Source: an uncultured virus (IMG/VR IMGVR_UViG_3300032305_002648)
Taxonomy: Duplodnaviria; Heunggongvirae; Uroviricota; Caudoviricetes
Strand: one strand, 5' to 3'
IMG/VR virus record: IMGVR_UViG_3300032305_002648
Length of the DNA: 64,000 bases
Shown here: positions 1 through 64,000 of the stretch, piece after piece
Layout: each line of letters starts with the position of its first letter
How positions within the stretch are numbered: the first letter of the stretch is position 1
Notes under the pieces: generated by a model
Database searches by the model: none
What the model saw: only the letters and a program-made list of their open reading frames with translations
What the model was told of the DNA's origin: nothing
Made by a program: the position numbers and the translations under genes

Positions 1-1
1 C

Positions 2-394
2 GACCAACAACACCCGATCATCCCGCCGCCTCAGTTGGTGCAGCAGTGGTTTATGGAGCAACGCGGCCTTCCTGAGGCAAGCCGACAAAACATCGCCACC
101 GCTGCCGCCCAATGGGGCGCCGACCAGGAGCTGGAGGCGTGCTGTGAGTGGACGACCGTCTGGATTTCAGCACCCGAAGCGTCCCAACTATTTGCCGCTC
201 GCCGCCCTAAGCCGCCAAGTTTGAAGGAGCAGGCGCTTGCATCGCTAGAAAAAATAATAAAAGATATTGAAATAAGAATGCCTCCTGCTACTGCAGTTGG
301 TTCTAGATACTCTGTTCAGCGGTCTAATGCTTTGCAAAAACTAGACACTAGTTTTGAAAACATCCGCCGCGCATTAGAACAACTCAATGACTGA
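2..394 (+). CDS. Hypothetical modular phage protein, 5' end outside window; paralogue of 10025..10336
   Basis: Frame is open from base 2 (DQQHPIIPPPQLVQQW); shares AAQWGADQELEACC and AARRPKPPSLK.QALA blocks with 10025..10336. Confidence 0.85.
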   Translation, partial: DQQHPIIPPPQLVQQWFMEQRGLPEASRQNIATAAAQWGADQELEACCEWTTVWISAPEASQLFAARRPKPPSLKEQALASLEKIIKDIEIRMPPATAVGSRYSVQRSNALQKLDTSFENIRRALEQLND

Positions 395-635
395 CCCCAC
401 CCCCAACAACCTCCCAGTGCCTACGCCGCTATCACCCGCTGCTCAGGCCGTAATGAATGCTTGGGTTGAGAACACACTCTATGCACCCATAGACAACGAA
501 CCATTGGCACTTGCCGCCGCCCTTCGTGCTGCTGCGGATCAACTTAGTTACAAACTTCCATTTGAAGATGATGGACGTGTAGACGTTTCTGATCTTCTCG
601 CCATCGCCACCGAACTAGAGGGCTTTAATGATTGA
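387..635 (+). CDS. Hypothetical phage protein (LSPAAQAV...LAAALRAAADQ...LLAIATELEG type)
   Basis: ATG overlaps upstream stop; motif pattern typical of cyanophage small proteins. Confidence 0.8.
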   Translation: MTDPTPNNLPVPTPLSPAAQAVMNAWVENTLYAPIDNEPLALAAALRAAADQLSYKLPFEDDGRVDVSDLLAIATELEGFND

Positions 636-722
636 CCAACGCATGATCCAAATGTTTATGCTTGGCTTTTTATGCAATCCCATTTTATGGATAGCAATTC
701 ATCACTTACTAAACTACAAACG

Positions 723-1127
723 ATGACTACCCCCGACCCCAACTTTCGCGCATTGTGCGCGGAGCTGCTTGACGAACTGCAATATCAAACTTCCTATGAG
801 ACTAATGCTGAATTACAAGACCGTGCCCGCGCCGCCTTAGCCACCCCACTAGGGCCGCCAAAGAATTGCTGGCTTGATGATGAGCCTGATCTGTGTCCTA
901 GCCAATGTGTATTTGACGATCCTTCAGAAGTAATTAGCAACTGCGATTATGCACGAACAATTAAATGTAAAACGGACTGTAAGTATTACCGTGCTGCCAC
1001 CCTACCGCCGGAGCCGCCGACGGATGATGAGCTGAGTGACTTGTGGACTATCTATGACGGGATTGTTGACTTGCGGGACTTTGTTACCGTTGCCCGCGCC
1101 GTCCTTGAGAGGTGGGGCAACCACTAA
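723..1127 (+). CDS. Hypothetical phage protein (FRALCAELL...PTDDEL...ARAVLERWG type) with Cys-rich insert
   Basis: ORF 672..1127, likely start at ATG 723. Confidence 0.75.
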   Translation: MTTPDPNFRALCAELLDELQYQTSYETNAELQDRARAALATPLGPPKNCWLDDEPDLCPSQCVFDDPSEVISNCDYARTIKCKTDCKYYRAATLPPEPPTDDELSDLWTIYDGIVDLRDFVTVARAVLERWGNH

Positions 1128-1170
1128 CAACTCCTGCCTTAATCAAACCTTAACCCCCGCACCTCTTATC

Positions 1171-1464
1171 ATGACTACCACCACCACAGCAGACCAGACC
1201 GATAGCCTCAGCTGGGCACCCCGCAACAGTACCTCCTACCGTGTGGTCTGGACCGGTACCCTCAACTCCGAAGTTGATCTCCAGCAGCTACAACCTTACG
1301 CCAACAACAAGAGCCGCCACCGTTGGGTCACCATCAGCTCTTGCAAAGCACAATCCAGACCCAGCCGCATGAAAGACCTCCAAATTGAACTCATGAATGC
1401 CTACCAATCTTTCTCCTATTGTTTCAACCTCAACACACCTACAACCCAAACCGATGCTAACTAA
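1171..1464 (+). CDS. Hypothetical protein
   Basis: ATG 1171 in ORF 1036..1464; packed with neighbours. Confidence 0.6.
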   Translation: MTTTTTADQTDSLSWAPRNSTSYRVVWTGTLNSEVDLQQLQPYANNKSRHRWVTISSCKAQSRPSRMKDLQIELMNAYQSFSYCFNLNTPTTQTDAN

Positions 1465-1690
1465 ACGCCGTGCCGCCAGACTTGGAAAAGCTTACTCTAC
1501 CGTCGCAATCAATGCCATCATTGGAATTGGCGTCATCGGCTTCATCCAAGCCCAGACAAACTCAACGACGATCTCCAACTGCCGATCCAATTTATACACC
1601 ATCAAAGCAGATTCCTCCCCTGTGGGGCCTACTTTCTTTTGTTTATCGCGGATGCAAGTATCTGGTCCAACGCTTTCAATCAAAGATTAA
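1454..1690 (+). CDS. Hypothetical membrane-anchored protein
   Basis: Basic N-terminus then hydrophobic stretch VAINAIIGIGVIGFI. Confidence 0.6.
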   Translation: MLTKRRAARLGKAYSTVAINAIIGIGVIGFIQAQTNSTTISNCRSNLYTIKADSSPVGPTFFCLSRMQVSGPTLSIKD

Positions 1691-1782
1691 CCCTTCCAAA
1701 TGACATTCACATTCGTGGCTTGGTTTATTATTGGATTTTTAATTGGCCAAATTCTTTCTAAAATAACCAGGAGACCTTGACC

Positions 1783-2040
1783 ATGACAAAACCAATCACC
1801 ATTGAACTTGAGGACCAGGACTATGCTTTCTTGTGTGATCTTGCCGGGGAAAATCTCTCTAATGCCGCTGAGTTTGCCGCGACCCTGGTTCAAAATGAAC
1901 TTGCGGTGTGGCGTGATGACATTAGGCAAGCAAGGAAAAGGCAGGAAGCTATGGATACATTGGATGAAGCAACTTGCATCATGTTGGGGGAGTTGATGGA
2001 TAGCCTGGGTGCGAAAGCAAAGGACTGTACAGTTACTTAG
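1783..2040 (+). CDS. Hypothetical protein, possible ribbon-helix-helix DNA-binding protein
   Basis: ITIELEDQDYAFL strand-helix pattern; GGAG upstream. Confidence 0.6.
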   Translation: MTKPITIELEDQDYAFLCDLAGENLSNAAEFAATLVQNELAVWRDDIRQARKRQEAMDTLDEATCIMLGELMDSLGAKAKDCTVT

Positions 2041-2297
2041 TCAAACAGCAACCAACACTGCCCGGTTCTCCACCTTCCCATCCACCCTATTCTGCATCGT
2101 GGCATAAGCTTCCTGCTTATCGCTACGGTGCTTTTTCTTTTGCTTGTCCGCCAGGTGAATGATAAGAGCGCGATCCATGGAATCAAATTGTATCTATTTA
2201 TACCATATCGCACAAACCGAAATGCAGTAGTTCGGTACGCTACACTCAACCAAAATTCGCAAAGTATAAACTTGAAAGGTAACAAAGCGGTACGACC

Positions 2298-2942
2298 GTG
2301 AAACTATCTTTGATTGATTTCTTCAAATACTATAAGGGCGAACCCCATCAAGAGGTTGCCATTCGATTGTTGGAGCAATCTTTGCCCGCCAATCTACTCG
2401 ACTCCGAACAACCCTGGTACAAAGAATGGCAGAAGAAAGATCCTGTCATCGCACCTTCACCTTCTACTCCTGCCGTTAAGCATACGGGTGCCATTGCCCT
2501 AATCAAAGAGTTTGAAGGTTGTGTTCTTCACGCATACCCAGATCCGGGTACAGGCGGTGCTCCTTATACCATTGGCTATGGAAACACCTTTTATAACGAT
2601 GGCTCCAGGGTGAAGCTAGGTCAAACAATCACGCAAGCCCAGGCCGAAGACATGTTGGCCCATGAAGTGGAGCGTGTTGCTGCAACCCTGGCTAAGTCAA
2701 TCCCGACCTGGAACCAGATGAATGTCAACCAGCAATCAGCCTTGATTAGCTTCAGCTATAACGTGGGGCCAGGCTGGTTTGGCTCTGACGGTTTCGGCAC
2801 GATCACGCGCACAGTACGCAATGCCCAGTGGTTTGCAGTACCCGATAGCCTCAAGCTTTACGTCAACCCCGGCACCTCAGTCACTGCAGGATTGAAGCGT
2901 CGTCGCGTTGCAGAAGGCGCACTCTGGTCTAAGGCTGCTTGA
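2298..2942 (+). CDS. Endolysin, GH24 phage lysozyme with N-terminal accessory domain
   Basis: LIKEFEG..L.AY.DP.....TIGYG catalytic segment, ALISFSYNVG, GLKRRRVAE. Confidence 0.95.
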   Translation: MKLSLIDFFKYYKGEPHQEVAIRLLEQSLPANLLDSEQPWYKEWQKKDPVIAPSPSTPAVKHTGAIALIKEFEGCVLHAYPDPGTGGAPYTIGYGNTFYNDGSRVKLGQTITQAQAEDMLAHEVERVAATLAKSIPTWNQMNVNQQSALISFSYNVGPGWFGSDGFGTITRTVRNAQWFAVPDSLKLYVNPGTSVTAGLKRRRVAEGALWSKAA

Positions 2943-3048
2943 TTGTGAAGAGTTGTAACGATACCCTGGCTTGCCTCCAGGAAGAATCCTAGAGTTGCGG
3001 CGGGCTTGCATCGCGCAAGCCTACCACTGTTCTGTATCGTACAATACA

Positions 3049-3342
3049 ATGTCCGATCACGTTTCAATTGAAGAAGCCACAATTAATCCTGCTGGTGATG
3101 TTGATGTTGTCGCAGTCTTTCGGGACTCTACTCACGTTCCTTCCACCAGTGGAAAGAAATCCAAACGCAAAACCCCAACCGGATCCGAACCTGTTTATTG
3201 CGCAGGTACAATTCCGATAACTGCTTTTCCTTCTTGGCTTGACATTAGTGGGGAAAGTGAAGTGGAATTGATCCAATTGATTGAACACTTTCAACTCTTG
3301 CCATCTGTAGAGGATTGGAAGTTACTAACTATTGCGGGCTAA
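3049..3342 (+). CDS. Hypothetical protein
   Basis: ATG 3049 within ORF 2971..3342. Confidence 0.6.
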   Translation: MSDHVSIEEATINPAGDVDVVAVFRDSTHVPSTSGKKSKRKTPTGSEPVYCAGTIPITAFPSWLDISGESEVELIQLIEHFQLLPSVEDWKLLTIAG

Positions 3343-3448
3343 TTGAGAACCATTCGCAATAACCACACCTAAAATGATCAACCTCCTTGTTGCTTCTCTT
3401 CGTATAATTAGCTCAGTTCTCAAACGCACGCCACGCAAACCGAAGGCT

Positions 3449-3778
3449 ATGCCCACGCCAACACCCGAAGAAAACTTCAAGGAGCGAGATTGTTTTACCA
3501 TTGATGCATGCCCTGACCCCTATTCGCTGCGGGCGATGTACATGATCGCCGCACAACGCACCAAGGCCAACGTAATGAAACAACCGTTTGTCGCTGGGTT
3601 CGTTGGGTTTCACGGTGAAAAGTACGTTGCATTTAATGAATTTGCACCAGCTGCCGCGCTTGCTCACGTGGATGCAGAGTTGGATATGCAGAAACTTGAA
3701 GTGGTGGAAATGCGTAAGTTACTTCAATATGTAGAAGACCAGCAAAAGAAAACCGGTGATCACCGCAAAACATGTTAA
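3449..3778 (+). CDS. Hypothetical protein (alternative start 3374)
   Basis: Open frame; stop codon lies inside the promoter of the downstream endonuclease. Confidence 0.6.
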   Translation: MPTPTPEENFKERDCFTIDACPDPYSLRAMYMIAAQRTKANVMKQPFVAGFVGFHGEKYVAFNEFAPAAALAHVDAELDMQKLEVVEMRKLLQYVEDQQKKTGDHRKTC

Positions 3779-3837
3779 AATTGTAGGGCAGCGAAGTTAC
3801 TAGCTTCCTGCCCCCGGCAACCTCTCTTACAGGTCAC
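3773..3837 (+). promoter_or_regulatory. Extended -10 promoter plus structured leader of HNH-AP2 copy 1
   Basis: TGtTAAAAT then hairpin GGGCAG-C-GAAG/CTTC-CTGCCC; conserved at 13340..13405 and 37371..37433. Confidence 0.8.
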
Positions 3838-4380
3838 ATGACTAAGCTAGCATACAATCCGCTCCCTTCGCTGGAGCTGCTTCAAGAACTTTTTGTGATT
3901 TCTTCCGACTCCCCAAGTGGGTTGCGATGGAAATCCCCTAAGGCAAGAAATGTTAAGGGCAATTACGTTGCGGGATCAAAAAGAGCAGATGGGTATTGGT
4001 ACGTAGGAGTGACAACAAATAAACAAAAACGATATTTAGCGCATAGAATTGTTTATTTTTTACAAACAAAACAAGACCCCGGTTTATATCAAGTGGATCA
4101 TGTCAACGGAACAAGTGATCCATTAACGCTTCGGTTGGCCATATATGTAGAAAACCAGGCAAACAGTAAAAAACGGCCGTCAGTAAATGGCCAAAAGTGC
4201 AGCAGCATGTATAAAGGCGTTACCTGGGATAAACAGGCTAAAAAATGGCGGGCCGGCATTGGGTTTAAGGGTAAAAAACTTTACCTGGGTATTTTTACTA
4301 ATGAAAAGGAAGCTGCTGCCGCCTACAATAAAGCAGCTATTAAATTTTTTGGTGAATTTGCAAACTTAAACAAAATTTAA
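3838..4380 (+). CDS. HNH-AP2 homing endonuclease-like protein (copy 1)
   Basis: YLAHRIVY, VDHVNG, SSMYKGV.W...KKW.A.I...LYLG.F....AA.AYN.AA...FGEFA; AT-rich relative to flanks. Confidence 0.92.
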   Translation: MTKLAYNPLPSLELLQELFVISSDSPSGLRWKSPKARNVKGNYVAGSKRADGYWYVGVTTNKQKRYLAHRIVYFLQTKQDPGLYQVDHVNGTSDPLTLRLAIYVENQANSKKRPSVNGQKCSSMYKGVTWDKQAKKWRAGIGFKGKKLYLGIFTNEKEAAAAYNKAAIKFFGEFANLNKI

Positions 4381-4442
4381 TGCCTCCGGTTTATTTGCTG
4401 GCGAGGGTAAACCACATAGGATTGAGAAACACCACTGAACAA

Positions 4443-4766
4443 ATGACCACGAATACCCTTGGCTACAACATCTGGTACGCCCTTTCCTACGAGCTTACCA
4501 ATCTTCTCATTGATTATGACGCCAAGTGGGAACTCAATCCCTGGGTATTAAAGGTCCGCAACTACTGCAAACCTGACTGGGTTGAATGGAAGACGCAATC
4601 CACAATGAAAAGCGTCGACCTACAGGCAGAATCCATCAAGGCTGTATGGCAAAAGCAGGACCAAATCCAAAACAAACCTGTCATCATTGAACATCGCCCT
4701 GATCAATCAAAAGCTCAATCATTACTTGGCGGTGAGCTGGAAATCAAAGCGCCGTACCACAATTAA
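4443..4766 (+). CDS. Hypothetical protein
   Basis: ATG 4443 within ORF 4380..4766. Confidence 0.65.
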   Translation: MTTNTLGYNIWYALSYELTNLLIDYDAKWELNPWVLKVRNYCKPDWVEWKTQSTMKSVDLQAESIKAVWQKQDQIQNKPVIIEHRPDQSKAQSLLGGELEIKAPYHN

Positions 4767-4770
4767 ATCC

Positions 4771-5277
4771 ATGACCACCACTATTCTGGAACTTGGCGGC
4801 AACATTTCCCGCCTTCAAAAAGTTATTGAGTTGGCGGTAAAGTTCCCCGACTCCCCAATCGTCATCTCTTCTGAAGGGTCAGCGCAGGAAGTCATCAACA
4901 CCATGGATGCTGCCGGTATTCCACGCAATCGCTGGACACTGGACTACACCGCATGGGACACCGTAACCAATTTCACATGCACACTTCCACTTCTTCGCAA
5001 ACTCAACACCGATAAAGTCCTTGTTGTTACTGACGGCTTTCACATGAAACGTGTGATGCGCATTGCTACAGCCGTCTACTTCAACAATGGCATTACGCCA
5101 GTAGCTCAACCTAGCAGTCCCGTGGACCATGCAGAAGACCCTAAGCTTGTTCGTCTTGACACTGCCCGTGCGTGGTTGTGGCGTGCAACAAATCAATTAC
5201 TGGCAGATCAAAAGGTTTACGACGACCGCATGCCCTACTATCTAGAGCAATATCGTATCGCCAAAACTGTACTATAG
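4771..5277 (+). CDS. YdcF/DUF218 (ElyC/SanA-like) protein
   Basis: ELGG...R, IVISS, AWDTVTN and VLVVTDGFHMKR motifs. Confidence 0.85.
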   Translation: MTTTILELGGNISRLQKVIELAVKFPDSPIVISSEGSAQEVINTMDAAGIPRNRWTLDYTAWDTVTNFTCTLPLLRKLNTDKVLVVTDGFHMKRVMRIATAVYFNNGITPVAQPSSPVDHAEDPKLVRLDTARAWLWRATNQLLADQKVYDDRMPYYLEQYRIAKTVL

Positions 5278-5315
5278 TCCGGCGCCGGCAGGGCATGATC
5301 TGCTATTGTGTGAAC

Positions 5316-5645
5316 ATGAATTTGGTTACTGCCATGCGCCTACGCAGCAAAGAAGAAGAGCAAGAGCTTGCTATGGAAGCGGAATTGCGCAAGAGCTTTA
5401 GCGAAAAGCTTAATGACATCATCCATACAATGGAAGATCTGATGCGTGATGATCTCTTCATTGATGTCATCACCAGTACGCAGGAGGCCAACCTGGACTC
5501 GTTCCTAGAATTTGCCCACGGCCTGGCCCAGCAGGTGAAGCCCGATCCGATTGTTGCATTTGATGTCACCCGGACGTTCGAGTACCAGGATGCTCTAGAG
5601 TCTGATGAACAAGCCTGGGAGGAGCGGCAATCGGCCCGCGCTTAA
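5316..5645 (+). CDS. Hypothetical acidic protein
   Basis: ATG 5316 within ORF 5172..5645. Confidence 0.7.
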   Translation: MNLVTAMRLRSKEEEQELAMEAELRKSFSEKLNDIIHTMEDLMRDDLFIDVITSTQEANLDSFLEFAHGLAQQVKPDPIVAFDVTRTFEYQDALESDEQAWEERQSARA

Positions 5646-5677
5646 TCCCGGTCCTGTTGTCCTTTCTCGGAAAAAAC

Positions 5678-5881
5678 ATGAACTTCGACTACATCGGGTA
5701 CGCCATGGCCAAGGCACAACTGGAAGTCCTCCAGGGTGGTCCGGTCCAGCCCGTCCTTAATGTTGGTGACTTCATGGAGCAACCACATGCCCCAAGCATT
5801 TTGTACCCGCACCATCAACAGGCACCTGTAGTTCAGGCGCAATCCTTCCAGTTCCCTGGCCCCTACGTCAGGTACTTTTGA
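5678..5881 (+). CDS. Hypothetical Gln/Pro-rich protein
   Basis: ATG 5678; open frame. Confidence 0.55.
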   Translation: MNFDYIGYAMAKAQLEVLQGGPVQPVLNVGDFMEQPHAPSILYPHHQQAPVVQAQSFQFPGPYVRYF

Positions 5882-6087
5882 TCGGAGCAACTATCTGGAA
5901 ATCCCGGATAGTTGCCCTTGAGTCGCCCCAAGATTTAAGGGCAACATAACCAACAAGCCGGGGCCCATGCAGTAAGCTGTGTGAGCCCCGCACTCCAGTC
6001 ATGTTAAGGCTTTTCAGCGTTACCAACCTTTGCTCTTGTATGGATTTATGCCTCGCATAATGAAGTACCGGAGAGCAAATAACACCA

Positions 6088-6258
6088 ATGGAAAACGCCG
6101 AAATCCACGCCAAAAAACTTGCATGGGCCGTACTATCTAGGGCCGCCAATGGTCGCTCTGAAGTCATCAAAGTCACTGATAGTGATGACGCCGACCAAAC
6201 TGTACGTGAACATCCCGACCTCTTTTATAAAAGTGGTCCCTGCCTTCTTCCTTTCTAA
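6088..6258 (+). CDS. Small hypothetical protein (56 aa, not in ORF track)
   Basis: MENAEIHAKKLAW...GPCLLPF; abuts next gene. Confidence 0.6.
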   Translation: MENAEIHAKKLAWAVLSRAANGRSEVIKVTDSDDADQTVREHPDLFYKSGPCLLPF

Positions 6259-6267
6259 TTTGATCCA

Positions 6268-6477
6268 ATGAAGCTCCCGATCACCGGTTACGTCGTCATG
6301 ATGCACCACGATGAGGTAGGTACATTTGCACCTGCTTTTCGTAGCATGGATCAAGCCGAAGAGTTTTCTAATGCCATGCGGCTTGTTACGGAGATGGCAG
6401 TAGCCGAACCTGTGCCAATGGTGCTGGCTACATCTGTTCCTTCACCGCATGAAGTGATGGGTTACGTTGAGCATTAA
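6268..6477 (+). CDS. Hypothetical protein
   Basis: Open frame with ATG. Confidence 0.65.
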   Translation: MKLPITGYVVMMHHDEVGTFAPAFRSMDQAEEFSNAMRLVTEMAVAEPVPMVLATSVPSPHEVMGYVEH

Positions 6478-6620
6478 AAAATTATGATAACGACATTCTG
6501 GCTAATTGTTGCCATTGTAAGCTTTGCTTTTGTTTATTTGATTCCCACCAGGCTATAGACTACAATTCTCAACATTTGTTGAAGCCGCTCATTTGTAAAA
6601 AATGTGGCGGTTTTTTATTG

Positions 6621-7049
6621 TCAATCGTTTGATTGGAGGGCTTGTCCCGCCATACGGCTATCGCCAGTAAAGGGTTGTGGCCTAAATATAGTTGACGGCA
6701 GCTGTGATTTAGGGATTCCCTTTAATACATTGTATGTATCGTTTGCTCTAATATACTCACCAATATCAAAAGAACTCCCAAATGGTCCAGAGGGTAAGGG
6801 ATTGGAAAACGTTTTGGTTTGATCTGACTTAATTGTCGGCGTAGGTGATTTAGCTATTTCGTCGCTCCAATAGGGGACTGAGGGTGGCGGTGGGGCCATA
6901 ACCTTCTGCCTGTTAAGGGCATCTTCATCATTAGCCTTCTGCTTGTTAAGGGAATCTTCACGCAGCGCTTTTTCAATATTGGCTTGTGTTGGCGCAACAC
7001 CACCATTTTGATATGTGGTAAGTTGCCCCGAAGAATTTGTGGCTCCCAT
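6621..7049 (-). CDS. Low-complexity protein with RMAG motif, candidate virion-internal protein
   Basis: Starts MGATNSS; Pro/Ser/Gln-rich; TAGAAT box upstream. Confidence 0.75.
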   Translation of the reverse strand: MGATNSSGQLTTYQNGGVAPTQANIEKALREDSLNKQKANDEDALNRQKVMAPPPPSVPYWSDEIAKSPTPTIKSDQTKTFSNPLPSGPFGSSFDIGEYIRANDTYNVLKGIPKSQLPSTIFRPQPFTGDSRMAGQALQSND

Positions 7050-7131
7050 CAACTTAATCCCAACTCAAAACATTCTACAATCAGCGTACTCACCGGAGAT
7101 ATGCTATCCTCTTGGTAGATAATGCAACACC

Positions 7132-7260
7132 ATGGCCCTTGTTATTTCGTGTTCAATCCCAGATAATTTAGTGGAAAGTTGGAAGGCTTCCGGGTTGGGT
7201 ATTTCTCCATCCAAGCTGTTTCAGACTGCCTTGGCCTATGTAGTTGGCACCAAGCTGTAA
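7132..7260 (+). pseudogene. Truncated 42 aa paralogue of 7879..8130
   Basis: MALVISCSIPDNLVESWKASGLGISPSKLFQTAL matches the first 34 aa of the longer copy, then diverges and stops. Confidence 0.75.
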
Positions 7261-7274
7261 GCAAAAAACAAACA

Positions 7275-7321
7275 ACAAAAAACTGCACCGCCTAGTTTAT
7301 AGGTAGTGCAGTTTTTGTTTT
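7275..7321. terminator. Bidirectional intrinsic terminator
   Basis: aaaaactgcac...gtgcagttttt stem with A and T tails between convergent genes. Confidence 0.8.
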
Positions 7322-7796
7322 AATTGATTGACTTTTTTGATCGCCTACGTGCTTCATCTGTATAAGAACGCCACTGCGCTTGTGCTTGTGTTTCCGCCAA
7401 TTGCCCTAGTGTAGATTGTGCATCTCCCGCCATGCGCCCAGGTGCTGTTGATGAGGTAGACAATTGACTGCTGGGCTTACTCCAATAGGAACCAGATGTA
7501 GCGGGTGGAGCGGGGGCTGGTGTAGGTGTTGTTGATTTGGTTAAGTAGTACGGCGTAGGTGCAGGAGTTGGGGCAGCTACGGATGCGGGTACTGGTACAG
7601 GTGGCGGCGGGGGTGGTTGTGAACCGGTTAGCGATGTACCTGCTTTTGATTTTAGTTGTTTCTGTTGCGCTTGTTCTTCGGGATTAAGTTGTTTCCATCC
7701 TTCAAACTCTTTTCCGCGTTGATACACCCAACCATCTGGAGGATTTTGGCGTAAGTCCGACCCAGAACTGCTTGCACCTGAAGAGGATGCCCCCAT
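7320..7796 (-). CDS. Low-complexity Pro/Ser-rich protein with RMAG motif
   Basis: Starts MGASSS; PPPPPP and PTPAP tracts. Confidence 0.75.
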   Translation of the reverse strand: MGASSSGASSSGSDLRQNPPDGWVYQRGKEFEGWKQLNPEEQAQQKQLKSKAGTSLTGSQPPPPPPVPVPASVAAPTPAPTPYYLTKSTTPTPAPAPPATSGSYWSKPSSQLSTSSTAPGRMAGDAQSTLGQLAETQAQAQWRSYTDEARRRSKKSIN

Positions 7797-7878
7797 CAAC
7801 TTAATCCCAACTCAAGACATTCTACAATCAGCATACTCACCGGATATATGCTATCCTCTTGGTAGATAGTGCGACACC

Positions 7879-8130
7879 ATGGCTCTCGTTATTTCGTGTT
7901 CAGTACCGGACAGTTTGGTGGAAAGGTGGAAGGAGTCCGGGTTAGATATTTCCCCGTCCAAGTTGTTCCAGACTGCCTTGGAAACTGAATTGACGCAGAC
8001 GAATAAGCACTTGGTGTATTGGTCAACTCGTGCATTAGCTGCAGAGAAAAAACTGGAAGCAATTAAGCAGCTATCAAGTTCTGATGATCGCCAGGTAAAG
8101 AAATTTTTGGCGTGGAATGAATTGAGCTGA
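7879..8130 (+). CDS. Ribbon-helix-helix protein resembling CcdA-type antitoxins
   Basis: ISCSVPDSLVERWKESGLDISPSKLFQTALETEL pattern. Confidence 0.6.
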   Translation: MALVISCSVPDSLVERWKESGLDISPSKLFQTALETELTQTNKHLVYWSTRALAAEKKLEAIKQLSSSDDRQVKKFLAWNELS

Positions 8131-8205
8131 GGTCAGGGCTTCAAGAAACTTATTGAAAGCGGTGCAATTTTTGGTTTAGGATAGTGGCTGTCCTTTTGTT
8201 CCTAC

Positions 8206-8382
8206 ATGTCAACATCCGCGACGGCAATTACGAACGGTAAATTTCTTGCCGATCTAAAAAAATTGCAAGCAACCGGTATTTTGCATAAGACTGATACGGT
8301 TGCGGACTTCTTGGATAAGTGCACAATGCGTGGATATAATGATTACTTGAAAGATTTGGCACAAGAAGAAGATTCCCCGTGA
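8206..8382 (+). CDS. Small hypothetical protein (58 aa, not in ORF track)
   Basis: MSTSATAITNGKFL...EEDSP. Confidence 0.5.
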   Translation: MSTSATAITNGKFLADLKKLQATGILHKTDTVADFLDKCTMRGYNDYLKDLAQEEDSP

Positions 8383-8710
8383 GGAATCATTAAGACAATA
8401 TTAAAAACGTTATTTTTCGTTGATTTTAAATGTACCCCTTGGTTATTGCGCCAGGGGGTCAACAACCACAACAGCCTATATATTGAAGAATATAAACAAT
8501 AGAACAAACAATGAAAGCTAAGTGAAGAAAAAAGTAGGCCAAGGAGTCCGTCCTCAGCCCACAGTATCCCACACCACGGAATCATAGCACTTTTCTAAAG
8601 CCAGCGGGTAACAAATCTTCATCGATCTTGTTGCAAAGCTTAACCGCATAGGGGGTTGTCTGGTACAAGTCAGGCGCTACACTGACAGGGTTCAAGACAC
8701 CCATCCAACC

Positions 8711-9151
8711 ATGTCCCACTTTACTTTCAAGTCCGTCCAGTCCTTAGCAATCACTGCCGAGGACCAGCCCTCTATCGACATCCAAAACAACCAGTTGATC
8801 CTCACCGCTCATCGCAAGGGTGAAGTCATTCAAATTACCGCACCAGTTGATGGTCTGCTCCCCCGCGTAGCTAAAACTACCATCAAAACGCCCCTCAAAA
8901 AACGTACTAACCCCATGGCCGGCAAGTCCGTCCCAGTCACCCATCATCTGGTTGGTACCAACAACCCAAACGCCAAGCTAAACGAAGCAAAGGTGCGTGA
9001 GATTCGCCAAATGTATGCAAACAAAGAGTTGGCCGCTAGCTACAACAGCAACCACGCTTTTATTTGCGCCATTGCGGAGATCTACTGCATCCACTTCGGT
9101 ACGATCATGAATGTTGTCAACGGCACCAGTTGGAAGCACGTTAAAAATTGA
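8711..9151 (+). CDS. DNA-binding protein with C-terminal HTH of the type appended to HNH endonucleases
   Basis: GTNNPNAKLNEAKVREIR...IAEIY.....I..VV.G.SWKHV. Confidence 0.75.
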   Translation: MSHFTFKSVQSLAITAEDQPSIDIQNNQLILTAHRKGEVIQITAPVDGLLPRVAKTTIKTPLKKRTNPMAGKSVPVTHHLVGTNNPNAKLNEAKVREIRQMYANKELAASYNSNHAFICAIAEIYCIHFGTIMNVVNGTSWKHVKN

Positions 9152-9188
9152 ATTTCCATTTTTACAACCTTTTGTTATTTCCTGAAAA

Positions 9189-9401
9189 ATGACTGAATCT
9201 ATTGACACCAGCACTAATTCCCTCACCTGTACATACGATGAGGAAACTAATGTCATCCATTTTGAGTGGGATGCCGAAGCAAACCCTGAGTACAATTACT
9301 TGCTTGATATTGCCCCGGAAGAATTGATTCAAAAGATGGTGGGCTGGATTAAAGATGGAGCAACAAGTGATGACGTTGTTGCAGGTACAACCAAGGATTA
9401 A
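9189..9401 (+). CDS. Hypothetical acidic protein
   Basis: Open frame directly before thyX. Confidence 0.7.
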   Translation: MTESIDTSTNSLTCTYDEETNVIHFEWDAEANPEYNYLLDIAPEELIQKMVGWIKDGATSDDVVAGTTKD

Positions 9402-9404
9402 ATC

Positions 9405-10028
9405 ATGACTGTTGAATTTGTTCACTGCACTCCCAATGCAGAAGCTTTGATCGTTAAAATGGCTCGCGTTTCCAATCCAGAAAACGAAAGCAACTTAGCG
9501 ACTGCACCAAAACTACTGAGGTATCTGATTGATCACCAGCACTGGTCACCGTTTGAAATGTGTAGTCTTTGTGTAAAGATTGACACTGAACGTGACATCT
9601 CTGCGCAGATATTGCGCCATCGTTCATTTAGTTTCCAAGAATTTAGTACCAGGTATGCCCAGGTACAGGAACTTACTATTCCAAAATTGCGTAAACAGGA
9701 TTTAAAGAATAGACAAAATAGTACAAATGATCTTGATTTAGGTACAGTGGATGTTTTAACCGAAGAAATTATGACGTTATACACGCAAGCTAGCGAACTT
9801 TATCAAGACATGCTTGACAATGGTGTAGCTAAAGAATGTGCACGTCGCATTCTTCCGCTCAGTACACAAACTACTTTATATATGCATGGCACTTTGCGGT
9901 CGTGGATACATTACATCAATGTGCGTACTGATCCAGGTACACAGCTAGAGCATCGATTAATTGCAGAAAACTGCAAACAAATCTTCATTGAACAATTCCC
10001 TACTATTGGTGAGGCTGCATTCAAATGA
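9405..10028 (+). CDS. thyX: FAD-dependent thymidylate synthase
   Basis: HWSPFE, QILRHRSFSFQEFSTRY (RHRx7S motif), ECARRILP, Q.EHR. Confidence 0.98.
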   Translation: MTVEFVHCTPNAEALIVKMARVSNPENESNLATAPKLLRYLIDHQHWSPFEMCSLCVKIDTERDISAQILRHRSFSFQEFSTRYAQVQELTIPKLRKQDLKNRQNSTNDLDLGTVDVLTEEIMTLYTQASELYQDMLDNGVAKECARRILPLSTQTTLYMHGTLRSWIHYINVRTDPGTQLEHRLIAENCKQIFIEQFPTIGEAAFK

Positions 10029-10336
10029 CTAATCAACAACACCCAATCACACCACCGCCTGGGTTGGTGGAACAGTGGCATTCCAACTCACCTCTTGATC
10101 GAGGTTTAACTCTTGCCACAAAAGCCGCCCAATGGGGTGCCGACCAGGAGCTGGAGGCGTGTTGCCAGGTGATTAAAACCAAGTACGGCGGTGGCAGCAG
10201 GCTCCGCGCCGCCCGCCGCCCCAAGCCGCCGAGCTTGAAGAAGCAGGCGCTGGCTGCGTTGGAGCGCCGCAAGTACATCATGGACGAGAAAGATCTTGAC
10301 ATTCTTTGCCGCGCCGTGGGGGCATTGCCCGAATGA
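10025..10336 (+). CDS. Hypothetical modular phage protein, paralogue of 2..394
   Basis: HPITPPP.LV.QW, AAQWGADQELEACC, AARRPKPPSLKKQALA. Confidence 0.85.
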   Translation: MTNQQHPITPPPGLVEQWHSNSPLDRGLTLATKAAQWGADQELEACCQVIKTKYGGGSRLRAARRPKPPSLKKQALAALERRKYIMDEKDLDILCRAVGALPE

Positions 10337-10491
10337 TTGAATTTATCTTAGTTTATTCGTTCTTTGGTTCTTGTATGTTTGCAGCTTCTTCCGCTGAGGC
10401 TCATGAGCCAACTTCACTAGGACTTTTGCTTGTAAGTTTATTCTGGCCTTGGTTTCTTGTAACTACTTTATTTCAAAGGATAATCAAATGA
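10333..10491 (+). CDS. Small membrane protein
   Basis: Two hydrophobic segments; ATGA coupling at both ends. Confidence 0.6.
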   Translation: MIEFILVYSFFGSCMFAASSAEAHEPTSLGLLLVSLFWPWFLVTTLFQRIIK

Positions 10492-10688
10492 CTAAAGACC
10501 CGCATGACTTGCACGACCTGAAACTTCCAAACGGCGACTTTCTTTACTCCTATCCCAAAGTTACCCGAGTCGAACTCATCACCAACTGGGGCAGAGAAGT
10601 TGTTTATTTAGAATGCTCTAATGTCAAGGTAAGTTTGCAGGATAATGGGCAAACGATCAAAGTATTTCTCTCTTCCGTCGATGACTGA
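10488..10688 (+). CDS. Hypothetical phage protein
   Basis: VTRVELI...GRE...V.VSLQDNGQT.KVF; ATGA coupling. Confidence 0.7.
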   Translation: MTKDPHDLHDLKLPNGDFLYSYPKVTRVELITNWGREVVYLECSNVKVSLQDNGQTIKVFLSSVDD

Positions 10689-10866
10689 CCAAACTCCCAT
10701 CCACTGCTCCGGGTACTACGACGAACGGGGGCTTGCTTCCGTCATGCTCCGAATCCAATCTCACAACATCGTTGTTGAGAATCTTTCTCAACAAGATTTG
10801 CATGAGATCATGGGCTGCGTCTATGCTTTGCTTACCGCCAACGCTAACCTCACACAAGCACCATGA
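10681..10866 (+). CDS. Hypothetical protein
   Basis: Coupled to neighbours. Confidence 0.6.
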   Translation: MTDQTPIHCSGYYDERGLASVMLRIQSHNIVVENLSQQDLHEIMGCVYALLTANANLTQAP

Positions 10867-11291
10867 GCATTCAAGCCGCCCAAGCAAACAATCTTCCCAC
10901 CTGTCCTTCGTGCGGGAAGCGGGGTCTCCGCATCATCGAACACTCCAAAGAGAAGATCAGTGTTCGCCGCCGAAAAAAATGTGATTTCTGCGGTTACATG
11001 GAAACTACCCAGGAGGTGTCCCAAGATTTCTTTGCCCGCGCCAAGGAAAACGCGGCCATCGTCTACAACCTTACGAAAGTCCTCTACAGCCACGCGGTGG
11101 AAGAACTGGAGAAACCGACTACTGCTGTTGCGACAAAACTTCCTGAGATCCCTTGCGATACCTGCGGGCTCATGGGTAGCAACGGTTGCTCCTTTGGAAT
11201 CCCGGAAGCTGAGACAGAACAAGCAATCGGCTGCAACCTCTATGCCGAACGCTATGCCGAACGCAAAGAACAGAGCGAATTTGAAGAATGA
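10863..11291 (+). CDS. Zinc-ribbon protein with NrdR-like N-terminus and second Cys cluster
   Basis: CPSCG...RRRKKCDFCG...TTQE; C-terminal CDTC...C...C. Confidence 0.8.
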   Translation: MSIQAAQANNLPTCPSCGKRGLRIIEHSKEKISVRRRKKCDFCGYMETTQEVSQDFFARAKENAAIVYNLTKVLYSHAVEELEKPTTAVATKLPEIPCDTCGLMGSNGCSFGIPEAETEQAIGCNLYAERYAERKEQSEFEE

Positions 11292-11353
11292 TGAAGATAC
11301 CTTGAACCTTGCCCACTTCGCTGATAGGCTGACCTTGCCCCTTACCCCTCACC

Positions 11354-11611
11354 ATGCAGAATCCTGATCCAAGTTACACCCTCACAACAACCGGGATCTC
11401 TGTGCATCCCAAAGACGCAAATCCCTTCTTCTGTGTTGAAGCTACACACGTCACCCTTGATGATGAAGCTGGTGGTGCTTTCCTTGTTTTGACTCAATAC
11501 CCTGATGAAGAAATGTCCCCAGGGGTTGCCAAAATTAAAATTGATATTGCCGAATTTCCTTTGATCATAAAAGCCGTCAACAAGCTACTTGATCAAAAAC
11601 TTCCTGAATGA
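11354..11611 (+). CDS. Hypothetical phage protein
   Basis: Open frame, DDEAGG.F motif. Confidence 0.7.
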   Translation: MQNPDPSYTLTTTGISVHPKDANPFFCVEATHVTLDDEAGGAFLVLTQYPDEEMSPGVAKIKIDIAEFPLIIKAVNKLLDQKLPE

Positions 11612-11612
11612 T

Positions 11613-11738
11613 ATGCCATCATCACACGGAATTACTCTTGGAGGGGCCGCCCTTCTTTTATTTATTACTTTAAAGCTAACTCACACCATAGATTGGTCTT
11701 GGTGGTGGGTGCTTGTTCCCCTCTTACTTATTCCTTGA
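11613..11738 (+). CDS. Small phage membrane protein (41 aa, not in ORF track)
   Basis: LFITLKLTHTIDWSWWWVLVPL signature of a widespread small phage membrane family. Confidence 0.8.
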   Translation: MPSSHGITLGGAALLLFITLKLTHTIDWSWWWVLVPLLLIP

Positions 11739-11885
11739 AATTGCGGTGGGGTGGGGCCACACTGTGATCAGCAGCATGGCCCTTCGCTTACCTGCCCCAG
11801 GAAGCAACAGAAACTGGAGCACCCCTTAATAAAGTCCTGACGCTGCTCTTCTTCGGACCTCTGAAATTCTACCTCCACAACTCCC

Positions 11886-12068
11886 ATGGATTATCAACGC
11901 CACGCTGAAAAGATGGCCGAAGCCATCGAAGAATACCTGGCAGTGCCAGGGGAACGTGAACCCTTAATCGGCCTTTGTAATGCGCTAAGCAACTACAAAC
12001 AAGCCAAGAAAGGTAACCCCGACATCGGCAATTATGTTGATCAAATGCGTAGGAGTGCTGCGCTATGA
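11886..12068 (+). CDS. Hypothetical protein
   Basis: ATG; ATGA coupling to next gene. Confidence 0.65.
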   Translation: MDYQRHAEKMAEAIEEYLAVPGEREPLIGLCNALSNYKQAKKGNPDIGNYVDQMRRSAAL

Positions 12069-12328
12069 CCCCCAAATACATTGATCCAAGAAAAGAACCA
12101 AACAAATGGTTGATTGCAGTTTTGAGTCGTGCCGTTGATGATGGCGATCAAGATGCCAAGGAAGCCCTCAAAGAAGCACATCGACTTTTGATTAGTTGGC
12201 TAGAACCATCGATAGTAGATTCGTTATTTGATCATTGGATAACTCCTTACTGTTCCCTTTTGGACGAACACAAAAGCAATCGTAGTAACGAGAACCCGCC
12301 GTGTTCGCCAGCGGATCAGCCGGAATGA
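12065..12328 (+). CDS. Hypothetical protein
   Basis: Coupled start; 3' end overlaps convergent gene. Confidence 0.6.
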   Translation: MTPKYIDPRKEPNKWLIAVLSRAVDDGDQDAKEALKEAHRLLISWLEPSIVDSLFDHWITPYCSLLDEHKSNRSNENPPCSPADQPE

Positions 12329-12791
12329 TCGGTGTTACGTCAAATAGTTCCCGGATGGTGTCATCTGAATAGGGTGGCCGGTACCAGAAGAACTTCTTCT
12401 CATGGAAATCAATGACCCATTCGGGGTGATGTCGATGCCACCGAGACCAAGTCTTAAATTGTTGTTCTGGTTTTGCACTGGTGCAATCCAAAAACAAAAC
12501 ATCGCCGCCCTCAATGTTCCATCGAATCCTTAAGACTTCATTAAACCCCGCAATGATAGTTTTGATCCCTTGATTCCCCAGTAGTTTTTTATCCAATTTT
12601 CTCCTGCGTTTGTTCTTGCGCTTATGGTACCAATCTCTTTGCTCGCGTGGTGAGCCACCGACGACGAAACCCACACCCCAAACCCAGTGGCCTAGAGTGT
12701 ACTCGTGTAGCGGTTCAAGAAAAATACGACAGCGCTGGTCACCAACTATAAAAGTGCTGGTTTTGAATTTGCGTTTTGGGCGGTAAGTCAC
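12192..12791 (-). CDS. Hypothetical basic protein
   Basis: 199 aa ORF; GTG overlaps HNH stop (GTGA). Confidence 0.7.
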   Translation of the reverse strand: MTYRPKRKFKTSTFIVGDQRCRIFLEPLHEYTLGHWVWGVGFVVGGSPREQRDWYHKRKNKRRRKLDKKLLGNQGIKTIIAGFNEVLRIRWNIEGGDVLFLDCTSAKPEQQFKTWSRWHRHHPEWVIDFHEKKFFWYRPPYSDDTIRELFDVTPIIPADPLANTAGSRYYDCFCVRPKGNSKELSNDQITNLLSMVLAN

Positions 12792-13339
12792 GTACTTTTT
12801 TCAAGTGTGTTCAGCTTAGCAAACTCCCCAAAAAATTTGATAGCGGCTTCGTTGTAAGCTTTTGCTGCATCTATTTCATTGGTGAAATAACCAAGATAAA
12901 ACGCTTTACCTTGAAAACTTATATCGGCCTTCCATTTGCAATCTTTTTTATTCCATGAAACCCCTTTGTATGTACTGCTGCATTTTTTCCCTGCATATTT
13001 TTTGTTCTTTTCCCTATTCCCACCATTTTCGGATGTAGTCGCCAAACGCAAAATAATGTTATTTGACCGGCACACCACATGATCCACTTTGGAATGCCCT
13101 GGATCTTGTTTTGTTTGCAAAAAATACACAATTCTGTGAGTGTTGTACACCCGTGGTTTATCTGTTTTAACGCCTACTCTCCAGTATCCATTGTGATTTT
13201 TTCTTCCTGCTATGTCCCCGGCTTTAACATTTCTGGCTCTAGGAGACTGCCATCGCAGGCCACTTGGGGAATCAGCGCAGATTTCAAAAAGTTCTTGGAG
13301 CAGCCCCAGAGGGGGCAGGGGTTTTGCTAGATTTGACAT
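12788..13339 (-). CDS. HNH-AP2 homing endonuclease-like protein (copy 2)
   Basis: Paralogue of 3838..4380; start at ATG 13339 by alignment. Confidence 0.92.
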   Translation of the reverse strand: MSNLAKPLPPLGLLQELFEICADSPSGLRWQSPRARNVKAGDIAGRKNHNGYWRVGVKTDKPRVYNTHRIVYFLQTKQDPGHSKVDHVVCRSNNIILRLATTSENGGNREKNKKYAGKKCSSTYKGVSWNKKDCKWKADISFQGKAFYLGYFTNEIDAAKAYNEAAIKFFGEFAKLNTLEKST

Positions 13340-13405
13340 GTGACCTGTAATCGAGGTTGCCGGGGGCGGGAGGGTGCGAACCTCGCCGTCCCACAAATTT
13401 TAACA
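13340..13405 (-). promoter_or_regulatory. Extended -10 promoter plus structured leader of HNH-AP2 copy 2
   Basis: TGtTAAAAT...GGGACGGCGAGG-TTCGCAC-CCTCCCGCCC...ACAGGTCAC-ATG on - strand. Confidence 0.8.
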
Positions 13406-13467
13406 TAGTTTGTCCTGCCGTTCAGGGTTTTTGGGTTTAAAGTGGCTGCAACAACCGTCGTAAAACG

Positions 13468-13752
13468 ATGAATGATTTAATTGAAATGATTCAGCGGGAT
13501 GCTGAGCTATATGAAATAGTGGAGCAGCTGAAACATCAAGATGACAGCTTGGAAGATTTTCTGCTGAATGTGGCAAATATGCTCAGTATCGAATTCCAAG
13601 AGCTGCATCGAACGGATTTGGCGGACAAACTATCGGCTCTGTTTGGTGGACTTCCCCCCAAAGCTTTTGCTATGGTGCCCACGCTTGTTCATATTGCCTT
13701 GGACATCTTTCTGCTCAAGGCAATTCCCGATCACAAAAGTATCAGGAATTGA
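13468..13752 (+). CDS. Hypothetical protein
   Basis: First gene of polymerase cluster. Confidence 0.75.
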   Translation: MNDLIEMIQRDAELYEIVEQLKHQDDSLEDFLLNVANMLSIEFQELHRTDLADKLSALFGGLPPKAFAMVPTLVHIALDIFLLKAIPDHKSIRN

Positions 13753-13754
13753 AT

Positions 13755-13991
13755 ATGCAAAGAGGTTTTGTCCTATGCGATGCCAACCTAGAGCATGTGC
13801 TGTGCTTGAACCCCGATAAAGATGGGTTCCAGCTCGAAGAAGTGGTTGATACTCGTACACTGAATCGGGCGTTATGTCTGTTTGACGTTACCGAAGCGAA
13901 AAATGTGTACACAAGGGTGGAGGCGCATGCAGAAGACGATTTGAATTTAGAAATCGTTAATGTTGCCCGCCTCTACAAGAAGTTTTTCTAA
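13755..13991 (+). CDS. Hypothetical protein
   Basis: TAATG coupling to polymerase. Confidence 0.75.
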   Translation: MQRGFVLCDANLEHVLCLNPDKDGFQLEEVVDTRTLNRALCLFDVTEAKNVYTRVEAHAEDDLNLEIVNVARLYKKFF

Positions 13992-15835
13992 TGAAATACG
14001 TCCTAGATCTGGAAACCAATGGATTGCTCCACCAGCTGGATCGCGTTCACTGCTTGGTTTTACGCCACGTAGAAACCGGAGAGGTGATCTCGTGTGCAAA
14101 CCAACCTGGCCACCCCAGTATCGAGGCAGGTCTAAATTACATTGCCGAGGCTAAGCTGCTGGTGGGCCATAACCTGCTGAAGTTTGACCTTCCAGTTCTA
14201 CGCAAGCTGTATCCGAATCTTGTATTGAGACCGGATTGCGACGTGTACGACACATTGGTGGTCAGCCGCCTGCTGTTTCCAGAGATCGAATCTGAAGATG
14301 AGTCCAAATATTCTCATATTGAAGCCAAGTACAAGGGGCGCCATAGCTTAGCGGCCTGGGGGGAAAGACTTGGTACCTCAAAAATCAAGTTCAAAAATGA
14401 AACTCCCCTGGCGCCCGGCGAAAAAGTATGGGATAACTGGTCCCCCGCCATGCAGACCTACTGTGAAGGCGATACCCTGGTCAGTCTAGAGCTGTACAAT
14501 TACATGCTCACCCAGGAGATCGATCCTCGTGCCTTTGAGCTGGAGCATGAATTCTGCCGTATCATGGCGGAACAGGAGAAATTTGGGTTTCCCTTCAATG
14601 AAAAGGCCGCATATGCTCTCGTTAATGTCCTCAAATCTCGGCGGACTGAGATCGACGATCAGCTCCAAGAAGTTTTTCCTCCTATTAAGGAAGAACGTAT
14701 CTCCGCTAAAACAGGGAAGCACCTTAAAACCAAGATCACCGTATTTAACCCAGGGTCCAGACAGCAGACAGCGGAGCGTTTGCAGTTACGTTACCCCGAA
14801 ATTGTTTTTGGGTCTACGGAAAAAGGTAATGTCAAAGTTGATGATGATGTTCTTGAAAAATTAGGAGAGAAGTATCCCGAAGCGAAAATCCTTGCCGAGT
14901 ATCAGTTACTCAACAAACGACTTGGCCAGATTGTCGATGGCAAGGAGTCTTGGTTACATCATTGCCGCGTCTACGGTGATGGTCGCATCCACGGCAATGT
15001 TAATACAAACTCCTGCGTCAGTGGTCGGGTTTCCCACAGCTCTCCAAACGTCTCTCAGGTGCCTAGTGTGGGTGCACCCTTCGGTGCTGAGTGCCGTGCC
15101 TTGTTCTACGCACCAGAGGGGTGGGACTTAGTTGGGGCTGATGCTTCTGGTTTGGAGTTGCGGGCCTTGGCTGCTTGGCTTGCTTACTTTGATGATGGTG
15201 TTTATGCTGGCCTGGTCAGTGATCCAACTGTTGATATCCATAGCCATAATGCAGCATTATTTGGATTGTATGATCCCGCCAGTGGGACAATCCCTAAGTC
15301 AGCACGAGATCTATCCAAAAGATTGACGTTCGGCGTACTGTATGGTGCTGGTGTGAAGAAAGCAGGCAGCATCATCTGCCCAGAAGCCCGAGAGGATGAG
15401 CAATATAGGCAGGGAAAAGTAACAATTGATACATTTTATGTGAATTTGCCTGCTATCAAGAAGCTCAAAGACTTGATCGATCGGCGCATCACGCAGAATG
15501 GTCACCTCATCGGTATTGATGGTCGCAAGTTATTGATTCGCTCCAGGCACTCAGCTTTGAATCAATTGCTACAATCCACTGGTGCGATCCTAATGAAGAA
15601 GGCTACCTGTATCTTCTGGGATACGGTAACCAAGGCTGGCTTGGTTCCGGGAGATGATTTCCAGCCAGTTGGCTACTTCCACGATGAACTCCAAGTCCTG
15701 TCGCTACCGCAGCATTCAGAGTTTATTGCAAAAAGTATCGTGGATGGTATTCGTCGGTCCGGTGAATACTTTGAATTGAAATGTCCATTTACTGGTGAGT
15801 ACAGGATCGGGAAGAACTGGGAGCAAACGCACTGA
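13991..15835 (+). CDS. polA: Family A DNA polymerase (T7-like) with 3'-5' exonuclease
   Basis: DLETNG, GHN...FD exonuclease motifs; DASGLELR, R..SK...FGVLYG, HDE polymerase motifs. Confidence 0.98.
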   Translation: MKYVLDLETNGLLHQLDRVHCLVLRHVETGEVISCANQPGHPSIEAGLNYIAEAKLLVGHNLLKFDLPVLRKLYPNLVLRPDCDVYDTLVVSRLLFPEIESEDESKYSHIEAKYKGRHSLAAWGERLGTSKIKFKNETPLAPGEKVWDNWSPAMQTYCEGDTLVSLELYNYMLTQEIDPRAFELEHEFCRIMAEQEKFGFPFNEKAAYALVNVLKSRRTEIDDQLQEVFPPIKEERISAKTGKHLKTKITVFNPGSRQQTAERLQLRYPEIVFGSTEKGNVKVDDDVLEKLGEKYPEAKILAEYQLLNKRLGQIVDGKESWLHHCRVYGDGRIHGNVNTNSCVSGRVSHSSPNVSQVPSVGAPFGAECRALFYAPEGWDLVGADASGLELRALAAWLAYFDDGVYAGLVSDPTVDIHSHNAALFGLYDPASGTIPKSARDLSKRLTFGVLYGAGVKKAGSIICPEAREDEQYRQGKVTIDTFYVNLPAIKKLKDLIDRRITQNGHLIGIDGRKLLIRSRHSALNQLLQSTGAILMKKATCIFWDTVTKAGLVPGDDFQPVGYFHDELQVLSLPQHSEFIAKSIVDGIRRSGEYFELKCPFTGEYRIGKNWEQTH

Positions 15836-15904
15836 GGTATTGATAAATCGTAATGGCAGCCATGCTGGTCATGCGGTACGCTGGGTCCGTCCCGCATCCA
15901 ACCC

Positions 15905-16075
15905 ATGGACGCAACAAACGAAAACTGCATCCGCGCCTCACTCCATACCTTGGACAATGAGGAATTGCAAGAGATGAGCGACCAACTGACTAAGTTCATC
16001 AATGTTTTAATTGGTCGCCAGGTGATCATTGAAGAAGTCATCCTTGAAAGGCTTGAGGCCTCCTTTGCTAAATGA
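15905..16075 (+). CDS. Small hypothetical protein (56 aa, not in ORF track)
   Basis: MDATNENCIR...EASFAK; ATGA coupling to deaminase. Confidence 0.7.
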   Translation: MDATNENCIRASLHTLDNEELQEMSDQLTKFINVLIGRQVIIEEVILERLEASFAK

Positions 16076-16521
16076 ACTTTGAGGAGGAGAAGTGGCACAT
16101 TCGCTTTTTGCGAATAGCGAATGAAATTGCTACCTGGAGTAGGGACCCTAGTACCAAGGTTGGTTGTGTCCTTGTCAAAGACAAGAAGATAATCAGCACC
16201 GGGTATAACGGATTTCCAAAAAACATCAGCGATGATTTAAATCGCTTGAATAACCGTGACTTCAAGTATGAAGCAACCATTCATGCCGAGACTAATGCCA
16301 TCATCACTGCAGCACTCCACGGTATTTCCACGGAGGGTGCTGCTGCTTATACAACTTTTCATCCTTGCAGTCGGTGTGCTGCTGCTTTGATCAATGCTGG
16401 GGTGGCCGAGGTCTTCGTCAGCGCCAGGGGGGCAATCCCTGAGAGGTGGCTGGAGAACTTCCTATTGGCTGCTAAGCTCTTCGAGGAGGCAAGCGTTGGC
16501 CTCCACACGATCGACCATTAA
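16072..16521 (+). CDS. dCMP deaminase (ComEB-like)
   Basis: SRDPSTKVG, GYNG, HAE, PC..C motifs. Confidence 0.97.
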   Translation: MNFEEEKWHIRFLRIANEIATWSRDPSTKVGCVLVKDKKIISTGYNGFPKNISDDLNRLNNRDFKYEATIHAETNAIITAALHGISTEGAAAYTTFHPCSRCAAALINAGVAEVFVSARGAIPERWLENFLLAAKLFEEASVGLHTIDH

Positions 16522-16542
16522 CCCACCAAATCTAAAGCAAAC

Positions 16543-17232
16543 ATGAACACACTATTGGCAACCGGTACCTACAAGGGCGAGCATTTTACGGACAGCGGTT
16601 TGCGTTTTATGCAATTCAACCTGCCCGGTCACAAGGGAAAGGAGAGCGCAGAGGTTCCTCTCTATGTTGTCCCTAACCGTGCAGCAGGAGAAACATTTGA
16701 TGTATTTCAGCCTGGGGTGAAGCTGCTGATCAGTGGCCGGCTATACCCCAATCGCCAAGACTACAAGATGTATTTGGTGCCAAATCAGCCCATCCAGGTT
16801 TTTGGCGGCCCCGTCATCAATGTAGTGCATCTTGCTGGTGGCGTTGGCTTTATCAACGAGAGGACACGCGAAGAGCTTCTGGCTTTCAGTTTGATGTGTT
16901 CTGCACCAGGGCAAACCCTGTTGAACCATAGCTGGGACGATAGCCTTAGCTTTAAGATGGTGGCATGGCATGATGATGCGCGTCGGCTGGAGCAATTGAT
17001 CCATGTTGGACGCCAGATGTCGTTGGAAGCTACGTTGCGGTACAACACCTGGACATCAAAAGAAGGGCAGGAGCGTGGATCCTACCAATTCCATGTACGG
17101 TCTGGACTTTATAGTGTCTTTGGCAAGAATAAGAACCGCCAAGAAAGTGCTGAAGAAACACCTGCTGTGCGGCCTAGTGTGGTGAAGCGGGCGACGGTTA
17201 CCGTAACCGACGAAGATAAGATCCCCATGTAA
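16543..17232 (+). CDS. Single-stranded DNA-binding protein, probably two OB folds
   Basis: L.V.G.L / LRYNTWTSKEGQER OB-fold pattern; acidic tail DEDKIPM. Confidence 0.75.
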   Translation: MNTLLATGTYKGEHFTDSGLRFMQFNLPGHKGKESAEVPLYVVPNRAAGETFDVFQPGVKLLISGRLYPNRQDYKMYLVPNQPIQVFGGPVINVVHLAGGVGFINERTREELLAFSLMCSAPGQTLLNHSWDDSLSFKMVAWHDDARRLEQLIHVGRQMSLEATLRYNTWTSKEGQERGSYQFHVRSGLYSVFGKNKNRQESAEETPAVRPSVVKRATVTVTDEDKIPM

Positions 17233-17236
17233 GGAA

Positions 17237-17271
17237 TAACCTTTAATAAGAAATTCCCTTATTAAAGGTTA
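17237..17271. repeat. Perfect 14 bp inverted repeat
   Basis: taacctttaataag-aaattcc-cttattaaaggtta. Confidence 0.9.
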
Positions 17272-17348
17272 AAATTTACTGGTTTAATTAACACGATTGA
17301 AGCAACATGTAAAAAAACGTTACAAAGTGTTTCTTATTGTGTACAATT

Positions 17349-17390
17349 GGAGCAACTTGTAAAAAAACTTTACAGGTTGCTCCTTTTTTT
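17349..17390 (+). terminator. Intrinsic terminator
   Basis: ggagcaacttgtaaa...tttacaggttgctcc followed by T7. Confidence 0.85.
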
Positions 17391-17447
17391 GTGCCCACAG
17401 TGGCCTAGGCTGATACCGGTCGGCCAGTGGAATGTTCGACCTTTTCT

Positions 17448-17516
17448 CCCCGCGTCGTCACCAGCTGGAGCCGAAGCCCAAATGCTGTACGGGTTTAACT
17501 CCCGTGGCGGGGACCA
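17448..17516 (+). ncRNA. D-armless tRNA-like structure ending in encoded CCA
   Basis: CCCCGC/GCGGGG acceptor-like stem, ACGGG-TTTAACT-CCCGT T-arm, A-CCA end. Confidence 0.55.
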
Positions 17517-17541
17517 TCCTCGATCCCAACGTACCTGAACC

Positions 17542-18468
17542 ATGCCAAGCGTACTTGACCGTTACTTGAACACCGAAAAATATCAAGGTGTCATGCGTGA
17601 TCTTGTCAATGCACAGATCCTTAATGACAAAAGCCAGTCAGGCTTATTCCTGAAAGATACAGCACTCTCCCGTATTGGCTGGACCGGAAATGTTAAGCAG
17701 TTTCCTGATGCCAAGGAGTACACCCATGTGTACAACAATGGCGACAAGAACGAAGGGCTCTTCTTTAAGTCCCCACGGATGATTGTGATCCATTGCGGTT
17801 TTCGTAAGGATGTCACCTTTATTGAAAACTCCAAGGAAAGCGCCATCGAGGGCATGTACCCCCGTGACTCTGCCCTCTACGACAAGTGGGAGGAAGAGAA
17901 CCCCGGTCAGCCCAGCCCCTACCGTCGTCGTCGCTTGGTCCTGATCTTCCTTGTGGATGCCAATGGGGTTGCAGTCCACAAAAAGCCGTTGATTCTATCG
18001 ATCCATGGTGGCGCATCCAACCTGTTCTGTGATGCTTACCAGAACTTTATTGAGCAACTGGAGTCTGCCTTTGCTGACGCCATGGGGTTGAAGGCTGCCA
18101 CCGGATTTGACCCCAAGCAAACCGCTGCTGCGATCTTTACTCCTACGTTCGGCTCCCAGCTGTACGGCGGTGAGAAGGCCAAGAGCTGGATCAGCTACCC
18201 CGAGTCCTGGGTTGTTCCTACTGCTAAGACTGTTGGCGATTTCTTCCCCAAGAAAGAGGAAGACATCAACTTTATCGAAGACGTGTGGACGACCTGCCCT
18301 CCCACTATTTACGCCGCCAGCTTCTTTGCGCAGTGCGCCCAGGAGCTTGGAGTGCATGCCCTGAAGCCTGGTGTGGACCTAAACTTGCCACCGATTGAAT
18401 CAAGTGGTGGTAGCACCCGCGCTTTGCTTGGTGCCAGGGACGCTGATACAGGGGAAATCAACTTCTGA
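17542..18468 (+). CDS. Hypothetical protein, candidate ssDNA-annealing or replication factor
   Basis: 308 aa, own leader and terminator; C-terminal DADTGEINF tail like phage recombination proteins. Confidence 0.7.
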   Translation: MPSVLDRYLNTEKYQGVMRDLVNAQILNDKSQSGLFLKDTALSRIGWTGNVKQFPDAKEYTHVYNNGDKNEGLFFKSPRMIVIHCGFRKDVTFIENSKESAIEGMYPRDSALYDKWEEENPGQPSPYRRRRLVLIFLVDANGVAVHKKPLILSIHGGASNLFCDAYQNFIEQLESAFADAMGLKAATGFDPKQTAAAIFTPTFGSQLYGGEKAKSWISYPESWVVPTAKTVGDFFPKKEEDINFIEDVWTTCPPTIYAASFFAQCAQELGVHALKPGVDLNLPPIESSGGSTRALLGARDADTGEINF

Positions 18469-18474
18469 TCTTGT

Positions 18475-18501
18475 GGGGGAGGTAACACTCCCCCTTTTTT
18501 T
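18475..18501 (+). terminator. Intrinsic terminator
   Basis: gggggag-gtaaca-ctccccc followed by T run. Confidence 0.9.
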
Positions 18502-18510
18502 ATGAGTTGA

Positions 18511-19896
18511 TTAACGTCCCATATAAGGGATCTTTCCTCCCAGTAACCGACCTAAAGCGTATTGCAGCTCATTGCCAGCCATGCGTCCCACATCTGTTTT
18601 TGGATTTGTCTTCAAGCCAAACGGTGTATTAGATGCGGCATTGACCAAGGTATTTAACGGGGAACCTTTCTGTCCTTGCATGAAGAGACCTGCACCAACT
18701 GCAGCCGGGATAGCAACATTAGCGGTGGCTGCTACTAGAGGACTAAATCGTGCCGCAACATGCGGGGCAACACGTTGTAGACCTTGCCCAGCAGAACGTA
18801 TCCCCAAATCAACTGCTGTACCCGCAGCTAAATCTTTTGCAGCCTGTGTGGCAGCTTGTCCATATTTACCTTGTGCTAATGATTGTGCCACGTCTGGTGA
18901 CAATGCACTCAATGCGGCCCCACCAGCAAGACCTGCCGGCGCTGTACGTAGCATTTCTTTTGCACCTTGAAGCCCAGCTGTTACTGGGTCGGTGCCGTAC
19001 AGTAGATTGCGTTCAACAAATGCATTGTCAAATGGGCGGAGTAAACCGGACTGTCTAAGTTCGTCATTGGCAAGATCAACATAAGACGTTAGGTGTTCGG
19101 ATAAGGCTCTAGATGCACCGTTGTACCCCCTCAACGCAGCCTCTGACATGGGGGCCTGAGCTTGCGCTAAGTTTTGAAAACGTTGAGTTGCTGGCTCTAT
19201 GTATTTTTCCCTGTAAAGTGCGCCAATATCCGCTAATTTTTGACTTTGATCTTTGCCTTCTCCGTATTGCTTACGCCAAATCTCCTCCCCCCCTGGAATT
19301 GCATACGCATCATCATCTTCTGCTACCCTGCCAACAAAATCTTTGAAATAATTTCCAATATTTGATGGACTATCTGCAGACAACCCTCTAAGTGAGTTTG
19401 GCTTAGCCATCCCCCTGTCTGTCCAGACCGCAACCCCTTCATTTAAGGGGGTAATTGGTGATGCTTGTAAATTTAATTCATTGCCTTGAAAATTGCGATA
19501 ATCAGGCGATAAATTGGCCTCCCAAGGGTATAAATGGCTATAGATTTCGTGTCTGTGATCGTCAGGTACTCCCCTCGCCCTAAAATTAACCGCCCCAGGG
19601 GCTGACGCATAGAATCTATCTAGTAATTCATTGACAGGAGTAACGCTTGGCCCAAGTTGCACCTGTAAATTTTGTCTGTTTGCAATGAAAGCATCCTTAA
19701 AATGATCGGCAGCCCTTTTGACTATGGCAGGGCTTGTATTCTCATTGGCGGAAAGATCTTCTAATGCCAATTGAGTTTCAGCAAGCCTATTGTATTGCGG
19801 CGTTTGATAATCAAACCCCTCAAAAGTGGGACCAAATGTTGGCGCAGCTTCTAGGCGACGCTGCCAATCATCGAGCATTTCTGAGTAATCAGGCAC
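18511..19896 (-). CDS. Hypothetical protein with Ala/Gly-rich C-terminus and RMAG motif, candidate ejection protein
   Basis: ORF 18511..19977; likely start GTG 19896 downstream of TAGAAT box. Confidence 0.75.
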   Translation of the reverse strand: MPDYSEMLDDWQRRLEAAPTFGPTFEGFDYQTPQYNRLAETQLALEDLSANENTSPAIVKRAADHFKDAFIANRQNLQVQLGPSVTPVNELLDRFYASAPGAVNFRARGVPDDHRHEIYSHLYPWEANLSPDYRNFQGNELNLQASPITPLNEGVAVWTDRGMAKPNSLRGLSADSPSNIGNYFKDFVGRVAEDDDAYAIPGGEEIWRKQYGEGKDQSQKLADIGALYREKYIEPATQRFQNLAQAQAPMSEAALRGYNGASRALSEHLTSYVDLANDELRQSGLLRPFDNAFVERNLLYGTDPVTAGLQGAKEMLRTAPAGLAGGAALSALSPDVAQSLAQGKYGQAATQAAKDLAAGTAVDLGIRSAGQGLQRVAPHVAARFSPLVAATANVAIPAAVGAGLFMQGQKGSPLNTLVNAASNTPFGLKTNPKTDVGRMAGNELQYALGRLLGGKIPYMGR

Positions 19897-19940
19897 CGTA
19901 TTTTCTGTTGTTTGCTTTTGATATTCTACTTTGATTGGGT

Positions 19941-20186
19941 TCAGGAGTCCTTGTATTTGGTGTGGATGGCTTGGCAATCGTAGTCCGCGAGCCTACGCAC
20001 GAGGCCACGGATCAAGCCTTGGCGCATGATTGCTAATTCCGCCAGGAGGATTGCACCTTTTTTAAGTGTAGCAATATCGGTCGTACTTTCTATTTCGTTT
20101 TTAATTTTGACAAGAGTAAATTCGTCTTCAATTGTCCGGGTGAAGTCTTCGGGCTGAAATGGAACCTCGATCACTTCAAATCCCAT
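19941..20186 (-). CDS. NblA-like protein (phycobilisome degradation), phage type
   Basis: TIEDEF.L..I...I....D...L......L......Q..I..L helix-loop-helix pattern. Confidence 0.5.
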   Translation of the reverse strand: MGFEVIEVPFQPEDFTRTIEDEFTLVKIKNEIESTTDIATLKKGAILLAELAIMRQGLIRGLVRRLADYDCQAIHTKYKDS

Positions 20187-20303
20187 TGCCTTGATGCGGA
20201 CTACCTTGCAATCCTACTTCCAAAAAATCTTAAGTATTGTATCAGTTTTTGCGGTCGGCTACCCGGTCTTTGCTAAGCTAAACAGGCCCACAACGCCAGC
20301 CCC

Positions 20304-20447
20304 ATGGCTACCAAAAAAACTTTGAGCGGCGGTAACGTCCACATCGAATCACACCCCAAGCGCACGTCTGTTGGCCAGGGTAAGCGCAAGCGCGGATCCT
20401 GGAAGGTGCAACGCAAAAAGCCTATGCGTGGTCAAGGCAAGGGCTGA
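20304..20447 (+). CDS. Small highly basic phage peptide (47 aa, not in ORF track)
   Basis: PKRTSVGQG...KKPMRGQGK, a pattern typical of cyanophage basic peptides. Confidence 0.8.
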   Translation: MATKKTLSGGNVHIESHPKRTSVGQGKRKRGSWKVQRKKPMRGQGKG

Positions 20448-20624
20448 GTAACGCAGATCGGTTGCTATGACTGGTTTGCCTATCTAACATAATCTTTTTT
20501 ATATTATGGGGTGCAACAAGGAACGTTGCATTAAACGAAGGGTCCCCTCAGCTGCATCGTAAAACAATCCGCCGTAGGCAGACACCCTCGCCCCACTCTT
20601 ATTTCCCCACCACACAAAACATCC

Positions 20625-20951
20625 ATGCCTTACGAAATCCGTGACTACAGCCACCGACCTGGTTGGGTTGAATATGTTTCTGACATGACCACAAGCCTTG
20701 CGGATGCCTACACTACTGATGTTCCCTTGGATGAGAGTGAAAGAAAGCGGTATTCATCTGCAACACCACCAAAGCAATTTAAAACAAAAACGGAAGCAAA
20801 GCCTTATTTGGATGCCTTAAAAGCAGCTAAAAACAAATATTGGCAAGAAAACAAGTGGTATGAAATGAATAGGGGTCGATTTAAGCCTCAATTCAAGATT
20901 TACATTTCGGATCCTTCTTTGTCTTTACAACTACAACCAACCAATGGCTGA
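20625..20951 (+). CDS. Hypothetical protein
   Basis: ATG, overlaps next start. Confidence 0.7.
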   Translation: MPYEIRDYSHRPGWVEYVSDMTTSLADAYTTDVPLDESERKRYSSATPPKQFKTKTEAKPYLDALKAAKNKYWQENKWYEMNRGRFKPQFKIYISDPSLSLQLQPTNG

Positions 20952-21534
20952 CCCCACGACCTATCGCCAGCTGTCAGAATCTCTCGTCAACGTTCGGTTT
21001 ACGTCAGAGTTACCGGATGTTGGCGATGATGAAAAGGATAAGTTGGAGCAGTATATGGCTGCTTTGACTTCGCGCCAGGCATCAAAGTTTGATGCAATCG
21101 TTGACTTAATCAAGAGTTGCGATCGGAACATCCAGATGCTGGAGGAGGAGATGGCAGAAATCAAAGAGGCCCGAGATTCTTGGATCTCAAACAAAGAAAA
21201 GATTGTGCAGATTATTAAGCACGTCTACCAACAGGGGCTGATCGACAACAAGATCAAAGGCAACAAGTACCAAGCCGTGATCCGGCGGGCCAAACCAAAA
21301 CTGGTGGACAATTGGCAGCTATGGGCTGATGAAGATCAGCAGGAGTATGGCCTGGAAAAAGTAACAACCGTTACCAGGATCCGTGATGGCCACGTGCTGG
21401 AGGTCAAACAGGAAAAGCTGCCTGATAAAGATCGGTTGCGTTCTGATTTGATTGCCGATGTTCCAGGGGCACCAGGGCAAGCACAATTGGTGCAAGCGTT
21501 TTCACTGGTTTATGAACGCAGGAAAACGCTCTAG
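20944..21534 (+). CDS. Siphovirus Gp157/Gam-like coiled-coil protein
   Basis: K.DAIV.LIK......L.EE...IK.......N.....  and PDKDRLR..L....PG.A.L pattern. Confidence 0.65.
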   Translation: MADPTTYRQLSESLVNVRFTSELPDVGDDEKDKLEQYMAALTSRQASKFDAIVDLIKSCDRNIQMLEEEMAEIKEARDSWISNKEKIVQIIKHVYQQGLIDNKIKGNKYQAVIRRAKPKLVDNWQLWADEDQQEYGLEKVTTVTRIRDGHVLEVKQEKLPDKDRLRSDLIADVPGAPGQAQLVQAFSLVYERRKTL

Positions 21535-21540
21535 TACCGC

Positions 21541-22326
21541 TTACTTGTTTTTAGGTTTTGTGGCGGAATCTTTCAATGCCTTATCGGTCGGGGCACCTTT
21601 GCTCCCCGGTTTGCGCATGGTTTCGCCACTGCCTTTCTCAATGCGCTCGCGCTTGGCGTGGATGTTGTCCCAGAGTCCGGGATCGCCTGGTTTTTTCTGT
21701 GGCACGGTGGTCGCCTCGTATAAGAAGTGATTGGACGTTTCTATCATACGCGAATTCTCCACGCTGTACTCAGTAAGATCAATCTCATATCCAGGATTTT
21801 TTTCAATTCTGTCCTTAAGCCATGCATCATCATACCAAATGATTCGATTGTTGGGGTACGCATAAAAATTACCATCATCCATTCGGAAGAAATGCGCACA
21901 CTTGTGCTCAGGTGTCTCACTGAAATTAGTATTGAGAGTTGATTTGGATTCCCAGGACCAATCCATGGTGAACATATAGATGCCGCCCTTCTTTTCACCT
22001 TTAAAATTGATTAGTTGTGCACGTAAATTTGAAAGTCGTGCTCTAACTTGTACATCAATATAGGGAGAAAAGCAATCCCACCACATGCATTCATTTAGCT
22101 CGGGCTTTGGTGCGTCTGGTTTCCAACAAAGGGAATGGATGGGGCGTCTTGTCCAATTAACACCATTTTCTAAGAAGACTTCAAACAATGGTACGTGTTT
22201 CTCCAGTGAAGCAACGGAGTGTACGTCACATAACGTTACATCCCCGTGCCCCTTTTTGTGGTTGTACAGGAATTCATTTCGGATATAGCAAGTAAACGTT
22301 GGAAGGTTGTGATTTAAATAACTCAT
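21541..22326 (-). CDS. Conserved hypothetical protein with basic C-terminal extension
   Basis: YLNHNLP...RNEFLY, WDCFS, PEHKCAH, YAYPNNRIIW; tail GLWDNIHAKR.RI..GSGE.MRKPG.KGAPT. Confidence 0.85.
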   Translation of the reverse strand: MSYLNHNLPTFTCYIRNEFLYNHKKGHGDVTLCDVHSVASLEKHVPLFEVFLENGVNWTRRPIHSLCWKPDAPKPELNECMWWDCFSPYIDVQVRARLSNLRAQLINFKGEKKGGIYMFTMDWSWESKSTLNTNFSETPEHKCAHFFRMDDGNFYAYPNNRIIWYDDAWLKDRIEKNPGYEIDLTEYSVENSRMIETSNHFLYEATTVPQKKPGDPGLWDNIHAKRERIEKGSGETMRKPGSKGAPTDKALKDSATKPKNK

Positions 22327-22377
22327 TTGATTTACTAACGTCTGCTTACTATAGTGTATTTGACCTGCAAAAATTAA

Positions 22378-22610
22378 TCAACGCTCCTGGATTCGAACCA
22401 GGTAATGTGAACCCTTGTCGGGCTGCCTTATCCTTTCGGCCTAGCGCTGAGGTGCGGGTCCCTTCCCCGCTGGGTTCATTTATGAGGTTAATGAACGCAC
22501 CCCTCCGTTTAGCCGGAGGTACACTGTAAGGAGCGACCTTACATGTGAGGAGCTACCTCGGTGTTGACACGCCGCCTTCTGGGCTATGGGCCCAACGCGC
22601 TACGTGCATC
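22378..22610 (-). ncRNA. Multi-hairpin ncRNA with initiator-tRNA-like anticodon arm and 3' tRNA-like domain
   Basis: At least six hairpins; 72 nt cloverleaf at 22378..22449 with GGTTCGAATCC T-arm; own sigma70-type promoter. Confidence 0.8.
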
Positions 22611-22616
22611 GGTAAT

Positions 22617-22644
22617 ATCATAGCGTATTTACCTTGGAAGTCAA
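22617..22644 (-). promoter_or_regulatory. Sigma70-type promoter for the ncRNA
   Basis: TTGACT-16 nt-TATGAT on - strand. Confidence 0.75.
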
Positions 22645-22733
22645 CTCCTAACGAACTTCTAATTTTCTTCAAATTAGGAGTTGCCGTCCGCCCCGTAACA
22701 CGTTAAACTACCCCTGTCCCCCGACTCAACCCC

Positions 22734-23054
22734 ATGTCGCCCCACAATTACTTTTTGAGTGACCCCAAAAGGTACACCGAAACCTTTGTAACTTATGCTG
22801 CTGCCTATGGTTCGCTAATGCGTATCGTGGAAACCGAACTATTTGCCTACCAAGATGTTAAAGGCAAGGAGGTGTATGACGTGGTCGGGGATTTCTTGTA
22901 TTCGGTCAATGGTTATTACAAAGAAGTAAACAATATTAAAACCGAAGATGATTACGACCCCATTACCGCTTATGTCAGTAAAAATGAGTTAAAAACCATG
23001 CTTTCTGAAGTTGTTCAGGAGTATTTTGCTAACGTCAGCTTGAAAGATGAGTAA
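22734..23054 (+). CDS. Hypothetical protein
   Basis: Open frame, overlaps next start. Confidence 0.75.
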   Translation: MSPHNYFLSDPKRYTETFVTYAAAYGSLMRIVETELFAYQDVKGKEVYDVVGDFLYSVNGYYKEVNNIKTEDDYDPITAYVSKNELKTMLSEVVQEYFANVSLKDE

Positions 23055-23319
23055 CACCATTTACAAGCTGACCATTGACGAGGAAGGCGTTCTTGTCTTC
23101 CCCGATGAATTAGTCGATCAAGTTGGCTGGAAAGAAGGCGATGAGCTATTCTTTCGTGAGCTTGCTGACGGCAGCTTTTCAATTTCCACCATTCCCTTTT
23201 CTCAAGAAGACCTTCTTAAAAACCATGGCAAAGATGACTTCGGCCAACACCAAGCAGATGCTGCGGCACTTGACCCGGAACTACACCCTGTTGCTGGGGC
23301 AACCGATGATCGGGGATGA
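23047..23319 (+). CDS. AbrB/MazE-type DNA-binding protein
   Basis: TIDEEG.L.FPDELVDQVGWKEGDEL.F swapped-hairpin signature. Confidence 0.85.
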   Translation: MSNTIYKLTIDEEGVLVFPDELVDQVGWKEGDELFFRELADGSFSISTIPFSQEDLLKNHGKDDFGQHQADAAALDPELHPVAGATDDRG

Positions 23320-23422
23320 GTTTGCGGACGGCTACTGGAAATGCAAAATGGACCTGGAGCGTTATCTGCAACAGGAAAATGTGTTTTCAATGCTGCCTGA
23401 AGAAGAGGAAGAAGCTGCATAG
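23225..23422 (+). CDS. Hypothetical protein
   Basis: ATG 23225; overlaps AbrB-like tail. Confidence 0.55.
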   Translation: MAKMTSANTKQMLRHLTRNYTLLLGQPMIGDEFADGYWKCKMDLERYLQQENVFSMLPEEEEEAA

Positions 23423-23488
23423 TTATTAAATATAAAACAAGAACGCAAATCCGTCTCTCCTAGAATATAGGAAAGGCGGATTTTTGTT

Positions 23489-23824
23489 ATGACTATAGGT
23501 GAAAAGTTGGCGGATGCTGTTGCAAATGGTATCGGTTCTTGGCGGTTTGTCGGTATTCAGACAGCTGCCATTGTATTTTGGCTTTGTTTGAATACGTTCG
23601 GTCCCCTAAAACCTGATAGATACCCATATATGCTTTTAAATTTTATGCTCAGCCTTCAAGCCGCCTATACCGGACCAGTTCTTTTGATTTCCGCTGCCCG
23701 CCAGTCGGAGTTGGACCGCAAACGGGCAATTGAAAACTTGGATTTGGAGCGGCTTGATAACGTTCATATAGAGAAGATATTGGAGCGCCTTACGCAAATT
23801 GAAGAAACAATTGACGAGAAGTGA
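23489..23824 (+). CDS. DUF1003-family membrane protein
   Basis: GEKLAD.VA..IGSW.F, D.YPY.LLN..LS.QAAY.GP.LL. Confidence 0.9.
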   Translation: MTIGEKLADAVANGIGSWRFVGIQTAAIVFWLCLNTFGPLKPDRYPYMLLNFMLSLQAAYTGPVLLISAARQSELDRKRAIENLDLERLDNVHIEKILERLTQIEETIDEK

Positions 23825-23828
23825 AACC

Positions 23829-25157
23829 TCAACGACTAACTTCCTCAAAATCTAAAGAAGCAAAAATACTTCCGCCACCATCACTTGTAACAGCTAAGGT
23901 AAGTTCAAATGCCGTTGATGTAAATGTATCTCGTTCTAGTTGGAATTTAAATAGAGCTTCTCTTAATATATCTACTGTTGATGAACTTTGATTAGAAGAG
24001 CTGGTGTAACCAGAACCTAGTGTTCTACCCCCAGTAAAACTGGTTCCCGTAATGTTGTATTCAACTGAAGAGTTAGTTCCTGCGCTAACCCAGGTGCCGC
24101 CAGTTGTTGTGCCGCTTGCAATAATCTTCCAATTGTAATTTACTCCATTGCCTGTGCCAAGTATAGACAAAGCTGTAAGGAGAATAATTGCATCGAGGTG
24201 GTCGGGGGAAGTTTTTAGTCGAATAGACGCAATTGGATAATATGTGCCGGCGGTTGATGTACTTCGAGCTGCTGTAATTGGGATATTAATAGCTTGTTGA
24301 AGTCCTCGCAACTCGTAACCGCCTTCTGAAATTACAGTAGAACAAACTTGCTTCAACGTGCTAGCACTTGCTGTCGTACCTAGATTTTCAAGTTCATAAC
24401 GCAGTGGCAAGGAAGCCGTGGTGATGTATGTTGTAGCAATAATGTTTGCATGATGGAATTGATGGCACAAAATGAACTTCCCATCAATAACAAAACCCAT
24501 GCGCACAGTACCAAGCCCTAACCATTCAATATCCATCCACAAAATTTGAGCTTTAGTAATATCTAATGTCATCCCGGACGGACCGGTTCCGTCCATTTTG
24601 TCGTAATTCCAGTTTGCTTGGTTGACACGACTTTCTGTTACAGATCCAGTAACAAGACTCCGCTCAACAAACGATAATGTTGACCCACTTAATTCTAGGT
24701 ACATCCCGTTGCTGGCACCAAAATATCCCATGCGCTGCCTAAGATTTGTTTTTCCAGCGGCCATGGTAAATGTTGTCATTACCAGCAATGATTTACCTGG
24801 TAGGTAAGCAAATACCTTGGTTGTTTCTCGATAAACTTTTGAACCGGAAGTTGTAGTAACACTTAAATCAACTAAGCCTTGATTAGCATTGAATACTGCT
24901 GTGCCGCCTGATGCTGTGGACGTGTTCCAGAGACCATTATCATGATATCGGTGGCTTGAATCAAATAGCGTCAAAGGGTTGGATACACGCAAACGCCCAA
25001 AAGCATCTAATGCTGCAGATTTTGTTCCTGTTCCGGGATCTGTAGTAACACTGATTGGCTGCCCCGTAATCGCAACATTGGTCGCCTCTGTATTCATCGG
25101 GCGCGTCTTGATGATCTCGTACCTCAGGTTGTCGCCAGAATCTATGATGGTTGCCAT
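23829..25157 (-). CDS. Putative virion structural protein (beta-rich)
   Basis: DAFGRLRVS.P.TLFD start, Thr/Ser/Gly-rich, 442 aa. Confidence 0.75.
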   Translation of the reverse strand: MATIIDSGDNLRYEIIKTRPMNTEATNVAITGQPISVTTDPGTGTKSAALDAFGRLRVSNPLTLFDSSHRYHDNGLWNTSTASGGTAVFNANQGLVDLSVTTTSGSKVYRETTKVFAYLPGKSLLVMTTFTMAAGKTNLRQRMGYFGASNGMYLELSGSTLSFVERSLVTGSVTESRVNQANWNYDKMDGTGPSGMTLDITKAQILWMDIEWLGLGTVRMGFVIDGKFILCHQFHHANIIATTYITTASLPLRYELENLGTTASASTLKQVCSTVISEGGYELRGLQQAINIPITAARSTSTAGTYYPIASIRLKTSPDHLDAIILLTALSILGTGNGVNYNWKIIASGTTTGGTWVSAGTNSSVEYNITGTSFTGGRTLGSGYTSSSNQSSSTVDILREALFKFQLERDTFTSTAFELTLAVTSDGGGSIFASLDFEEVSR

Positions 25158-25220
25158 GTCGTTTTTGCTGCTGTTCTGAGTTTAGATCAGTACACTGTAG
25201 TGGTACCTTACCTCAATACC

Positions 25221-25463
25221 ATGAGGGAAACCAAAAAGATCCGCTACAAGGGCACTGCTTCGGAAATCTTGCCCAGCATTGAGTTTGCTGGTTATACGAT
25301 CAGAAGCTTGAGGCACGGTAATACAGGACACGTCTTGTACTATGCCCCACGGCTGGAAGATCTGGAGCCCTGCTGGACTATGGATTTGCAAACTGCACAG
25401 AACGGCGTCCTTAAATTTAATGAGGTGCAAGCAAGTAGTGTTGCCCTACAATCAAAAGAGTAA
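25221..25463 (+). CDS. Hypothetical protein
   Basis: ATG 25221. Confidence 0.6.
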   Translation: MRETKKIRYKGTASEILPSIEFAGYTIRSLRHGNTGHVLYYAPRLEDLEPCWTMDLQTAQNGVLKFNEVQASSVALQSKE

Positions 25464-25482
25464 CTTGCAGTTGATAGGACCA

Positions 25483-25746
25483 GTGGTGCTTCCCCTTGAG
25501 CATAGTAAAGATTTGATGGATGATTTGGCTTGGCAAATCCATGAGTATCTTCTTTCGGAATCTACCGTGTTCAACGGGGGCCATCTGGTCCTTATCCCTA
25601 TTACCGCAATTGTAAAGAAATTTGAAAGAAATCATCGTACAATTGCGCGGCGGCTAACTGTCCTTAAGAATGAAGGATTGCTCCAGCCAATCATTAAGAA
25701 AGACACCACAACCCTTTACTGGATTAAAGAACAAGAGGAAGAATAA
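25483..25746 (+). CDS. Winged-helix DNA-binding protein
   Basis: IVKKFERNHRTIARRL..LK.EGLL HTH pattern. Confidence 0.7.
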   Translation: MVLPLEHSKDLMDDLAWQIHEYLLSESTVFNGGHLVLIPITAIVKKFERNHRTIARRLTVLKNEGLLQPIIKKDTTTLYWIKEQEEE

Positions 25747-26078
25747 TGGCTATACAAGATCCAAGTCAACCAAATCATGCTGAGAGTTTGGTTTGGCTTC
25801 TCAGTAGCCTCTCCGACAATGGGAAATCACTTCGCTCATTCCTGAGCAACCCGCAGGAACTTGGTGTCTGCATCTTGACGGCTGGTCTGCTTGCCAACAG
25901 TAAACTTAGTATCGCTCCAGATGACGCTATCAAGGTGGCTCTAGAAACCTACGCAAAAGTTCAAGTTCACGTTGGTCAATACCACCAGGCAAAGTTCGCT
26001 GCCAATTTGGAAGGTGTATTTCAATCTGAACTGCCTACTAGGTACGAAGATCGGCCCGGTGAAGTTGAGGGCGATTAA
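25746..26078 (+). CDS. Hypothetical protein
   Basis: TAATG coupling. Confidence 0.7.
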   Translation: MAIQDPSQPNHAESLVWLLSSLSDNGKSLRSFLSNPQELGVCILTAGLLANSKLSIAPDDAIKVALETYAKVQVHVGQYHQAKFAANLEGVFQSELPTRYEDRPGEVEGD

Positions 26079-26461
26079 CCAAAGTACGTCCGTTTAATCA
26101 TTTTTCCGTAGCTTGAAGTGGCCTCAAATAAATTTTTAAGCACAGAAAAAGCTTTTTTAGGATCCGTATGACTGCCACAAGTAAAGGCATCGATATTCCC
26201 GTACTGCAATTCTGGCCAGGTATGGATGCTTATATGACTCTCCGCTAGCAATGCAAATGCTGTAACGCCTTGTGGTTGAAACTTGTGTGAACCAATCTTT
26301 AGTAGCGTGGCACCAGATTGCATTGCAGCTTCTCGCAAGGCACTACAAATAAAGTCTTCATCATTTAGCAGGTCAGAATTGGCGCCGTAAATCTCACCAA
26401 TATAGTGCTTACCTTTCGCACCCGACGCCTGCTCCATTTTCTTTTTGCATAGTTTATTCAT
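26075..26461 (-). CDS. speD: S-adenosylmethionine decarboxylase proenzyme (pyruvoyl-dependent)
   Basis: G.H, HKFQPQGVT, LLAESHISIHTWPE, D.FTCG. Confidence 0.95.
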   Translation of the reverse strand: MNKLCKKKMEQASGAKGKHYIGEIYGANSDLLNDEDFICSALREAAMQSGATLLKIGSHKFQPQGVTAFALLAESHISIHTWPELQYGNIDAFTCGSHTDPKKAFSVLKNLFEATSSYGKMIKRTYFG

Positions 26462-26538
26462 TATTTTAAAGCTAAAACCGCTGTACGTCTGGTTTTGAGC
26501 AGAAAATCGGATATAATCCGATCATCCTCTTCCCCCTA

Positions 26539-27456
26539 ATGACCCCTGCTGTCCTGGATATAACCGCAAAAATCCTGGAGCGGGTAACCGAAAAGGCCAA
26601 GATTCACCCCTCGTACCATGCCGATGCATCGTATGAGCAATTCTTGGACTATCGCAGCGACGGAAGTACAAGGGTCGAGATTAATGGCTCACGTCACTAT
26701 CGTACAGTCTGGGGGAATTTGCCCTCAGTAACTACGATTCTCAGTGCTACCAGTGGGAATAAAGCTGCCCTTGAACGTTGGGCAACGAAAAATCCCGGTG
26801 GCCGAGAAGCTGCAGCTGCCAGGGGTACACTCGTTCACTCATACATGGAGCGCTACCTTCTCGGTGAACGTGATTTCCCTGTCGAAGAAGCCGTAGAACC
26901 GTTTTGGAGGGGGCTACCAGAGAAACTGGACAATTTTGAACGTGTCATTTGGGCTGAAAACCCAGTCGGGGACAACTTTAAGTGGACAATTGGTGGTGAT
27001 GGCATTAGCAGGGTATGGCATCCTGGGGTTGTGGAAGGTAAGTTACACGGCTTTGCAGGTGCACCAGACATCGTTGCCGAATGGAAAGGGAAAACGGTGC
27101 TCGGAGATTTGAAAACCAGTAACGGCCTTTATTTTGGTAAATGGCCCGGCAGCGATACCCCTAAAAATGAGTATGGCATGCGGCGAGCAGGATTTATGAA
27201 GTACAGCAAGTGTTGCATGCAGATGGCAGCCTATGCTATGGCGCTAGAGCACACGTGCGGCATCAAACCCGATATCCTTATGATCTTAGTCGCTACTGTA
27301 GAACGCCCGCAAGTTTTTGCAATTCAAGGAGCTACCATTGAAAAATGGAAAGCCAAGTGGTTAGAGGCCGTAGAAAAATACTACACTGAGTATCTACCCT
27401 CAATCAATGCCCCTAAAATTGAAATGGAAGTTATCGATGGAGACAAAGTGGGATGA
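26539..27456 (+). CDS. PD-(D/E)xK exonuclease
   Basis: PSVTTIL, RGT.VH..ME, AG.PD, DLKTS, Q.AAY. Confidence 0.92.
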   Translation: MTPAVLDITAKILERVTEKAKIHPSYHADASYEQFLDYRSDGSTRVEINGSRHYRTVWGNLPSVTTILSATSGNKAALERWATKNPGGREAAAARGTLVHSYMERYLLGERDFPVEEAVEPFWRGLPEKLDNFERVIWAENPVGDNFKWTIGGDGISRVWHPGVVEGKLHGFAGAPDIVAEWKGKTVLGDLKTSNGLYFGKWPGSDTPKNEYGMRRAGFMKYSKCCMQMAAYAMALEHTCGIKPDILMILVATVERPQVFAIQGATIEKWKAKWLEAVEKYYTEYLPSINAPKIEMEVIDGDKVG

Positions 27457-28373
27457 AAGAAAAAAAATATAACTATGTTTACGCTGTTGTCAACTTTGAG
27501 CAACGATTGGCTTATATTGGCTCTAGGGGGGCTAATGTCTCGCCATCGGTAGACAACTACATGGGCAGCTTTAAAAAAGGCATTGAGTTTACCCCTAATA
27601 AAAAAATTATTCTTAGTGAACATTTAACACGTAAGGAAGCTTATGAAGCTGAAAGGGAATGGCAACTCAAGTATGATGTAGCAAAAAGTTCTTTATTTGT
27701 AAATAGAGGTATCCTTACGTCTTCAGGTTTTAGTAATGCAGGAAAAGTGGGGGGCATTAGCAGCATGCGAGGTAAAACCCATACTGTTGAAGCAAAAAAA
27801 CAAATTAGAGAAAAAATGCGGCATCGTTTTAAAAGCATCAATATTAAAAAGATTGATACAGGTGAAGTATTTAAATTCGATTCAATTGGACAAGCTTCAC
27901 GTGAATTAGGTGTGTCAAATGCTCAGTTAAGTTTTTTGTTGAGCGGCGCATACAAAAGAACCCATAACTATTGCCTTGAAAGCACTGATGTAAGCATTTT
28001 TAAAACAAAATTTATTTTAAAAAATGCAAGTACGGGTGAACTGGTTGAAGCAACTTCACGGGAAGAAATGGTACGTAAAATTGGGTCCAATTCTGGAGAG
28101 GTTTCTAGGGTTTTAAATGGCGTGCGTCTTTCAACCCATGGGTATTGCTTACCGGATACTGACATCAAGTTGCTTGGCATCAAAAATCGTGCTATAAAAC
28201 TTTTTAATACTTCTACTGGTCAAATAGAAGAGTTCAAAGGTGTTGTTCTTGCCGCTAAAAAAATTGGAGTAAGTTCCTCTTTGGTGTCAATGGTTTTAAG
28301 TGGTAAACGCCTTCGGGCAAAAGAGTACGTTTTGCCTCCCAAGCTGGCTGCAGCACAAGATTCTGCAGCGTAA
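27453..28373 (+). CDS. GIY-YIG homing endonuclease with NUMOD3 and repeated NUMOD1-type DNA-binding modules
   Basis: YVY-10-YIG, Y.GS, EA...E, N; GKTHT.EAK..I; three TGE...F.S...A...G repeats; AT-rich. Confidence 0.88.
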   Translation: MKEKKYNYVYAVVNFEQRLAYIGSRGANVSPSVDNYMGSFKKGIEFTPNKKIILSEHLTRKEAYEAEREWQLKYDVAKSSLFVNRGILTSSGFSNAGKVGGISSMRGKTHTVEAKKQIREKMRHRFKSINIKKIDTGEVFKFDSIGQASRELGVSNAQLSFLLSGAYKRTHNYCLESTDVSIFKTKFILKNASTGELVEATSREEMVRKIGSNSGEVSRVLNGVRLSTHGYCLPDTDIKLLGIKNRAIKLFNTSTGQIEEFKGVVLAAKKIGVSSSLVSMVLSGKRLRAKEYVLPPKLAAAQDSAA

Positions 28374-28452
28374 CGTAAAGATATGAAAGTAGCCCGGACC
28401 CCCCTGTGCTAAGGGCGCGAACTGGGCTAAGCTACCCCTAACCCCCTTCCCG

Positions 28453-31047
28453 TTGCCATATTCCCCTGTGAGCGCCACTGCGACCCCGGAGCCTCGTCGT
28501 CCCCATAAACACCTCCAACCCGGCGAAATTAAGCTCGATTGGATCCCTGTGGACTGGGCGTTGACCCCGTTGCGAGGGAAAAAGGCGTACCTGCCGGGGT
28601 GGACCACCAACCCGTTGACCGTATCACAGATCCAAAAAGAGATCGAGGAGGGGCGGGCTACTGGTATTGGGTTGCTGTCTGGACAATTTTCAAATGAATA
28701 TGGATTGATCTGGGTTGATTTTGATGGTCAAGAGGGTATTGATTTCGTTGAAAGACTGGGCGGTGGACCGATTGCTGAGATCTTTCCCCCGACATTGACG
28801 ATCGCCAGCGGGAAAGAGGGTCGGATGCGGATGTTGTTCCGCGTCAGTAATGAAAATATTGGACGGCTTCCTGAACGGGCAACGTTGAAGCTGGGCTCGG
28901 CACCGTTTGAGATGCTGTGGTCAAGCCGGCAGGGTGCTATTTGCGGGGCGCATCCTGAAACGAAAGGGTATAGGACGACAGGTCATGGGGGGTTTGAGTA
29001 TGCGGCGACACCACCAGAACTACCGGATTGGCTTTATGCAGAAATTGCAAAAGCTTATCCAAGTACAAAGTACAGAAAGCGCGGCGTAGGTGCTACCAAT
29101 TTTATCAATCAAAATATAACAATCAACTATGACACTGATTCCAAATATCATCTTGAATCATTGATTGAAGATGCCTGCGAATACTTGGGTGCAATGAATG
29201 TTGAACGTGCTGATGATTACCACGAATGGGTGCGCATCGGCATGGCTCTACACCAAATTGATGAAAGCCTACTACAGGCATGGATTGCATGGTCCGCGCA
29301 ATCAGCAGCATTTGAAGATGGGTGTTGCGAAGCAAAGTGGGCTACGTTTGAACGGTTGCCAGGTGGGCCAAATCCCGAAGGTGGCTGCGGTCTGAAGACC
29401 CTGAAGGCCATTGCAAAGGAGGACGGTTACGTTGACCTTGGCGGGCATACAGCACCTTCTATGGAGGCCATGATGCAGGCCGTCAAGTCAGGAATTGGGG
29501 TTGATGACGACGAAGATGATGAGGATGAAGATGATTATGAAGAGGAGCAGTATGGTGATGGTCCTGAGTTTAGCGCTCCTGGTGGTGTAAACCGTAATGC
29601 CCCCAAGAAAGGACGGAATCCGCCCTCGTCGCAACTGGCGGATAACCTGTTCCCACTGTTGCTACGTGATGGTTGGAGGTATGACCCGCAGTATGAGAAT
29701 TGGTTGCGTTATGACGCTGCTAGGGGGATTTGGCGTAAGCAAAGTCATAGGGAGGACTTTTTGCATAATGTGCAATTTCATCTCAAGATGGCTGAACTGC
29801 CCGGCGGCTACAGCACTAACCTTGTTCACGACGTTTCCCTATTGCTCCGTGGCTTACTTGCTTGTGATGAGTGGAACGAAGACGCTTCCAGGCTTGCCTT
29901 TGCTAACGGTGTCCTGGACCTTGATACCGGTGAATTTAGTGAGCACGCCAGGAAAAACTATCTGACATGGGGTCTGGATTTCTGCTATGAACCCAGTGCC
30001 GAGCCTGGACCGATTGGAGATTGGCTATTGCGTACACAATATGGTGATGAGGATCGCGTACAAGTTCTGAGGGCTTGGTTGCGGGCCTGCCTGGTTGGTC
30101 GCGGTAATGAAATTCAGCGTTTTCTGGAGATTATTGGCCCCGGTGGCCGTGGAAAATCAACCTTTGCTGGTCTTTGTACCGCATTGGTTGGCGCCGGTAA
30201 TTTCGCTAGCAGCACTCTAAACCAGTTGGAGCAGAGCCGGTTTGAGGTTTCGGCGCTGAAAGATAAGCGGCTGACCTTGATTAATGACTCGGAGCGTTAC
30301 GGTGGTTCTGCTCAGATCTTGAAGGCTTTGACGGGCGGTGACAGTCTGCGCTATGAGGAGAAGTTGAAGCCTATTGGCGATCCGTTCATCTATACAGGTC
30401 TGGTTATTATTGTTGCTAACGAACCAATTCAAACTTCGGATCCCACCAGTGGTTTAAGCCGCCGACGCTTGACCATTGAGTTTAACCGCCCGCTGTACGA
30501 CAAAGGTAGCGAAGCTAAAGACATGATTAAGATTGATCGCGGTGTTGTTAGCGGTGTCTGGGCGCAACATCTGCCCGGTTTGGCTAATTGGGTGTTGGCG
30601 TTGGGTGAAAAAGATATGCGCCGTTACCTGCTTGACACGCATGAGTTAGTACCCTCCTTACGTAAGGTCAAAAATGAGATCCTATTGAACAGTAATAACC
30701 TTATCGATTGGTTGCAGTCGGAGGTTGTTGTTGCTCCTGATAATGTTTGCGCCATTGGGAAGAAAATCCCGGCAGCCAAGGATGCACAGGAGCGTTACTG
30801 TAATTCAAACCACCACCTTTATCCGTCTTATGCTGCCTATTGCGAGGATACGGGTAGTAAGCCGGTTGGGCAGCGGCGTTTTGTTGCTCTGCTTTTGGAT
30901 TGCTGTAAGAATCAATTGCAGCTGAAGGATGTTTTTCAGTTTTCTAAGCAAGGGCGGATTTATGTGAAGGGCTTGGCAGTACGGGCCTCTGATCAAAAGT
31001 TTAAATCACACGCCACGATTTTGCCTGAGGGTAAAGAGAAGGAATAG
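28453..31047 (+). CDS. Primase-helicase: Prim-Pol domain, PriCT-2 domain, D5-like SF3 helicase
   Basis: P..GK.....W, VDFD, DY.EW..IGMAL...W..WS, GPGGRGKST Walker A, K.LTGGD. Confidence 0.95.
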   Translation: MPYSPVSATATPEPRRPHKHLQPGEIKLDWIPVDWALTPLRGKKAYLPGWTTNPLTVSQIQKEIEEGRATGIGLLSGQFSNEYGLIWVDFDGQEGIDFVERLGGGPIAEIFPPTLTIASGKEGRMRMLFRVSNENIGRLPERATLKLGSAPFEMLWSSRQGAICGAHPETKGYRTTGHGGFEYAATPPELPDWLYAEIAKAYPSTKYRKRGVGATNFINQNITINYDTDSKYHLESLIEDACEYLGAMNVERADDYHEWVRIGMALHQIDESLLQAWIAWSAQSAAFEDGCCEAKWATFERLPGGPNPEGGCGLKTLKAIAKEDGYVDLGGHTAPSMEAMMQAVKSGIGVDDDEDDEDEDDYEEEQYGDGPEFSAPGGVNRNAPKKGRNPPSSQLADNLFPLLLRDGWRYDPQYENWLRYDAARGIWRKQSHREDFLHNVQFHLKMAELPGGYSTNLVHDVSLLLRGLLACDEWNEDASRLAFANGVLDLDTGEFSEHARKNYLTWGLDFCYEPSAEPGPIGDWLLRTQYGDEDRVQVLRAWLRACLVGRGNEIQRFLEIIGPGGRGKSTFAGLCTALVGAGNFASSTLNQLEQSRFEVSALKDKRLTLINDSERYGGSAQILKALTGGDSLRYEEKLKPIGDPFIYTGLVIIVANEPIQTSDPTSGLSRRRLTIEFNRPLYDKGSEAKDMIKIDRGVVSGVWAQHLPGLANWVLALGEKDMRRYLLDTHELVPSLRKVKNEILLNSNNLIDWLQSEVVVAPDNVCAIGKKIPAAKDAQERYCNSNHHLYPSYAAYCEDTGSKPVGQRRFVALLLDCCKNQLQLKDVFQFSKQGRIYVKGLAVRASDQKFKSHATILPEGKEKE

Positions 31048-31076
31048 AATATAGTTACTGTTTTGGGGCTTGTTTT

Positions 31077-31301
31077 GTGGGCAAACAAGTCCTCATGCGT
31101 TACGCGGGGAATGCTTTACTTCTTATTGGCTATTGGTTTTTGTTGTTTGTCGATCAACGGGTTGGATTGGTATTAAGAATTATTGCGCCATTGTTGTTTT
31201 TACCTTCTTGTATTCGCCTAAAGCTATATGATATCTTGTTTTTGACCGGCGTGTTTCTCTGCATGGATGCCGTCAAACTGTTTTCCCTGCTCCGCCACTG
31301 A
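31077..31301 (+). CDS. Small membrane protein
   Basis: Three hydrophobic segments; TAGAAT upstream. Confidence 0.7.
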   Translation: MGKQVLMRYAGNALLLIGYWFLLFVDQRVGLVLRIIAPLLFLPSCIRLKLYDILFLTGVFLCMDAVKLFSLLRH

Positions 31302-31579
31302 CCTCGATTCTGTGTTATGCTTTGTGGGCAAACCTTTCTTTGAGAGGGCGCCAGGTCCAGTTGCCGGTGAGCAGCGGGAAAAAAGTCCGCATCCCCGAGA
31401 AGAGCGGACACTCACCAACTCAATTAAAAACCTGGACCCGGATCTTTGCCCGTTGCCAAGATGGTACAGGCACGTTTATAGATTAGGGAGTTGGTTTTAC
31501 CGGCTGTTTCTAGGGCTGTTTTGACTTTTTCCCAATTTTCTTTTGTACGTTGATCCACTTTGTTGTTGTAACGTTTATA

Positions 31580-32017
31580 TCAAGTTACACGAATTTGTAA
31601 TACTGAGCCGTTACGGTAGATACCATTGATTGCAACACCGCCTGAGGCAGCTGCAGCATCGTTGGCATAGTTACCAAGGCCTGCTAAGTTCAAAGTGCTC
31701 GGTGTTACGGTTGCGGGACCAGGTGTTCCGACGTTAATGGATTGCCCCAGTGCAACGATGAAACAGGTCAAAGAAGCGACGGGAGCCGTGGTAAACGTGA
31801 TTTGACTTCCGCTTACGGTGTAGTCCGTTTCTGGACTTTGGATTACACCGCCGAGGGATACGATGAGTTGTTGGGCGCTACCGGGGCTGTAGTAATAAAT
31901 TGATCCACCAGGAGGTAAGGCAAGTTGGAAGGTTGTAGTGCTGCCATTGAAACCACTGGTAATATCTTGCAGTTTTGCGACGAATCCAACAGTAGGCGCC
32001 GAACCAATGTAGGCCAT
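31580..32017 (-). CDS. Short tail-fibre-type structural protein
   Basis: MAYIG..P...DI...FNGSTTTF.L; paralogous to N-terminus of 48288..49697. Confidence 0.8.
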   Translation of the reverse strand: MAYIGSAPTVGFVAKLQDITSGFNGSTTTFQLALPPGGSIYYYSPGSAQQLIVSLGGVIQSPETDYTVSGSQITFTTAPVASLTCFIVALGQSINVGTPGPATVTPSTLNLAGLGNYANDAAAASGGVAINGIYRNGSVLQIRVT

Positions 32018-32059
32018 GTTAGTTGTTACTTCTACCCAGCATAACAATGATTATAGCAG

Positions 32060-32281
32060 TTAAGCATCGTCTTTGATTTGCACCAGCAGGGCAAGAACTG
32101 TAGTGAGGGCACTTTCAAATGCTTTTTGTAGGTGATCAGCATAACTAACGCACTGCTCCTGGGGGGCAATCACGGTTTTGGTGTAACAAGATATAGCACC
32201 AATTAAGTAGATGCCAAATTGGATTGCAAAAAGCCCCGCAATGCAATGAAGTATGAACTTTTGTGCATTGAAGGGTTTCAT
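32060..32281 (-). CDS. Small membrane protein
   Basis: Two hydrophobic segments. Confidence 0.65.
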   Translation of the reverse strand: MKPFNAQKFILHCIAGLFAIQFGIYLIGAISCYTKTVIAPQEQCVSYADHLQKAFESALTTVLALLVQIKDDA

Positions 32282-32295
32282 TTTAGAGGCGTTGA

Positions 32296-32556
32296 CTACT
32301 CTTGCTCGCTAACCACTGGAGCCTTTGATGCCCCGTAGGCAGCAACCACCTCAGATGTCCACAATGCCGCAGCAACGGCTTGCAGCTCGGCGCAGTCATT
32401 GCTTACGTCATCACCAGGAGCGCGGGTGTGTCGGTGATAGGTCTTGCCTACTTCAACGCCATCTTTCTCGATGATGTCAGCGCGACGACATTGGATGATG
32501 CTGTAAGGCGGGACGATCTCCAGTTGATGCTCATGACGCTCTGTGAATGATGCCAT
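32296..32556 (-). CDS. Putative tail fibre chaperone
   Basis: Follows tail fibre; IQ.R...II.KDG.E....YHR...V..A.WT.EV..AY. Confidence 0.75.
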   Translation of the reverse strand: MASFTERHEHQLEIVPPYSIIQCRRADIIEKDGVEVGKTYHRHTRAPGDDVSNDCAELQAVAAALWTSEVVAAYGASKAPVVSEQE

Positions 32557-32626
32557 TTTAGGAACTGCCGACTGGCAGGAACAGGTTTAATGGTTGTAGT
32601 TTTGAGCCGTTGCGGGCTTAGAGAGA

Positions 32627-33691
32627 TTACACAAAGTAAAAGCCATTAAGCTCGACCAAAGTTGAGCCTTGAAAAATTGCATTTGTCGCATCATCGGCGG
32701 CAGCCGCCGTTCTTGACCTTAGCGTCGCGGAGGTTCCGCTAGCAATCCAATTTATGCTTACTACATTTGTAACGGAACCGGCAACTCTAGCAGGATTTAC
32801 CCAGTTTGAAGTGACTGCAGTTGAAAATGGCAGCCCCGTTATGGTTGTTGTTGACCCGGTTCCTATCGAATTAACTGCAATATAGGCCGTGACATATACA
32901 GTTCGCCCAATCTTCGTGTAGGTTGCTTGGTTGGTGGTGTAAGTGGCTGTCCCCCCAAGACTCGGCGTCCACGTCCCTTCCTCATAATCATCCAGCGTAT
33001 TAGCATCACTTGCTGCTACGGCAGTTGCAGGGAAGGTGATCCCGCTACTGAGTTGCAGGATGCCGCCGTTAGCGTTAGATGCAGCAGTGCCAATCCCTAC
33101 AAGCCCATCGGCGCGGATGCGGAGGCGTTCACTGTTGCCGACAAAAAACCGGACTGGCAAATTACTGCCAGTTGTATTATATGAAGCAACAAAAGTCCAA
33201 ACACTACCAAAAACTCCAACGCCCAAGAAAGAATCATCGTCAAATTTTTCAATTTGCAAACCATCGTAAGTATCTCCCGTTTGCTTAATTTGAAGGCGTT
33301 GATTAAGGCCTGCACCTGCTCCAGGAGTTTTGTTTATTCCAACTCGGCCGGCAGCATCAACAAAGAATCTGTTAGACCCACCAGTACTAATCCCAACCTG
33401 GTCCGCACCGGGGCTGTAGATGCCGGTGTTCAAATCGCCAGTGAAGGTAATCGACGGGGTGCCGACTGCTCCAAGGGGATGAACTACAGGCAGGGTTGAA
33501 GTAGTTGCTGCGGTATCAACTGTTAGTCGCTGCGTCCCATTAGTTGAGATAGCTAGCTGCCCCGAACCCGGAAAATAAATACCAGTCGTACTATTTGCGG
33601 AGTAGTTAATGCTGGGTGCTGCTGCACTGCCTGCGCCAAATGAAACAGAAACTACACTGCCATCAAGAAGTTGTGCTTTTGTTTGCGACAC
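32627..33691 (-). CDS. Tail fibre protein
   Basis: GSAAAPSI, TGIYSPGADQV.IST, ERLRI, ANTLDDYEEGTWTP. Confidence 0.9.
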   Translation of the reverse strand: MSQTKAQLLDGSVVSVSFGAGSAAAPSINYSANSTTGIYFPGSGQLAISTNGTQRLTVDTAATTSTLPVVHPLGAVGTPSITFTGDLNTGIYSPGADQVGISTGGSNRFFVDAAGRVGINKTPGAGAGLNQRLQIKQTGDTYDGLQIEKFDDDSFLGVGVFGSVWTFVASYNTTGSNLPVRFFVGNSERLRIRADGLVGIGTAASNANGGILQLSSGITFPATAVAASDANTLDDYEEGTWTPSLGGTATYTTNQATYTKIGRTVYVTAYIAVNSIGTGSTTTITGLPFSTAVTSNWVNPARVAGSVTNVVSINWIASGTSATLRSRTAAAADDATNAIFQGSTLVELNGFYFV

Positions 33692-33866
33692 TGCTGCTAC
33701 TCGTTATTTTCTGATGTTTCTATTCTACATTGTTGGTCAAAATTTGACCATGTTTTATCCCCAGGGATGGGTTCCATGCCGAAATCCCAATCGGAATAGG
33801 AGTCAGAATTACGCAATTTCTTGGCAAGTTCTGCGATCCAGCTTTGGATGAGATGAGTCGGCATGG

Positions 33867-34334
33867 TTAGGCCGGAGGCAGTAAAGAATTGCGTAGTTGT
33901 TTAATTCTTCTTTCAAGTTCCCCAGGTTTAAGCCTTGGGTAAGGTTTGGAGGCCGGATTTGCATTGAAATCTTGAATCCATTTATCGACGATTGGTGAAT
34001 CTATGTCGGGAATCAGGTCAAAGGAGGGAAGGGAGGCTTGCAGGTTACCGGGCGGTTGCTGCTGCTGTTTGTTCAGAAAATTATTAAGAAAATCTTTGGG
34101 TGGTTGTGTGATGGGGAGTGACAGTTTATCGATTAAGTCCCGAGAGAAGGGTTGGCCGGGGCTGCCACCCACGCCGGGAGCTGGTGCGTTGGCAACATAA
34201 CCACCAAGGTATGGGGGTACATCTGTACTAGAACCACCTGCGTAGCCGCCTTGAACACCGAAGGAGGGGATATCGGTCCCAGATTGGCCGAAGTAGTTAT
34301 CTCCAGAAAATTGTTCGGCGTAATAGGAGGCCAT
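33867..34334 (-). CDS. Low-complexity hypothetical protein
   Basis: Gly/Pro/Gln-rich; DFLNNFL motif. Confidence 0.7.
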   Translation of the reverse strand: MASYYAEQFSGDNYFGQSGTDIPSFGVQGGYAGGSSTDVPPYLGGYVANAPAPGVGGSPGQPFSRDLIDKLSLPITQPPKDFLNNFLNKQQQQPPGNLQASLPSFDLIPDIDSPIVDKWIQDFNANPASKPYPRLKPGELERRIKQLRNSLLPPA

Positions 34335-34377
34335 GTTACGTGCGCAGGTTAAGAAATGGTTAAATTATTTGAAATTG

Positions 34378-35340
34378 TTATTCGGGGCCGCCAAAGTAAA
34401 CGGCGTAATCATTGCGGTTGTTAACCATATTTTTCTGCATGGCGGCATAATCACGGCCAGGGAAGTTGTAGCTGCCCCAATTTAAACCGGTTAGCTTCAT
34501 GTTTTGCAGAAAATCCCCAGCACGCTGCAATGCGGTAGATGATTCTGTTCCCACCCCGGCTTGTTCTGCTGTTTTGAACTGTTGCTCTTGGGCCTCCGCT
34601 GCAGGGTTGAAGCTCGTGTCAAAACCGGAGACCGGGCTAGGACCGCCTGATGGTGCATAATACTGCCCACTTGCCATCGCAGCCCTGATTGCATCGTTGC
34701 TGGGACCGGCGGTAGGTGCGCCGCCACCGACACCCTTCCACAGTTCTTCCATTGACGGTACGTCACCACGTGCCTGCATCAGTGGGTTGAACGTACCAAC
34801 GGCGCCACCGGGTTGAGCCATTTTGCTTCCGGCGTAGAAGTCTTTCCAGATGTCCATGCCTTGGTCACGGGCTTCTTGAGCGGCACCGGGGATGGGGCCT
34901 TTAGACGGATCGTAGCCTTGGAGGGCTTGACGGGCAAGGGTTGCTTGGTTGTTGTAGGCGTTGAGGCGTTGGCGATATTCGTCGGGGATACCGTCTTGAC
35001 CTTGGACAATAGTGTTCGGGCTGACACCAGCGGGTCCGGCACCTGCAACGGGAGCTTGGCCACGGGTCGGTGCAGCCGGAGCTTGCCCCCGGATTGTGGG
35101 AATATAAGCGCCTGCATTGCCCCCACCCAGCCCCGTAGGCACACCTTCGGGATACTGCATGATCTGCCTTGCACTGGCGGGAAGATTACCAAAGTTTGGT
35201 CCACTACCTGCACGAGCCCTATAAAGAGCCCCTGTAGTGGGGTGATAGTCACTGACACCCTTTGGATTCGCTGGGGGCCCAAAAAAACGTGTAAATCCTC
35301 GTCCAAGCATATTTTCAAGTGTATAAGGATTGCCGGCCAC
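34378..35340 (-). CDS. Low-complexity Gly/Ala/Pro-rich protein, candidate virion-internal protein
   Basis: 320 aa ORF; RGQAP tandem repeat; GDFLQN motif. Confidence 0.75.
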   Translation of the reverse strand: MAGNPYTLENMLGRGFTRFFGPPANPKGVSDYHPTTGALYRARAGSGPNFGNLPASARQIMQYPEGVPTGLGGGNAGAYIPTIRGQAPAAPTRGQAPVAGAGPAGVSPNTIVQGQDGIPDEYRQRLNAYNNQATLARQALQGYDPSKGPIPGAAQEARDQGMDIWKDFYAGSKMAQPGGAVGTFNPLMQARGDVPSMEELWKGVGGGAPTAGPSNDAIRAAMASGQYYAPSGGPSPVSGFDTSFNPAAEAQEQQFKTAEQAGVGTESSTALQRAGDFLQNMKLTGLNWGSYNFPGRDYAAMQKNMVNNRNDYAVYFGGPE

Positions 35341-35380
35341 GATTTTAACTTTACCTTTTCCTATAATTGTATCACCGGCA

Positions 35381-35614
35381 ATGATTACAACCGCTGTGGA
35401 ACTGATCTCTACTTTGAAAAACGGGACAACGATAGAACAATACGTAGATGGTGGTGGGCATTTGACCTACCGGATCTGCACGCCAAGTCAAGCGATCTGC
35501 CGGTTGACGGACGTACACCATTGCGCAACCTCGTATGCGGAGACGTTTGACCAGATGGCACTGAAACCCGGAACAGCCAAAACCGAGGGCAAAAGCGGGG
35601 TAGAAGAGGGCTGA
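35381..35614 (+). CDS. Hypothetical protein
   Basis: ATG 35381. Confidence 0.55.
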   Translation: MITTAVELISTLKNGTTIEQYVDGGGHLTYRICTPSQAICRLTDVHHCATSYAETFDQMALKPGTAKTEGKSGVEEG

Positions 35615-35784
35615 AAGGGGCAATTGACACACAAATAACTCCCCTAACTCCCCTGAAAAACGGTCAAAATCGTTAGGGGTGCAGGGGTCTTGCATGGGCT
35701 AGGGCAGCAAAACGCTGTCAGGGGCGAGGTTTTGAAGTTACTGATAGTGAGTTGATGGTTTGGGGTCATTTTGTTTCCCCGTGT

Positions 35785-35886
35785 AGCGGTTAGGGGTGGA
35801 ACACTGTGTGTCATATTTGTGTGTCAGTTGGGGGCCGGAAAAATTTACACACAAATGTTACACACACTGTTCCACCCCTAGCTGCT
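35785..35886. repeat. 40 bp imperfect inverted repeat in non-coding region
   Basis: Arms 35785..35824 and 35847..35886, 35/40 identical, 22 nt spacer. Confidence 0.92.
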
Positions 35887-36000
35887 TCTATAAGAAATAA
35901 AAGGAAGGGTATCCAGAAATTTAATATCAGTAAATTCAAACCCGTTGACACAACTTGCTTTTTGCCCTACGCTACCCATATCCCATACCAACCCCTAGCG

Positions 36001-36537
36001 ATGCGTTTAGTTGGTGATACCTACGCAACCGATTTTTGGTCGGTTTTTCTTCTCTCCGGTCTCACCAGGAAAGACGCTCTCTACGTTGCCGAAGCCATGG
36101 CCCACTTCCAAACGGTGGCGGCCCCCGGTCAGTGCTGGTGCGTCAAATCCCGTAAGCACTTAGTCCTCAAGGGTTTTGAGGGCGGCGGTAATCGTTTGGT
36201 TCCCTACTACAAGGGCAAGAATGCTCGCTTCCTTGTCCTTGCGCTAATCAACCAATTCGCCACCGCAGAGGCACCTGTAGCCGTCCGCAAGGCCGCCTGT
36301 AAGTCCCAGTGGTGCATCAACCCTGAGCACTATTACTTCGGCACCAGGAGTGATGTGAAGCTCGAAGACAACAAAAGGAAGGGCGGTAACCTAAGCCCAG
36401 AGTTGATAGCGGAGATTCGGCAGCTGAAAGCCGAGGACCCACGGAAATGGACAGCTGCTGCTCTTGCTCGGCACTACAACATGCGCTACCATGTGGTTCG
36501 CAGGATTTGCTTGGGGGAGACCTTCGGTGGAAATTGA
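36001..36537 (+). CDS. Degenerate HNH (Zn-loop type) protein with C-terminal HTH
   Basis: C....CINPEH...GT...; usual catalytic His not evident; LARHY.M....VRRI..GET. Confidence 0.7.
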   Translation: MRLVGDTYATDFWSVFLLSGLTRKDALYVAEAMAHFQTVAAPGQCWCVKSRKHLVLKGFEGGGNRLVPYYKGKNARFLVLALINQFATAEAPVAVRKAACKSQWCINPEHYYFGTRSDVKLEDNKRKGGNLSPELIAEIRQLKAEDPRKWTAAALARHYNMRYHVVRRICLGETFGGN

Positions 36538-37117
36538 AAATTCAAGCGTTTTGCAACAAAACTTAACCAAAATTCGTGGGAAATTTAGGGAGGAGCTAGG
36601 CAAGCATCAGCAACTACAGCTGGATTCCGTAAAGACGACCTGCCCTTGGCACAAAGAAGGTAGCGTAGGTCACATTGGTAACTTTGGACGGATGCATGAA
36701 TGTCTGGATTGCGTTGAGGAAATCAAGGTCGGGAGATGTGAACTAAATGTTAAGAACTTTAAGCTGAAAGATTACTGGATTATCAAAGCTTTTTGGGAAA
36801 AAGTTGATATTAAAGGACCAAATGATTGCTGGCTTTGGAAGGGCGCCACGCGAAAAAATGAAACAGAAACCATCGCATATTTTCCCTCTCCATTTCACAG
36901 TACAAAAAGTCAATCAGCTGCTAGGGTGGCTTTTTGGGTTACGCGGGGCTACACGGGTAAGCTACGGATTGCCCACCAAGAAGGCTGTCCTGCGCTATGC
37001 TGTAACCCGTCGCATCTGAAGGTGTTTGGGATTAAACCTGAACCCCCCAACACAAAAATCACTACAATAGATCTAAGTTATGGCAACATCTTTCAAACCC
37101 ACAGCAAAACGCTCTGA
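36527..37117 (+). CDS. HNH endonuclease (Zn-loop type)
   Basis: FWEKV...GPNDCWLWKG, A.RVAF, H...C....CNPSHL; start GTG 36527. Confidence 0.85.
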   Translation: MEIENSSVLQQNLTKIRGKFREELGKHQQLQLDSVKTTCPWHKEGSVGHIGNFGRMHECLDCVEEIKVGRCELNVKNFKLKDYWIIKAFWEKVDIKGPNDCWLWKGATRKNETETIAYFPSPFHSTKSQSAARVAFWVTRGYTGKLRIAHQEGCPALCCNPSHLKVFGIKPEPPNTKITTIDLSYGNIFQTHSKTL

Positions 37118-37139
37118 AACACTGGCTACGGCATATCAC

Positions 37140-37373
37140 GTGCCCAATCCACGTTATTTTGCGTGGGTGTCCATCGGTGCGGAAGTAATCTATTCGGAAC
37201 CGTATAACACCAGGGAAGAAGCGGATAACGAACGCCGCTGCATTGAAAAGCGCCTTAGCTACGAATTGATTGAAACAATGGAAGGCGAAGGCTGCTATCC
37301 CGAGCGTGCTAAACTTATGGAAGAGCGCTATCAAGCCAGCGGTCGAACCAACGGGCTGTATTCAAACTTGTGA
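37140..37373 (+). CDS. Small protein with AP2-like pattern
   Basis: YFAWVSIG......Y.TREEA...R...EK.L. Confidence 0.5.
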   Translation: MPNPRYFAWVSIGAEVIYSEPYNTREEADNERRCIEKRLSYELIETMEGEGCYPERAKLMEERYQASGRTNGLYSNL

Positions 37374-37433
37374 TAAAATTGTGGGACAGCGGAGTTCGCG
37401 CTCCCTGCCCCTGGCAACCTCACAACAGGTCAC
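37371..37433 (+). promoter_or_regulatory. Extended -10 promoter plus structured leader of HNH-AP2 copy 3
   Basis: TGaTAAAAT...GGGACAGCGGAG-TTCGCG-CTCCCTGCCC...ACAGGTCAC-ATG. Confidence 0.8.
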
Positions 37434-37982
37434 ATGACTAAATTAGCATACAAGCCGCTCCCTCCGCTGGAGCTGCTTCAAGAACTTTTTGTAATTTCTA
37501 TTGACTCGCCAAGTGGTCTGCGGTGGAAGTCCCCTAGAGCAAATCGCATCAAGGTTAACGACGTTGTAGGAACAAAAAAATTAGGTGGATACTGGCATGT
37601 AAGTATAAAAACAGATAAACCAAGGATATACAGAACGCATAGAATTGTGTACTTTTTGCAAACAAAACAAGACCCAGGTTTATATCAAGTAGATCACGTC
37701 AACGGAACAGGTGACCCATTGGAACTTCGGTTGGCTACACCTGGAGAAAACCTAGCAAACAGTAAAAAAACACAATGTTACGGCGGCAAAAAGTGCAGCA
37801 GCATTTATAAGGGGGTTGGTTGGAATAAAAAAGATTTCAAATGGCATGCAAAAATAATGTTTCAAGGCAAAAAAATTTTTCTTGGTTGCTTTGTTAACGA
37901 GATAGAAGCCGCAAAAGCCTATAACAAAGCTGCCTTAGAATACTTTGGTGAGTTCGCTAGAATTAATCAACTAGAAGAATAA
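37434..37982 (+). CDS. HNH-AP2 homing endonuclease-like protein (copy 3)
   Basis: Close paralogue of 3838..4380. Confidence 0.92.
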   Translation: MTKLAYKPLPPLELLQELFVISIDSPSGLRWKSPRANRIKVNDVVGTKKLGGYWHVSIKTDKPRIYRTHRIVYFLQTKQDPGLYQVDHVNGTGDPLELRLATPGENLANSKKTQCYGGKKCSSIYKGVGWNKKDFKWHAKIMFQGKKIFLGCFVNEIEAAKAYNKAALEYFGEFARINQLEE

Positions 37983-37986
37983 AAAA

Positions 37987-38658
37987 ATGACCAGATTTCT
38001 TGCTACCCTCCCGGAGAATTTTGGATTTTTTAATCTTGGAACTGTTGAAAGCTATCCTGTTGGTGGCTCAGGGCCAACGGCTTATGGCTCTACTGGCATT
38101 TTTGGTTCAACACCATTGCCACCAAGGCCGGGTGATAACTTAAACTCTGCAATTGATATTGGTAGTTTTGATAACGTTTACCGTAGCATTAATATAAAAA
38201 ATACGCATGGCGGCAACAGCCGAATCCAAACCACCTTCTATACATTTACACTAAATCGTTCCAGATCCGTACAATTTGTACAGGATTATAGCGAATTTGC
38301 ATACACATCTAATACAAATCGAAATACTTTACTATCCATTTATGTTGTTGAAGGCGGAAACCATCGCAGGGAGTTGCCAATTAATGATAATGGTTTTGTG
38401 TGCAATCAGGCCAGCCTTAATTATGACGAAGGAGATGACACTCCATTAAGTGATTACAATACTACTCAATTAAATCCAGGTACATATATATTTTTGATCA
38501 CAAACGATATTCGCTACCTGGAAACAACATACAGCATCACAATGCAAACATCAATTACCGATTGGCGGTATGTTACGGAAGGGGTTATCGATCGATTGGA
38601 TTTTGATGCAGTCACCGGGCCGGTCACCGCATCCCTTGATTTTGGTACCGTGAGATAA
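37987..38658 (+). CDS. Putative structural beta-sandwich protein
   Basis: FYTFTL, LNPGTY motifs; TAGAAT upstream. Confidence 0.7.
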   Translation: MTRFLATLPENFGFFNLGTVESYPVGGSGPTAYGSTGIFGSTPLPPRPGDNLNSAIDIGSFDNVYRSINIKNTHGGNSRIQTTFYTFTLNRSRSVQFVQDYSEFAYTSNTNRNTLLSIYVVEGGNHRRELPINDNGFVCNQASLNYDEGDDTPLSDYNTTQLNPGTYIFLITNDIRYLETTYSITMQTSITDWRYVTEGVIDRLDFDAVTGPVTASLDFGTVR

Positions 38659-38697
38659 AACCCTACCTGCTAGGCTGTCATCAGCCGTTCACTTCCC

Positions 38698-38892
38698 ATG
38701 GAACACATTTCCTTGGACCAATTTGAAGAGTATTTTGACGAGATTATTGCTCGCGTAGTTGATGACAAAGTGCATTATCAAATCACTACAGACGAAGGCC
38801 TATCCGTAGTCCTATTACCTATTGAATCGTATGACGTATTAAAAGAAACCTATAACTGCACCTTTGATCTTACCGATGAAAACTTTTGTTAA
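38698..38892 (+). CDS. Phd/YefM-type antitoxin-like protein
   Basis: IS..QF...FDEII.RV......IT...G.SVVLLP.E.YD.LKET. Confidence 0.8.
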   Translation: MEHISLDQFEEYFDEIIARVVDDKVHYQITTDEGLSVVLLPIESYDVLKETYNCTFDLTDENFC

Positions 38893-38895
38893 AAG

Positions 38896-39315
38896 TTACC
38901 CTGTTTTTTGCGAATCTTTAATTTCTTGCGCGGTCTGACCATACACCCAAGATGGGGGCACGTAATCAGGAGTCCCTGCACTGCGCGGGGGACCAGCGGC
39001 AGCACGATCTTTTGCTTTTTGCAACAAATCTGCTGAGACCTGTTTCAGTGAAGCAGAAGCCGCTCGGGGTAAGCTACTGGCGTAAGCTGCTGCAGACCGG
39101 GCTTCAGTCTCCAGTTGGCGCTGGCCAATTTGCTCAGGGGTTCCGCCTATGACATTTGATTCTGCAATAGCGGCTTGCGTTTGATCATACAAACGCTTTC
39201 CGTAATCCGCCAAAGCAATGTAGGCCTCTTTAGGGTTTTTATTTTGATAAACCGTTGGAGGGGGTGGCGGTGGGCTCATCACAATTGTTGGGGGGCTCGG
39301 AGAACTACCACCCAT
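38896..39315 (-). CDS. Hypothetical protein with MGGSS start and polyproline tract
   Basis: MGGSSPSPP...PPPPPP. Confidence 0.75.
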   Translation of the reverse strand: MGGSSPSPPTIVMSPPPPPPTVYQNKNPKEAYIALADYGKRLYDQTQAAIAESNVIGGTPEQIGQRQLETEARSAAAYASSLPRAASASLKQVSADLLQKAKDRAAAGPPRSAGTPDYVPPSWVYGQTAQEIKDSQKTG

Positions 39316-39524
39316 GATGCTTACCTCTTGACATGCACTTCTATGCTGATTCTATCCGAAACAAACCCGTACAAATGTTGAATGCCAATCACACCAGGGG
39401 GGAACAAAACCAAAACCAAAAGAAGTTCGGCCCAAGTCAAAGACTTTTTCATAGCAGCAGTCCGTTTAAGCAGGAGTTTAGCGCACTTTTGGAATCATTG
39501 TCCACCAAGGCGTTGGAATACCTT

Positions 39525-39710
39525 ATGACCAACCAACAAAAAAACATGGCCAAGGCCTTATGGGAGGCTTGCAATTACGGCAATAGACCAAAGCCAGAGA
39601 ATTTCAAGGACATGGAACCATTAAGGGATTACCAAATCTGGGTCCTCACCATAGAGCATGAACAACAATGGGCGGCCAAAGCCCTTTCCAAAACGCAGAA
39701 AAATTGTTAA
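39525..39710 (+). CDS. Hypothetical protein (start uncertain)
   Basis: 3' part of ORF 39333..39710. Confidence 0.55.
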   Translation: MTNQQKNMAKALWEACNYGNRPKPENFKDMEPLRDYQIWVLTIEHEQQWAAKALSKTQKNC

Positions 39711-39735
39711 GCTACTGTCACAAAGCAATTTTTCC

Positions 39736-40362
39736 GTGATTGACCTACTGTCAGATGAAGAGGATTCCCTAGATGGTCTTGATCTTTTGGACGAACCTGA
39801 TCCACAACGGCATCAATATCTTAGTTATAGATTCAATAAGCTGGATATTGACGAGGTTACGGTAGAAAACTATGAGGAGAAACTCGTATCGTCCTTGGCT
39901 CAACAAGTCGAAATGTTTATCCCGCCGTCAGGCAGTTTTGAGGATTTTGATTTACGTCGTTACTTGGAGCTGGTAAAAACTTACGAAACCAGCAGCAATG
40001 ACCTTGTTCTGGGCCTCTCATTGGCAGATCAAATACGAATTACTTTCAGCGATATGAAACCAGCCACCATTTGTGAACGGTTTCCCGATATTGACCTGGC
40101 AACAAAACGCCGTTACAGGTGCGTAGCTGAATATTTACTGCGGCAAAATGAAATCATGAAGTTACGCGATGAAAACGGGAAGCTAATCAAAAAAATTGGA
40201 AACATGCAGAAAATGGTTGTTATCTATCAACCATTGCCAAGAATTCGTGAAACGTTGAAACGTTCTGGTCTGGGGCATTTTGTCAAATTTACGCGAGAGG
40301 AGTTGGAACAGCAACGCGCCCTTGCTATGATGTCGCCAGTTGGGAGCCAAACCCTTGGATAA
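39736..40362 (+). CDS. Hypothetical protein
   Basis: Long ORF, likely GTG start 39736. Confidence 0.75.
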   Translation: MIDLLSDEEDSLDGLDLLDEPDPQRHQYLSYRFNKLDIDEVTVENYEEKLVSSLAQQVEMFIPPSGSFEDFDLRRYLELVKTYETSSNDLVLGLSLADQIRITFSDMKPATICERFPDIDLATKRRYRCVAEYLLRQNEIMKLRDENGKLIKKIGNMQKMVVIYQPLPRIRETLKRSGLGHFVKFTREELEQQRALAMMSPVGSQTLG

Positions 40363-40756
40363 AGACAGGAATCAAAAAGTTTCAAAGCTACTGTTTACTA
40401 CGCTTTCCGAAACAGAGCAAAAGATGGCGGAACTTGTTCTGGAAAGGATTTGTGTGGACATGGCGGAACATTACTTAAAAATGTATTCTAATGAAGGCCC
40501 TGGGGCATTGATTTACATGCCAGAGGCAGAGCAAGAAAACCAAGCATTCTATTTGACGTTGCCGGCATTGCTTCAAGCTCAACATGATTTTAAATCAGAA
40601 GAACAAGAGGGCCCAGCTGAAGTCATGCGCAAGGCCATCGTAGAAGCAGAAGCCCTTGTACCCGGCAAAAGTGCACTATTTATTATTCAAGATTCAAAGC
40701 AAATGCGCTTGATTAACTACAAAATTGAACAAGAAAAGTCCCCGTTGTTTCTTTGA
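40340..40756 (+). CDS. Hypothetical protein
   Basis: Packed operon. Confidence 0.7.
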   Translation: MGAKPLDKDRNQKVSKLLFTTLSETEQKMAELVLERICVDMAEHYLKMYSNEGPGALIYMPEAEQENQAFYLTLPALLQAQHDFKSEEQEGPAEVMRKAIVEAEALVPGKSALFIIQDSKQMRLINYKIEQEKSPLFL

Positions 40757-40759
40757 TAA

Positions 40760-41392
40760 ATGGTACTAAAGCTTCCGCCAAGTTTAAAGTATGCGCGATA
40801 CAAGGCAGCTTCTCACGTTTATTCATTGGATACTGATTGGTTGACACCTGTCGATTATTTACCGTACATCGATGCAGTGCTTGGTGACATTGACTTGGAT
40901 CCTTGCACTACCGAACGAGCCAATAATGAATTTCTCAAGGCCAAGCAAATCTATACACCCAAAGAAGATGGCTTGAATATTGAAGAGCCTTGGTGTGGAG
41001 TTACCTATATGTTTCCACCAACTTACGGGCGTTGCTCTTGGAACAAAATACGAGGCACTTACCGGTGGGGTTTGCATAGCGGTAGCAATTCGTCTTCTCC
41101 AGCAAAAGCGTGGTTCTTACGTTTGGAGCGTGAATGGAAATTGCGTAATGTGCCGGAAGCAATTATGTACGCCACAAACCACGAAACTCTTCGTACTTGC
41201 CAACAAATTTGGGACTATCCTGTATGCATACCAAAAACCCGACCATACTTTATACATGGAAGGACTTTTGAATTTTCTCGAACACCTTTGACTTGGGGTT
41301 ATTTTGTCTACTTACCCCGACTTGAATACGGATTTGATCAGGCCACTCGTTTCAAGGAAGTATTTTCTGAATTGGGGGCCGTAATTTGCTAA
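40760..41392 (+). CDS. Phage Dam-type N6-adenine methyltransferase-like protein with altered catalytic motif
   Basis: W.TP, IDLDPC, DGL...W.G, but FPPTY where NPPY is expected. Confidence 0.8.
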   Translation: MVLKLPPSLKYARYKAASHVYSLDTDWLTPVDYLPYIDAVLGDIDLDPCTTERANNEFLKAKQIYTPKEDGLNIEEPWCGVTYMFPPTYGRCSWNKIRGTYRWGLHSGSNSSSPAKAWFLRLEREWKLRNVPEAIMYATNHETLRTCQQIWDYPVCIPKTRPYFIHGRTFEFSRTPLTWGYFVYLPRLEYGFDQATRFKEVFSELGAVIC

Positions 41393-41667
41393 AAATGTCG
41401 AGCCCGGAAAGGGTTGCGATAACTGGCTTGCGCGTCTGTATTGGTTATATTGCTCGGCATATCACTAACAGCTACGGTGCCCCCCATGGCAGGCATGATG
41501 ACACGACCCTGCTGCTGGCGCTGGTCACCAATGGGATCTTTATCGGCAAGCCGTTTTTGTTGCACGTATTGATTTAAAAATTGCTGCCCAGTTTTATTAT
41601 CCTGCGCTGGTTTCATGCCGCGATAACGGTTGTCAACACCGTATCCTTGACTTCCTTGTGGTTTCAT
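41389..41667 (-). CDS. Low-complexity Gln-rich protein with FLNQY motif
   Basis: GQQFLNQYVQQKR. Confidence 0.7.
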   Translation of the reverse strand: MKPQGSQGYGVDNRYRGMKPAQDNKTGQQFLNQYVQQKRLADKDPIGDQRQQQGRVIMPAMGGTVAVSDMPSNITNTDAQASYRNPFRARHF

Positions 41668-41696
41668 GTAATATATTCTGACAGCACTGAACGCAG

Positions 41697-41996
41697 ATGT
41701 CCACCGAAACCCAGCTTGAAATTGCCAGCGTTTGCGACGAAGTTAAAGAATTATTGCTCAGCAAAAACGAAAAATATGGTGATTCTGCTTTGAATCCTGC
41801 GCGTATCTTTAGCCATGCCTCCGCAGTAGAACAGCTTTTGGTTCGGATTGATGATAAATTAAATCGAATTCAGAAGGGGGCTGGGCTGCTTGGTAATGAT
41901 GAAGATGTCATAATGGATTTAATTGGTTACTTGATCCTTTTGAAAATTGCATTTAAACGTTGGGCCAAAACACTAGATATTGGGCCTAAATCCTGA
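41697..41996 (+). CDS. DUF1599 / nucleotide-modification-associated domain 1 protein
   Basis: KN.KYGDS, RIDDKL.RI, DLIGY. Confidence 0.9.
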   Translation: MSTETQLEIASVCDEVKELLLSKNEKYGDSALNPARIFSHASAVEQLLVRIDDKLNRIQKGAGLLGNDEDVIMDLIGYLILLKIAFKRWAKTLDIGPKS

Positions 41997-42008
41997 ATAC
42001 TAATACAA

Positions 42009-42206
42009 ATGGACTACGACGAGCTTCTTTACCATTTTACCCCTGAGCTTCAGTTGATTGATTTTCTGGATCAATTGACTTCAAAAAATTCCGTGGTGAG
42101 TCCATACCTCCTGGAACAGTATTCCAAATCCGCCAAAATCGACGAAGAACCTCCCCATTCTGATCCCATTCCACCAGCTTCCGCTCCAAATACTCCATCG
42201 CCTTAA
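42009..42206 (+). CDS. Hypothetical protein, largely antisense to lysozyme-like gene
   Basis: ATG 13 nt after upstream stop; acidic. Confidence 0.45.
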   Translation: MDYDELLYHFTPELQLIDFLDQLTSKNSVVSPYLLEQYSKSAKIDEEPPHSDPIPPASAPNTPSP

Positions 42207-42816
42207 TCTGGTTCGGGGTCTGGTTGTAGCATTCTGCTACGTTAAGCAAACACTGTTTTAACTTGCATTTATGCTTATACAGCGTAGGGATTTCTTTGTC
42301 AGGCGCCAAGAACATATTGAGTTCCGCTCGGCGGCGCTGCAGTAAAAATGGAGCTTTGTGGCGATAAATTGGATTGATATAAGGCGACCACTCCCGGATG
42401 ATGTCATTTTTTGAAGCGCGTTTATTGATTAACTCCAGTAAACGGCATTCTTTGAATGAAGGGATGCCAATGCTGTGCGCATAGCTCAAGATAGCCCCCT
42501 TACGCTTATCGTTTAAAGGCATCTGTACGTAATGCTCTACTAATTCAGCAAAAGGCTTCAAATCCTCGACTAATTGTTTAACGCAATCTTCTTTTGTAAC
42601 TCGCAGCCCAGGACCCACACGCCGCCCAAACATCTTAGAACTAGCAAAACCAATACGCCATTCTTTATCAAAACCATCCTTGTATGGACGATACATCTCC
42701 ATACCGACATGGGTTCGCATGCTGGTATAAAAAACTATTAGCTTGATTCCGTATTGATTTAAAAAAGAAGAAACCTGTTCTTCGTTAGGCGACTCTGGCG
42801 CTTCCGCTGTACTCAA
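42037..42816 (-). CDS. GH24 lysozyme-like protein lacking the catalytic Glu
   Basis: GIKLI..Y, Y.D....WRIGF, A.LSY...IG...F....LL..IN, RRRAE..MF. Confidence 0.75.
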   Translation of the reverse strand: MSTAEAPESPNEEQVSSFLNQYGIKLIVFYTSMRTHVGMEMYRPYKDGFDKEWRIGFASSKMFGRRVGPGLRVTKEDCVKQLVEDLKPFAELVEHYVQMPLNDKRKGAILSYAHSIGIPSFKECRLLELINKRASKNDIIREWSPYINPIYRHKAPFLLQRRRAELNMFLAPDKEIPTLYKHKCKLKQCLLNVAECYNQTPNQIKAMEYLERKLVEWDQNGEVLRRFWRIWNTVPGGMDSPRNFLKSIDPENQSTEAQG

Positions 42817-43183
42817 CGCTATACCCCTCGAACGTCAGCATCACAATATACACCTGACCCGCTCCAGAAGTGGTGGCACCTACAACGCCTTTACCCTTGC
42901 CAGTTTTGATAATGTCACCAAAAGATGTGTAGCCAGATGGAACCACCAAAGCGGTGCCATTTTGACGGAACAATTTAATGGATTCCACACCGGTTGAACG
43001 GTCAATCGTAAAGCTGAGAGTACCGTTGGTGGCGCTAGAAGTCAGCCTATAAAAACGTGTCATCAAACCACGATCACCGGCCGGTGGGTTGTGCCCCAAG
43101 TAAGTGACAAGGGTACCGCCATCAAGAGCTTTTACGGAGCCGGTATCAAGTGTGCCTTTGATGGCGTAGTTAGTGGTGGCCAT
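42785..43183 (-). CDS. Putative structural protein
   Basis: Thr/Gly/Ser-rich beta protein. Confidence 0.7.
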   Translation of the reverse strand: MATTNYAIKGTLDTGSVKALDGGTLVTYLGHNPPAGDRGLMTRFYRLTSSATNGTLSFTIDRSTGVESIKLFRQNGTALVVPSGYTSFGDIIKTGKGKGVVGATTSGAGQVYIVMLTFEGYSVEYSGSARVA

Positions 43184-43187
43184 GGGA

Positions 43188-43409
43188 TCAAGAAATTTGG
43201 CTTTCGGTTAGGAATTTGAGGTTGATATCAGCGTCAATGCCATGATCCTTGAGAATACTCAAGAACATTTGGCGATCGATCATCTTTTGATGGAAGAGAT
43301 CAATAAAAGCTTCTTCAAGCTCATCACGGTCAAGATCTCTGGCATACAGGGCTGCGGCATGAATTTGAAACTCCGCATCCATGGGCAGTCCCGAAACTTC
43401 CGAGTTCAT
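43188..43409 (-). CDS. NblA-like protein (phycobilisome degradation)
   Basis: L.M..EF.I......RDL.R.E.....I.LF.Q.M....MF..ILK matches NblA spacing. Confidence 0.65.
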   Translation of the reverse strand: MNSEVSGLPMDAEFQIHAAALYARDLDRDELEEAFIDLFHQKMIDRQMFLSILKDHGIDADINLKFLTESQIS

Positions 43410-43447
43410 TGGCCGTCCAATACTGGATTAATTCTAGCAGCAATTAT

Positions 43448-43603
43448 TTAAACCATGTCGCGGTGCGGTTGAGCCGCCATGCCTCGGATATCCGTTGCAA
43501 ATGAAGGTAGATCTGGGCCATCCTCAAACACACTGGGGGCGAATGCAGGCAGTCGTTCAGTGACGTACTGGTTTAAAAAAGCTTTCCCATCTTGATGATT
43601 CAT
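43448..43603 (-). CDS. Small protein with FLNQY motif (51 aa, not in ORF track)
   Basis: MNHQDGKAFLNQYVTERL. Confidence 0.6.
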   Translation of the reverse strand: MNHQDGKAFLNQYVTERLPAFAPSVFEDGPDLPSFATDIRGMAAQPHRDMV

Positions 43604-43743
43604 GTCGATTAGAACGGTAATTGAAGGTCAGGAAGCTTACCAGGTATGAGCCGGCAAAGACAAGGGCTATCAACAATACAGATGGCATGACTTGCCGATA
43701 CTCATTTAATCCTGTAACATTTTAACCAACAACAACCCACAGA

Positions 43744-44541
43744 ATGGACATTGAATTAGTGCTTCGCCACATGATCGCCAGTGCCTGCTCTGGGGTCAGC
43801 AAAAAACAGATCATACGTTTCCTGGAAGAGCACAATGTAGAAAAAACGGAGATTTCAATGCTGATAAAAGCGGCAAATTTCAAAGAAGAACCGGAAGTCA
43901 TTGATTACGAATATTTATATGATCGCCCAAAACCAACAAAGGCAATTAATCATGCTCCGTTGGGCTCCAAGGTTGCTCTATACGTTCTAGATAATTTCTT
44001 GACAACAGAAGAATGCAAAAAGTTGATAGCTCTTATTGATAGAGAAAAACAACGCTCAACAGTTGCGGATCCAACTGACAGCGGCCTTGTGGGATCTTAT
44101 CGCACCAGTAGTACAGCAAATCTGCACTCCTTCACGGATCCAGTTGTGATTGAGGTAAATGAAAGGCTTGGAAGGCTTCTTGATTTAGATTTTTTCCTTG
44201 GGGAAGCTTTGCAAGGGCAAAAATACAAACCCGGCGAATACTATAAGGAACACAATGATTATTTTCATCCTCGAACAGCGGAGTTCAAAACTTACACGGA
44301 ATGGATGGGGCAACGCACTTGGACAACGATGGTCTATTTAAACGACGTAGAAGAAGGCGGCGAAACTTACTTCAAACGTTTAAATCGTAAATTCAAGCCC
44401 AAAGAGGGCACTGTTGTGTTTTGGAGTAATCTATACCGCAACGGTAAAGTCAACCCTAAGACCCTGCATGAAGCCTTGCCTCCAATAAAAGGAGACAAGT
44501 ACATAATCACCAAATGGTGGAGAAGTTGGCCCCTTATCTAG
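43744..44541 (+). CDS. 2OG-Fe(II) oxygenase, prolyl 4-hydroxylase type
   Basis: NFLT.EEC, RTS, E.LQ...Y..GE.Y..H.D.F, QR..T...YLNDVEEGGET.F, H...P...G.K. Confidence 0.95.
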   Translation: MDIELVLRHMIASACSGVSKKQIIRFLEEHNVEKTEISMLIKAANFKEEPEVIDYEYLYDRPKPTKAINHAPLGSKVALYVLDNFLTTEECKKLIALIDREKQRSTVADPTDSGLVGSYRTSSTANLHSFTDPVVIEVNERLGRLLDLDFFLGEALQGQKYKPGEYYKEHNDYFHPRTAEFKTYTEWMGQRTWTTMVYLNDVEEGGETYFKRLNRKFKPKEGTVVFWSNLYRNGKVNPKTLHEALPPIKGDKYIITKWWRSWPLI

Positions 44542-44882
44542 TTGGCTGCTACTTGAAATTTAACGCTTGCATTGTTTCCACCCGTTTCAGAAAAGAAGTT
44601 TGCACGCAATTGTTTCACAGGAAAACCGCTTACATTGTAAGCATACGTACCGTTTCTTTCTATTGAATTGGAAATCATTGCGCCAAAATTAGTTCCATCT
44701 ACGCTGCCATCTAAACGCACAACTATAGAGGTATCAATATTTGTAACCGTAGCAATTAATGTGTAATTTCGAGTTGACAAGTAATTGACGGTGTAAACGT
44801 CTACGGCATCTGTTACTCCAGGAGTTGTTAACGCAGGGAAATTAAATAATGCGGTTTGCTGATAACTCTCGAAGTAACTCAT
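44538..44882 (-). CDS. Small beta-rich structural protein, paralogue of 44886..45233
   Basis: VVRLDGSVDGTNF...NGT..Y..S.FP. Confidence 0.8.
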   Translation of the reverse strand: MSYFESYQQTALFNFPALTTPGVTDAVDVYTVNYLSTRNYTLIATVTNIDTSIVVRLDGSVDGTNFGAMISNSIERNGTYAYNVSGFPVKQLRANFFSETGGNNASVKFQVAAN

Positions 44883-44885
44883 GAT

Positions 44886-45233
44886 CTATTTTGCGGACAT
44901 GATGAACGCTACGGTAGGCGTCCCAGTGTTAATCGTCACAAGCCTACCCCGGATTGCTCTAAGCGGAAAATTGGAAAAACTATAGCCAGTGGTTCCATTG
45001 CTGGAAATGGTTGTATCAGATGCCGCCAAATTGAAAAAATTTGTACCGTCCAGGCTTCCTTCAAAGCGGACAACAACACTTGTGCCAATAGTAGTCACAT
45101 TGACTTGGAAGCCAAAATTAACGGGGGCAAAGTTGTCTTGATTTACGGCAACACAGGTGGCTGTCACGCCTGTTGCAGTTAACGCTGTGGGAGCAAAGAA
45201 CAGCGTATCAGTGAAAATAGGAGAGGCTGACAT
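44886..45233 (-). CDS. Small beta-rich structural protein, paralogue of 44538..44882
   Basis: VVRFEGSLDGTNF...NGT..Y..S.FP. Confidence 0.8.
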   Translation of the reverse strand: MSASPIFTDTLFFAPTALTATGVTATCVAVNQDNFAPVNFGFQVNVTTIGTSVVVRFEGSLDGTNFFNLAASDTTISSNGTTGYSFSNFPLRAIRGRLVTINTGTPTVAFIMSAK

Positions 45234-45242
45234 GGTGGATTG

Positions 45243-45704
45243 TTATTTATAATCCAGTGTACTCTTAAGCAACCATTGGAATTTCTTGTGCGCACGACCT
45301 CGCTCTACGGCCAAGTCCAAGGTTAGTTGATCGTTGATTTTATCTGCAGCCGCCGCCAGGGCTTCAAAATTGAGGGCAAGTTTATCGTGGTTTGCTGCCA
45401 GTTGTTCGATCAACTTATCTTGGGCAAAGCAGTCTTCCGTTAACTTTGGAAACGACGAAAAAGTTAGGTCTTCTACCGATCGGGGAGCACTGATGTCTAG
45501 GGAGCGGATATGCTCAGCAATGGTGTCAATACCTTCTTGCATCTCCTGATAAATCATCTCGGTCAATTTATGAATTGAATAGAACTTACCACCCATCAAA
45601 TTCCAATGAACGATGGTGGTTTGGTTATACACGTAGGTGCTATCCCGTAGCGTCTGTACAAGATCGCGGTAGCAGGAATCTTTTTTGTCGGTCGGTTTAA
45701 CCAT
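45243..45704 (-). CDS. dps: Dps family ferritin-like protein
   Basis: HWN..G..F..IH...E..Y......D.IAE.IR.L; H.K..W.L. Confidence 0.93.
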   Translation of the reverse strand: MVKPTDKKDSCYRDLVQTLRDSTYVYNQTTIVHWNLMGGKFYSIHKLTEMIYQEMQEGIDTIAEHIRSLDISAPRSVEDLTFSSFPKLTEDCFAQDKLIEQLAANHDKLALNFEALAAAADKINDQLTLDLAVERGRAHKKFQWLLKSTLDYK

Positions 45705-45751
45705 TTAAAGTTTCTCCAGTGTCACCATTTTACCTTATTGGTTGTGCCAAG

Positions 45752-46039
45752 TCACCATTTGGTGCGATTGGCCCAGTAGGCGGCAGACATTTTACCTTTT
45801 TTGATGTTTTCTGCATGCCTTGCCTTAAAACTTTCACGCCGTTTTCTATAGGATTCCGATTCCCCCTCCTTATGGGGAGATCCTTTTACCCCTTGCTGAC
45901 CAAAATGGATTATTTTTTCTTTTCCATTTTCACAAGCCTTTACTACATGGCTTTTGGTTGGATGGTCTGGGGTGCGTTTTGGGCAGTTGCACTTGAGGTG
46001 AGCCTTTGCAAGCCGCTTTGCCTTAGCGTGGTCCGCCAT
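45752..46039 (-). CDS. Small basic phage protein
   Basis: PKRTP.HP.KSHVV, IHFGQQG, FKARHA.NI.KGK.SAAYWAN. Confidence 0.85.
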   Translation of the reverse strand: MADHAKAKRLAKAHLKCNCPKRTPDHPTKSHVVKACENGKEKIIHFGQQGVKGSPHKEGESESYRKRRESFKARHAENIKKGKMSAAYWANRTKW

Positions 46040-46041
46040 GA

Positions 46042-46296
46042 TCAACTATTGTAATTAGCGGCCTGTGCAGGGGCGTTTAAGGCCATGCTTTCTGCGCCAT
46101 TATTCAAATGATCCCATTCAGATGCAACTCGATATTGCTTGTGTTGATTTAATACATCTTGCAAAACTGCTGCATACTGCTTGGCAAATTGCACAGGATT
46201 TGATTGTGGTTGCCCCTGTGCTTGCGTTTGTCCAGGAACAGGGGCCGTGCTGCCTTGCTGTGGGTTAACTGGCTGTCCAGCAGAGGTAGCTATCAT
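46042..46296 (-). CDS. Low-complexity Gln/Ala-rich protein
   Basis: Packed in - strand operon. Confidence 0.6.
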   Translation of the reverse strand: MIATSAGQPVNPQQGSTAPVPGQTQAQGQPQSNPVQFAKQYAAVLQDVLNQHKQYRVASEWDHLNNGAESMALNAPAQAANYNS

Positions 46297-46681
46297 GATC
46301 CAGATAAGGAACAGCGTGTTCCGTAGATAGTGAAGTTAAATGTAGGTGAGCCGGTTGCTGTTCAACCCACATCTTTATTTTACTGGCTCTTTGCTCTGAG
46401 TAGTGCGGATGGGTTTCGTTGTAGTAATCAAAAACTGGACGAGATGCCTTCTGGAAGTTGCATTTTACGCAAGCAGCCGCCATGTTGGCTTTGGTGCTCT
46501 TGCCCCCCTTGTGGCGTGGACGGATATGATCAATGGTGGCTGTGGTTTCGTTCAGATCACAGTCACAATAAGCACATTTCCAACCCCAGGACTCAAAAAT
46601 GTGTTGCCTAAAACGTTTACGGGCCAGTTTTGGGCTTAAAACAACAAGATTAGCGAGGTAATCGTGTGCTGTATCGAACAT
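46265..46681 (-). CDS. HNH endonuclease (McrA-like, CxxC-HNH-CxxC)
   Basis: CAYC, TIDHIRPRHKGG, N....C..CN..K. Confidence 0.92.
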   Translation of the reverse strand: MFDTAHDYLANLVVLSPKLARKRFRQHIFESWGWKCAYCDCDLNETTATIDHIRPRHKGGKSTKANMAAACVKCNFQKASRPVFDYYNETHPHYSEQRASKIKMWVEQQPAHLHLTSLSTEHAVPYLDHDSYLCWTAS

Positions 46682-46794
46682 AAAAGAGCCTGAAACTCTA
46701 AACACAAGTTACGGTGCATAAACTTGTCGCAGGCTCGTGATTTGTATTCAGTTCTTGAGTGCTTCCACCCCGGATGGGGGTATATTATTTGGTA

Positions 46795-46998
46795 TTATTC
46801 AATACCAGCTAGAAGGCTTTCACTTTCTTGTTGATTCTGCTTTTGTTTGATGATTCCGATGAGTTCCAGGGCGCCTTGTACCTTTAGGAATCCCTCTTTT
46901 TTGCCAATTAATTGCGTCTCTGCCAGCCGGATCTCTTGTTCCAGTGCCTCCAGTTGTGCTTTCAACCCAGAAGCAAGATCATCGATGAAGGATTCCAT
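46795..46998 (-). CDS. Small coiled-coil protein
   Basis: Heptads; QGA motif shared with 47840..48034. Confidence 0.75.
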   Translation of the reverse strand: MESFIDDLASGLKAQLEALEQEIRLAETQLIGKKEGFLKVQGALELIGIIKQKQNQQESESLLAGIE

Positions 46999-47031
46999 AA
47001 AAAGTTGAGAACTGGCTTGATATTAACATGG

Positions 47032-47823
47032 TTACCAGCCTTCAAAAACGATATACCACCCTGTCGCCCATCCTTCTACGGTCCATCTATAACGAAAGAA
47101 GATATCCGAATACTCTACGGCTTCCCCATTGGTGTGTTCATATACGCCATCTTTATGAAAAAATCTTCCGAGGGGATCATTGACGATATAACGTCGTTTA
47201 TTTTCATCGTACCCCACGACGGTAATCCAATGCCCTTCACCACATACCTCTCGCATTCGTCCTTCATTTAAGACGCAGCAAACAATGGGAGAGCAACGAT
47301 CGATTGCCCTTTTAAAATCTGCCTGGACACCGTTTTTGTAATAAGTTGCCTTGATACCTACACTACGTAGTAGGTCAACGTTAGCGTAGGGGGATTCGTG
47401 CCCACCAAATTCTTGTACGCGGTCGTAATATTCTTCTGGATTTAGGAACGCTTCACGTCGCAAGTACATGGCGACACAAGCGCAAGATAGGTAGAGGGAA
47501 CTTCTATAACCCCCTTCCTCAATTGTTTTTTGTTGATAATAAGGTACATGTAGATGCAACCGCCCAACTTCTGTTGTGACAGAAAGTTCTTTTGATGGTG
47601 TTGGGCGGCCATCTAAACCCCACCAATAATCATCTTGTACCCACCACTCTCCTAGGGTTAACGGGAGTTTGACCAGGGTGTGATTGTTTTTCTTGTCGAG
47701 GATTTGACAGTTTTTCCATTCCCGGTTACTGATGACTACCGCCTTCATGCTAGAAGGTAAAAGGTCTGCCGGTTTTGGTTCTTTTTTAAAAACCGTCCAG
47801 ACCTTTGCTTTTATGGTTACCAA
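47032..47823 (-). CDS. C39-like peptidase homologue, expected catalytic Cys apparently replaced
   Basis: L.VPYY.Q, GHWI.V.GYD, IVNDP.G; GYRSS where R.C is expected. Confidence 0.8.
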   Translation of the reverse strand: MVTIKAKVWTVFKKEPKPADLLPSSMKAVVISNREWKNCQILDKKNNHTLVKLPLTLGEWWVQDDYWWGLDGRPTPSKELSVTTEVGRLHLHVPYYQQKTIEEGGYRSSLYLSCACVAMYLRREAFLNPEEYYDRVQEFGGHESPYANVDLLRSVGIKATYYKNGVQADFKRAIDRCSPIVCCVLNEGRMREVCGEGHWITVVGYDENKRRYIVNDPLGRFFHKDGVYEHTNGEAVEYSDIFFRYRWTVEGWATGWYIVFEGW

Positions 47824-47839
47824 CGAATTGGCTCAGTGT

Positions 47840-48034
47840 TCAAGAAACAACATCAGCGATGACGGGAGTGGCAACTTCTTCAGATTGCAGTTCCTTGAGG
47901 GCATTGATAGCACCTTGCAGAGCAATAATTTCTTCTTTGGTTTTCTCCAAAGTAGCAGCCGTTTCGTTATAGGTGTTGATTTTACCCTGGAGGTCAACCA
48001 TCAAGGATTCAACTTTGGATGCAATAGCGGTCAT
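47840..48034 (-). CDS. Small coiled-coil protein
   Basis: Heptads; LQGAI.AL. Confidence 0.75.
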   Translation of the reverse strand: MTAIASKVESLMVDLQGKINTYNETAATLEKTKEEIIALQGAINALKELQSEEVATPVIADVVS

Positions 48035-48120
48035 GATGTGGCGATGAATGCCCCCATATTATAGGGGGTTTATCGACAGTTTTCAAATATGGAAGACCGC
48101 CCTAGTAGAGGCGTTGACTA

Positions 48121-48270
48121 CTAGGCATCGGCAAGCCGCTTCATGCCATCATTGTTTTGCGCATACAGCGCATACAAAGCCGCAATAGCGCCTGCTTTGC
48201 CAACGTCATCCTGGTTGCTTAGATCCAGTCTGGCTTCGCAGTATACGTTCCAGGCATCGGTGTCAGGCAT
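48121..48270 (-). CDS. Small hypothetical protein (49 aa, not in ORF track)
   Basis: MPDTDAWNVYCEARL...; follows tail fibre. Confidence 0.4.
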   Translation of the reverse strand: MPDTDAWNVYCEARLDLSNQDDVGKAGAIAALYALYAQNNDGMKRLADA

Positions 48271-48287
48271 AGGAGTGAAGGTGACTA

Positions 48288-49697
48288 CTAAGCCAAGCGG
48301 TAAGTAACAAAGGTGCTTGTACTTGACTTACGTGAGGCAAAGCGGCCGGATGTGCCAGTGGCAACAGAACCGGAACCCACAACGGTGTGGCCAGTGTTAG
48401 CTAACACACGCACCAAGCTGGGGCCTGTATTAATTACGCTCCACTGAAAGTTGTGGTTGTTGGGGAGAGAATAAAACCCGGTGTCTGTATCGGTACCAGT
48501 CGGCAACGTCATGTCGGTAGCTGCCGCTGAAGTGCTGGTAATAATGCCAGTCTTAAGGTTTGCAATAGTCAATGTTGCAGTTGTATCAACTGCGGCAGGT
48601 GTTTGTTGGTTATATGCAATGATGCCGTCATTTGTAATCCTCATCCGCTCAATAGAAACGGATAAGCCGTCTGGCGTAGTAGAGAACGTTAGGCGGCCAG
48701 GCATATCAGTGGTGCCGGGGGTGCCGTCTGAAAAAGCGCTGATACTTGCAGCTTGTAGAAAATTAGTGCCGTCTGAACCTTGGAATACAATACCTCCGAT
48801 TTGCAGACCAGGAGAAACTATGGTGTTACCACCTATGGTATCGCTAGTTTGTCTGCCAAAAATCAGGATAGGTGGGGCGACTCCAGAATTACCAGAAAGA
48901 ATGGAAATAGCGCGATTAGTGGAATTTGTTGCTGTCTCTATTTGAAGCAACGGCGAAGTCACCCCAGCAAAGTTTGTACGTGCAGTAGATGTACCAACCA
49001 AGAGCTTGCCGCCGGAGTCGATGCGAGCGACCTCGCTGGCACTAATGTTGGTAACAAATGGTGCAGTTGATGCAGCAGATGTCAGCGTTGTAGTACCTGC
49101 ACTATCAATTTTCATCCGCTCCGTGCCATTAGTTGAGATGGCTACTTGGTCTGTGCCAGGGGAATAGATACCAGGTGCGTAGGTAGTGCCGGTACCGACT
49201 GCAACAGCAGGAATAGTGGCGGAACCAGCTGATAATATAGAAAGATTACCATTTGAATCAATTGTTGAACGCAATACACCAGCCGTTGTAAATCCAAGAG
49301 TAGAAACACCGGATAGATAAATGCCTGTTGTCTTGTTGGAATTAAAAGTAATACTCGGTGTTGCAGCGGCGCCATCTGGATAACTAACACCAACATTGAC
49401 ATAATCTGCGCCAGCAAGAACAACACCCCAAAAAGCCTCTCCTGTTTTAGGGGCAGAACTAAAGACAATATTGGTACCAGAAAACTTAAAACCTTCCGCG
49501 CCGGTAGGATCCGGTTTTTGCGGGACACCGCCAACAGAAATCAATACGTTCTGTTCGTTGAGGGGGAAGGGTACAGGAGCAACACCGTTAACTTTAAGGG
49601 CAAATGATGTTGTGGTGCCATTAAAACTTGCACTCAAGCTATCAATTAAAAGATAGGATGAGTAAGCCGCCTGCAGGTTGTTCCCCAAATAAGCCAT
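48288..49697 (-). CDS. Tail fibre protein
   Basis: MAYLGN, FNGTTTSF.L, GIYSPGTDQVAIST, DGTPG..DMPGRL.FSTT.DG. Confidence 0.9.
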   Translation of the reverse strand: MAYLGNNLQAAYSSYLLIDSLSASFNGTTTSFALKVNGVAPVPFPLNEQNVLISVGGVPQKPDPTGAEGFKFSGTNIVFSSAPKTGEAFWGVVLAGADYVNVGVSYPDGAAATPSITFNSNKTTGIYLSGVSTLGFTTAGVLRSTIDSNGNLSILSAGSATIPAVAVGTGTTYAPGIYSPGTDQVAISTNGTERMKIDSAGTTTLTSAASTAPFVTNISASEVARIDSGGKLLVGTSTARTNFAGVTSPLLQIETATNSTNRAISILSGNSGVAPPILIFGRQTSDTIGGNTIVSPGLQIGGIVFQGSDGTNFLQAASISAFSDGTPGTTDMPGRLTFSTTPDGLSVSIERMRITNDGIIAYNQQTPAAVDTTATLTIANLKTGIITSTSAAATDMTLPTGTDTDTGFYSLPNNHNFQWSVINTGPSLVRVLANTGHTVVGSGSVATGTSGRFASRKSSTSTFVTYRLA

Positions 49698-49699
49698 TG

Positions 49700-50293
49700 T
49701 TACTTCGTTTCAGTAATATCAATTGTAGCTGAAACTGTTTCTGCGGACGCGATTGTAGAGATATCTACGGCGAGAACGATTCCTTCAACAGCCGAGGTTT
49801 CTGTATCTTCCGTCGCTACCACTACATCTACAGGTTTCAACGCAGGAAACGGGGCCACTTCCTCAACCGTCACAACCTCTGCTTCATGTTCGGCCACCAC
49901 GTTGGCTGGAGTTTCCACTGGTTCAGGGGCCTCTTCTTTTGGCTTAGTATTGGGCCCAGCCGTGGAAGGTTTTTCCGGCCAAATAATACCAATCGGGTCG
50001 CAATTAGCAAAAGTTTGCGGGATGTCCCTCAGGACTTGGCGATAAACGGCCCATGCATGCTGATCTACCGTACAACCAGGAATCATCGTCCAGTCTGACG
50101 CTGTCAAAGCTTTATCACGTTTTTCGATTGCTTGTTCCCATGTATAGGGTTTTACGCCGGGGTCGGGCTTAGGCTCATTCCCCTCTTCCAACCACTGCAA
50201 ATAAATGATGTAATCAGAATTACATTCATCTGCTGGAATCAATGAGTTATCTTCTAAACGCAAGATGCTGGTTGAATTTGTTAGCTGATACAT
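49700..50293 (-). CDS. Tail fibre assembly chaperone with acidic tail
   Basis: IP.DE.N.DY..YL.WL..GN; RD..L..SDWT; W..YRQ.LRDIPQ; WP.KP. Confidence 0.88.
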   Translation of the reverse strand: MYQLTNSTSILRLEDNSLIPADECNSDYIIYLQWLEEGNEPKPDPGVKPYTWEQAIEKRDKALTASDWTMIPGCTVDQHAWAVYRQVLRDIPQTFANCDPIGIIWPEKPSTAGPNTKPKEEAPEPVETPANVVAEHEAEVVTVEEVAPFPALKPVDVVVATEDTETSAVEGIVLAVDISTIASAETVSATIDITETK

Positions 50294-51171
50294 TATGAAA
50301 CCTCCGCAGAGTAAGTAATGCTTGCTGTTGCCTTGGATGTTTGAGATTCAACCAAGACTTCACCGTTGCCACTATAGCTATATCCTGCACCACCACCAGC
50401 TGCCGTTGGCGTTGCTCTCATTGTGACAATATGATACTTGGCTTGATTTAACAGCGACGTATCTACAATCCAAGCAGCGCTTGTCTTCTGGTAATAACGT
50501 TGGCACAATCCAAGCTCCTGTTGATAACTACGTTGTTCAAAAGTGCTGTTTACCAATCCACTCTCAAGCTGTACGTTACCGATTGTCCACGTCCCGCTAG
50601 TCTGTGCACCAACAGTAAACACAATTTCAATTCCAGTTGTAGCTGCTGCTGGAATTGCAATATTTGCTGAGTACCGCGTTACCGTACTGGAAACCGTAAA
50701 AGTTCCCGTAGCAATTTGTGTCTTAGTTGCCGTACCCACGGTACCAAAAGCATCCGTTGAAGTAGCATAATTCGCTGTCCAGGTTACCGTCGTCAGTAAC
50801 GAATTGGCAAGATCAACGCTGAGAGTAGCATTGCTGCCAGCAAGATCATAAGAATTGAGTGTTTCGATACGTTGGCCAATGCCAACAGCTGTAACAGAAG
50901 CCGCACCTGTGATCTGCAAACGGTTTCTAACCGCACCAGAACCAGAAACTTGGGCTGCTGTAACGTTCGCACCAGTGGAGTAAACATACCAACGATCAAC
51001 GGTAGGATAACCGGTACTTGCGGTTGGAACCGTAGTACCAGCAGTTACCGTAGCTGATGTCCCTCTTTGTGCAATTTGCATTGCACCATTGATCAGACGA
51101 TTACGAAAAGGACCAACAACGCTAAATACGTTGGAGTTCAATTGGTTTGCATCAACTTGAGTGAGGGCCAT
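50293..51171 (-). CDS. Tail fibre / carbohydrate-binding structural protein
   Basis: RNRLING.M.IAQRG, DRW, VQLE.G...T.FE.R....EL.LCQRYY. Confidence 0.9.
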   Translation of the reverse strand: MALTQVDANQLNSNVFSVVGPFRNRLINGAMQIAQRGTSATVTAGTTVPTASTGYPTVDRWYVYSTGANVTAAQVSGSGAVRNRLQITGAASVTAVGIGQRIETLNSYDLAGSNATLSVDLANSLLTTVTWTANYATSTDAFGTVGTATKTQIATGTFTVSSTVTRYSANIAIPAAATTGIEIVFTVGAQTSGTWTIGNVQLESGLVNSTFEQRSYQQELGLCQRYYQKTSAAWIVDTSLLNQAKYHIVTMRATPTAAGGGAGYSYSGNGEVLVESQTSKATASITYSAEVS

Positions 51172-51530
51172 TAGGTCTGCTGCAGATAGCTAATGGTTAC
51201 ATCTAGGGCCGTGGCGGTATCTGAGCTTGCCCGAAGGATATCGTTAGCCGTCATGATGATCTTACTACCTGAAATCATCTCCAAAGAAGATCCCGCCGGC
51301 ACCGGAGCATTCTTCAACAAGTAAACACCTGTACCACCACTGGGCAACAAATACACATTACTATTGGCGCTGCTTCCTGTTTTATTGGAAACCAGGATAC
51401 TCAAGATAATGAGCGTTGCCGAGCCACCAGCTGTAACAATATCAAAGGTAGTCGCAGTATTTGATTCATTGGTACCCGTAGTGGACTGCACCAAACTGGA
51501 CTTTGTACTTCTTGTGAATGTATTTGCCAT
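51171..51530 (-). CDS. Structural protein
   Basis: MANTF..., L.KNAPVP.G.SLE...G.KI. Confidence 0.8.
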   Translation of the reverse strand: MANTFTRSTKSSLVQSTTGTNESNTATTFDIVTAGGSATLIILSILVSNKTGSSANSNVYLLPSGGTGVYLLKNAPVPAGSSLEMISGSKIIMTANDILRASSDTATALDVTISYLQQT

Positions 51531-51531
51531 G

Positions 51532-51936
51532 TCAGCCTAAAGCAACGATAAGGGCGAGGTTGTCAGAGGAAGTAAACGTCCCCCCAATTGAAACATTACC
51601 GGTAATGGAAACATTCCCAGGGATGGTGATAGCACCGGATGAATCTATTGTAAGCCCTGCCACACCATTGGCTACAAGCGCCACTGAATTCAAAACGGGA
51701 CTATAAATTCCAGTGTTTGCACTATTTGCAAATCTAACTGCACAACTGGCCAGGGAACCGGGGGATAGGCCAATATTTGTGCAATCCTCACGCAAGAGGG
51801 GGAAACCACCCGCTTGTACACCGTTATTAACAACAACGGTATTCTTCGTGATATCAACAACAACTTCTCCAACGGCTCCAGTAAAGCCGCTGATATCAGC
51901 TGTTGTTCCCCTACGGAATTGTACTTGTGTTGACAT
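51532..51936 (-). CDS. Tail fibre-associated protein with Mtd-like N-terminus
   Basis: QVQFRRGT......FTGA.GEV.VD; ends IVALG. Confidence 0.85.
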   Translation of the reverse strand: MSTQVQFRRGTTADISGFTGAVGEVVVDITKNTVVVNNGVQAGGFPLLREDCTNIGLSPGSLASCAVRFANSANTGIYSPVLNSVALVANGVAGLTIDSSGAITIPGNVSITGNVSIGGTFTSSDNLALIVALG

Positions 51937-51940
51937 AATA

Positions 51941-53923
51941 CTATCCTAACGCAATTGCAATTGCAGTGGCAAAGTCCTGCGATGCAATAGTTCCTGTTTC
52001 ATCTGGAATCGTCAACGTTCTATTTGCTGTCAATGTAGTAGGCGTAAGGGTTGCTGCATAACTACTGGACCCACCTGCCCTACCATTTAAAATGATGCCA
52101 TCCTGTGTTGAGGTTTGCCGAAAAGTCTGTCCTGTCGTATTTGTGAACGTATTGGCGCCAGTAAAGGCATTATTACTACCAAGATAAGCAATTGTACCGC
52201 CGGCACCAAATGCAATACTTGATCCATCTGTTCCAGTGAATGTCAGCGTATTGGACGCTGTCAGGGTTTTACCATCCGCGATTGTTAATGTTGAACCGGT
52301 GGCTGGTGCTGTAATCGTTACTTTATTGATGCTGGTAGCGGACGCCACGCCAAGTACCGGAGTGGTCAATGTGGGCGATGTGGCGAGGACAACAGCACCC
52401 GTACCTGTTACAGCAGTAAGACTGGTTCCATTAACCTTTAGTACGTTCCCCGTTGCAGCCGTATCAATTGTTTTATTGGTTAAAGTATCCGTTGTTGCCT
52501 TTCCAATTAGCGTATCCGTAGCAGCAGGAAGCGTCAGAGAACCTGATGCTGTTGCTGAAGCCAATAAAATTGTTGTGCCGGATGTAGCACCACTGAAGTT
52601 TGCCCCCGCACTCCCGATTGTCGGTGTGATTAGTGATGGCGAAGAAGCAAAAACAAGTGATCCCGAACCGGTTTCATCGCTTATTACACCCGCCAGTTGT
52701 GAAGAGGTTGTTGCTGAAAAAAATGAAAGGTTATTGGTACTTAATGCGGCCGTTCCTGATGCGTCCTGAAGGGTTACCGTTCGTGCAGCGGTCGGATTGG
52801 TGACTACAATTTTTGTTGTGTTTGCACTAGCAACGCTGCCTTGGAATACAAGAGCGCTTGCAGTGCCATCAAGATATATTGAATTAGCGGCACCCAACGT
52901 ACCCCCATAGAGGCTAGTTGCCGTAAGGGAGGTAAGCCCAGCAACAGTATTAGTGCTGCCCCCAAGTGCTATCGAAGTGCTGCCAATTTGGACATTGGAG
53001 TTTGCTAACTGGCTGTTTGGAATTGCACTGGTGCCAAATATACCTGTGCTGGAGCTATAAGTTAAACCTGAGCCTACAGCGACGCTGAGACTTCCACGAA
53101 TATTGGCATCAGTAACAACAGCAAAATCGTAATTACCAGTCGAGCTGCTGTAAGTAAGCGAACCATACCCCGTACCTGTTGTAGAAGCGGAAAGAACCCC
53201 TCGGATATTGTCCGAAGTGACTACATTGTACGTGATCGTACCGGTACTGCTGTTGTAGCTAAGACTGCCAAAACCCGTACCGCTATTGGCAACAGAGATT
53301 GAGTTCAACAATGCCAGGGTACCGCTGGCGTCTGGTAACAGGATTGAACGTGTACCAGTGGGATCTACAACGCTAAGTGTTGTTTTGTTTGCGTCAGCAG
53401 TTGCACCTTCAAAGATGATACCGGTGCTACCAAGGGTGATGCTATTTGCTGCACCAGCCGCACCCGAAATGACGTTGGTGCTGCCTATTACTGTTGTAGC
53501 GGTAAGACTTGTGAGACCGGTAATTGTACCAACAGTTCCCCCCAAAGAAACGGAACTACTACCAATCGTTATGGAGCTGTTGGCAAGCTGGGAGTTGGGT
53601 ATTGCGCTGGTTCCGAATTCCCCCGTCGAACTGTTATATGTCAACCCTGAGCCTGAAGCAATGCTCAGGCTGCCACGGATATTGGAGTCAGTAACAACGG
53701 TGTAAGTGAATAATCCGGTTAAAGTGTTGTACGCTAAGGATCCATATCCTGTGCCGTTATTACTTACCGATAGAGCGCCGAATACCCGAGCATTTGTGTA
53801 ATAAAGATTAGTACCTTCAAGAAGGTCGGTTGTTGTATTGCCCGCTAAGTCAAGCTTGTCTGTTGGGGTATTAACTTCCTGGAGCAATCCGCTGACCAGG
53901 GCAATTGACTTTCTGGTTGCCAT
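51941..53923 (-). CDS. Long tail fibre protein with internal repeats
   Basis: Repeated GTG.GSL.Y...TG...Y.VVT..NIRG.LS and AIPNSQLANS blocks; ends AIALG. Confidence 0.9.
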   Translation of the reverse strand: MATRKSIALVSGLLQEVNTPTDKLDLAGNTTTDLLEGTNLYYTNARVFGALSVSNNGTGYGSLAYNTLTGLFTYTVVTDSNIRGSLSIASGSGLTYNSSTGEFGTSAIPNSQLANSSITIGSSSVSLGGTVGTITGLTSLTATTVIGSTNVISGAAGAANSITLGSTGIIFEGATADANKTTLSVVDPTGTRSILLPDASGTLALLNSISVANSGTGFGSLSYNSSTGTITYNVVTSDNIRGVLSASTTGTGYGSLTYSSSTGNYDFAVVTDANIRGSLSVAVGSGLTYSSSTGIFGTSAIPNSQLANSNVQIGSTSIALGGSTNTVAGLTSLTATSLYGGTLGAANSIYLDGTASALVFQGSVASANTTKIVVTNPTAARTVTLQDASGTAALSTNNLSFFSATTSSQLAGVISDETGSGSLVFASSPSLITPTIGSAGANFSGATSGTTILLASATASGSLTLPAATDTLIGKATTDTLTNKTIDTAATGNVLKVNGTSLTAVTGTGAVVLATSPTLTTPVLGVASATSINKVTITAPATGSTLTIADGKTLTASNTLTFTGTDGSSIAFGAGGTIAYLGSNNAFTGANTFTNTTGQTFRQTSTQDGIILNGRAGGSSSYAATLTPTTLTANRTLTIPDETGTIASQDFATAIAIALG

Positions 53924-53925
53924 GG

Positions 53926-54453
53926 TTAACTCAATTTAATTGATGGGGTAAGTTGAATAGATAATTGCACCGCTGTCACCGCTTGTCCTACACTCACCAC
54001 ATATTTTCCGGCCCCGCTAGGAGGGGTTGTTGTTACTAAACCGGCAGTGCTTGCGGAAAGGTAATAATGACTACCCACGCTAAGGCCTGAGGTCCCTAAA
54101 ATACCTGCCACCAGGATTTGTATCAAATTCCCCGCAGTCTGTGTTTGATTGGCGAAACCTGCAACATGTGCTTGTTCCTCGGTTCCATTGGCAATTGCCA
54201 AATAAGCTTGGCCGGTCGTGTGATCTAAATAAACAGCAGAACCCTGTGATATTGTTTGACCAGCTGTTACCTTAAATCCTACGACCGGAGCAACATAGAT
54301 AGGAAAACCCTCCTTGAGATCGATTATGGCGTCAACAAGACCACGATAATTAGGTGCATACGGTTCGCGTGTCATTGCAAAGCCATTACCAGACATCAAG
54401 TCAACAAGTGCTTCGATTGCACCTACTATATTGGGATCGTAGGTAGCCGTCAC
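53926..54453 (-). CDS. Structural protein
   Basis: AG..I..G.AVY, YYLS...G......P....Y...VG.A. Confidence 0.8.
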   Translation of the reverse strand: MTATYDPNIVGAIEALVDLMSGNGFAMTREPYAPNYRGLVDAIIDLKEGFPIYVAPVVGFKVTAGQTISQGSAVYLDHTTGQAYLAIANGTEEQAHVAGFANQTQTAGNLIQILVAGILGTSGLSVGSHYYLSASTAGLVTTTPPSGAGKYVVSVGQAVTAVQLSIQLTPSIKLS

Positions 54454-54525
54454 ACCATTGCTTCTTTCTTGGTTTATTCTAAGTTGTTGAATCCATTAGA
54501 ATAAAGGGAGCATATTTAGTTTAAC

Positions 54526-54783
54526 GTGGGCCTGGACATTATCTTTGCAGCTGCTTCCGGGGCCATCGGTGCATTTACCGGTATCACCAGGGCTTTCTCC
54601 GGCTTTCAAAATAAAATTGATCGCCGCTTGGAACGAATTGAGGATGATTTAGATACCTTGGAGGACCGTGTCATCCGAGATTATGTACTGAAAGAAGATT
54701 TTCGGCGGGAAATGGAGTCTGTACATAAAAAATTAGATCGTATCTTGGATTATCTGATACGAACCGGTGGATTAACCAATTAA
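54526..54783 (+). CDS. Small protein with hydrophobic N-terminus and coiled coil
   Basis: YV.KEDF......V..KLD.I motif; divergent TAGAAT promoter. Confidence 0.75.
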   Translation: MGLDIIFAAASGAIGAFTGITRAFSGFQNKIDRRLERIEDDLDTLEDRVIRDYVLKEDFRREMESVHKKLDRILDYLIRTGGLTN

Positions 54784-55205
54784 ATTGCCAACCAAGTCGT
54801 TGTTGCGGTGTCATAAATATACAGTGCGCTCAACGTTTTATCGTAGTGCAGTTGTCCGTCGACCGGATTTGATGGTTTACCTATAAAAATAGAAGCCACT
54901 GCTTTGTTGGTTTGCCAGGCAGAACCGTCATAAATTTTGAAAATATGGGTGCTTACTGTATCTAGCCAGGATTCCCCCTTGGAAAGACCTGTATGGCCTG
55001 TTGGGAGCAAGTTGGGCGCGGTGCTCCCGACAAAGGTGGGACCGGCCTTGATGAGCCCTGTACTGGGCGCTGCTGTGTTATCGGCAAAGTAAATACCTGG
55101 GTCCCCAGGATTATTGTTTACAGCGATTTCCGCTGACCCCATCCGTGTCGGCAGTGGGCGGTCATATAGAAGCGAAGAACGCCGATTAAGAATTTGTTCG
55201 GTCAT
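54780..55205 (-). CDS. Structural protein
   Basis: GESWLDT, P.NPVDGQL.YD repeats. Confidence 0.8.
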   Translation of the reverse strand: MTEQILNRRSSLLYDRPLPTRMGSAEIAVNNNPGDPGIYFADNTAAPSTGLIKAGPTFVGSTAPNLLPTGHTGLSKGESWLDTVSTHIFKIYDGSAWQTNKAVASIFIGKPSNPVDGQLHYDKTLSALYIYDTATTTWLAI

Positions 55206-55217
55206 GACAAAATGTTA

Positions 55218-57659
55218 TTAATCGTAAGTACCGCAATCAATTACGGTGGGTTGGGCCGTAAGAGGATCATAGGTTCCGCAATCTATTGTACTCATTGCAA
55301 TAGCTATTCCAGTGCCAGTTCCAACACCAGTGGCTTGAAATTCTATGTATTGAGCATTGGAAGCGGCTCCAATGGCAGTAAAATCCGTATCTCCAACCGT
55401 ATCAATAATATACCAAGATCCGATGATAAAGGATCCCGCCGTTACAAAGGTATTCAGGGGGTCCATGGTCACCCCATTTAAATATTGACCAGCATCTATC
55501 AAGCCGAATTGATAGTCGTTTGTGTAGTTAATTAAAGGCTCATTTAGAAATCCAAATTTAGTGCTAACAATTAATGTTGGGTTAAGGTTTACAACTTTAC
55601 TGACAACAGAAATCAAACGCTGTGTGCTGTTTTGAATGGTTCCATCTGCGCTGACAATATTTCCCTTGGCATCACGTTGCACATTATCTGTTAACAGGGA
55701 GGTAAGGAGATAAGGTTGATAATTTCCGATAGATTGCGGTTGATTCTTGAAATCTTTTGCTTGTGCAGATCCCCTCCAGTCCTTGCCCATTCTTAACATA
55801 GCCAAACGCTCAGCACCCTGCCTAACACGTGTATGCTCTTTTCTTAAATTTTCATAGAACAAGTCAGCACCATCGCCAACTGGATGATCGCTCGGTTCCT
55901 TTAACCAAGATGAAACATAATCATGTTGTTTTAAATTTTGAACAGAACAATAACCAGAGGTGGTTTGGGTATAGGGATAAGCAATAGTAAAAGTATTGCT
56001 ATCTTGTACGCTGCTAACCGAATATTGACCGCTTAAGACTGCCCCACTGGTGACCACAAGTTGTACTTTTGTGTTAACTGTTAATCCATGCCCTAAAGCG
56101 GTAATAACTACGTTGGTGCTCGCTGTTTGACTGAAGGAACCAGAAATATTAAGCGGGGCACTACCTTCTTCGTGTGCCAAGGAAAAGAAAGATGCATAAA
56201 TATGTTTGCACCACCTAAGTTGGTAATACTGCAATCCGGTGTAGCAGGTTTCCTCTTTATCCCCATAATCAGGAAGTTGGTAAAAATTACCGCTTGTTAT
56301 GTAGCCCAAATCACTGAAAACACCGATGTTTTCCCGGAGATTTGTTGTTGTATCGTCTTTATTCAATAGGGTACCCGGTTTGACGGATGTAATGGCGCTT
56401 TCTGGAAATCTATTTTTTGTGTTACTGCTGTAAAGGTCGTAGGATTCCCTCCTCGTGTAATCCGGGCAAGTGCACTGGTATCGCAATTCCGTAGTAAGAA
56501 AATTGCCAACAGCAAATCCACGATGTGCCGGAACTACAACATCCGTAACGGTATTCGTAGTGGTGGCCCCATAGCTATACCCACGTTGGCAGATAATTTC
56601 ATTATTTGTTATGTCCAGTGCTTTTACCGTGTAACCTACGTAATCCGTGTAATTATACTTTTCAATCAACCGGTAAACGGTTGCCACGCCGCTGGTAGAT
56701 CCAGTTTCAATTGTTGTAAGCGTAAAAGCAACACTTGAAGTTACAGTGATCGGGTAAATACTAGCAATGGCATTACCAGTTGTTGTGTTTAGACGAATTT
56801 CGTTTCCGGTAGCTAAGCCATGGGGCGTAGAGCACGTGACCGTTACCGTGCTACCTATTCTTGAATATGTAGCTGAAAGCCCCGGATCAGCTTCTTCAAT
56901 GCGGTCAGTTATTCGCTCACCAATAAGGGAGTTACTCGGAGTGGGTAAATAACGTAGGCGTGCTCTTATTTCAGTCCAACGAGAATCGGAAAATGTAGTA
57001 GATAATGCCGCCGAGACATTGCCAACTGTTGTGGCACTTATTGCTGCTGTACAAGTAAATGAATTAGCCGTTTTTGAAACAATTGCCAAAGTTGCCGTGG
57101 TACTTGTGCCACTCAAGAATGACAAATAGATGTTGTCCCCAAGTTGGTAACCATGGTTGGGGTATGAAACCGTAATTGCAAATCCTGATTGCGAATAAGG
57201 TACTACAGCGGCATCCCCAAGGTAACGTACCCCCAGAATTGGCAATCCAAAATCATAAAAATTTAATGCATTGGCGTCCCGCATCGCTACAATGTGCTCT
57301 CCGGTCTCCACAGAAGAACTTGGGTAAGCAAAAATCCTTGCCGGAATAAATACTCCAGGATATTGTTGAAAAGCGCAATAAGATCTGTAATCACCTATAT
57401 CCGCCCGCTTGGTTGCACCCGATGCAAATACACTTTGCATCACTGTGTAAATTTCATAACCCCGACGCCAACGTGCCCACAAGGAGTCCCTATCGTAGAA
57501 ACGAATGCGACTCTTAAAATCATCTTTTTGTGGGGTAAACTTAAACGGATTATCTGCTACCCCGTAATTACTCAATGCAGATATCTTGTCCCCAGGACTA
57601 TTGAAACCTTTGTTTACGCTTTTATCAAAGTTGCCTGTAAACCCGTTAAATCGAGCCAT
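55218..57659 (-). CDS. Large structural protein with repeated beta modules and SWIM-like zinc finger
   Basis: Three HG...G..I/V.L modules; YQCTCPDY...WCKH. Confidence 0.8.
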   Translation of the reverse strand: MARFNGFTGNFDKSVNKGFNSPGDKISALSNYGVADNPFKFTPQKDDFKSRIRFYDRDSLWARWRRGYEIYTVMQSVFASGATKRADIGDYRSYCAFQQYPGVFIPARIFAYPSSSVETGEHIVAMRDANALNFYDFGLPILGVRYLGDAAVVPYSQSGFAITVSYPNHGYQLGDNIYLSFLSGTSTTATLAIVSKTANSFTCTAAISATTVGNVSAALSTTFSDSRWTEIRARLRYLPTPSNSLIGERITDRIEEADPGLSATYSRIGSTVTVTCSTPHGLATGNEIRLNTTTGNAIASIYPITVTSSVAFTLTTIETGSTSGVATVYRLIEKYNYTDYVGYTVKALDITNNEIICQRGYSYGATTTNTVTDVVVPAHRGFAVGNFLTTELRYQCTCPDYTRRESYDLYSSNTKNRFPESAITSVKPGTLLNKDDTTTNLRENIGVFSDLGYITSGNFYQLPDYGDKEETCYTGLQYYQLRWCKHIYASFFSLAHEEGSAPLNISGSFSQTASTNVVITALGHGLTVNTKVQLVVTSGAVLSGQYSVSSVQDSNTFTIAYPYTQTTSGYCSVQNLKQHDYVSSWLKEPSDHPVGDGADLFYENLRKEHTRVRQGAERLAMLRMGKDWRGSAQAKDFKNQPQSIGNYQPYLLTSLLTDNVQRDAKGNIVSADGTIQNSTQRLISVVSKVVNLNPTLIVSTKFGFLNEPLINYTNDYQFGLIDAGQYLNGVTMDPLNTFVTAGSFIIGSWYIIDTVGDTDFTAIGAASNAQYIEFQATGVGTGTGIAIAMSTIDCGTYDPLTAQPTVIDCGTYD

Positions 57660-57668
57660 GGCAATACA

Positions 57669-58409
57669 TCAATAGTAGCCGCCCTGGAGGTTAACATAGA
57701 AACCATTGGTCAGCGCTGTGGTACCTCCCACGGAGACATACAGGGAAGAGCCATTACCAATCAGCAACCCCCTGGTTTTTGGCGATACGGTGCTATTCGT
57801 GCTGGTAAAATTTGCACCACCATGAACAACGGGTTGATTCACCAAAGGAAGAATAGCATTAAGCGTTAGGCTATAATTTGTGTTTGCTGCGATACTGGGA
57901 ATACTTACAGTGAATAGGGGGAAAAATTGATTAGTGCTGGTAATACTGCTCGCATTGACCAGATAAAAACAAAAATCCGTGGGGGGATAGAAGGTTACGT
58001 TACCACTGGTGGTCAACGTTGATGCGCTGACACCAACAAAAGTATTTGCCGTAATTGATGTAACGGTAATAATTTCATCTACGCCGGTACCACTTGTGTA
58101 ATCGAGGTAAACTTTTTGCCCAACTTGAAGGTTATGGTTGGCGTAAGTAATTGTAACAGCCGTGCCCGACTGAGAATAGGTACCACCCGAGCCAGTGACA
58201 GGCGCAAAGTAGTTATTGGAAAATTGGCTATATTGGAACCAAATCTCATCAATATATGCACCACTAATTGAATTATCCGTGCCAGCTGTGTTTACGTCAA
58301 TAATTTGAGTTGAGTTACCAACAGCCGTAGGGATAAGGCTGGTAGCAAAGGATTGGCCTGATGCGACAGTCACCAACGTGCTCTTTAGCACGGGGCGATC
58401 TATCATCAT
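57669..58409 (-). CDS. Structural protein with one H.L..G..V.L beta module
   Basis: Shares module with 55218..57659; frame extends 10 codons upstream to ATC 58439. Confidence 0.8.
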   Translation of the reverse strand: MMIDRPVLKSTLVTVASGQSFATSLIPTAVGNSTQIIDVNTAGTDNSISGAYIDEIWFQYSQFSNNYFAPVTGSGGTYSQSGTAVTITYANHNLQVGQKVYLDYTSGTGVDEIITVTSITANTFVGVSASTLTTSGNVTFYPPTDFCFYLVNASSITSTNQFFPLFTVSIPSIAANTNYSLTLNAILPLVNQPVVHGGANFTSTNSTVSPKTRGLLIGNGSSLYVSVGGTTALTNGFYVNLQGGYY

Positions 58410-58509
58410 GGGCTGCCGATTGACTGAGGTAGAACTGATACCCTATGTCACCCTGTCTTATGGTAAGATTCGACAGGGGCCTCCGAAACACTCCCCTTAT
58501 TTTACAGCC

Positions 58510-59274
58510 ATGTCACCTACCCGTCTTTCAGCAAACTGCGAAATTTGTGGGCAATTTTTTACACGTGCCAAATCCGAGATGATTCGTTCCCTAAAACGCT
58601 CTTCGCGCATAATCTGTATTGATTGCCGTGCGGTAACACATGGGCATTCCAAAACAGCAGAGTATGTTAGCTGGGGCGCTATGAAACAAAGATGTAATAA
58701 TAAAAATTTTAAAAATTACCACCGTTATGGGGGGCGTGGAATTACCTATCAAGAAAATTGGGACAAATTTGAGAATTTTTTTGCAGACATGGGGAAAATG
58801 CCTATGCCAAAAATGGAAATAGATCGGATTAATAATGATGGTAACTATACCAAAGAGAATTGTCGATGGGCAACACGTAAGGAGCAAGCACGTAACCGTG
58901 GCGGCAAAAATGCCACAAGGCTTTATACTTTTGACGGGAAAACAATGTGCGCTGCAGATTGGGCGCAAGAAATTGGTATTTCGCGGCAAGCTTTGCTAAA
59001 ACGTTTAAACAAAGAGTGGCCGCTGGAAATCGCTCTTAGCCCTGAAAAACACGATGGTGGGGATCGATCTAAGCATGTGACACCTACTGAAAGCCCTACA
59101 AAGGGTAAAACAGTGCGCAATAAAAATGCCAAATATATTACTGTTGACGGTGTTACAAAAACTTACCGAGAATGGGAGATTGAAAAAAATTTAAGCAAAG
59201 GGCTTATTTCTAAGCGTTTGAGCCAGGGGTGTACGCCTTATGAAGCAGTTACAAATCCAATAAGAAAGCAATAG
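58510..59274 (+). CDS. HNH homing endonuclease, antisense to the structural operon
   Basis: W..MKQRC.N......YGGRGI, IDRINNDGNY...NCRWAT..EQ..N; two T.DG.T....W modules; AT-rich. Confidence 0.92.
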   Translation: MSPTRLSANCEICGQFFTRAKSEMIRSLKRSSRIICIDCRAVTHGHSKTAEYVSWGAMKQRCNNKNFKNYHRYGGRGITYQENWDKFENFFADMGKMPMPKMEIDRINNDGNYTKENCRWATRKEQARNRGGKNATRLYTFDGKTMCAADWAQEIGISRQALLKRLNKEWPLEIALSPEKHDGGDRSKHVTPTESPTKGKTVRNKNAKYITVDGVTKTYREWEIEKNLSKGLISKRLSQGCTPYEAVTNPIRKQ

Positions 59275-59277
59275 TCT

Positions 59278-59439
59278 TTATTTCTTCTTGTTCCGCTCTT
59301 CCAACTTAAGGCGAGCCTTCTTCACGGCTTCTTTACGTTTCTCCTTATTGTTTTCCTCGGGTTCCTTGCTGCCTTCATTTTTTTCTCCTGCCTTTTTCTT
59401 GAAATGTGCAAGAAGTTCGGGGGGCATTTTGGAGGCCAT
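59278..59439 (-). CDS. Small Lys/Glu-rich protein (53 aa, not in ORF track)
   Basis: MASKMPPELLAHFKKK... Confidence 0.75.
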   Translation of the reverse strand: MASKMPPELLAHFKKKAGEKNEGSKEPEENNKEKRKEAVKKARLKLEERNKKK

Positions 59440-59485
59440 TACCAGTAGACAGTGTACAAGACTGCTTTTATTTTAATACCCATAC

Positions 59486-59713
59486 TCAAAACAGTGTTTG
59501 TTCAGCCGCGCCAATATCAATGGTGCCAGGTGGCGCTGAAGGCATGAGGGGGGTATAGTCCCCGGATAAGCGTAGGCCGCGAAATACGTTGGGACCCTCA
59601 CCTCCCATAATCTGTCGAAGTTTATCTCCGGCCATCCGTGTGCGCTTTTCTGGTGCCCTACGTGGCTGACCGGAAAAAGAAGATTGTATTTGGCCGGAAC
59701 GGGTGTGTGCCAT
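59486..59713 (-). CDS. Small protein with RMAG motif
   Basis: KRTRMAGDKL. Confidence 0.7.
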   Translation of the reverse strand: MAHTRSGQIQSSFSGQPRRAPEKRTRMAGDKLRQIMGGEGPNVFRGLRLSGDYTPLMPSAPPGTIDIGAAEQTLF

Positions 59714-59719
59714 TAATTT

Positions 59720-60268
59720 TTATGATCCTGGTCGACGCGATCCCGGAGCGGAATAATATTGCCGTATAGGTTCACCGTATCGATTTTTACCCACTACGGT
59801 AAATGGGTTACTGACTTCTTGATTATGGTTGCCCCCTCTAGACACAAAGTATTCGCCAGGAGGAGCGCCAAATGGGGCAGCTGTGGGAGTAAATCCGTAG
59901 GTGCTTGTGGGGGCCGGCGCGGGAGCAGGAGCAGGAGCAGGTGCAGGGGCAGGGGTCGGTGCGGTAGTCGGCTGGCTATCTGTAGTTAAGCTGGTATCTG
60001 AAGGTGCTTGATAAGACGCACCCTGTTGCGTATATTTATTTGTACTGGGGTTTGCGCTATTGCCAAATACATCCCCTGCCATTCTGATGCTATCAAAGTT
60101 ACTGGCATCTACATTCGATAGTGTAAACTTATTCTGCAATTGCTGTGCGCCAGAAGTTGGCAATGCTGCCGCAATGTCCGGTGCAGTTACCATAGGAAGC
60201 CTATGGGCAAGTTGTTGTGAGGGTAGCTTTGAACTGCCCGCTGCACCACTTTGACTGGATTGGCCCAT
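59720..60268 (-). CDS. Low-complexity protein with RMAG motif and (Pro-Ala)n tract
   Basis: MGQSSQS start; PAPAPAPAPAPAPAP. Confidence 0.75.
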   Translation of the reverse strand: MGQSSQSGAAGSSKLPSQQLAHRLPMVTAPDIAAALPTSGAQQLQNKFTLSNVDASNFDSIRMAGDVFGNSANPSTNKYTQQGASYQAPSDTSLTTDSQPTTAPTPAPAPAPAPAPAPAPTSTYGFTPTAAPFGAPPGEYFVSRGGNHNQEVSNPFTVVGKNRYGEPIRQYYSAPGSRRPGS

Positions 60269-60305
60269 TTTATGGTTTTAAATGCTCGTTATATTAGTAT
60301 AGCGT

Positions 60306-60980
60306 TTAGACGTATCGCCCACCGCTGGCGGACATCAATGCAGACAAGATTGCATTAGGAGAAGCAACAGGAGTAGCATTGGCTTGATTTTGTTGATCAA
60401 GTTTGACGCTAAGTGGAGTTATATCAATATTCCCACTAAGACCACCATAATCTCTGGGGGCAGCCATTGCTTGCATAACACTGCCAACACGCGCTGCATA
60501 ACTGTTAGCAAAAGTGACCGGATCTATCTGTGGTTGTGGGGTAGGTGGTTGAACCGGTGCCGCACCTGCTGACTGCGGCTGGGGGGGATTGATACCACTT
60601 GGTATTGGCGCAGCGGGTTGTCCAGCCGCTGCTTGCATTTGCGGAAGAAATTGTTTATAGCTACCGTTGGTATATGCACCCCATGCACCCAGTCCTTGCG
60701 ATTTCAATATTCTGCTGGCAACTTTTGCATTTACGTTGGGGTCATTTAATTGACTTGCGTCGGAAAGGCCATATTCTTTCAACCGAGCTGGTCCCAGCGA
60801 ACCCAACATGTTGACTTGCCAAAGCCCGCGAGAATCATCTCCGGTGCTTGGGTTTAAATTACGAATCCCTGCATTACCTCCTGACTCCGCTTTTGCAATG
60901 GCCGCCATCAACGGTGCTTTATCTGCGCCAAAATATTGACTAGATAGTTGCAACAATTGTGCATTACTTAAAACAGTCAT
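60306..60980 (-). CDS. Virion lytic transglycosylase (SLT-like) with Pro/Gln-rich tail
   Basis: AIAKAESGGN, D.S.GLWQ.N, N...A..I...QG..AW..Y. Confidence 0.88.
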   Translation of the reverse strand: MTVLSNAQLLQLSSQYFGADKAPLMAAIAKAESGGNAGIRNLNPSTGDDSRGLWQVNMLGSLGPARLKEYGLSDASQLNDPNVNAKVASRILKSQGLGAWGAYTNGSYKQFLPQMQAAAGQPAAPIPSGINPPQPQSAGAAPVQPPTPQPQIDPVTFANSYAARVGSVMQAMAAPRDYGGLSGNIDITPLSVKLDQQNQANATPVASPNAILSALMSASGGRYV

Positions 60981-60982
60981 GA

Positions 60983-61462
60983 CTACCTAAGCTCCTCCAT
61001 GAATTTAATCCGCGTTCCAATTGAAACATCGGCTGGGCCAGGCAAAGCTTGAATAAATTCAGCGCCTTCCCGCTCAAAACGGTACCTAGCCTGCTCGGGA
61101 TTACGGTAATTTGGCACATAAAGATGCAATGCCAACCGGTCTGTTTCAAACATATAAATTTGAATCCACGTTTTCAATGTGTCTTTGAAATCCGTGGTGC
61201 TGATTGTACGTGTAACGTCACCAGCAATGTTCTCTAAGCGTCCCTTGGGCACCTCTGTATTGTTGACGCTACCCGTCATGTCAGTACGCTTTTCGGCCTC
61301 GTCACACCGACCGATCTGTTCTACAATCTTGCTGTACCAAAACGAATCCTGGATATTATTTAGTGCTTCTGCCAATCTTGCTTGGTCGCCGGCAGGCACC
61401 GAGGTAATGTTATACCCCAGGTGCCAACGAACTTTTGATTGGTAGAAGGTATCAAGTTGCAT
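60983..61462 (-). CDS. Putative head completion/adaptor protein
   Basis: VRWHLGY start; position after capsid genes. Confidence 0.65.
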   Translation of the reverse strand: MQLDTFYQSKVRWHLGYNITSVPAGDQARLAEALNNIQDSFWYSKIVEQIGRCDEAEKRTDMTGSVNNTEVPKGRLENIAGDVTRTISTTDFKDTLKTWIQIYMFETDRLALHLYVPNYRNPEQARYRFEREGAEFIQALPGPADVSIGTRIKFMEELR

Positions 61463-61902
61463 TATTCAACGCGAACTAAGTTCTCTTTGATAATCTCATC
61501 CCAGTCTACTCGCTTGATGCTTTTGAGTTGATCTAATCGAACAAATTTCTCGCCAGGCATTGAAGTTTGTAGATCTTTAATATCACGAGCAGTTTTCAAC
61601 CCAACGCCGGGTAATGTGTCTGCAATTTGCCGGGCGCTGGCGGTATTGATATTCAAGCGAACATCAAGCGGAAATGTTTCTTTGTTCAACGGCTCTGGAG
61701 GATTCACGCCGTCTTCTTTCAATCCTTCACGCAACCTTTCAGTATTACGATCCTTTTCAACAGTTGCTGAAAGATGCGGGACGAGGTCCTCTTTTTCAAG
61801 ATAGTGGACCTCGTCCTGCGAATCAACACACATAACGATCCCGTCACCGTAGTCCGAAAGAACTTCAACGAGACCGCCTGTCAGTTTGTACTGGTAAAGC
61901 AT
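61462..61902 (-). CDS. Helix-hairpin-helix domain protein (ComEA/PsbU-like)
   Basis: LNINTAS......LPGVG...A..I......F..LDQL..I. Confidence 0.88.
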   Translation of the reverse strand: MLYQYKLTGGLVEVLSDYGDGIVMCVDSQDEVHYLEKEDLVPHLSATVEKDRNTERLREGLKEDGVNPPEPLNKETFPLDVRLNINTASARQIADTLPGVGLKTARDIKDLQTSMPGEKFVRLDQLKSIKRVDWDEIIKENLVRVE

Positions 61903-61949
61903 TTAAGGAATGGATGCAACTACCAGTACATTAACTGACTTAACCTTTA

Positions 61950-62810
61950 TCAGCCGTTCACGCCGGAACCGTCATCACCACCAATCTGGGACGCGAAGTC
62001 AATGAAGCCCTGGATCTCGTTCCAGCCTGCAGCATCTGCAGGGCGGATGTAGTTGATGCGGCACACGATGTAGCCAGTTTTGTTATTGGCCAGATCGGTG
62101 GCGCTGATGCTAACACCAGAACCGTTGGCGGTCGTTGCGGCAGCCGTCAGCACGCTATAAACACCAAAAGTGGTGTTAGAGGTGACTTTGTAGAACATCG
62201 AGCTGTAGAAATCAGCAGCGAGGATACCACCAGAGGTCACGGAGTTGGCGAAGGGCAGCGAGCCGGCGGTAGCGTTACCGTTGGACAGAGCAGCAGTACC
62301 CTGGGTCAGGGCGCTGGAGGCAGCAGTCAGGTAAGCAACAGCGTTACCAATACCGAGTGCTTTGTTGGCGGTAGAAACACCAGCTGGGACGCCAGAGTTG
62401 TCAGGGCCGAACAGCAGCAGATCGCTAGTGGTGGCAACAAGGTCAGCGGTCACAGGCACGCCAGGGAAGCCGGGCAATGCACCGGTACCATAGCCGACAC
62501 CGGAGGGGATGTCCTGGCCGATAGAAATAGAAGCACCGTAGATGTACGAAGGCTGGCTGCTGGAAGCAGGCACAGTGATCGCACTCCGGTTGTCACGCAC
62601 GCGGTCATCAGGACGACGATCGGGTGAGGGCACGGTAATGGTCGTGAAAGTCTTGGCGGCGGTGGTGCTGGCAATGGGCACGTAGCCAATAATTTCATAC
62701 GCCTCGATACCGGGCCAACCGTAAACACCCTCATTGTTGAAGCTGGAAAGACGGTTAACCTGAGTGCCGGGGTAAAGTACGCTGCCAGCGTTAGTCTTGT
62801 AAGTAGCCAT
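61950..62810 (-). CDS. Putative minor capsid/decoration protein
   Basis: Directly after MCP, GGAGGT RBS, strong codon bias. Confidence 0.7.
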   Translation of the reverse strand: MATYKTNAGSVLYPGTQVNRLSSFNNEGVYGWPGIEAYEIIGYVPIASTTAAKTFTTITVPSPDRRPDDRVRDNRSAITVPASSSQPSYIYGASISIGQDIPSGVGYGTGALPGFPGVPVTADLVATTSDLLLFGPDNSGVPAGVSTANKALGIGNAVAYLTAASSALTQGTAALSNGNATAGSLPFANSVTSGGILAADFYSSMFYKVTSNTTFGVYSVLTAAATTANGSGVSISATDLANNKTGYIVCRINYIRPADAAGWNEIQGFIDFASQIGGDDGSGVNG

Positions 62811-62827
62811 GAGTTAGTTACCTCCTA

Positions 62828-63967
62828 TCAAACGATGGTGAACGCGGTGGTGCAGAAGTCCTTGTTCAGGTTAGCAAAACCGGCGTACAGCTGCCAAATC
62901 AGGATGATAAAGCGGCTGAAGTCGTCGTTGTTGTTAATGAGGACTTGAGCATTGGGGCCACCGATACCAATACCAACAGCCTGAGGGCCGAAGAACAGGC
63001 CAGGAGGAGTGGTGTGGGTTACGGCGCCAGCGCCATCACCGATATCGCAGGTGACGGTCAGGTTGGTGAAGTTGGTTGATTCAAAGAAACGCACACCTTC
63101 AAACACAAAGCCGGTAGGCATGATCGGTTCACCAGCCACGAAAGCAGCTTGGCCGTACTGACCACCACCATAGATGGCTTGGTTGGGACCCATGGCGCCC
63201 ATCATCGGGTTGCCTTGGCCCATGCCGGGGTAACGCGCAACTTCACGGAAGCCTTGGTCAGCACGCAGATCCTTCATGAAGGAGGGATCAGCAATACAAC
63301 GGTAGTAACCATCTTGGAAGACGGGAACGTTACGCTTACGCAGACCTTTGACAACTTCCAGGAGGTCGCTCTTTACGTTAAATTTGTAACGCTCAGAAGC
63401 ATATTCGGTAGCGGTATAAGTGCTAACGGTGCCGCTGCTGTTAGTGTGACCGTTGGGGTAGTAGTAACCACCTTGGGTGTCGGAGGCTTGGCCGCGTGAG
63501 AAGGACTTATAAAGTTCGTCCAGCAGCACGCGATCACGCCAGCGGCGGTAGTCATCCAACAGGGTCAGCGAACCGATGGACTGGTGGAACATGTTGAGGT
63601 TCCCGGTGTCCAGCAGCAAGCGCTGAGCGGTCATCAGCGTTTCCCGAGCAATTTTGAAGGTGCTGGGAGCGTTGGCATTGTTCGGGTCGGCAGGACCGGT
63701 GTACTCACGAAGAGACACCAGAACCTTATCCTTCACAATGGAACGGCTGTTAGCGGTACCAATGGTCTGATCCTGGGTACGCTCACGGTTGGCCTTGGTA
63801 CCGGGGTTGCCCCAGAAACGGTACCGGTCCAGCTGAACGGTTTGACCAGGCTGTTTGGTGAAGTCATGAACAACGACGGGCTCAGCCGCCATTTCCACAA
63901 TGTAAGCCGGATGGGGGCGGTACAGCTCCGCACCCAACAGCTTCGGGAAATCATTATCAATGAACAT
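62828..63967 (-). CDS. Major capsid protein
   Basis: 379 aa, strong codon bias; PG.TV...R, L.EY, G...GVRF.EST, FG.QA.G, DF.R....W....GF as in N4-gp56-like capsids. Confidence 0.88.
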   Translation of the reverse strand: MFIDNDFPKLLGAELYRPHPAYIVEMAAEPVVVHDFTKQPGQTVQLDRYRFWGNPGTKANRERTQDQTIGTANSRSIVKDKVLVSLREYTGPADPNNANAPSTFKIARETLMTAQRLLLDTGNLNMFHQSIGSLTLLDDYRRWRDRVLLDELYKSFSRGQASDTQGGYYYPNGHTNSSGTVSTYTATEYASERYKFNVKSDLLEVVKGLRKRNVPVFQDGYYRCIADPSFMKDLRADQGFREVARYPGMGQGNPMMGAMGPNQAIYGGGQYGQAAFVAGEPIMPTGFVFEGVRFFESTNFTNLTVTCDIGDGAGAVTHTTPPGLFFGPQAVGIGIGGPNAQVLINNNDDFSRFIILIWQLYAGFANLNKDFCTTAFTIV

Positions 63968-64000
63968 GTTGGTTATTCAGCGTAAGGGTTTAGCTGACAC

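Follow-up and report, generated by a model that had tools for sequence, protein, structure and literature searches.

Introduction

The transposase of IS10 is subject to antisense control by RNA-OUT. In IS200, a mobile element curbs its own enzyme by means of art200, an antisense RNA opposite the 5' UTR of tnpA; an mRNA hairpin over the ribosome site also acts, and the promoters face each other (PMC4513863). The small RNA SymR of E. coli lies opposite the 5' UTR of the toxic gene symE and its promoter sits within the symE ORF, so that the -10 could be removed by silent codon changes (PMC1891008). Among phage homing endonucleases, I-TevI, I-TevII, I-TevIII, segB and Aeh1 mobE have leader hairpins on the mRNA that sequester the ribosome binding site (RBS) and contain nested late promoters, whose own transcripts are unable to form the hairpin (PMC2988022), and in the cyanophage S-PM2 an antisense RNA of about 225 nt, CfrI, extends across a homing endonuclease gene and psbA (PMC2984593). 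A catalogue entitled [quoted passage not shown] further lists, in its supplement tables 3 and 5, the 51-nt candidate DNAVirus_7989 from 100 freshwater viral sequences, 59 of which have an Endonuclease_7 gene at most 25 bp downstream; the entries give three covarying bases and, as catalogue entries, no name, strand analysis or mechanism (PMC10690425).

Here we analyze an element found in front of three HNH-AP2 nuclease genes in a 64,000-nt stretch of DNA from an uncultured virus, referred to as the window. Like the T-even leaders, the element is a structure that adjoins a putative promoter just 5' of a gene for a phage homing endonuclease and presumably limits synthesis, but its large hairpin contains no RBS, the putative promoter precedes the hairpin, and it is only on the opposite strand that all pairs form. 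As for SymR/symE, a small RNA would be encoded opposite the 5' UTR, from a candidate promoter inside the target ORF. Neither sequence nor Rfam connects the two, however; the RNA of the element is a prediction, its target would be a mobile phage nuclease, and the -10-like box in codons 3-4 constrains the N-termini of three nuclease groups. Unlike art200 and RNA-OUT, it would serve a homing endonuclease cassette in lytic-type phage genomes and is known from sequence alone; its fold also differs, with a strand-specific helix coded by tandem G.U pairs. CfrI is likewise opposite a phage homing endonuclease gene, but the account of this RNA, which concerns one phage, does not present it as a family of compact, covarying two-hairpin structures located at the 5' UTR (PMC2984593). 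From its catalogue description, DNAVirus_7989 may overlap with the element (PMC10690425).

Results

Three copies of the element in the window

The three copies are located at 3773-3840 (+), 13337-13405 (-) and 37371-37436 (+), where the initial annotation had placed them, and the 3' end of each is the ATG of a protein of 180-183 aa. No fourth place was found in the 64 kb: two covariance models run with the filters off recovered only these three, with scores of 68-84 bits against 13-14 bits (E 0.4-1.5) for the next-best match, and there are two exact matches to the 3' half of the motif, against 0.00 expected. Similarity between the copies starts sharply at TGnTAAAAT, and the spacer of the third copy is one base shorter. 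Within the window, the element is found only in front of the three HNH-AP2 nuclease genes, which are encoded at 3838..4380 (+, 180 aa), 12788..13339 (-, 183 aa from the ATG at 13339) and 37434..37982 (+, 182 aa). All three proteins match phrog_99 "HNH endonuclease" (E 1e-45 to 3e-43), with C-terminal AP2 matches (E 1e-7 to 4e-3) slightly under the Pfam cut-off (32.6, 29.3 and 17.9 bits versus 33.3). The copy 3 nuclease has an orthologous copy in the nearest virus record compared, G001.

In copy 1, a sense extended -10-like box, TGTTAAAAT (3773..3781, +), recognized by its motif and its conservation across relatives, is followed by a long hairpin, termed P1 on the sense strand and P1' on the antisense strand (3786..3813, -), which is based on fold and covariation and consists of six outer pairs, one bulged base, four inner pairs and a 7-nt loop. 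Next comes the helix P2' (3817..3837, -; fold, alignment and RNAalifold), with 7 bp on the antisense strand, two tandem G.U pairs included, whereas the sense strand of this region forms just 4 bp (ACCT/AGGT), covering the likely ribosome site. An antisense extended -10-like box, TGCTAGCTT (3844..3852, -), lies in nuclease codons 3-5, and the predicted antisense start is at 3837. Copy 2 has the corresponding sense box TGTTAAAAT (13397..13405, -), hairpin P1' (13363..13392, +), whose outer stem on the + strand, antisense to the nuclease, contains seven pairs including one G.U, a P2' of 7 bp (13340..13360, +) and the antisense extended box TGCTAGATT (13325..13333, +). Copy 3 has TGATAAAAT (37371..37379, +), P1' (37383..37411, -), a P2' of 7 bp with a 6-nt loop (37414..37433, -) and TGCTAATTT (37440..37448, -). 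In these two copies the sense boxes were assigned by motif, the helices by fold and alignment, and the antisense boxes again fall within codons 3-5.

The sense boxes include the stop codons of the upstream ORFs, namely TAA (3776-3778) of ORF 3374-3778, TAA (13402-13400) of ORF 13400-13576 and TGA (37371-37373) of ORF 37080-37373, and the neighbors are co-oriented at all three copies. The opposite strand of TGTTAAAAT in copy 1 is the U-rich tail 3' of P1'.

Relatives and the mobile cassette

Searches of viral and metagenome contigs gave 66-68 distinct relatives of the element; among 185,579 bacterial species genomes there were none. They are embedded in at least 15 flank contexts, and the element is absent both at 12 loci with homologous nucleases outside the lineage and from the single relative in which the upstream gene is present and the nuclease missing. 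The proteins served are small (150-246 aa) His-Me finger nucleases in three groups, unrelated or distantly related and with differing N-terminal domains; one group carries an Endonuclease_7 domain. At one site with the same flanks, an identical element precedes two different nuclease bodies (L340/L277 versus L314) and similarity ends at +12, while in the comparison of L360 with L350/L311 it ends at +15. Since nuclease bodies are exchanged beside an identical element, the module appears to be the conserved unit, and these sequence comparisons support the proposal of the initial annotation that it belongs to a mobile nuclease cassette.

No Rfam 15 family reached the gathering score anywhere in the window, and none, with HEARO, RNA-OUT, SymR and phage antisense RNAs included, gave a match with E up to 10 on either strand of the region 3700-3900.

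Covariation in the long hairpin

The compensatory changes listed previously for the window copies, GAAG/CTTC, GAGG/CCTC and GGAG/CTCC in the inner stem and CAG/CTG versus CGG/CCG in the outer stem, are present, and strong covariation extends to the larger alignment. Over 66 distinct sequences, sense pairing amounts to 97.9% of 924 cells, with two-sided changes at 9 of 14 pairs (at 8 of 10 in the long hairpin); none of 500 shuffles scored as high, and in slid controls the share of paired cells is 30-51%. The bulged C is invariant in all 66 sequences, as it had seemed to be from three. Stem pairs rank top in a mutual-information scan of all column pairs, which revealed no covariation between the P1 and P2 loops. 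The TTCGC start that had suggested a T-loop is limited to the two window loops in which it was noticed; as the loop sequences vary widely across the 66 copies and ARAGORN finds no tRNA in the window, we have dropped this reading.

The long hairpin P1 ends 24-25 nt 5' of the ATG, and the conserved -10-like box ends 4 nt before it, with the predicted start at the hairpin foot. A T4-type RBS-sequestering leader with a nested promoter was considered and rejected: the RBS is outside P1, the putative promoter is outside the hairpin and the structure is not that of the sense strand. The AGGT/TGGT ribosome site is covered by the 4-bp sense stem only. This stem, which the initial annotation had postulated, is kept in relatives as ACCA/TGGT (59 A-U, 6 U-A and 1 unpaired), but the two-sided change in ACCN/N'GGT would represent about one evolutionary event and supports the stem weakly.

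The strand that folds

The 905 paired cells of the sense alignment are all Watson-Crick, with zero G.U, and the true exceptions are A.C in each case. When 68 distinct sequences were aligned with MAFFT for the antisense strand, fitted to no structure, 1156 of 1156 cells paired over the 17 pairs of a two-hairpin structure of 7 bp and 10 bp that spans sense -1 to about -52. The exceptions are here all G.U (a single cell in P2' against 4, 3, 2, 1 and 1 in P1') and are spread, by our reading of the alignment rows, over at least seven separate lineages; the asymmetry in P1 concerns few cells, 11 in all. The extra "bulged A" of copies 2 and 3 also fits better as a sense A.C mismatch, which corresponds to an antisense G.U pair.

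RNAalifold recovered both helices de novo from the antisense alignment at -25.7 kcal/mol, and the consensus fold of the sense alignment has 11 pairs at -10.9 kcal/mol. For window copies 1, 2 and 3, the antisense folds have energies of -24.3, -28.9 and -27.3 kcal/mol (z -2.8, -2.5 and -2.95; 2 of 200 shuffles as good), and the sense folds -20.2, -19.7 and -16.5 kcal/mol (z -1.55, -1.0 and -0.9). The blocks GGCAACC and GGTCAC, whose invariance is in part an effect of ascertainment since the search patterns required them, are the two arms of the 7-bp P2' on the antisense strand only. The two tandem G.U pairs of this helix are kept in 67 of 68 sequences, while its three outer pairs never vary and their pairing rests on energy and one consistent change (G.U to A-U in L285).

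Because the exceptions are sense A.C and antisense G.U, and because the 7-bp helix forms on the antisense strand only, the modeled fold is assigned to the strand antisense to the nuclease ORF. Computation thereby places a structured antisense-strand fold opposite the 5' UTR and start region, which is the arrangement of a cis-antisense regulator. A cis-regulatory role, as suggested in the initial annotation, is most likely, but the fold does not support the leader hairpin of an mRNA that was envisaged there.

Two facing -10-like boxes

The sense box is conserved across 71 distinct relatives, with T in 63, A in 69 and T in 67 at hexamer positions 1, 2 and 6, and TG in 52-53. It is opposed by an antisense TAnnnT, formed by nuclease codons 3-4 and positioned 6 nt ahead of the first helix, which is present in 66 of 68 sequences, both exceptions being decayed nuclease genes. 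The underlying sense positions are fixed (+7 A in 67/69, +11 T in 67/69, +12 A in 69/69). Codon 4 is NTA in all 67 of 67 ORFs (CTA 33, TTA 31, ATA 2, GTA 1), whereas among the 893 Leu codons in the remainder of these ORFs, 382 are TTA or CTA, and codon 3 always starts with A, though the residue is I, S, K, N or T. The base 7 nt 3' of the last T of the hexamer is G in 68/68 sequences and is the first base of P2', and there are zero indels over the 22 columns concerned. In L285 and L280 the start codon has been shifted by 6 nt and the antisense box is retained. A TGn extension is found in 24 of 68 sequences only; the window copies have it from codon 5. A sigma-70 and terminator scan, which does not model extended -10 boxes or bulged stems and whose consensus may not be that of the host, made no call at the element in the three window copies.

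The hairpin ahead of the tail is G+C-rich. The tail itself has 5.7 T on average in the nine bases after P1', interrupted by A, and reads UUAAAUUUU in most relatives, which departs from a classic U-tract; among the window copies, the run of U begins 5 nt past the stem. Where A is conserved in the tail, its positions agree less well with a terminator than with the T-A-n-n-n-T of the sense -10.

Discussion

We consider it moderately probable, from the modeled folds and by analogy with SymR/symE and IS200 art200, that a predicted cis-antisense RNA of about 60 nt, made from convergent promoters, throttles the nuclease. Another explanation, possible but rather unlikely, is that only the sense strand functions: a transcript from TGnTAAAAT would carry a 5'-terminal hairpin that stabilizes the mRNA, and the ACCN/N'GGT hairpin would damp ribosome binding. 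The strong conservation of the sense -10, the spacing that puts the start at the hairpin foot, the one two-sided change over the ribosome-site position and the precedent of leader-hairpin control in T-even phages (PMC2988022) agree with such a scheme. It does not, however, explain why the sense strand has no G.U and only A.C as true exceptions, why its folds are no better than those of shuffles (z -0.9 to -1.6), or why GGCAACC, GGTCAC, the A at +7 and the TA at +11 and +12 should be fixed, and five lineages without a good sense -10 (L262, L210/L326, L301, L304 and L345) keep all else.

It is improbable that the element acts as DNA, with both hairpins extruded from the single-stranded template strand of the nuclease gene and recognized by a protein. 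Such a site could be the hairpin promoter of a phage RNA polymerase, or could serve in priming or recombination. The nearly pure Watson-Crick covariation, the conserved bulged base and the fixed junction for body swaps could be read this way, as could the strand asymmetry, G.T being the least disruptive DNA mismatch. But tandem G.U pairs are stable in RNA, and a DNA helix of 7 bp would be weakened by the two tandem G.T mismatches that 67 of 68 sequences retain. Furthermore, neither a phage RNA polymerase nor an integrase or transposase is among the PHROGs annotations of the 112 window ORFs, the swap junction merely marks the end of shared homology, and both -10-like boxes are left without explanation.

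A role unrelated to nuclease dosage, either as an insulator in which the hairpin and U-rich tail stop stray antisense transcription into neighbors, or as a homology anchor for the exchange of nuclease bodies between co-infecting phages, seems very improbable. Body swaps do occur at the module edge, and in one large flank group, of ambiguous classification, a divergent ORF seems to begin about 24 nt past the tail. The co-orientation of the neighbors at all three window copies nevertheless argues against an insulator, and an anchor requires no covarying structure, strand-specific G.U or fixed -10-like boxes. Finally, it is barely credible that the nuclease binds the RNA as a guide or as a cofactor, the latter having been raised in the initial annotation. 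Only the tight physical linkage to nuclease genes favors this, whereas one element serves three groups of small His-Me finger nucleases with different N-terminal domains, and no Rfam family, HEARO included, was matched.

Under the favored cis-antisense hypothesis, the control module of each cassette would extend over about 85 bp, beginning with the TGnTAAAAT box and ending with nuclease codon 4, and contain two promoters facing each other. Transcription of the nuclease would begin at the foot of the long hairpin, directed by the sense extended -10, and that of a small RNA of about 60-65 nt would begin at the base right before the ATG, directed by the antisense TAnnnT. This RNA is predicted to fold from its first base, first into the 7-bp P2' hairpin with its two tandem G.U pairs and then into the bulged P1' hairpin of 10-11 bp, ending in the U-rich tail that overlaps the sense -10. 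Its sequence would complement the whole 5' UTR of the nuclease and with it the weak ribosome site. Computation shows the structure with its strand and covariation, the two conserved -10-like boxes with their fixed spacing and the association with mobile nuclease genes; we infer that either promoter is active and that an antisense RNA is made, stops at the tail and represses the nuclease. By blocking translation, triggering decay or occluding the sense promoter, such an RNA may keep the level of a toxic, selfish nuclease low.

The element and its carriers

The window is phage DNA, with genes for a major head protein and tail fibres alongside those for a primase and a family A DNA polymerase; the last of these gives the top match among cultured phages, at 42% identity. 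The three copies of the hairpin element, at 3773-3840 (+), 13337-13405 (-) and 37371-37436 (+), have the sequence described in the initial annotation, and each closes with the ATG start of a protein of 180-183 aa. These three nucleases share 61-67% pairwise identity, match phrog_99 "HNH endonuclease" (E 1e-45 to 3e-43) and have a C-terminal AP2 match slightly below the Pfam cut-off. The similarity between the copies sets in abruptly at the box TGnTAAAAT, within which the upstream ORF terminates in all three cases. Two covariance models run over the whole window with filters off identified these copies only (68-84 bits; runner-up 13-14 bits). The 64-kb window contains seven nuclease genes in total, and the element is absent at the four other HNH or homing-endonuclease ORFs, at 27453-28373 (+), 36464-37117 (+), 46265-46705 (-) and 58378-59274 (+) (PHROGs, E 1e-10 to 1e-54).

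The window also contains two paralogous ORFs of phrog_32006 (function unknown) located 10 kb apart (35-394 and 10025-10336) and three endolysin-like ORFs (2298-2942, 42037-42816 and 47032-47823). Matches in PHROGs were furthermore obtained for thymidylate synthase (9405-10028), dCMP deaminase (16072-16521), S-adenosylmethionine decarboxylase (26075-26461), a ferredoxin-like protein (21541-22326), a 2OG-Fe(II) oxygenase (43744-44541) and a Phd-like antitoxin fragment (38698-38892).

Relatives of the element were searched for with patterns in which both short blocks and a portion of the 3' arm were prescribed, while the loops, inner stem and 5' arm could vary. The 3'-half pattern returned 73 loci in viral contigs, reduced to 37, including the window's three, after deduplication and the requirement for an upstream hairpin; we judged 28 of these to be true and nine to be chance matches. 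When the pattern was anchored on the hairpin and the last block left free, 18 of 20 loci were true, 16 with the usual end block and two identical ones with a variant block. One metagenome scan added a set of 65 loci, with the element in 58 and absent from seven, and the same pattern gave eight matches in 185,579 species genomes of bacteria and archaea, all by chance inside unrelated sequence. All 85 loci submitted to the covariance model scored 52-95 bits; with the three window copies added, there are 88 model matches, 66 of them distinct. The original observation is confirmed and widely extended.

A profile search with the three HNH-AP2 proteins returned 80 loci, with the element only at L122, in the nearest related virus record G001, and at L123/L124; L125 (46% identical) and the weaker matches lack it. 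A locus search with a single protein returned the G001 orthologue alone, a loose DNA pattern matched at least 119 stretches, among which, in those examined, the element was present only in the G001 copy, and blastn of 3300-4800 against public phage records gave no match. Whole related phage records contain one or two copies of the element apiece. The major head protein is 68-71% identical to that of the window in four of five related records and the DNA polymerase 40-44% identical in three of five; the carriers are therefore one phage lineage, with complete genomes of 76-88 kb.

Structure and strand

On the sense strand, 97.3% of the cells in the hairpin alignment are paired and eight of ten pairs have two-sided changes, in sequences that are related to one another. 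This covariation was reached in none of 500 shuffles, controls slid along the alignment were paired in 30-51% of cells, and an alignment of 28 sequences made without model fitting gave the same picture. There is not a single G.U pair in the 924 cells counted on this strand; the exceptions are 11 A.C, seven G.A and one A.A, and the alignment register accounts for the G.A, the A.A and three of the A.C.

The antisense strand folds at lower energy. For copies 1 to 3 we obtained -24.3, -28.9 and -27.3 kcal/mol (z -2.8, -2.5 and -2.95), against -20.2, -19.7 and -16.5 kcal/mol (z -1.55, -1.0 and -0.9) on the sense strand, and the difference arises because two invariant blocks form a 7-bp helix. Two tandem G.U pairs in this helix are A.C mismatches on the mRNA, and the helix therefore forms on one strand only. 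What reads as a "bulged A" in copies 2 and 3 is, on the antisense strand, a G.U inside a 7-bp stem of the long hairpin. When 68 distinct antisense sequences were aligned with MAFFT, 1156 of 1156 cells of the 17-pair structure were paired, with two-sided changes in nine pairs, and since 147 of these cells are G.U, the same pairs on the sense strand would be paired in 1009 of 1156 (87%). RNAalifold recovered this structure de novo from the antisense alignment at -25.7 kcal/mol, compared to -10.9 kcal/mol and 11 pairs from the sense alignment, a difference that is in part explained by gap placement in the latter.

The hairpin loops vary, even among the three copies of one genome. C.A and U.G are isosteric wobble pairs, and the first and last bases of the long hairpin's loop (columns 34 and 40 of alignment A4) are C with A in 46 sequences and T with G in 15, almost never Watson-Crick; this covariation could also be plain relatedness. 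No signal was seen for loop-loop or other long-range pairing in the element, and the idea of a T-loop or tRNA-like structure was rejected.

Two facing -10-like boxes

The hexamer upstream of the hairpin on the sense strand has the signature bases T-A-n-n-n-T in 63, 69 and 67 of 71 sequences, preceded by TG in 52-53 of 71. A second box lies inside the nuclease ORF, where +7 is A in 67 of 69 sequences, +11 is T in 67 of 69 and +12 is A in 69 of 69. NTA stands at codon 4 in every one of the 67 ORFs, compared to 43% TTA or CTA among the other leucine codons of the same ORFs, and the first base of codon 3 is always A, independent of the residue encoded. Read on the antisense strand, codons 3-4 give TAnnnT in 66 of 68 sequences, followed after six bases by a G in 68 of 68, with which the 7-bp helix begins; the 22 columns from this box contain no indels. 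The TGn extension is present on the antisense box in the window copies and in all other HNH-AP2 members, and at L285 and L280, where the start codon is shifted 6 nt downstream, the box is retained.

Simple consensus scans for promoters and terminators called nothing at the element in the window copies; two terminator-like calls near copy 2, at 13412-13428 (+) and 13308-13296 (-), lie outside it. The tail after the hairpin on the antisense strand is an interrupted U-run. Base pairing between the -10 box and the opening codons was dropped as a candidate, as it holds for one codon variant only.

The nuclease cassette

At a loose threshold, the ORFs downstream of the element fall into three groups: 62 endonuclease VII-like proteins whose N-terminus resembles a zinc ribbon (phrog_1035 and phrog_26577; without a Pfam match), 12 HNH-AP2 proteins and four proteins with Pfam Endonuclease_7. 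The upstream flanks are of at least 15 different kinds, and a model search of 12 loci with homologous nucleases outside the lineage detected no element; neighbour orientation (co-oriented or divergent) was ambiguous to classify from 250-nt flanks. Identical elements at the same site are followed by two different nuclease bodies, with the similarity ending at +12 or +15, and the conserved unit thus extends from the TGnTAAAAT box through codon 4. Decay is also seen in these genes, with the N-terminal domain lost at L334 and L265 and truncations at L262 and L336.

At L334, L265 and L344 (also L242 and L251), the element comes before a 3-codon ORF, behind which the HNH C-terminal domain has a new start; 121 nt stand in place of the N-terminal domain and the antisense -10-like box is gone too. 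L360 and L350/L311 are alike in site, element and C-terminal nuclease domain and differ in the N-terminal domain (residues 6-86 versus 6-128), which, as judged from the sequences, is domain shuffling behind the element. A decayed copy in the related record G007 (L380, 1501-1586) has a P1-like hairpin, resembling the long hairpin, and a -10-like box 3' of a clean terminator; the second helix is missing, the ORF behind it is not a nuclease, and it looks like a footprint after nuclease loss.

One relative (L381) has a gene 70% identical to the one that precedes copy 1, with neither nuclease nor element; its downstream gene is also different, and it therefore provides no right-hand boundary. In one contig (depth 5.8) of the public run X3, position 3694 is joined to 4467 across 85 other letters, which would fit an allele that lacks the nuclease. 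In contigs of X3 and of a second public run, X4, 4757 is joined to 5299 with 10 other letters between, so that a 541-nt stretch (4758-5298, overlapping the ORF at 4687-5277) is present or absent among close relatives.

A putative antisense RNA and its rivals

The best-supported reading is that the element is the source of a cis-antisense RNA of ~60-65 nt spanning the entire nuclease 5' UTR; everything beyond structure, strand and conservation is what we infer. This RNA would be transcribed from a promoter that lies within the opening codons of the nuclease and faces the nuclease promoter; its predicted start is the base adjoining the ATG (3837 -, 13340 + and 37433 -), and it would end in the U-rich tail. 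The strict Watson-Crick covariation of the long hairpin fits a system in which both RNAs fold, and the tandem G.U pairs, a rare clean strand signal, would strengthen the second helix in the antisense RNA alone and leave the ribosome site of the mRNA weakly closed.

The initial annotation had proposed a structured leader of the mRNA. It was right to see a cis-regulatory part of the nuclease cassette and probably wrong about the strand, as the fold fits the antisense RNA. A leader acting on the sense strand only, a less likely reading, would share the covarying long hairpin, and the fully paired structure lies on the opposite strand. The other rivals are unlikely. A hairpin acting as DNA could account for covariation that is almost purely Watson-Crick, less readily for the tandem G.U pairs of the second helix. 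An insulator or recombination anchor would suit a site behind which nuclease bodies are exchanged, and gives the strand signal no evident role. An RNA cofactor of the nuclease, also raised initially, would have to serve three protein groups.

In plasmid antisense systems, the loop sequences determine specificity. A joint reading, which we offer tentatively and hold to be somewhat short of an even chance, is that homing endonuclease cassettes of this phage lineage bring along a silencer of their own, an antisense RNA, compact and strand-specific, that shapes nuclease N-termini and is kept private by its loops. With the promoter in the first four codons of any nuclease behind the element, unrelated nucleases would be forced into a common M-x-(I/K/S/T/N)-(L/I/V) start, and the variable hairpin loops would be the specificity determinants that make the control of each copy private.

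The predicted antisense RNA resembles RNA-OUT of IS10. There is also a likeness to art200 of IS200 (PMC4513863). The closest system in its proposed working is SymR/symE, where the SymR promoter lies inside the target ORF symE, as predicted here (PMC1891008). A phage precedent is CfrI, which is antisense to a cyanophage homing endonuclease gene (PMC2984593). The element falls outside the T-even leader-hairpin type, as none of the three tested defining features was found (PMC2988022). Rfam gave no match at gathering score across the window, nor any at copy 1 up to an E of 10, and our literature search found no description of the element. Part of it may already be catalogued as DNAVirus_7989, an unnamed 51-nt freshwater candidate from 2023 followed by Endonuclease_7 genes, compared here by its description (PMC10690425).

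Our findings describe a portable control module of ~85 bp that three nuclease groups have in common throughout a phage lineage. They also suggest caution in surveys of RNA motifs, since a motif annotated on the same strand as the gene behind it may in fact lie on the opposite one. Selfish nuclease genes are common in phages and, to our knowledge, little is known outside the T-even phages about how they stay harmless to the carrier. Here, a regulatory RNA may shape protein N-termini, in that codons 1-4 of the nuclease seem to be set by the promoter of this RNA. If the antisense reading is true, the element would be a possible riboregulator and a small natural part for engineering, and it would represent a phage counterpart to type I toxin-antitoxin systems and to the antisense control of transposases.

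Follow-up and report, generated by a model that had tools for sequence, protein, structure and literature searches.

Here, we describe a locus in a 64-kb stretch of DNA from an uncultured freshwater phage (the window, by which we mean that whole stretch) that has the features of a gene for a non-coding RNA of about 235 nt, extending roughly from 22610 to 22378 on the minus strand. The RNA ends in a tRNA-shaped cloverleaf with the pentaloop GACAA in place of an anticodon loop, and comparison with relatives indicates that this cloverleaf is one of a large family of tRNA mimics that lack an anticodon and are clearly under selection. The 160 nt upstream appear to be a mosaic of reusable modules, not one closed domain, and in sister phages the same architecture includes copies of abiF, an RNA antitoxin motif. 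We tentatively favor the view that the RNA is a modular protein decoy with an anti-defense role, whose tRNA-shaped 3′ end would serve maturation and stability. The nearly invariant GAYAA pentaloop of the family, together with a bulged A in the stem beneath it, implies that the tRNA-like domain probably has a further specific partner.

The locus and its cloverleaf

Direct reading of the DNA places each feature listed by an earlier, sequence-only reading where that reading had put it on the minus strand: in 5′ to 3′ order, a promoter, a hairpin region of about 160 nt and then the 72-nt cloverleaf (22449..22378). The promoter is sigma-70-like (22644..22617), with TTGACT (22644..22639) and TATGAT (22622..22617) separated by a 16-nt spacer. 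It matches the consensus at 10 of 12 positions and is the sole promoter-like site within 1.8 kb of the minus strand; from it we infer a transcription start near 22610. Close relatives keep the −35/−10 pair before the same RNA start, with the −35 supplied by two different upstream sequences, one in L314, L334 and L407 and another in L323 and L320. The fold of the 246-nt RNA has a z-score of −3.8, and none of 200 shuffles was as good. The idea of a promoter-driven composite RNA is supported. Its description as stand-alone needs qualifying, as a gene follows the RNA on the same strand after only 51 nt, and no terminator-like site was found in that spacer (22327..22377, minus strand), which starts UUAAUUUUU and ends at the ATG (22326) of that gene. 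The gene itself (21541..22326, minus strand) encodes 261 amino acids and matches phrog_3704.

Elsewhere, the window encodes a family-A DNA polymerase, a primase-helicase, ThyX, dCMP deaminase, lysozymes, tail and virion proteins, SAM decarboxylase and homing endonucleases. The DNA polymerase has only 42% identity to that of any cultured phage, DNA matches for the window come from freshwater metagenomes, and blastn of the RNA locus against 50,697 phage records gave no match; the nearest record, G001 (a 25.7-kb fragment), likewise has nothing that matches the locus. At one genomic position the RNA locus is present in some relatives and absent from others: in L006 and L010, the 261-aa gene is preceded by no such RNA, a pattern usual for an accessory locus. 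The idea of an attP integration site was dropped, since there is no integrase among the 77 window reading frames scanned.

Transcript data are sparse and come from RNA-library contigs, which cannot show RNA ends and in which stretches without RNA cover are uninformative. In one freshwater RNA library, a single 344-nt contig of a relative spans 22371..22526, which takes in the cloverleaf and the adjacent module M4 (see below), with DNA carry-over possible. Run X20 contributed one 151-nt contig that covers only 22375..22430 and whose "RNA" label is a guess. A joint in X2 between 22450 and 22611, which skips the 160-nt module block, was rejected; it has just 27 nt on one side at 88% likeness.

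Direct reading, folding and a covariance model all identify the tRNA-like domain (22378..22449, minus strand). Its 7-bp acceptor stem (CAGCGCU/AGCGUUG) is followed by A73, with no CCA encoded. An extra pair between U(-1) and A73 (U22450-A22378), found in 11 of 13 close relatives, lengthens the acceptor to 8 bp. Position 8 is A instead of U8. The D arm has a 3-bp stem (GCC/GGC) and a GG-containing loop, the T arm is canonical (CCUGG-UUCGAAU-CCAGG), and the arm at the anticodon position consists of a 5-bp stem capped by GACAA. This cloverleaf is the minimum-free-energy (MFE) fold of 22449..22378 (−26.9 kcal/mol, z −3.3, 1 of 200 shuffles as good). The family covariance model (R1) aligns it in the register first proposed (56.7 bits, E 7e-17), the window sequence being part of the training alignment. 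Sequence and MFE fold thus agree with the original description of a 72-nt cloverleaf with a GACAA loop, A8, a perfect T arm and no CCA.

In its fold, the domain is like tRNA (RF00005), with acceptor, D and T arms, G18 G19 and a T loop of the form UUCRANY. In its decoding region it is not: it has the 5-nt GACAA loop and lacks a 7-nt loop with U33 and an anticodon. It shows both features that define the GAYAA-loop family, a short covarying stem and a GA(C/U)AA pentaloop at the anticodon position, and represents a subtype whose 5-bp stem is without the bulged A typical of most members. ARAGORN predicts 0 tRNA and 0 tmRNA genes in the 64-kb window, Rfam 15 gives 0 matches to the window RNA at the gathering score, and the Rfam tRNA, tmRNA, YrlA and abiF models have no match at E ≤ 10 on the minus strand of the locus. 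The Infernal search against Rfam thus detects no tRNA, tmRNA, YrlA or other Rfam family here. The homologues are not normal tRNAs either, and the notion of a non-decoding tRNA mimic outside any catalogued family is supported.

The GAYAA-loop family

Relatives of the cloverleaf were collected by two pattern scans of viral contigs; degenerate patterns were required, as an exact 25-mer of the window T arm and acceptor occurs in no viral contig. Scan 1, based on the loop hairpin and T loop, found 72 viral contigs with 44 distinct variants. Scan 2 used only the D arm and T loop as anchors, with no constraint on the sequence between them, and found at least 120 viral contigs. Among the matches listed, 120 of 120 have a 5-nt loop (114 GACAA, 4 GAUAA, 1 GUCAA and 1 AACAA). 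In these relatives, the stem under the loop varies by compensatory changes and the bulged A on its 3′ side is kept. By another route, through M1, an unrelated motif described below, 33 unique cloverleaves were reached; 28 have GACAA, 4 have GAUAA, and one (L383) has a 7-nt loop, UACAAAU.

In an alignment of 77 sequences, 92.2% of the cells in the four helices are paired, versus 30–46% with the partners slid; 16 of 20 pairs are altered on both sides, and the covariation score is 0.62 versus ≤0.16 when slid. Position 7:66 is non-canonical in 61 of the 77 cloverleaves. Elements of the tertiary fold are kept, including G18 G19, the T loop and, in most members, U8/A14. Homologue covariation therefore confirms the four helices, with a nearly invariant GAYAA pentaloop. 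The sequence-only reading had warned that homologues might turn out to be normal tRNAs with 7-nt loops; this is not the case for the 120 listed relatives, or for 32 of the 33 M1-linked ones, all of which have a 5-nt loop.

The family extends to cultured phages. In the cyanophage S-PM2, an unannotated cloverleaf (AJ630128, 164658..164729) lies between tRNA-Thr and tRNA-Ala, 3 nt before tRNA-Ala, and the Rfam tRNA model has no match at E ≤ 10 on this member either. BLAST with the S-PM2 element returned 10 records and six cultured Synechococcus myoviruses, with no annotation under any match; named carriers are S-PM2, S-RIM8 and S-CREM1. In S-CREM1, the cloverleaf (9968..10039) sits between wcaG and manA RNA motifs, about 500 nt before an abiF RNA, according to Table 4 in the accessible part of PMC9964418. 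Most family cloverleaves are located within ordinary tRNA arrays, and ARAGORN labels some of them tRNA-??? with anticodon (ca), or tRNA-Cys(aca). A tRNA-Sec identity was considered and discarded, as some relatives score 21–31 bits, short of the 47-bit gathering score. When bacterial genomes, one per species, were scanned with the loop and T-arm pattern, 25 matches resulted; most are variable arms of ordinary class II tRNAs (ARAGORN assigns 13 of these loci to Leu, Ser or SeC), and the scan hence gives no evidence for a bacterial home of the cloverleaf. Only two of the 25 loci are family-like, namely L296, a 413-bp contig identical to S-PM2, and L288, which is of the L141 type.

Exchangeable modules and abiF cassettes

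Module M1 (22567..22607, core 22600..22573, minus strand) is the 5′ hairpin of the RNA, characterized by a conserved internal loop and pentaloop. It comprises a lower stem (GCACG/CGUGU), a GCGC/GCG stem, an asymmetric internal loop (G versus AAG), a 6-pair upper stem and a pentaloop that ends in AUA. The core pattern occurs at 102 loci, 33 viral and 69 metagenomic. Over 70 distinct M1 sequences, 90.2% of cells are paired versus 33–48% when slid, many columns being fixed by the search pattern; in the upper helix, 98.6% of cells are paired and 3 of 6 pairs are altered on both sides. Relatives also alter both sides of the lower stem. The 89 unique M1 contexts comprise 40 with a same-strand GAYAA cloverleaf 25–397 nt downstream and 49 without; of the latter, some have real tRNAs (Met, Pro/Thr, Ser/Val) 9–220 nt downstream and the rest have neither. 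From the other side, M1 is nearby in 9 of the 72 cloverleaf loci with 400-nt flanks and not in the remaining 63. An obligate tertiary partnership between M1 and the cloverleaf was rejected on the ground that each often occurs without the other.

Two small hairpins of the MFE fold come next, M2 (22559..22547, minus strand; GAGG-UAGCU-CCUC) and M3 (22543..22525, minus strand; UGUAAGG-UCGCU-CCUUACA). They form an optional cassette (22525..22559): both are present in 7 of 13 window-type RNAs, L334 and L345 lack the whole block, and other sequence takes its place in four further RNAs. Module M4 (22454..22519, minus strand) consists, in the consensus fold of the 13 RNAs, of three hairpins, CCUCCGG-CUAAA-CGGAGG, GUUCAUU-AACCUCAUA-AAUGAAC and GCGGG-GAAGGGA-CCCGC, and pairs of the second and third are altered on both sides among the 13. 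Ten further viral contigs contain M4, combined there with different modules, and Rfam has no match to it at E ≤ 10. We considered whether M4 is a diverged abiF motif and rejected this; an AGCCUC-like loop stretch is shared, but the topology is different, there is no Rfam score, and both motifs occur in L307 and L387.

The 13 window-type RNAs differ by whole cassettes. For example, L345 is composed of M1, one hairpin and the cloverleaf, and four RNAs have a different 5′ scaffold. DNA contigs of other samples have breaks at two module boundaries, 22375 and 22526. The sequence-only reading saw about 160 nt of hairpins upstream of the cloverleaf, which are indeed present, closed by a long-range helix GAUGCAC/GUGCGUU, which is absent from both the MFE fold and the consensus fold of the 13 RNAs; the 5′ GCACG pairs locally with CGUGU in M1.

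Further cassettes are found in sister phages. The abiF RNA (RF03085) is a 37-nt hairpin with a Rfam gathering score of 37 bits, and the accessible parts of PMC12373285 and PMC12737573 describe experiments establishing it as the antitoxin of AbiF/Abi_2 HEPN toxins. L387 has the full architecture of the window RNA plus an abiF motif (55.3 bits) that ends 5 nt before the cloverleaf. The motif also lies 3–5 nt upstream of a GACAA cloverleaf in L086 (53.1 bits), L098, L113 and L125 (49.7 bits), L315 (52.8 bits), L330 (55.3 bits) and L326 (46.2 bits), and it scores 53.7 bits in L403 and 52.2 bits in L310. In L310 and L005, the element after abiF is a second cloverleaf type, likewise without an anticodon, and in L085 it is a real tRNA. 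L002 has the same 5′ scaffold followed by a true tRNA-Pro(UGG). At the 3′ position, sister phages thus have either cloverleaf type (GACAA, or the second type, whose loop is 4 nt long), the two in tandem, or a genuine tRNA-Pro(UGG). Across the family, an uninterrupted abiF core lies within 70 nt upstream in only 4 of 147 distinct cloverleaf contexts, and the window RNA has no match to the motif at E ≤ 10.

An Abi_2 domain is found neither in the 77 window reading frames nor in 35 frames flanking 11 abiF-bearing phage loci (flanks 0.4–3 kb). Mimicry of a type III antitoxin by a phage RNA is an established escape route, as set out in the accessible text of PMC3475682. The lack of an Abi_2 gene near the phage motifs, within these short flanks, suggests that they are orphan antitoxin copies, as with pseudo-ToxI of phage PhiTE. 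Two functions suggested at the outset, a processing handle for the upstream RNA and a decoy, appear viable and are strengthened by the comparison, given that sister phages place tRNA-Pro or a second cloverleaf at the same 3′ position and carry abiF cassettes.

Proposed function and relation to known systems

We propose an RNA family built in three parts, with the M1 hairpin at the 5′ end, variable and exchangeable cassettes in the middle and a tRNA-shaped domain at the 3′ end. The cassettes (M2, M3 and M4 in the window; abiF as well in siblings) would act as protein-binding decoys. In abiF-bearing siblings, the orphan antitoxin copies would neutralize a host AbiF HEPN toxin, as pseudo-ToxI does ToxN. 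The tRNA-shaped end keeps the acceptor/T-arm stack and D/T elbow, and could be recognized by RNase P, 3′ trimming enzymes and the CCA-adding enzyme. RNase P would cut at the 5′ end of the cloverleaf, and trimming and CCA addition would take place at its 3′ end, so that the domain would work as an integral handle for maturation and stability, setting the 3′ terminus of the cassette RNA. Replacement of the anticodon loop would keep the cloverleaf out of translation.

The main supports for this model of a decoy carrier are the interchangeable 3′ unit and the polymorphism of the cassettes. Its application to the window phage is extrapolated from siblings, because the window RNA has no abiF motif; M1 and M4 are putative decoys. 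A handle alone does not need an invariant pentaloop, and the S-PM2 element is retained among tRNAs, where real tRNAs could punctuate the transcript. As a role for the whole family, decoy carriage sits poorly with an abiF core near 4 of 147 contexts and M1 near 9 of 72 loci. The model accounts for neither the pentaloop nor the retention in tRNA arrays, and for this reason we give appreciable weight to an alternative that we nonetheless consider unlikely, in which the cloverleaf is itself the active element, a non-decoding decoy or sponge for some factor that recognizes tRNA shape or the acceptor end (a host tRNA-directed defense enzyme, a tRNA-binding toxin or a phage protein). The GA(Y)AA loop, with a flipped-out pyrimidine, and the bulged A would then make a specific contact, and the upstream modules would be leader or passengers. 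Such a role would suit a family far wider than the modular RNAs (72 and at least 120 viral contigs and six cyanomyoviruses, mostly in tRNA arrays), in which all tertiary-fold elements are retained and GACAA persists in 114 of 120 listed and 28 of 33 independent relatives while the stem beneath it covaries freely. There is also a precedent for such a contact, in that GACAA of P22 boxB touches the N peptide through its looped-out C, as reported in the accessible part of PMC12550061. In the modular RNAs, however, a strict need for this cloverleaf is doubtful, since the 3′ position also takes the other anticodon-less cloverleaf or a true tRNA, and no protein gene co-occurs with it (even the neighboring gene has the cloverleaf at just 6 of 80 loci). 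The decoy-carrier model and an active cloverleaf are mutually compatible.

Other explanations fare worse. The position of the RNA, on the same strand as the 261-aa gene (phrog_3704) and with no terminator-like site in the 51 nt between them, would suit a cis-acting 5′ leader that controls transcription, processing or translation, and several relatives have the RNA before the same gene. Such a leader is nonetheless improbable. The gene has >517 relatives in viral contigs, and among 80 loci examined the cloverleaf is nearby in only 6, by which linkage is rejected; the RNA of L001 is 1.6 kb from the gene, L006 and L010 have the gene without the RNA, and the same modules precede unrelated genes, tRNAs or nothing. 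The sequence-only reading pointed to G3-U70 and A73, both present in the window cloverleaf, as alanyl-tRNA synthetase identity elements, which would make the RNA a chargeable, alanine-accepting mimic like the tRNA-like domain of tmRNA. AlaRS recognizes G3-U70 with no need of an anticodon. The identity claim fails on comparison, and we regard alanine charging as very improbable. Position 3:70 is G-U in 5 of the 13 nearly identical window-type RNAs and A-U in the other 8, and a pair that swaps in this way among near-identical relatives is not an identity element. G3-U70 is present in only 3 of 33 unique M1-linked cloverleaves, all three of window type, and in 0 correctly aligned rows of the 77-sequence alignment, where 3:70 is U-A, G-C or A-U. 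The discriminator N73 varies (A, U or C among M1-linked cloverleaves, G elsewhere in the family), and neither ARAGORN nor Rfam detects tmRNA features; with G3-U70 not conserved, alanine charging is unsupported. We give slightly less credence still to a decayed or pseudogenized phage tRNA, or an odd-loop tRNA that still decodes. Decay would not be expected to yield compensatory changes in all four helices or to leave a 5-nt loop nearly invariant across distant phages, the Rfam tRNA model gives no score at E ≤ 10, and a 5-nt GNRA-like loop probably could not present a three-base anticodon in the usual geometry. These weigh more with us than the location among tRNA genes in many phages, the occasional ARAGORN tRNA labels and the 7-nt loop of L383.

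A bolder picture is possible, although we hold it to be doubtful. Plankton phages, both freshwater and marine, might run an RNA-only counter-defense toolkit, in which short protein-binding hairpin cassettes (M1, M4, abiF copies and several others) are shuffled like exons into promoter-driven RNAs with a tRNA-shaped end. The GAYAA cloverleaf would be a separate, widespread decoy that occupies a tRNA-recognizing host factor while staying out of translation, and M1 and M4 would be mimics of the antitoxins or guide RNAs of undescribed defense systems. Whatever the outcome, the present value of the work lies in well-defined RNA families, to which putative functions are assigned on comparative grounds. 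An unannotated mimic in the tRNA clusters of well-studied cyanophages makes the proposal directly testable in a culturable system, and M1 and M4 are offered as probes for host partners. These phage non-coding RNAs are apparently built from interchangeable cassettes, one of which corresponds to the AbiF antitoxin. The AbiF system has reportedly been proposed as an ancestor of Cas13.

No description of this RNA was found in the literature, the cloverleaf, M1 and M4 correspond to no Rfam family, and all three motifs are apparently uncatalogued. The closest candidate comes from a 2023 screen of IMG/VR, the accessible part of which lists five "likely tRNA or tRNA-like" candidates overlapping ARAGORN calls (PMC10690425). 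One of them, DNAVirus_215, is described there as 87 nt long, with 15 sequences, all from freshwater-lake tailed phages, and sometimes overlapping tRNA-Cys calls. On the descriptions alone, it may be the same element as the GACAA cloverleaf, although the accessible part of PMC10690425 gives it no loop feature, modular context or function. The pentaloop itself is identical to that of P22 boxB (PDB 1A4T). With N peptide bound, GACAA of boxB adopts a GNRA-like fold with its third base (C) looped out onto the peptide, as given in the accessible text of PMC12550061, and the GA(C/U)AA variation in our family fits a similarly extruded pyrimidine. The settings are different, as boxB is a free hairpin in the nut site of an mRNA leader, whereas the phage loop caps the anticodon-arm position of a cloverleaf.

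On the antitoxin side, siblings carry the canonical abiF motif (46–55 bits) immediately 5′ of the tRNA-like domain; the antitoxin is named RCd22 in C. difficile, and also AbiFr. The bacterial motif precedes a toxin gene, whereas the phage loci were seen without an Abi_2 gene and the window RNA is without the motif. Pseudo-ToxI is likewise a phage non-coding RNA that copies a type III antitoxin, and its mechanism is the one we envisage for the abiF cassettes. It differs in its make-up, a tandem array of 36-nt repeats that the toxin processes, and has neither a tRNA-like domain nor mixed cassettes (PMC3475682). Its defeat of ToxIN was shown by experiment, whereas a like role for the abiF cassettes is proposed here. 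If the parallel holds, the abiF cassettes point to RNA-based anti-defense beyond the lone precedent of pseudo-ToxI.

Taken as a whole, the RNA appears to belong with known kinds, the antitoxin-mimic RNAs and the tRNA-like 3′ modules. Like tmRNA and YrlA, the phage cloverleaf is a tRNA mimic with an acceptor/T-arm elbow and no anticodon. The domain of tmRNA is assembled from the two ends of that RNA, which flank an mRNA-like part, and invariably has G3-U70, whereas the phage cloverleaf is contiguous, and the window has no ARAGORN or Rfam match to any tmRNA form (RF00023, RF01851 or permuted). In YrlA, the acceptor is closed, and the RNA ends form a Ro-binding stem around an internal tRNA-like module. 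By contrast, the phage cloverleaf is open-ended at the 3′ end of its RNA and has a full D arm, with no Rfam match to YrlA. Closer in plan is mascRNA/menRNA (RF01684), in which a longer non-coding RNA (MALAT1 or MEN-beta) terminates at its 3′ end in a tRNA-shaped module whose anticodon loop is not functional. RNase P cuts off this module and thereby sets the 3′ end of the RNA upstream of it. These modules are eukaryotic and have no sequence relationship to ours, the S-PM2 member giving a weak local match to RF01684 on the T arm (13.4 bits). Moreover, the phage cloverleaf differs from mascRNA in its near-invariant GAYAA pentaloop and complete D arm, and its cleavage is proposed here by analogy. 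If it has the proposed role, the phage RNA would be a bacterial-virus counterpart to the MALAT1-mascRNA principle, in which a longer RNA is ended by a tRNA-shaped processing signal.

Cassettes and cloverleaf variants among the relatives

An additional recurrent 5′ module, GUUCCCGCUCUGC...CAUCGGGC, lies directly downstream of promoters in the related contig loci L315, L405, L408, L411 and L412. This module and a hairpin of these loci, GGUUCNGGAGGCGUCCGAUAACGUCUCCCC, are found combined with the recurrent hairpin modules M1 and M4, with the abiF antitoxin motif, and with tRNA-like units. Such mixed combinations imply that the cassette repertoire exceeds the set present in the window. In cyanomyovirus-like contigs (L085, L089, L099, L117), the cloverleaf is directly adjoined, on either its 5′ or its 3′ side, by a conserved motif roughly 50 nt long, GAGGGUAAG..CUGUUAUAUCCUUGAGGUAUAU..CUCCAUCAA; this motif has no Rfam match in L085 or L089.

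A second type of anticodon-less cloverleaf is seen at L003:2896-2971, L005:2896-2971, L069:4211-4286 and L310:898-973, in each case directly preceded by a GACAA element or an abiF motif. Its acceptor is CACCUGG/CCAGGUG, and at the anticodon position a 4-nt loop caps a 4-bp stem. ARAGORN does not recognise this cloverleaf, and R1, our covariance model of the GAYAA-loop family, scores it at 20–23 bits. Among relatives that share the architecture of the window RNA, the GACAA loop is universal except at L383:1652-1725, where a 7-nt loop, UACAAAU, is found. Either a rare variant with an insertion or a difference in assembly may explain this loop.

Surroundings of the RNA gene in the window

On the – strand, an inverted repeat, CUCCUAA...UUAGGAG (22644-22680), flanks an A/T-rich stretch and adjoins the –35 hexamer. 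The repeat is kept in L314 and L407, and could represent an operator or the end of the divergent unit. Accessory genes elsewhere in the window encode two AP2-domain proteins (3838-4380, + strand; 12788-13396, – strand), S-adenosylmethionine decarboxylase (26075-26461, – strand), a NUMOD/I-HmuI-like homing endonuclease (27453-28373, + strand) and a ferritin-like protein (45243-45704, – strand).

The cloverleaf beside known RNAs

In the cultured Synechococcus phage S-CREM1 (OP535465), the cloverleaf (9968..10039), which is absent from the listing in PMC9964418, falls inside a non-coding RNA island at about 9.7-10.6 kb, with wcaG and manA motifs on either side and an abiF motif after it (motif coordinates from Table 4, PMC9964418). 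L296, a 413-bp contig whose record belongs to a Clostridium sp. assembly, is identical to the cloverleaf region of another such phage, S-PM2, and is probably a stray phage contig within that bacterial assembly.

The viral contig L082 carries a two-piece (permuted) tmRNA of the cyanobacterial type at 39-289 (RF01851, 116.6 bits against a gathering score of 70), which also matches tmRNA_permuted at 80.1 bits; a weaker tmRNA match, of 66 bits, occurs at L331:1006-1208. In L082, the tmRNA stands first in a tRNA array that includes a GACAA cloverleaf among its members.
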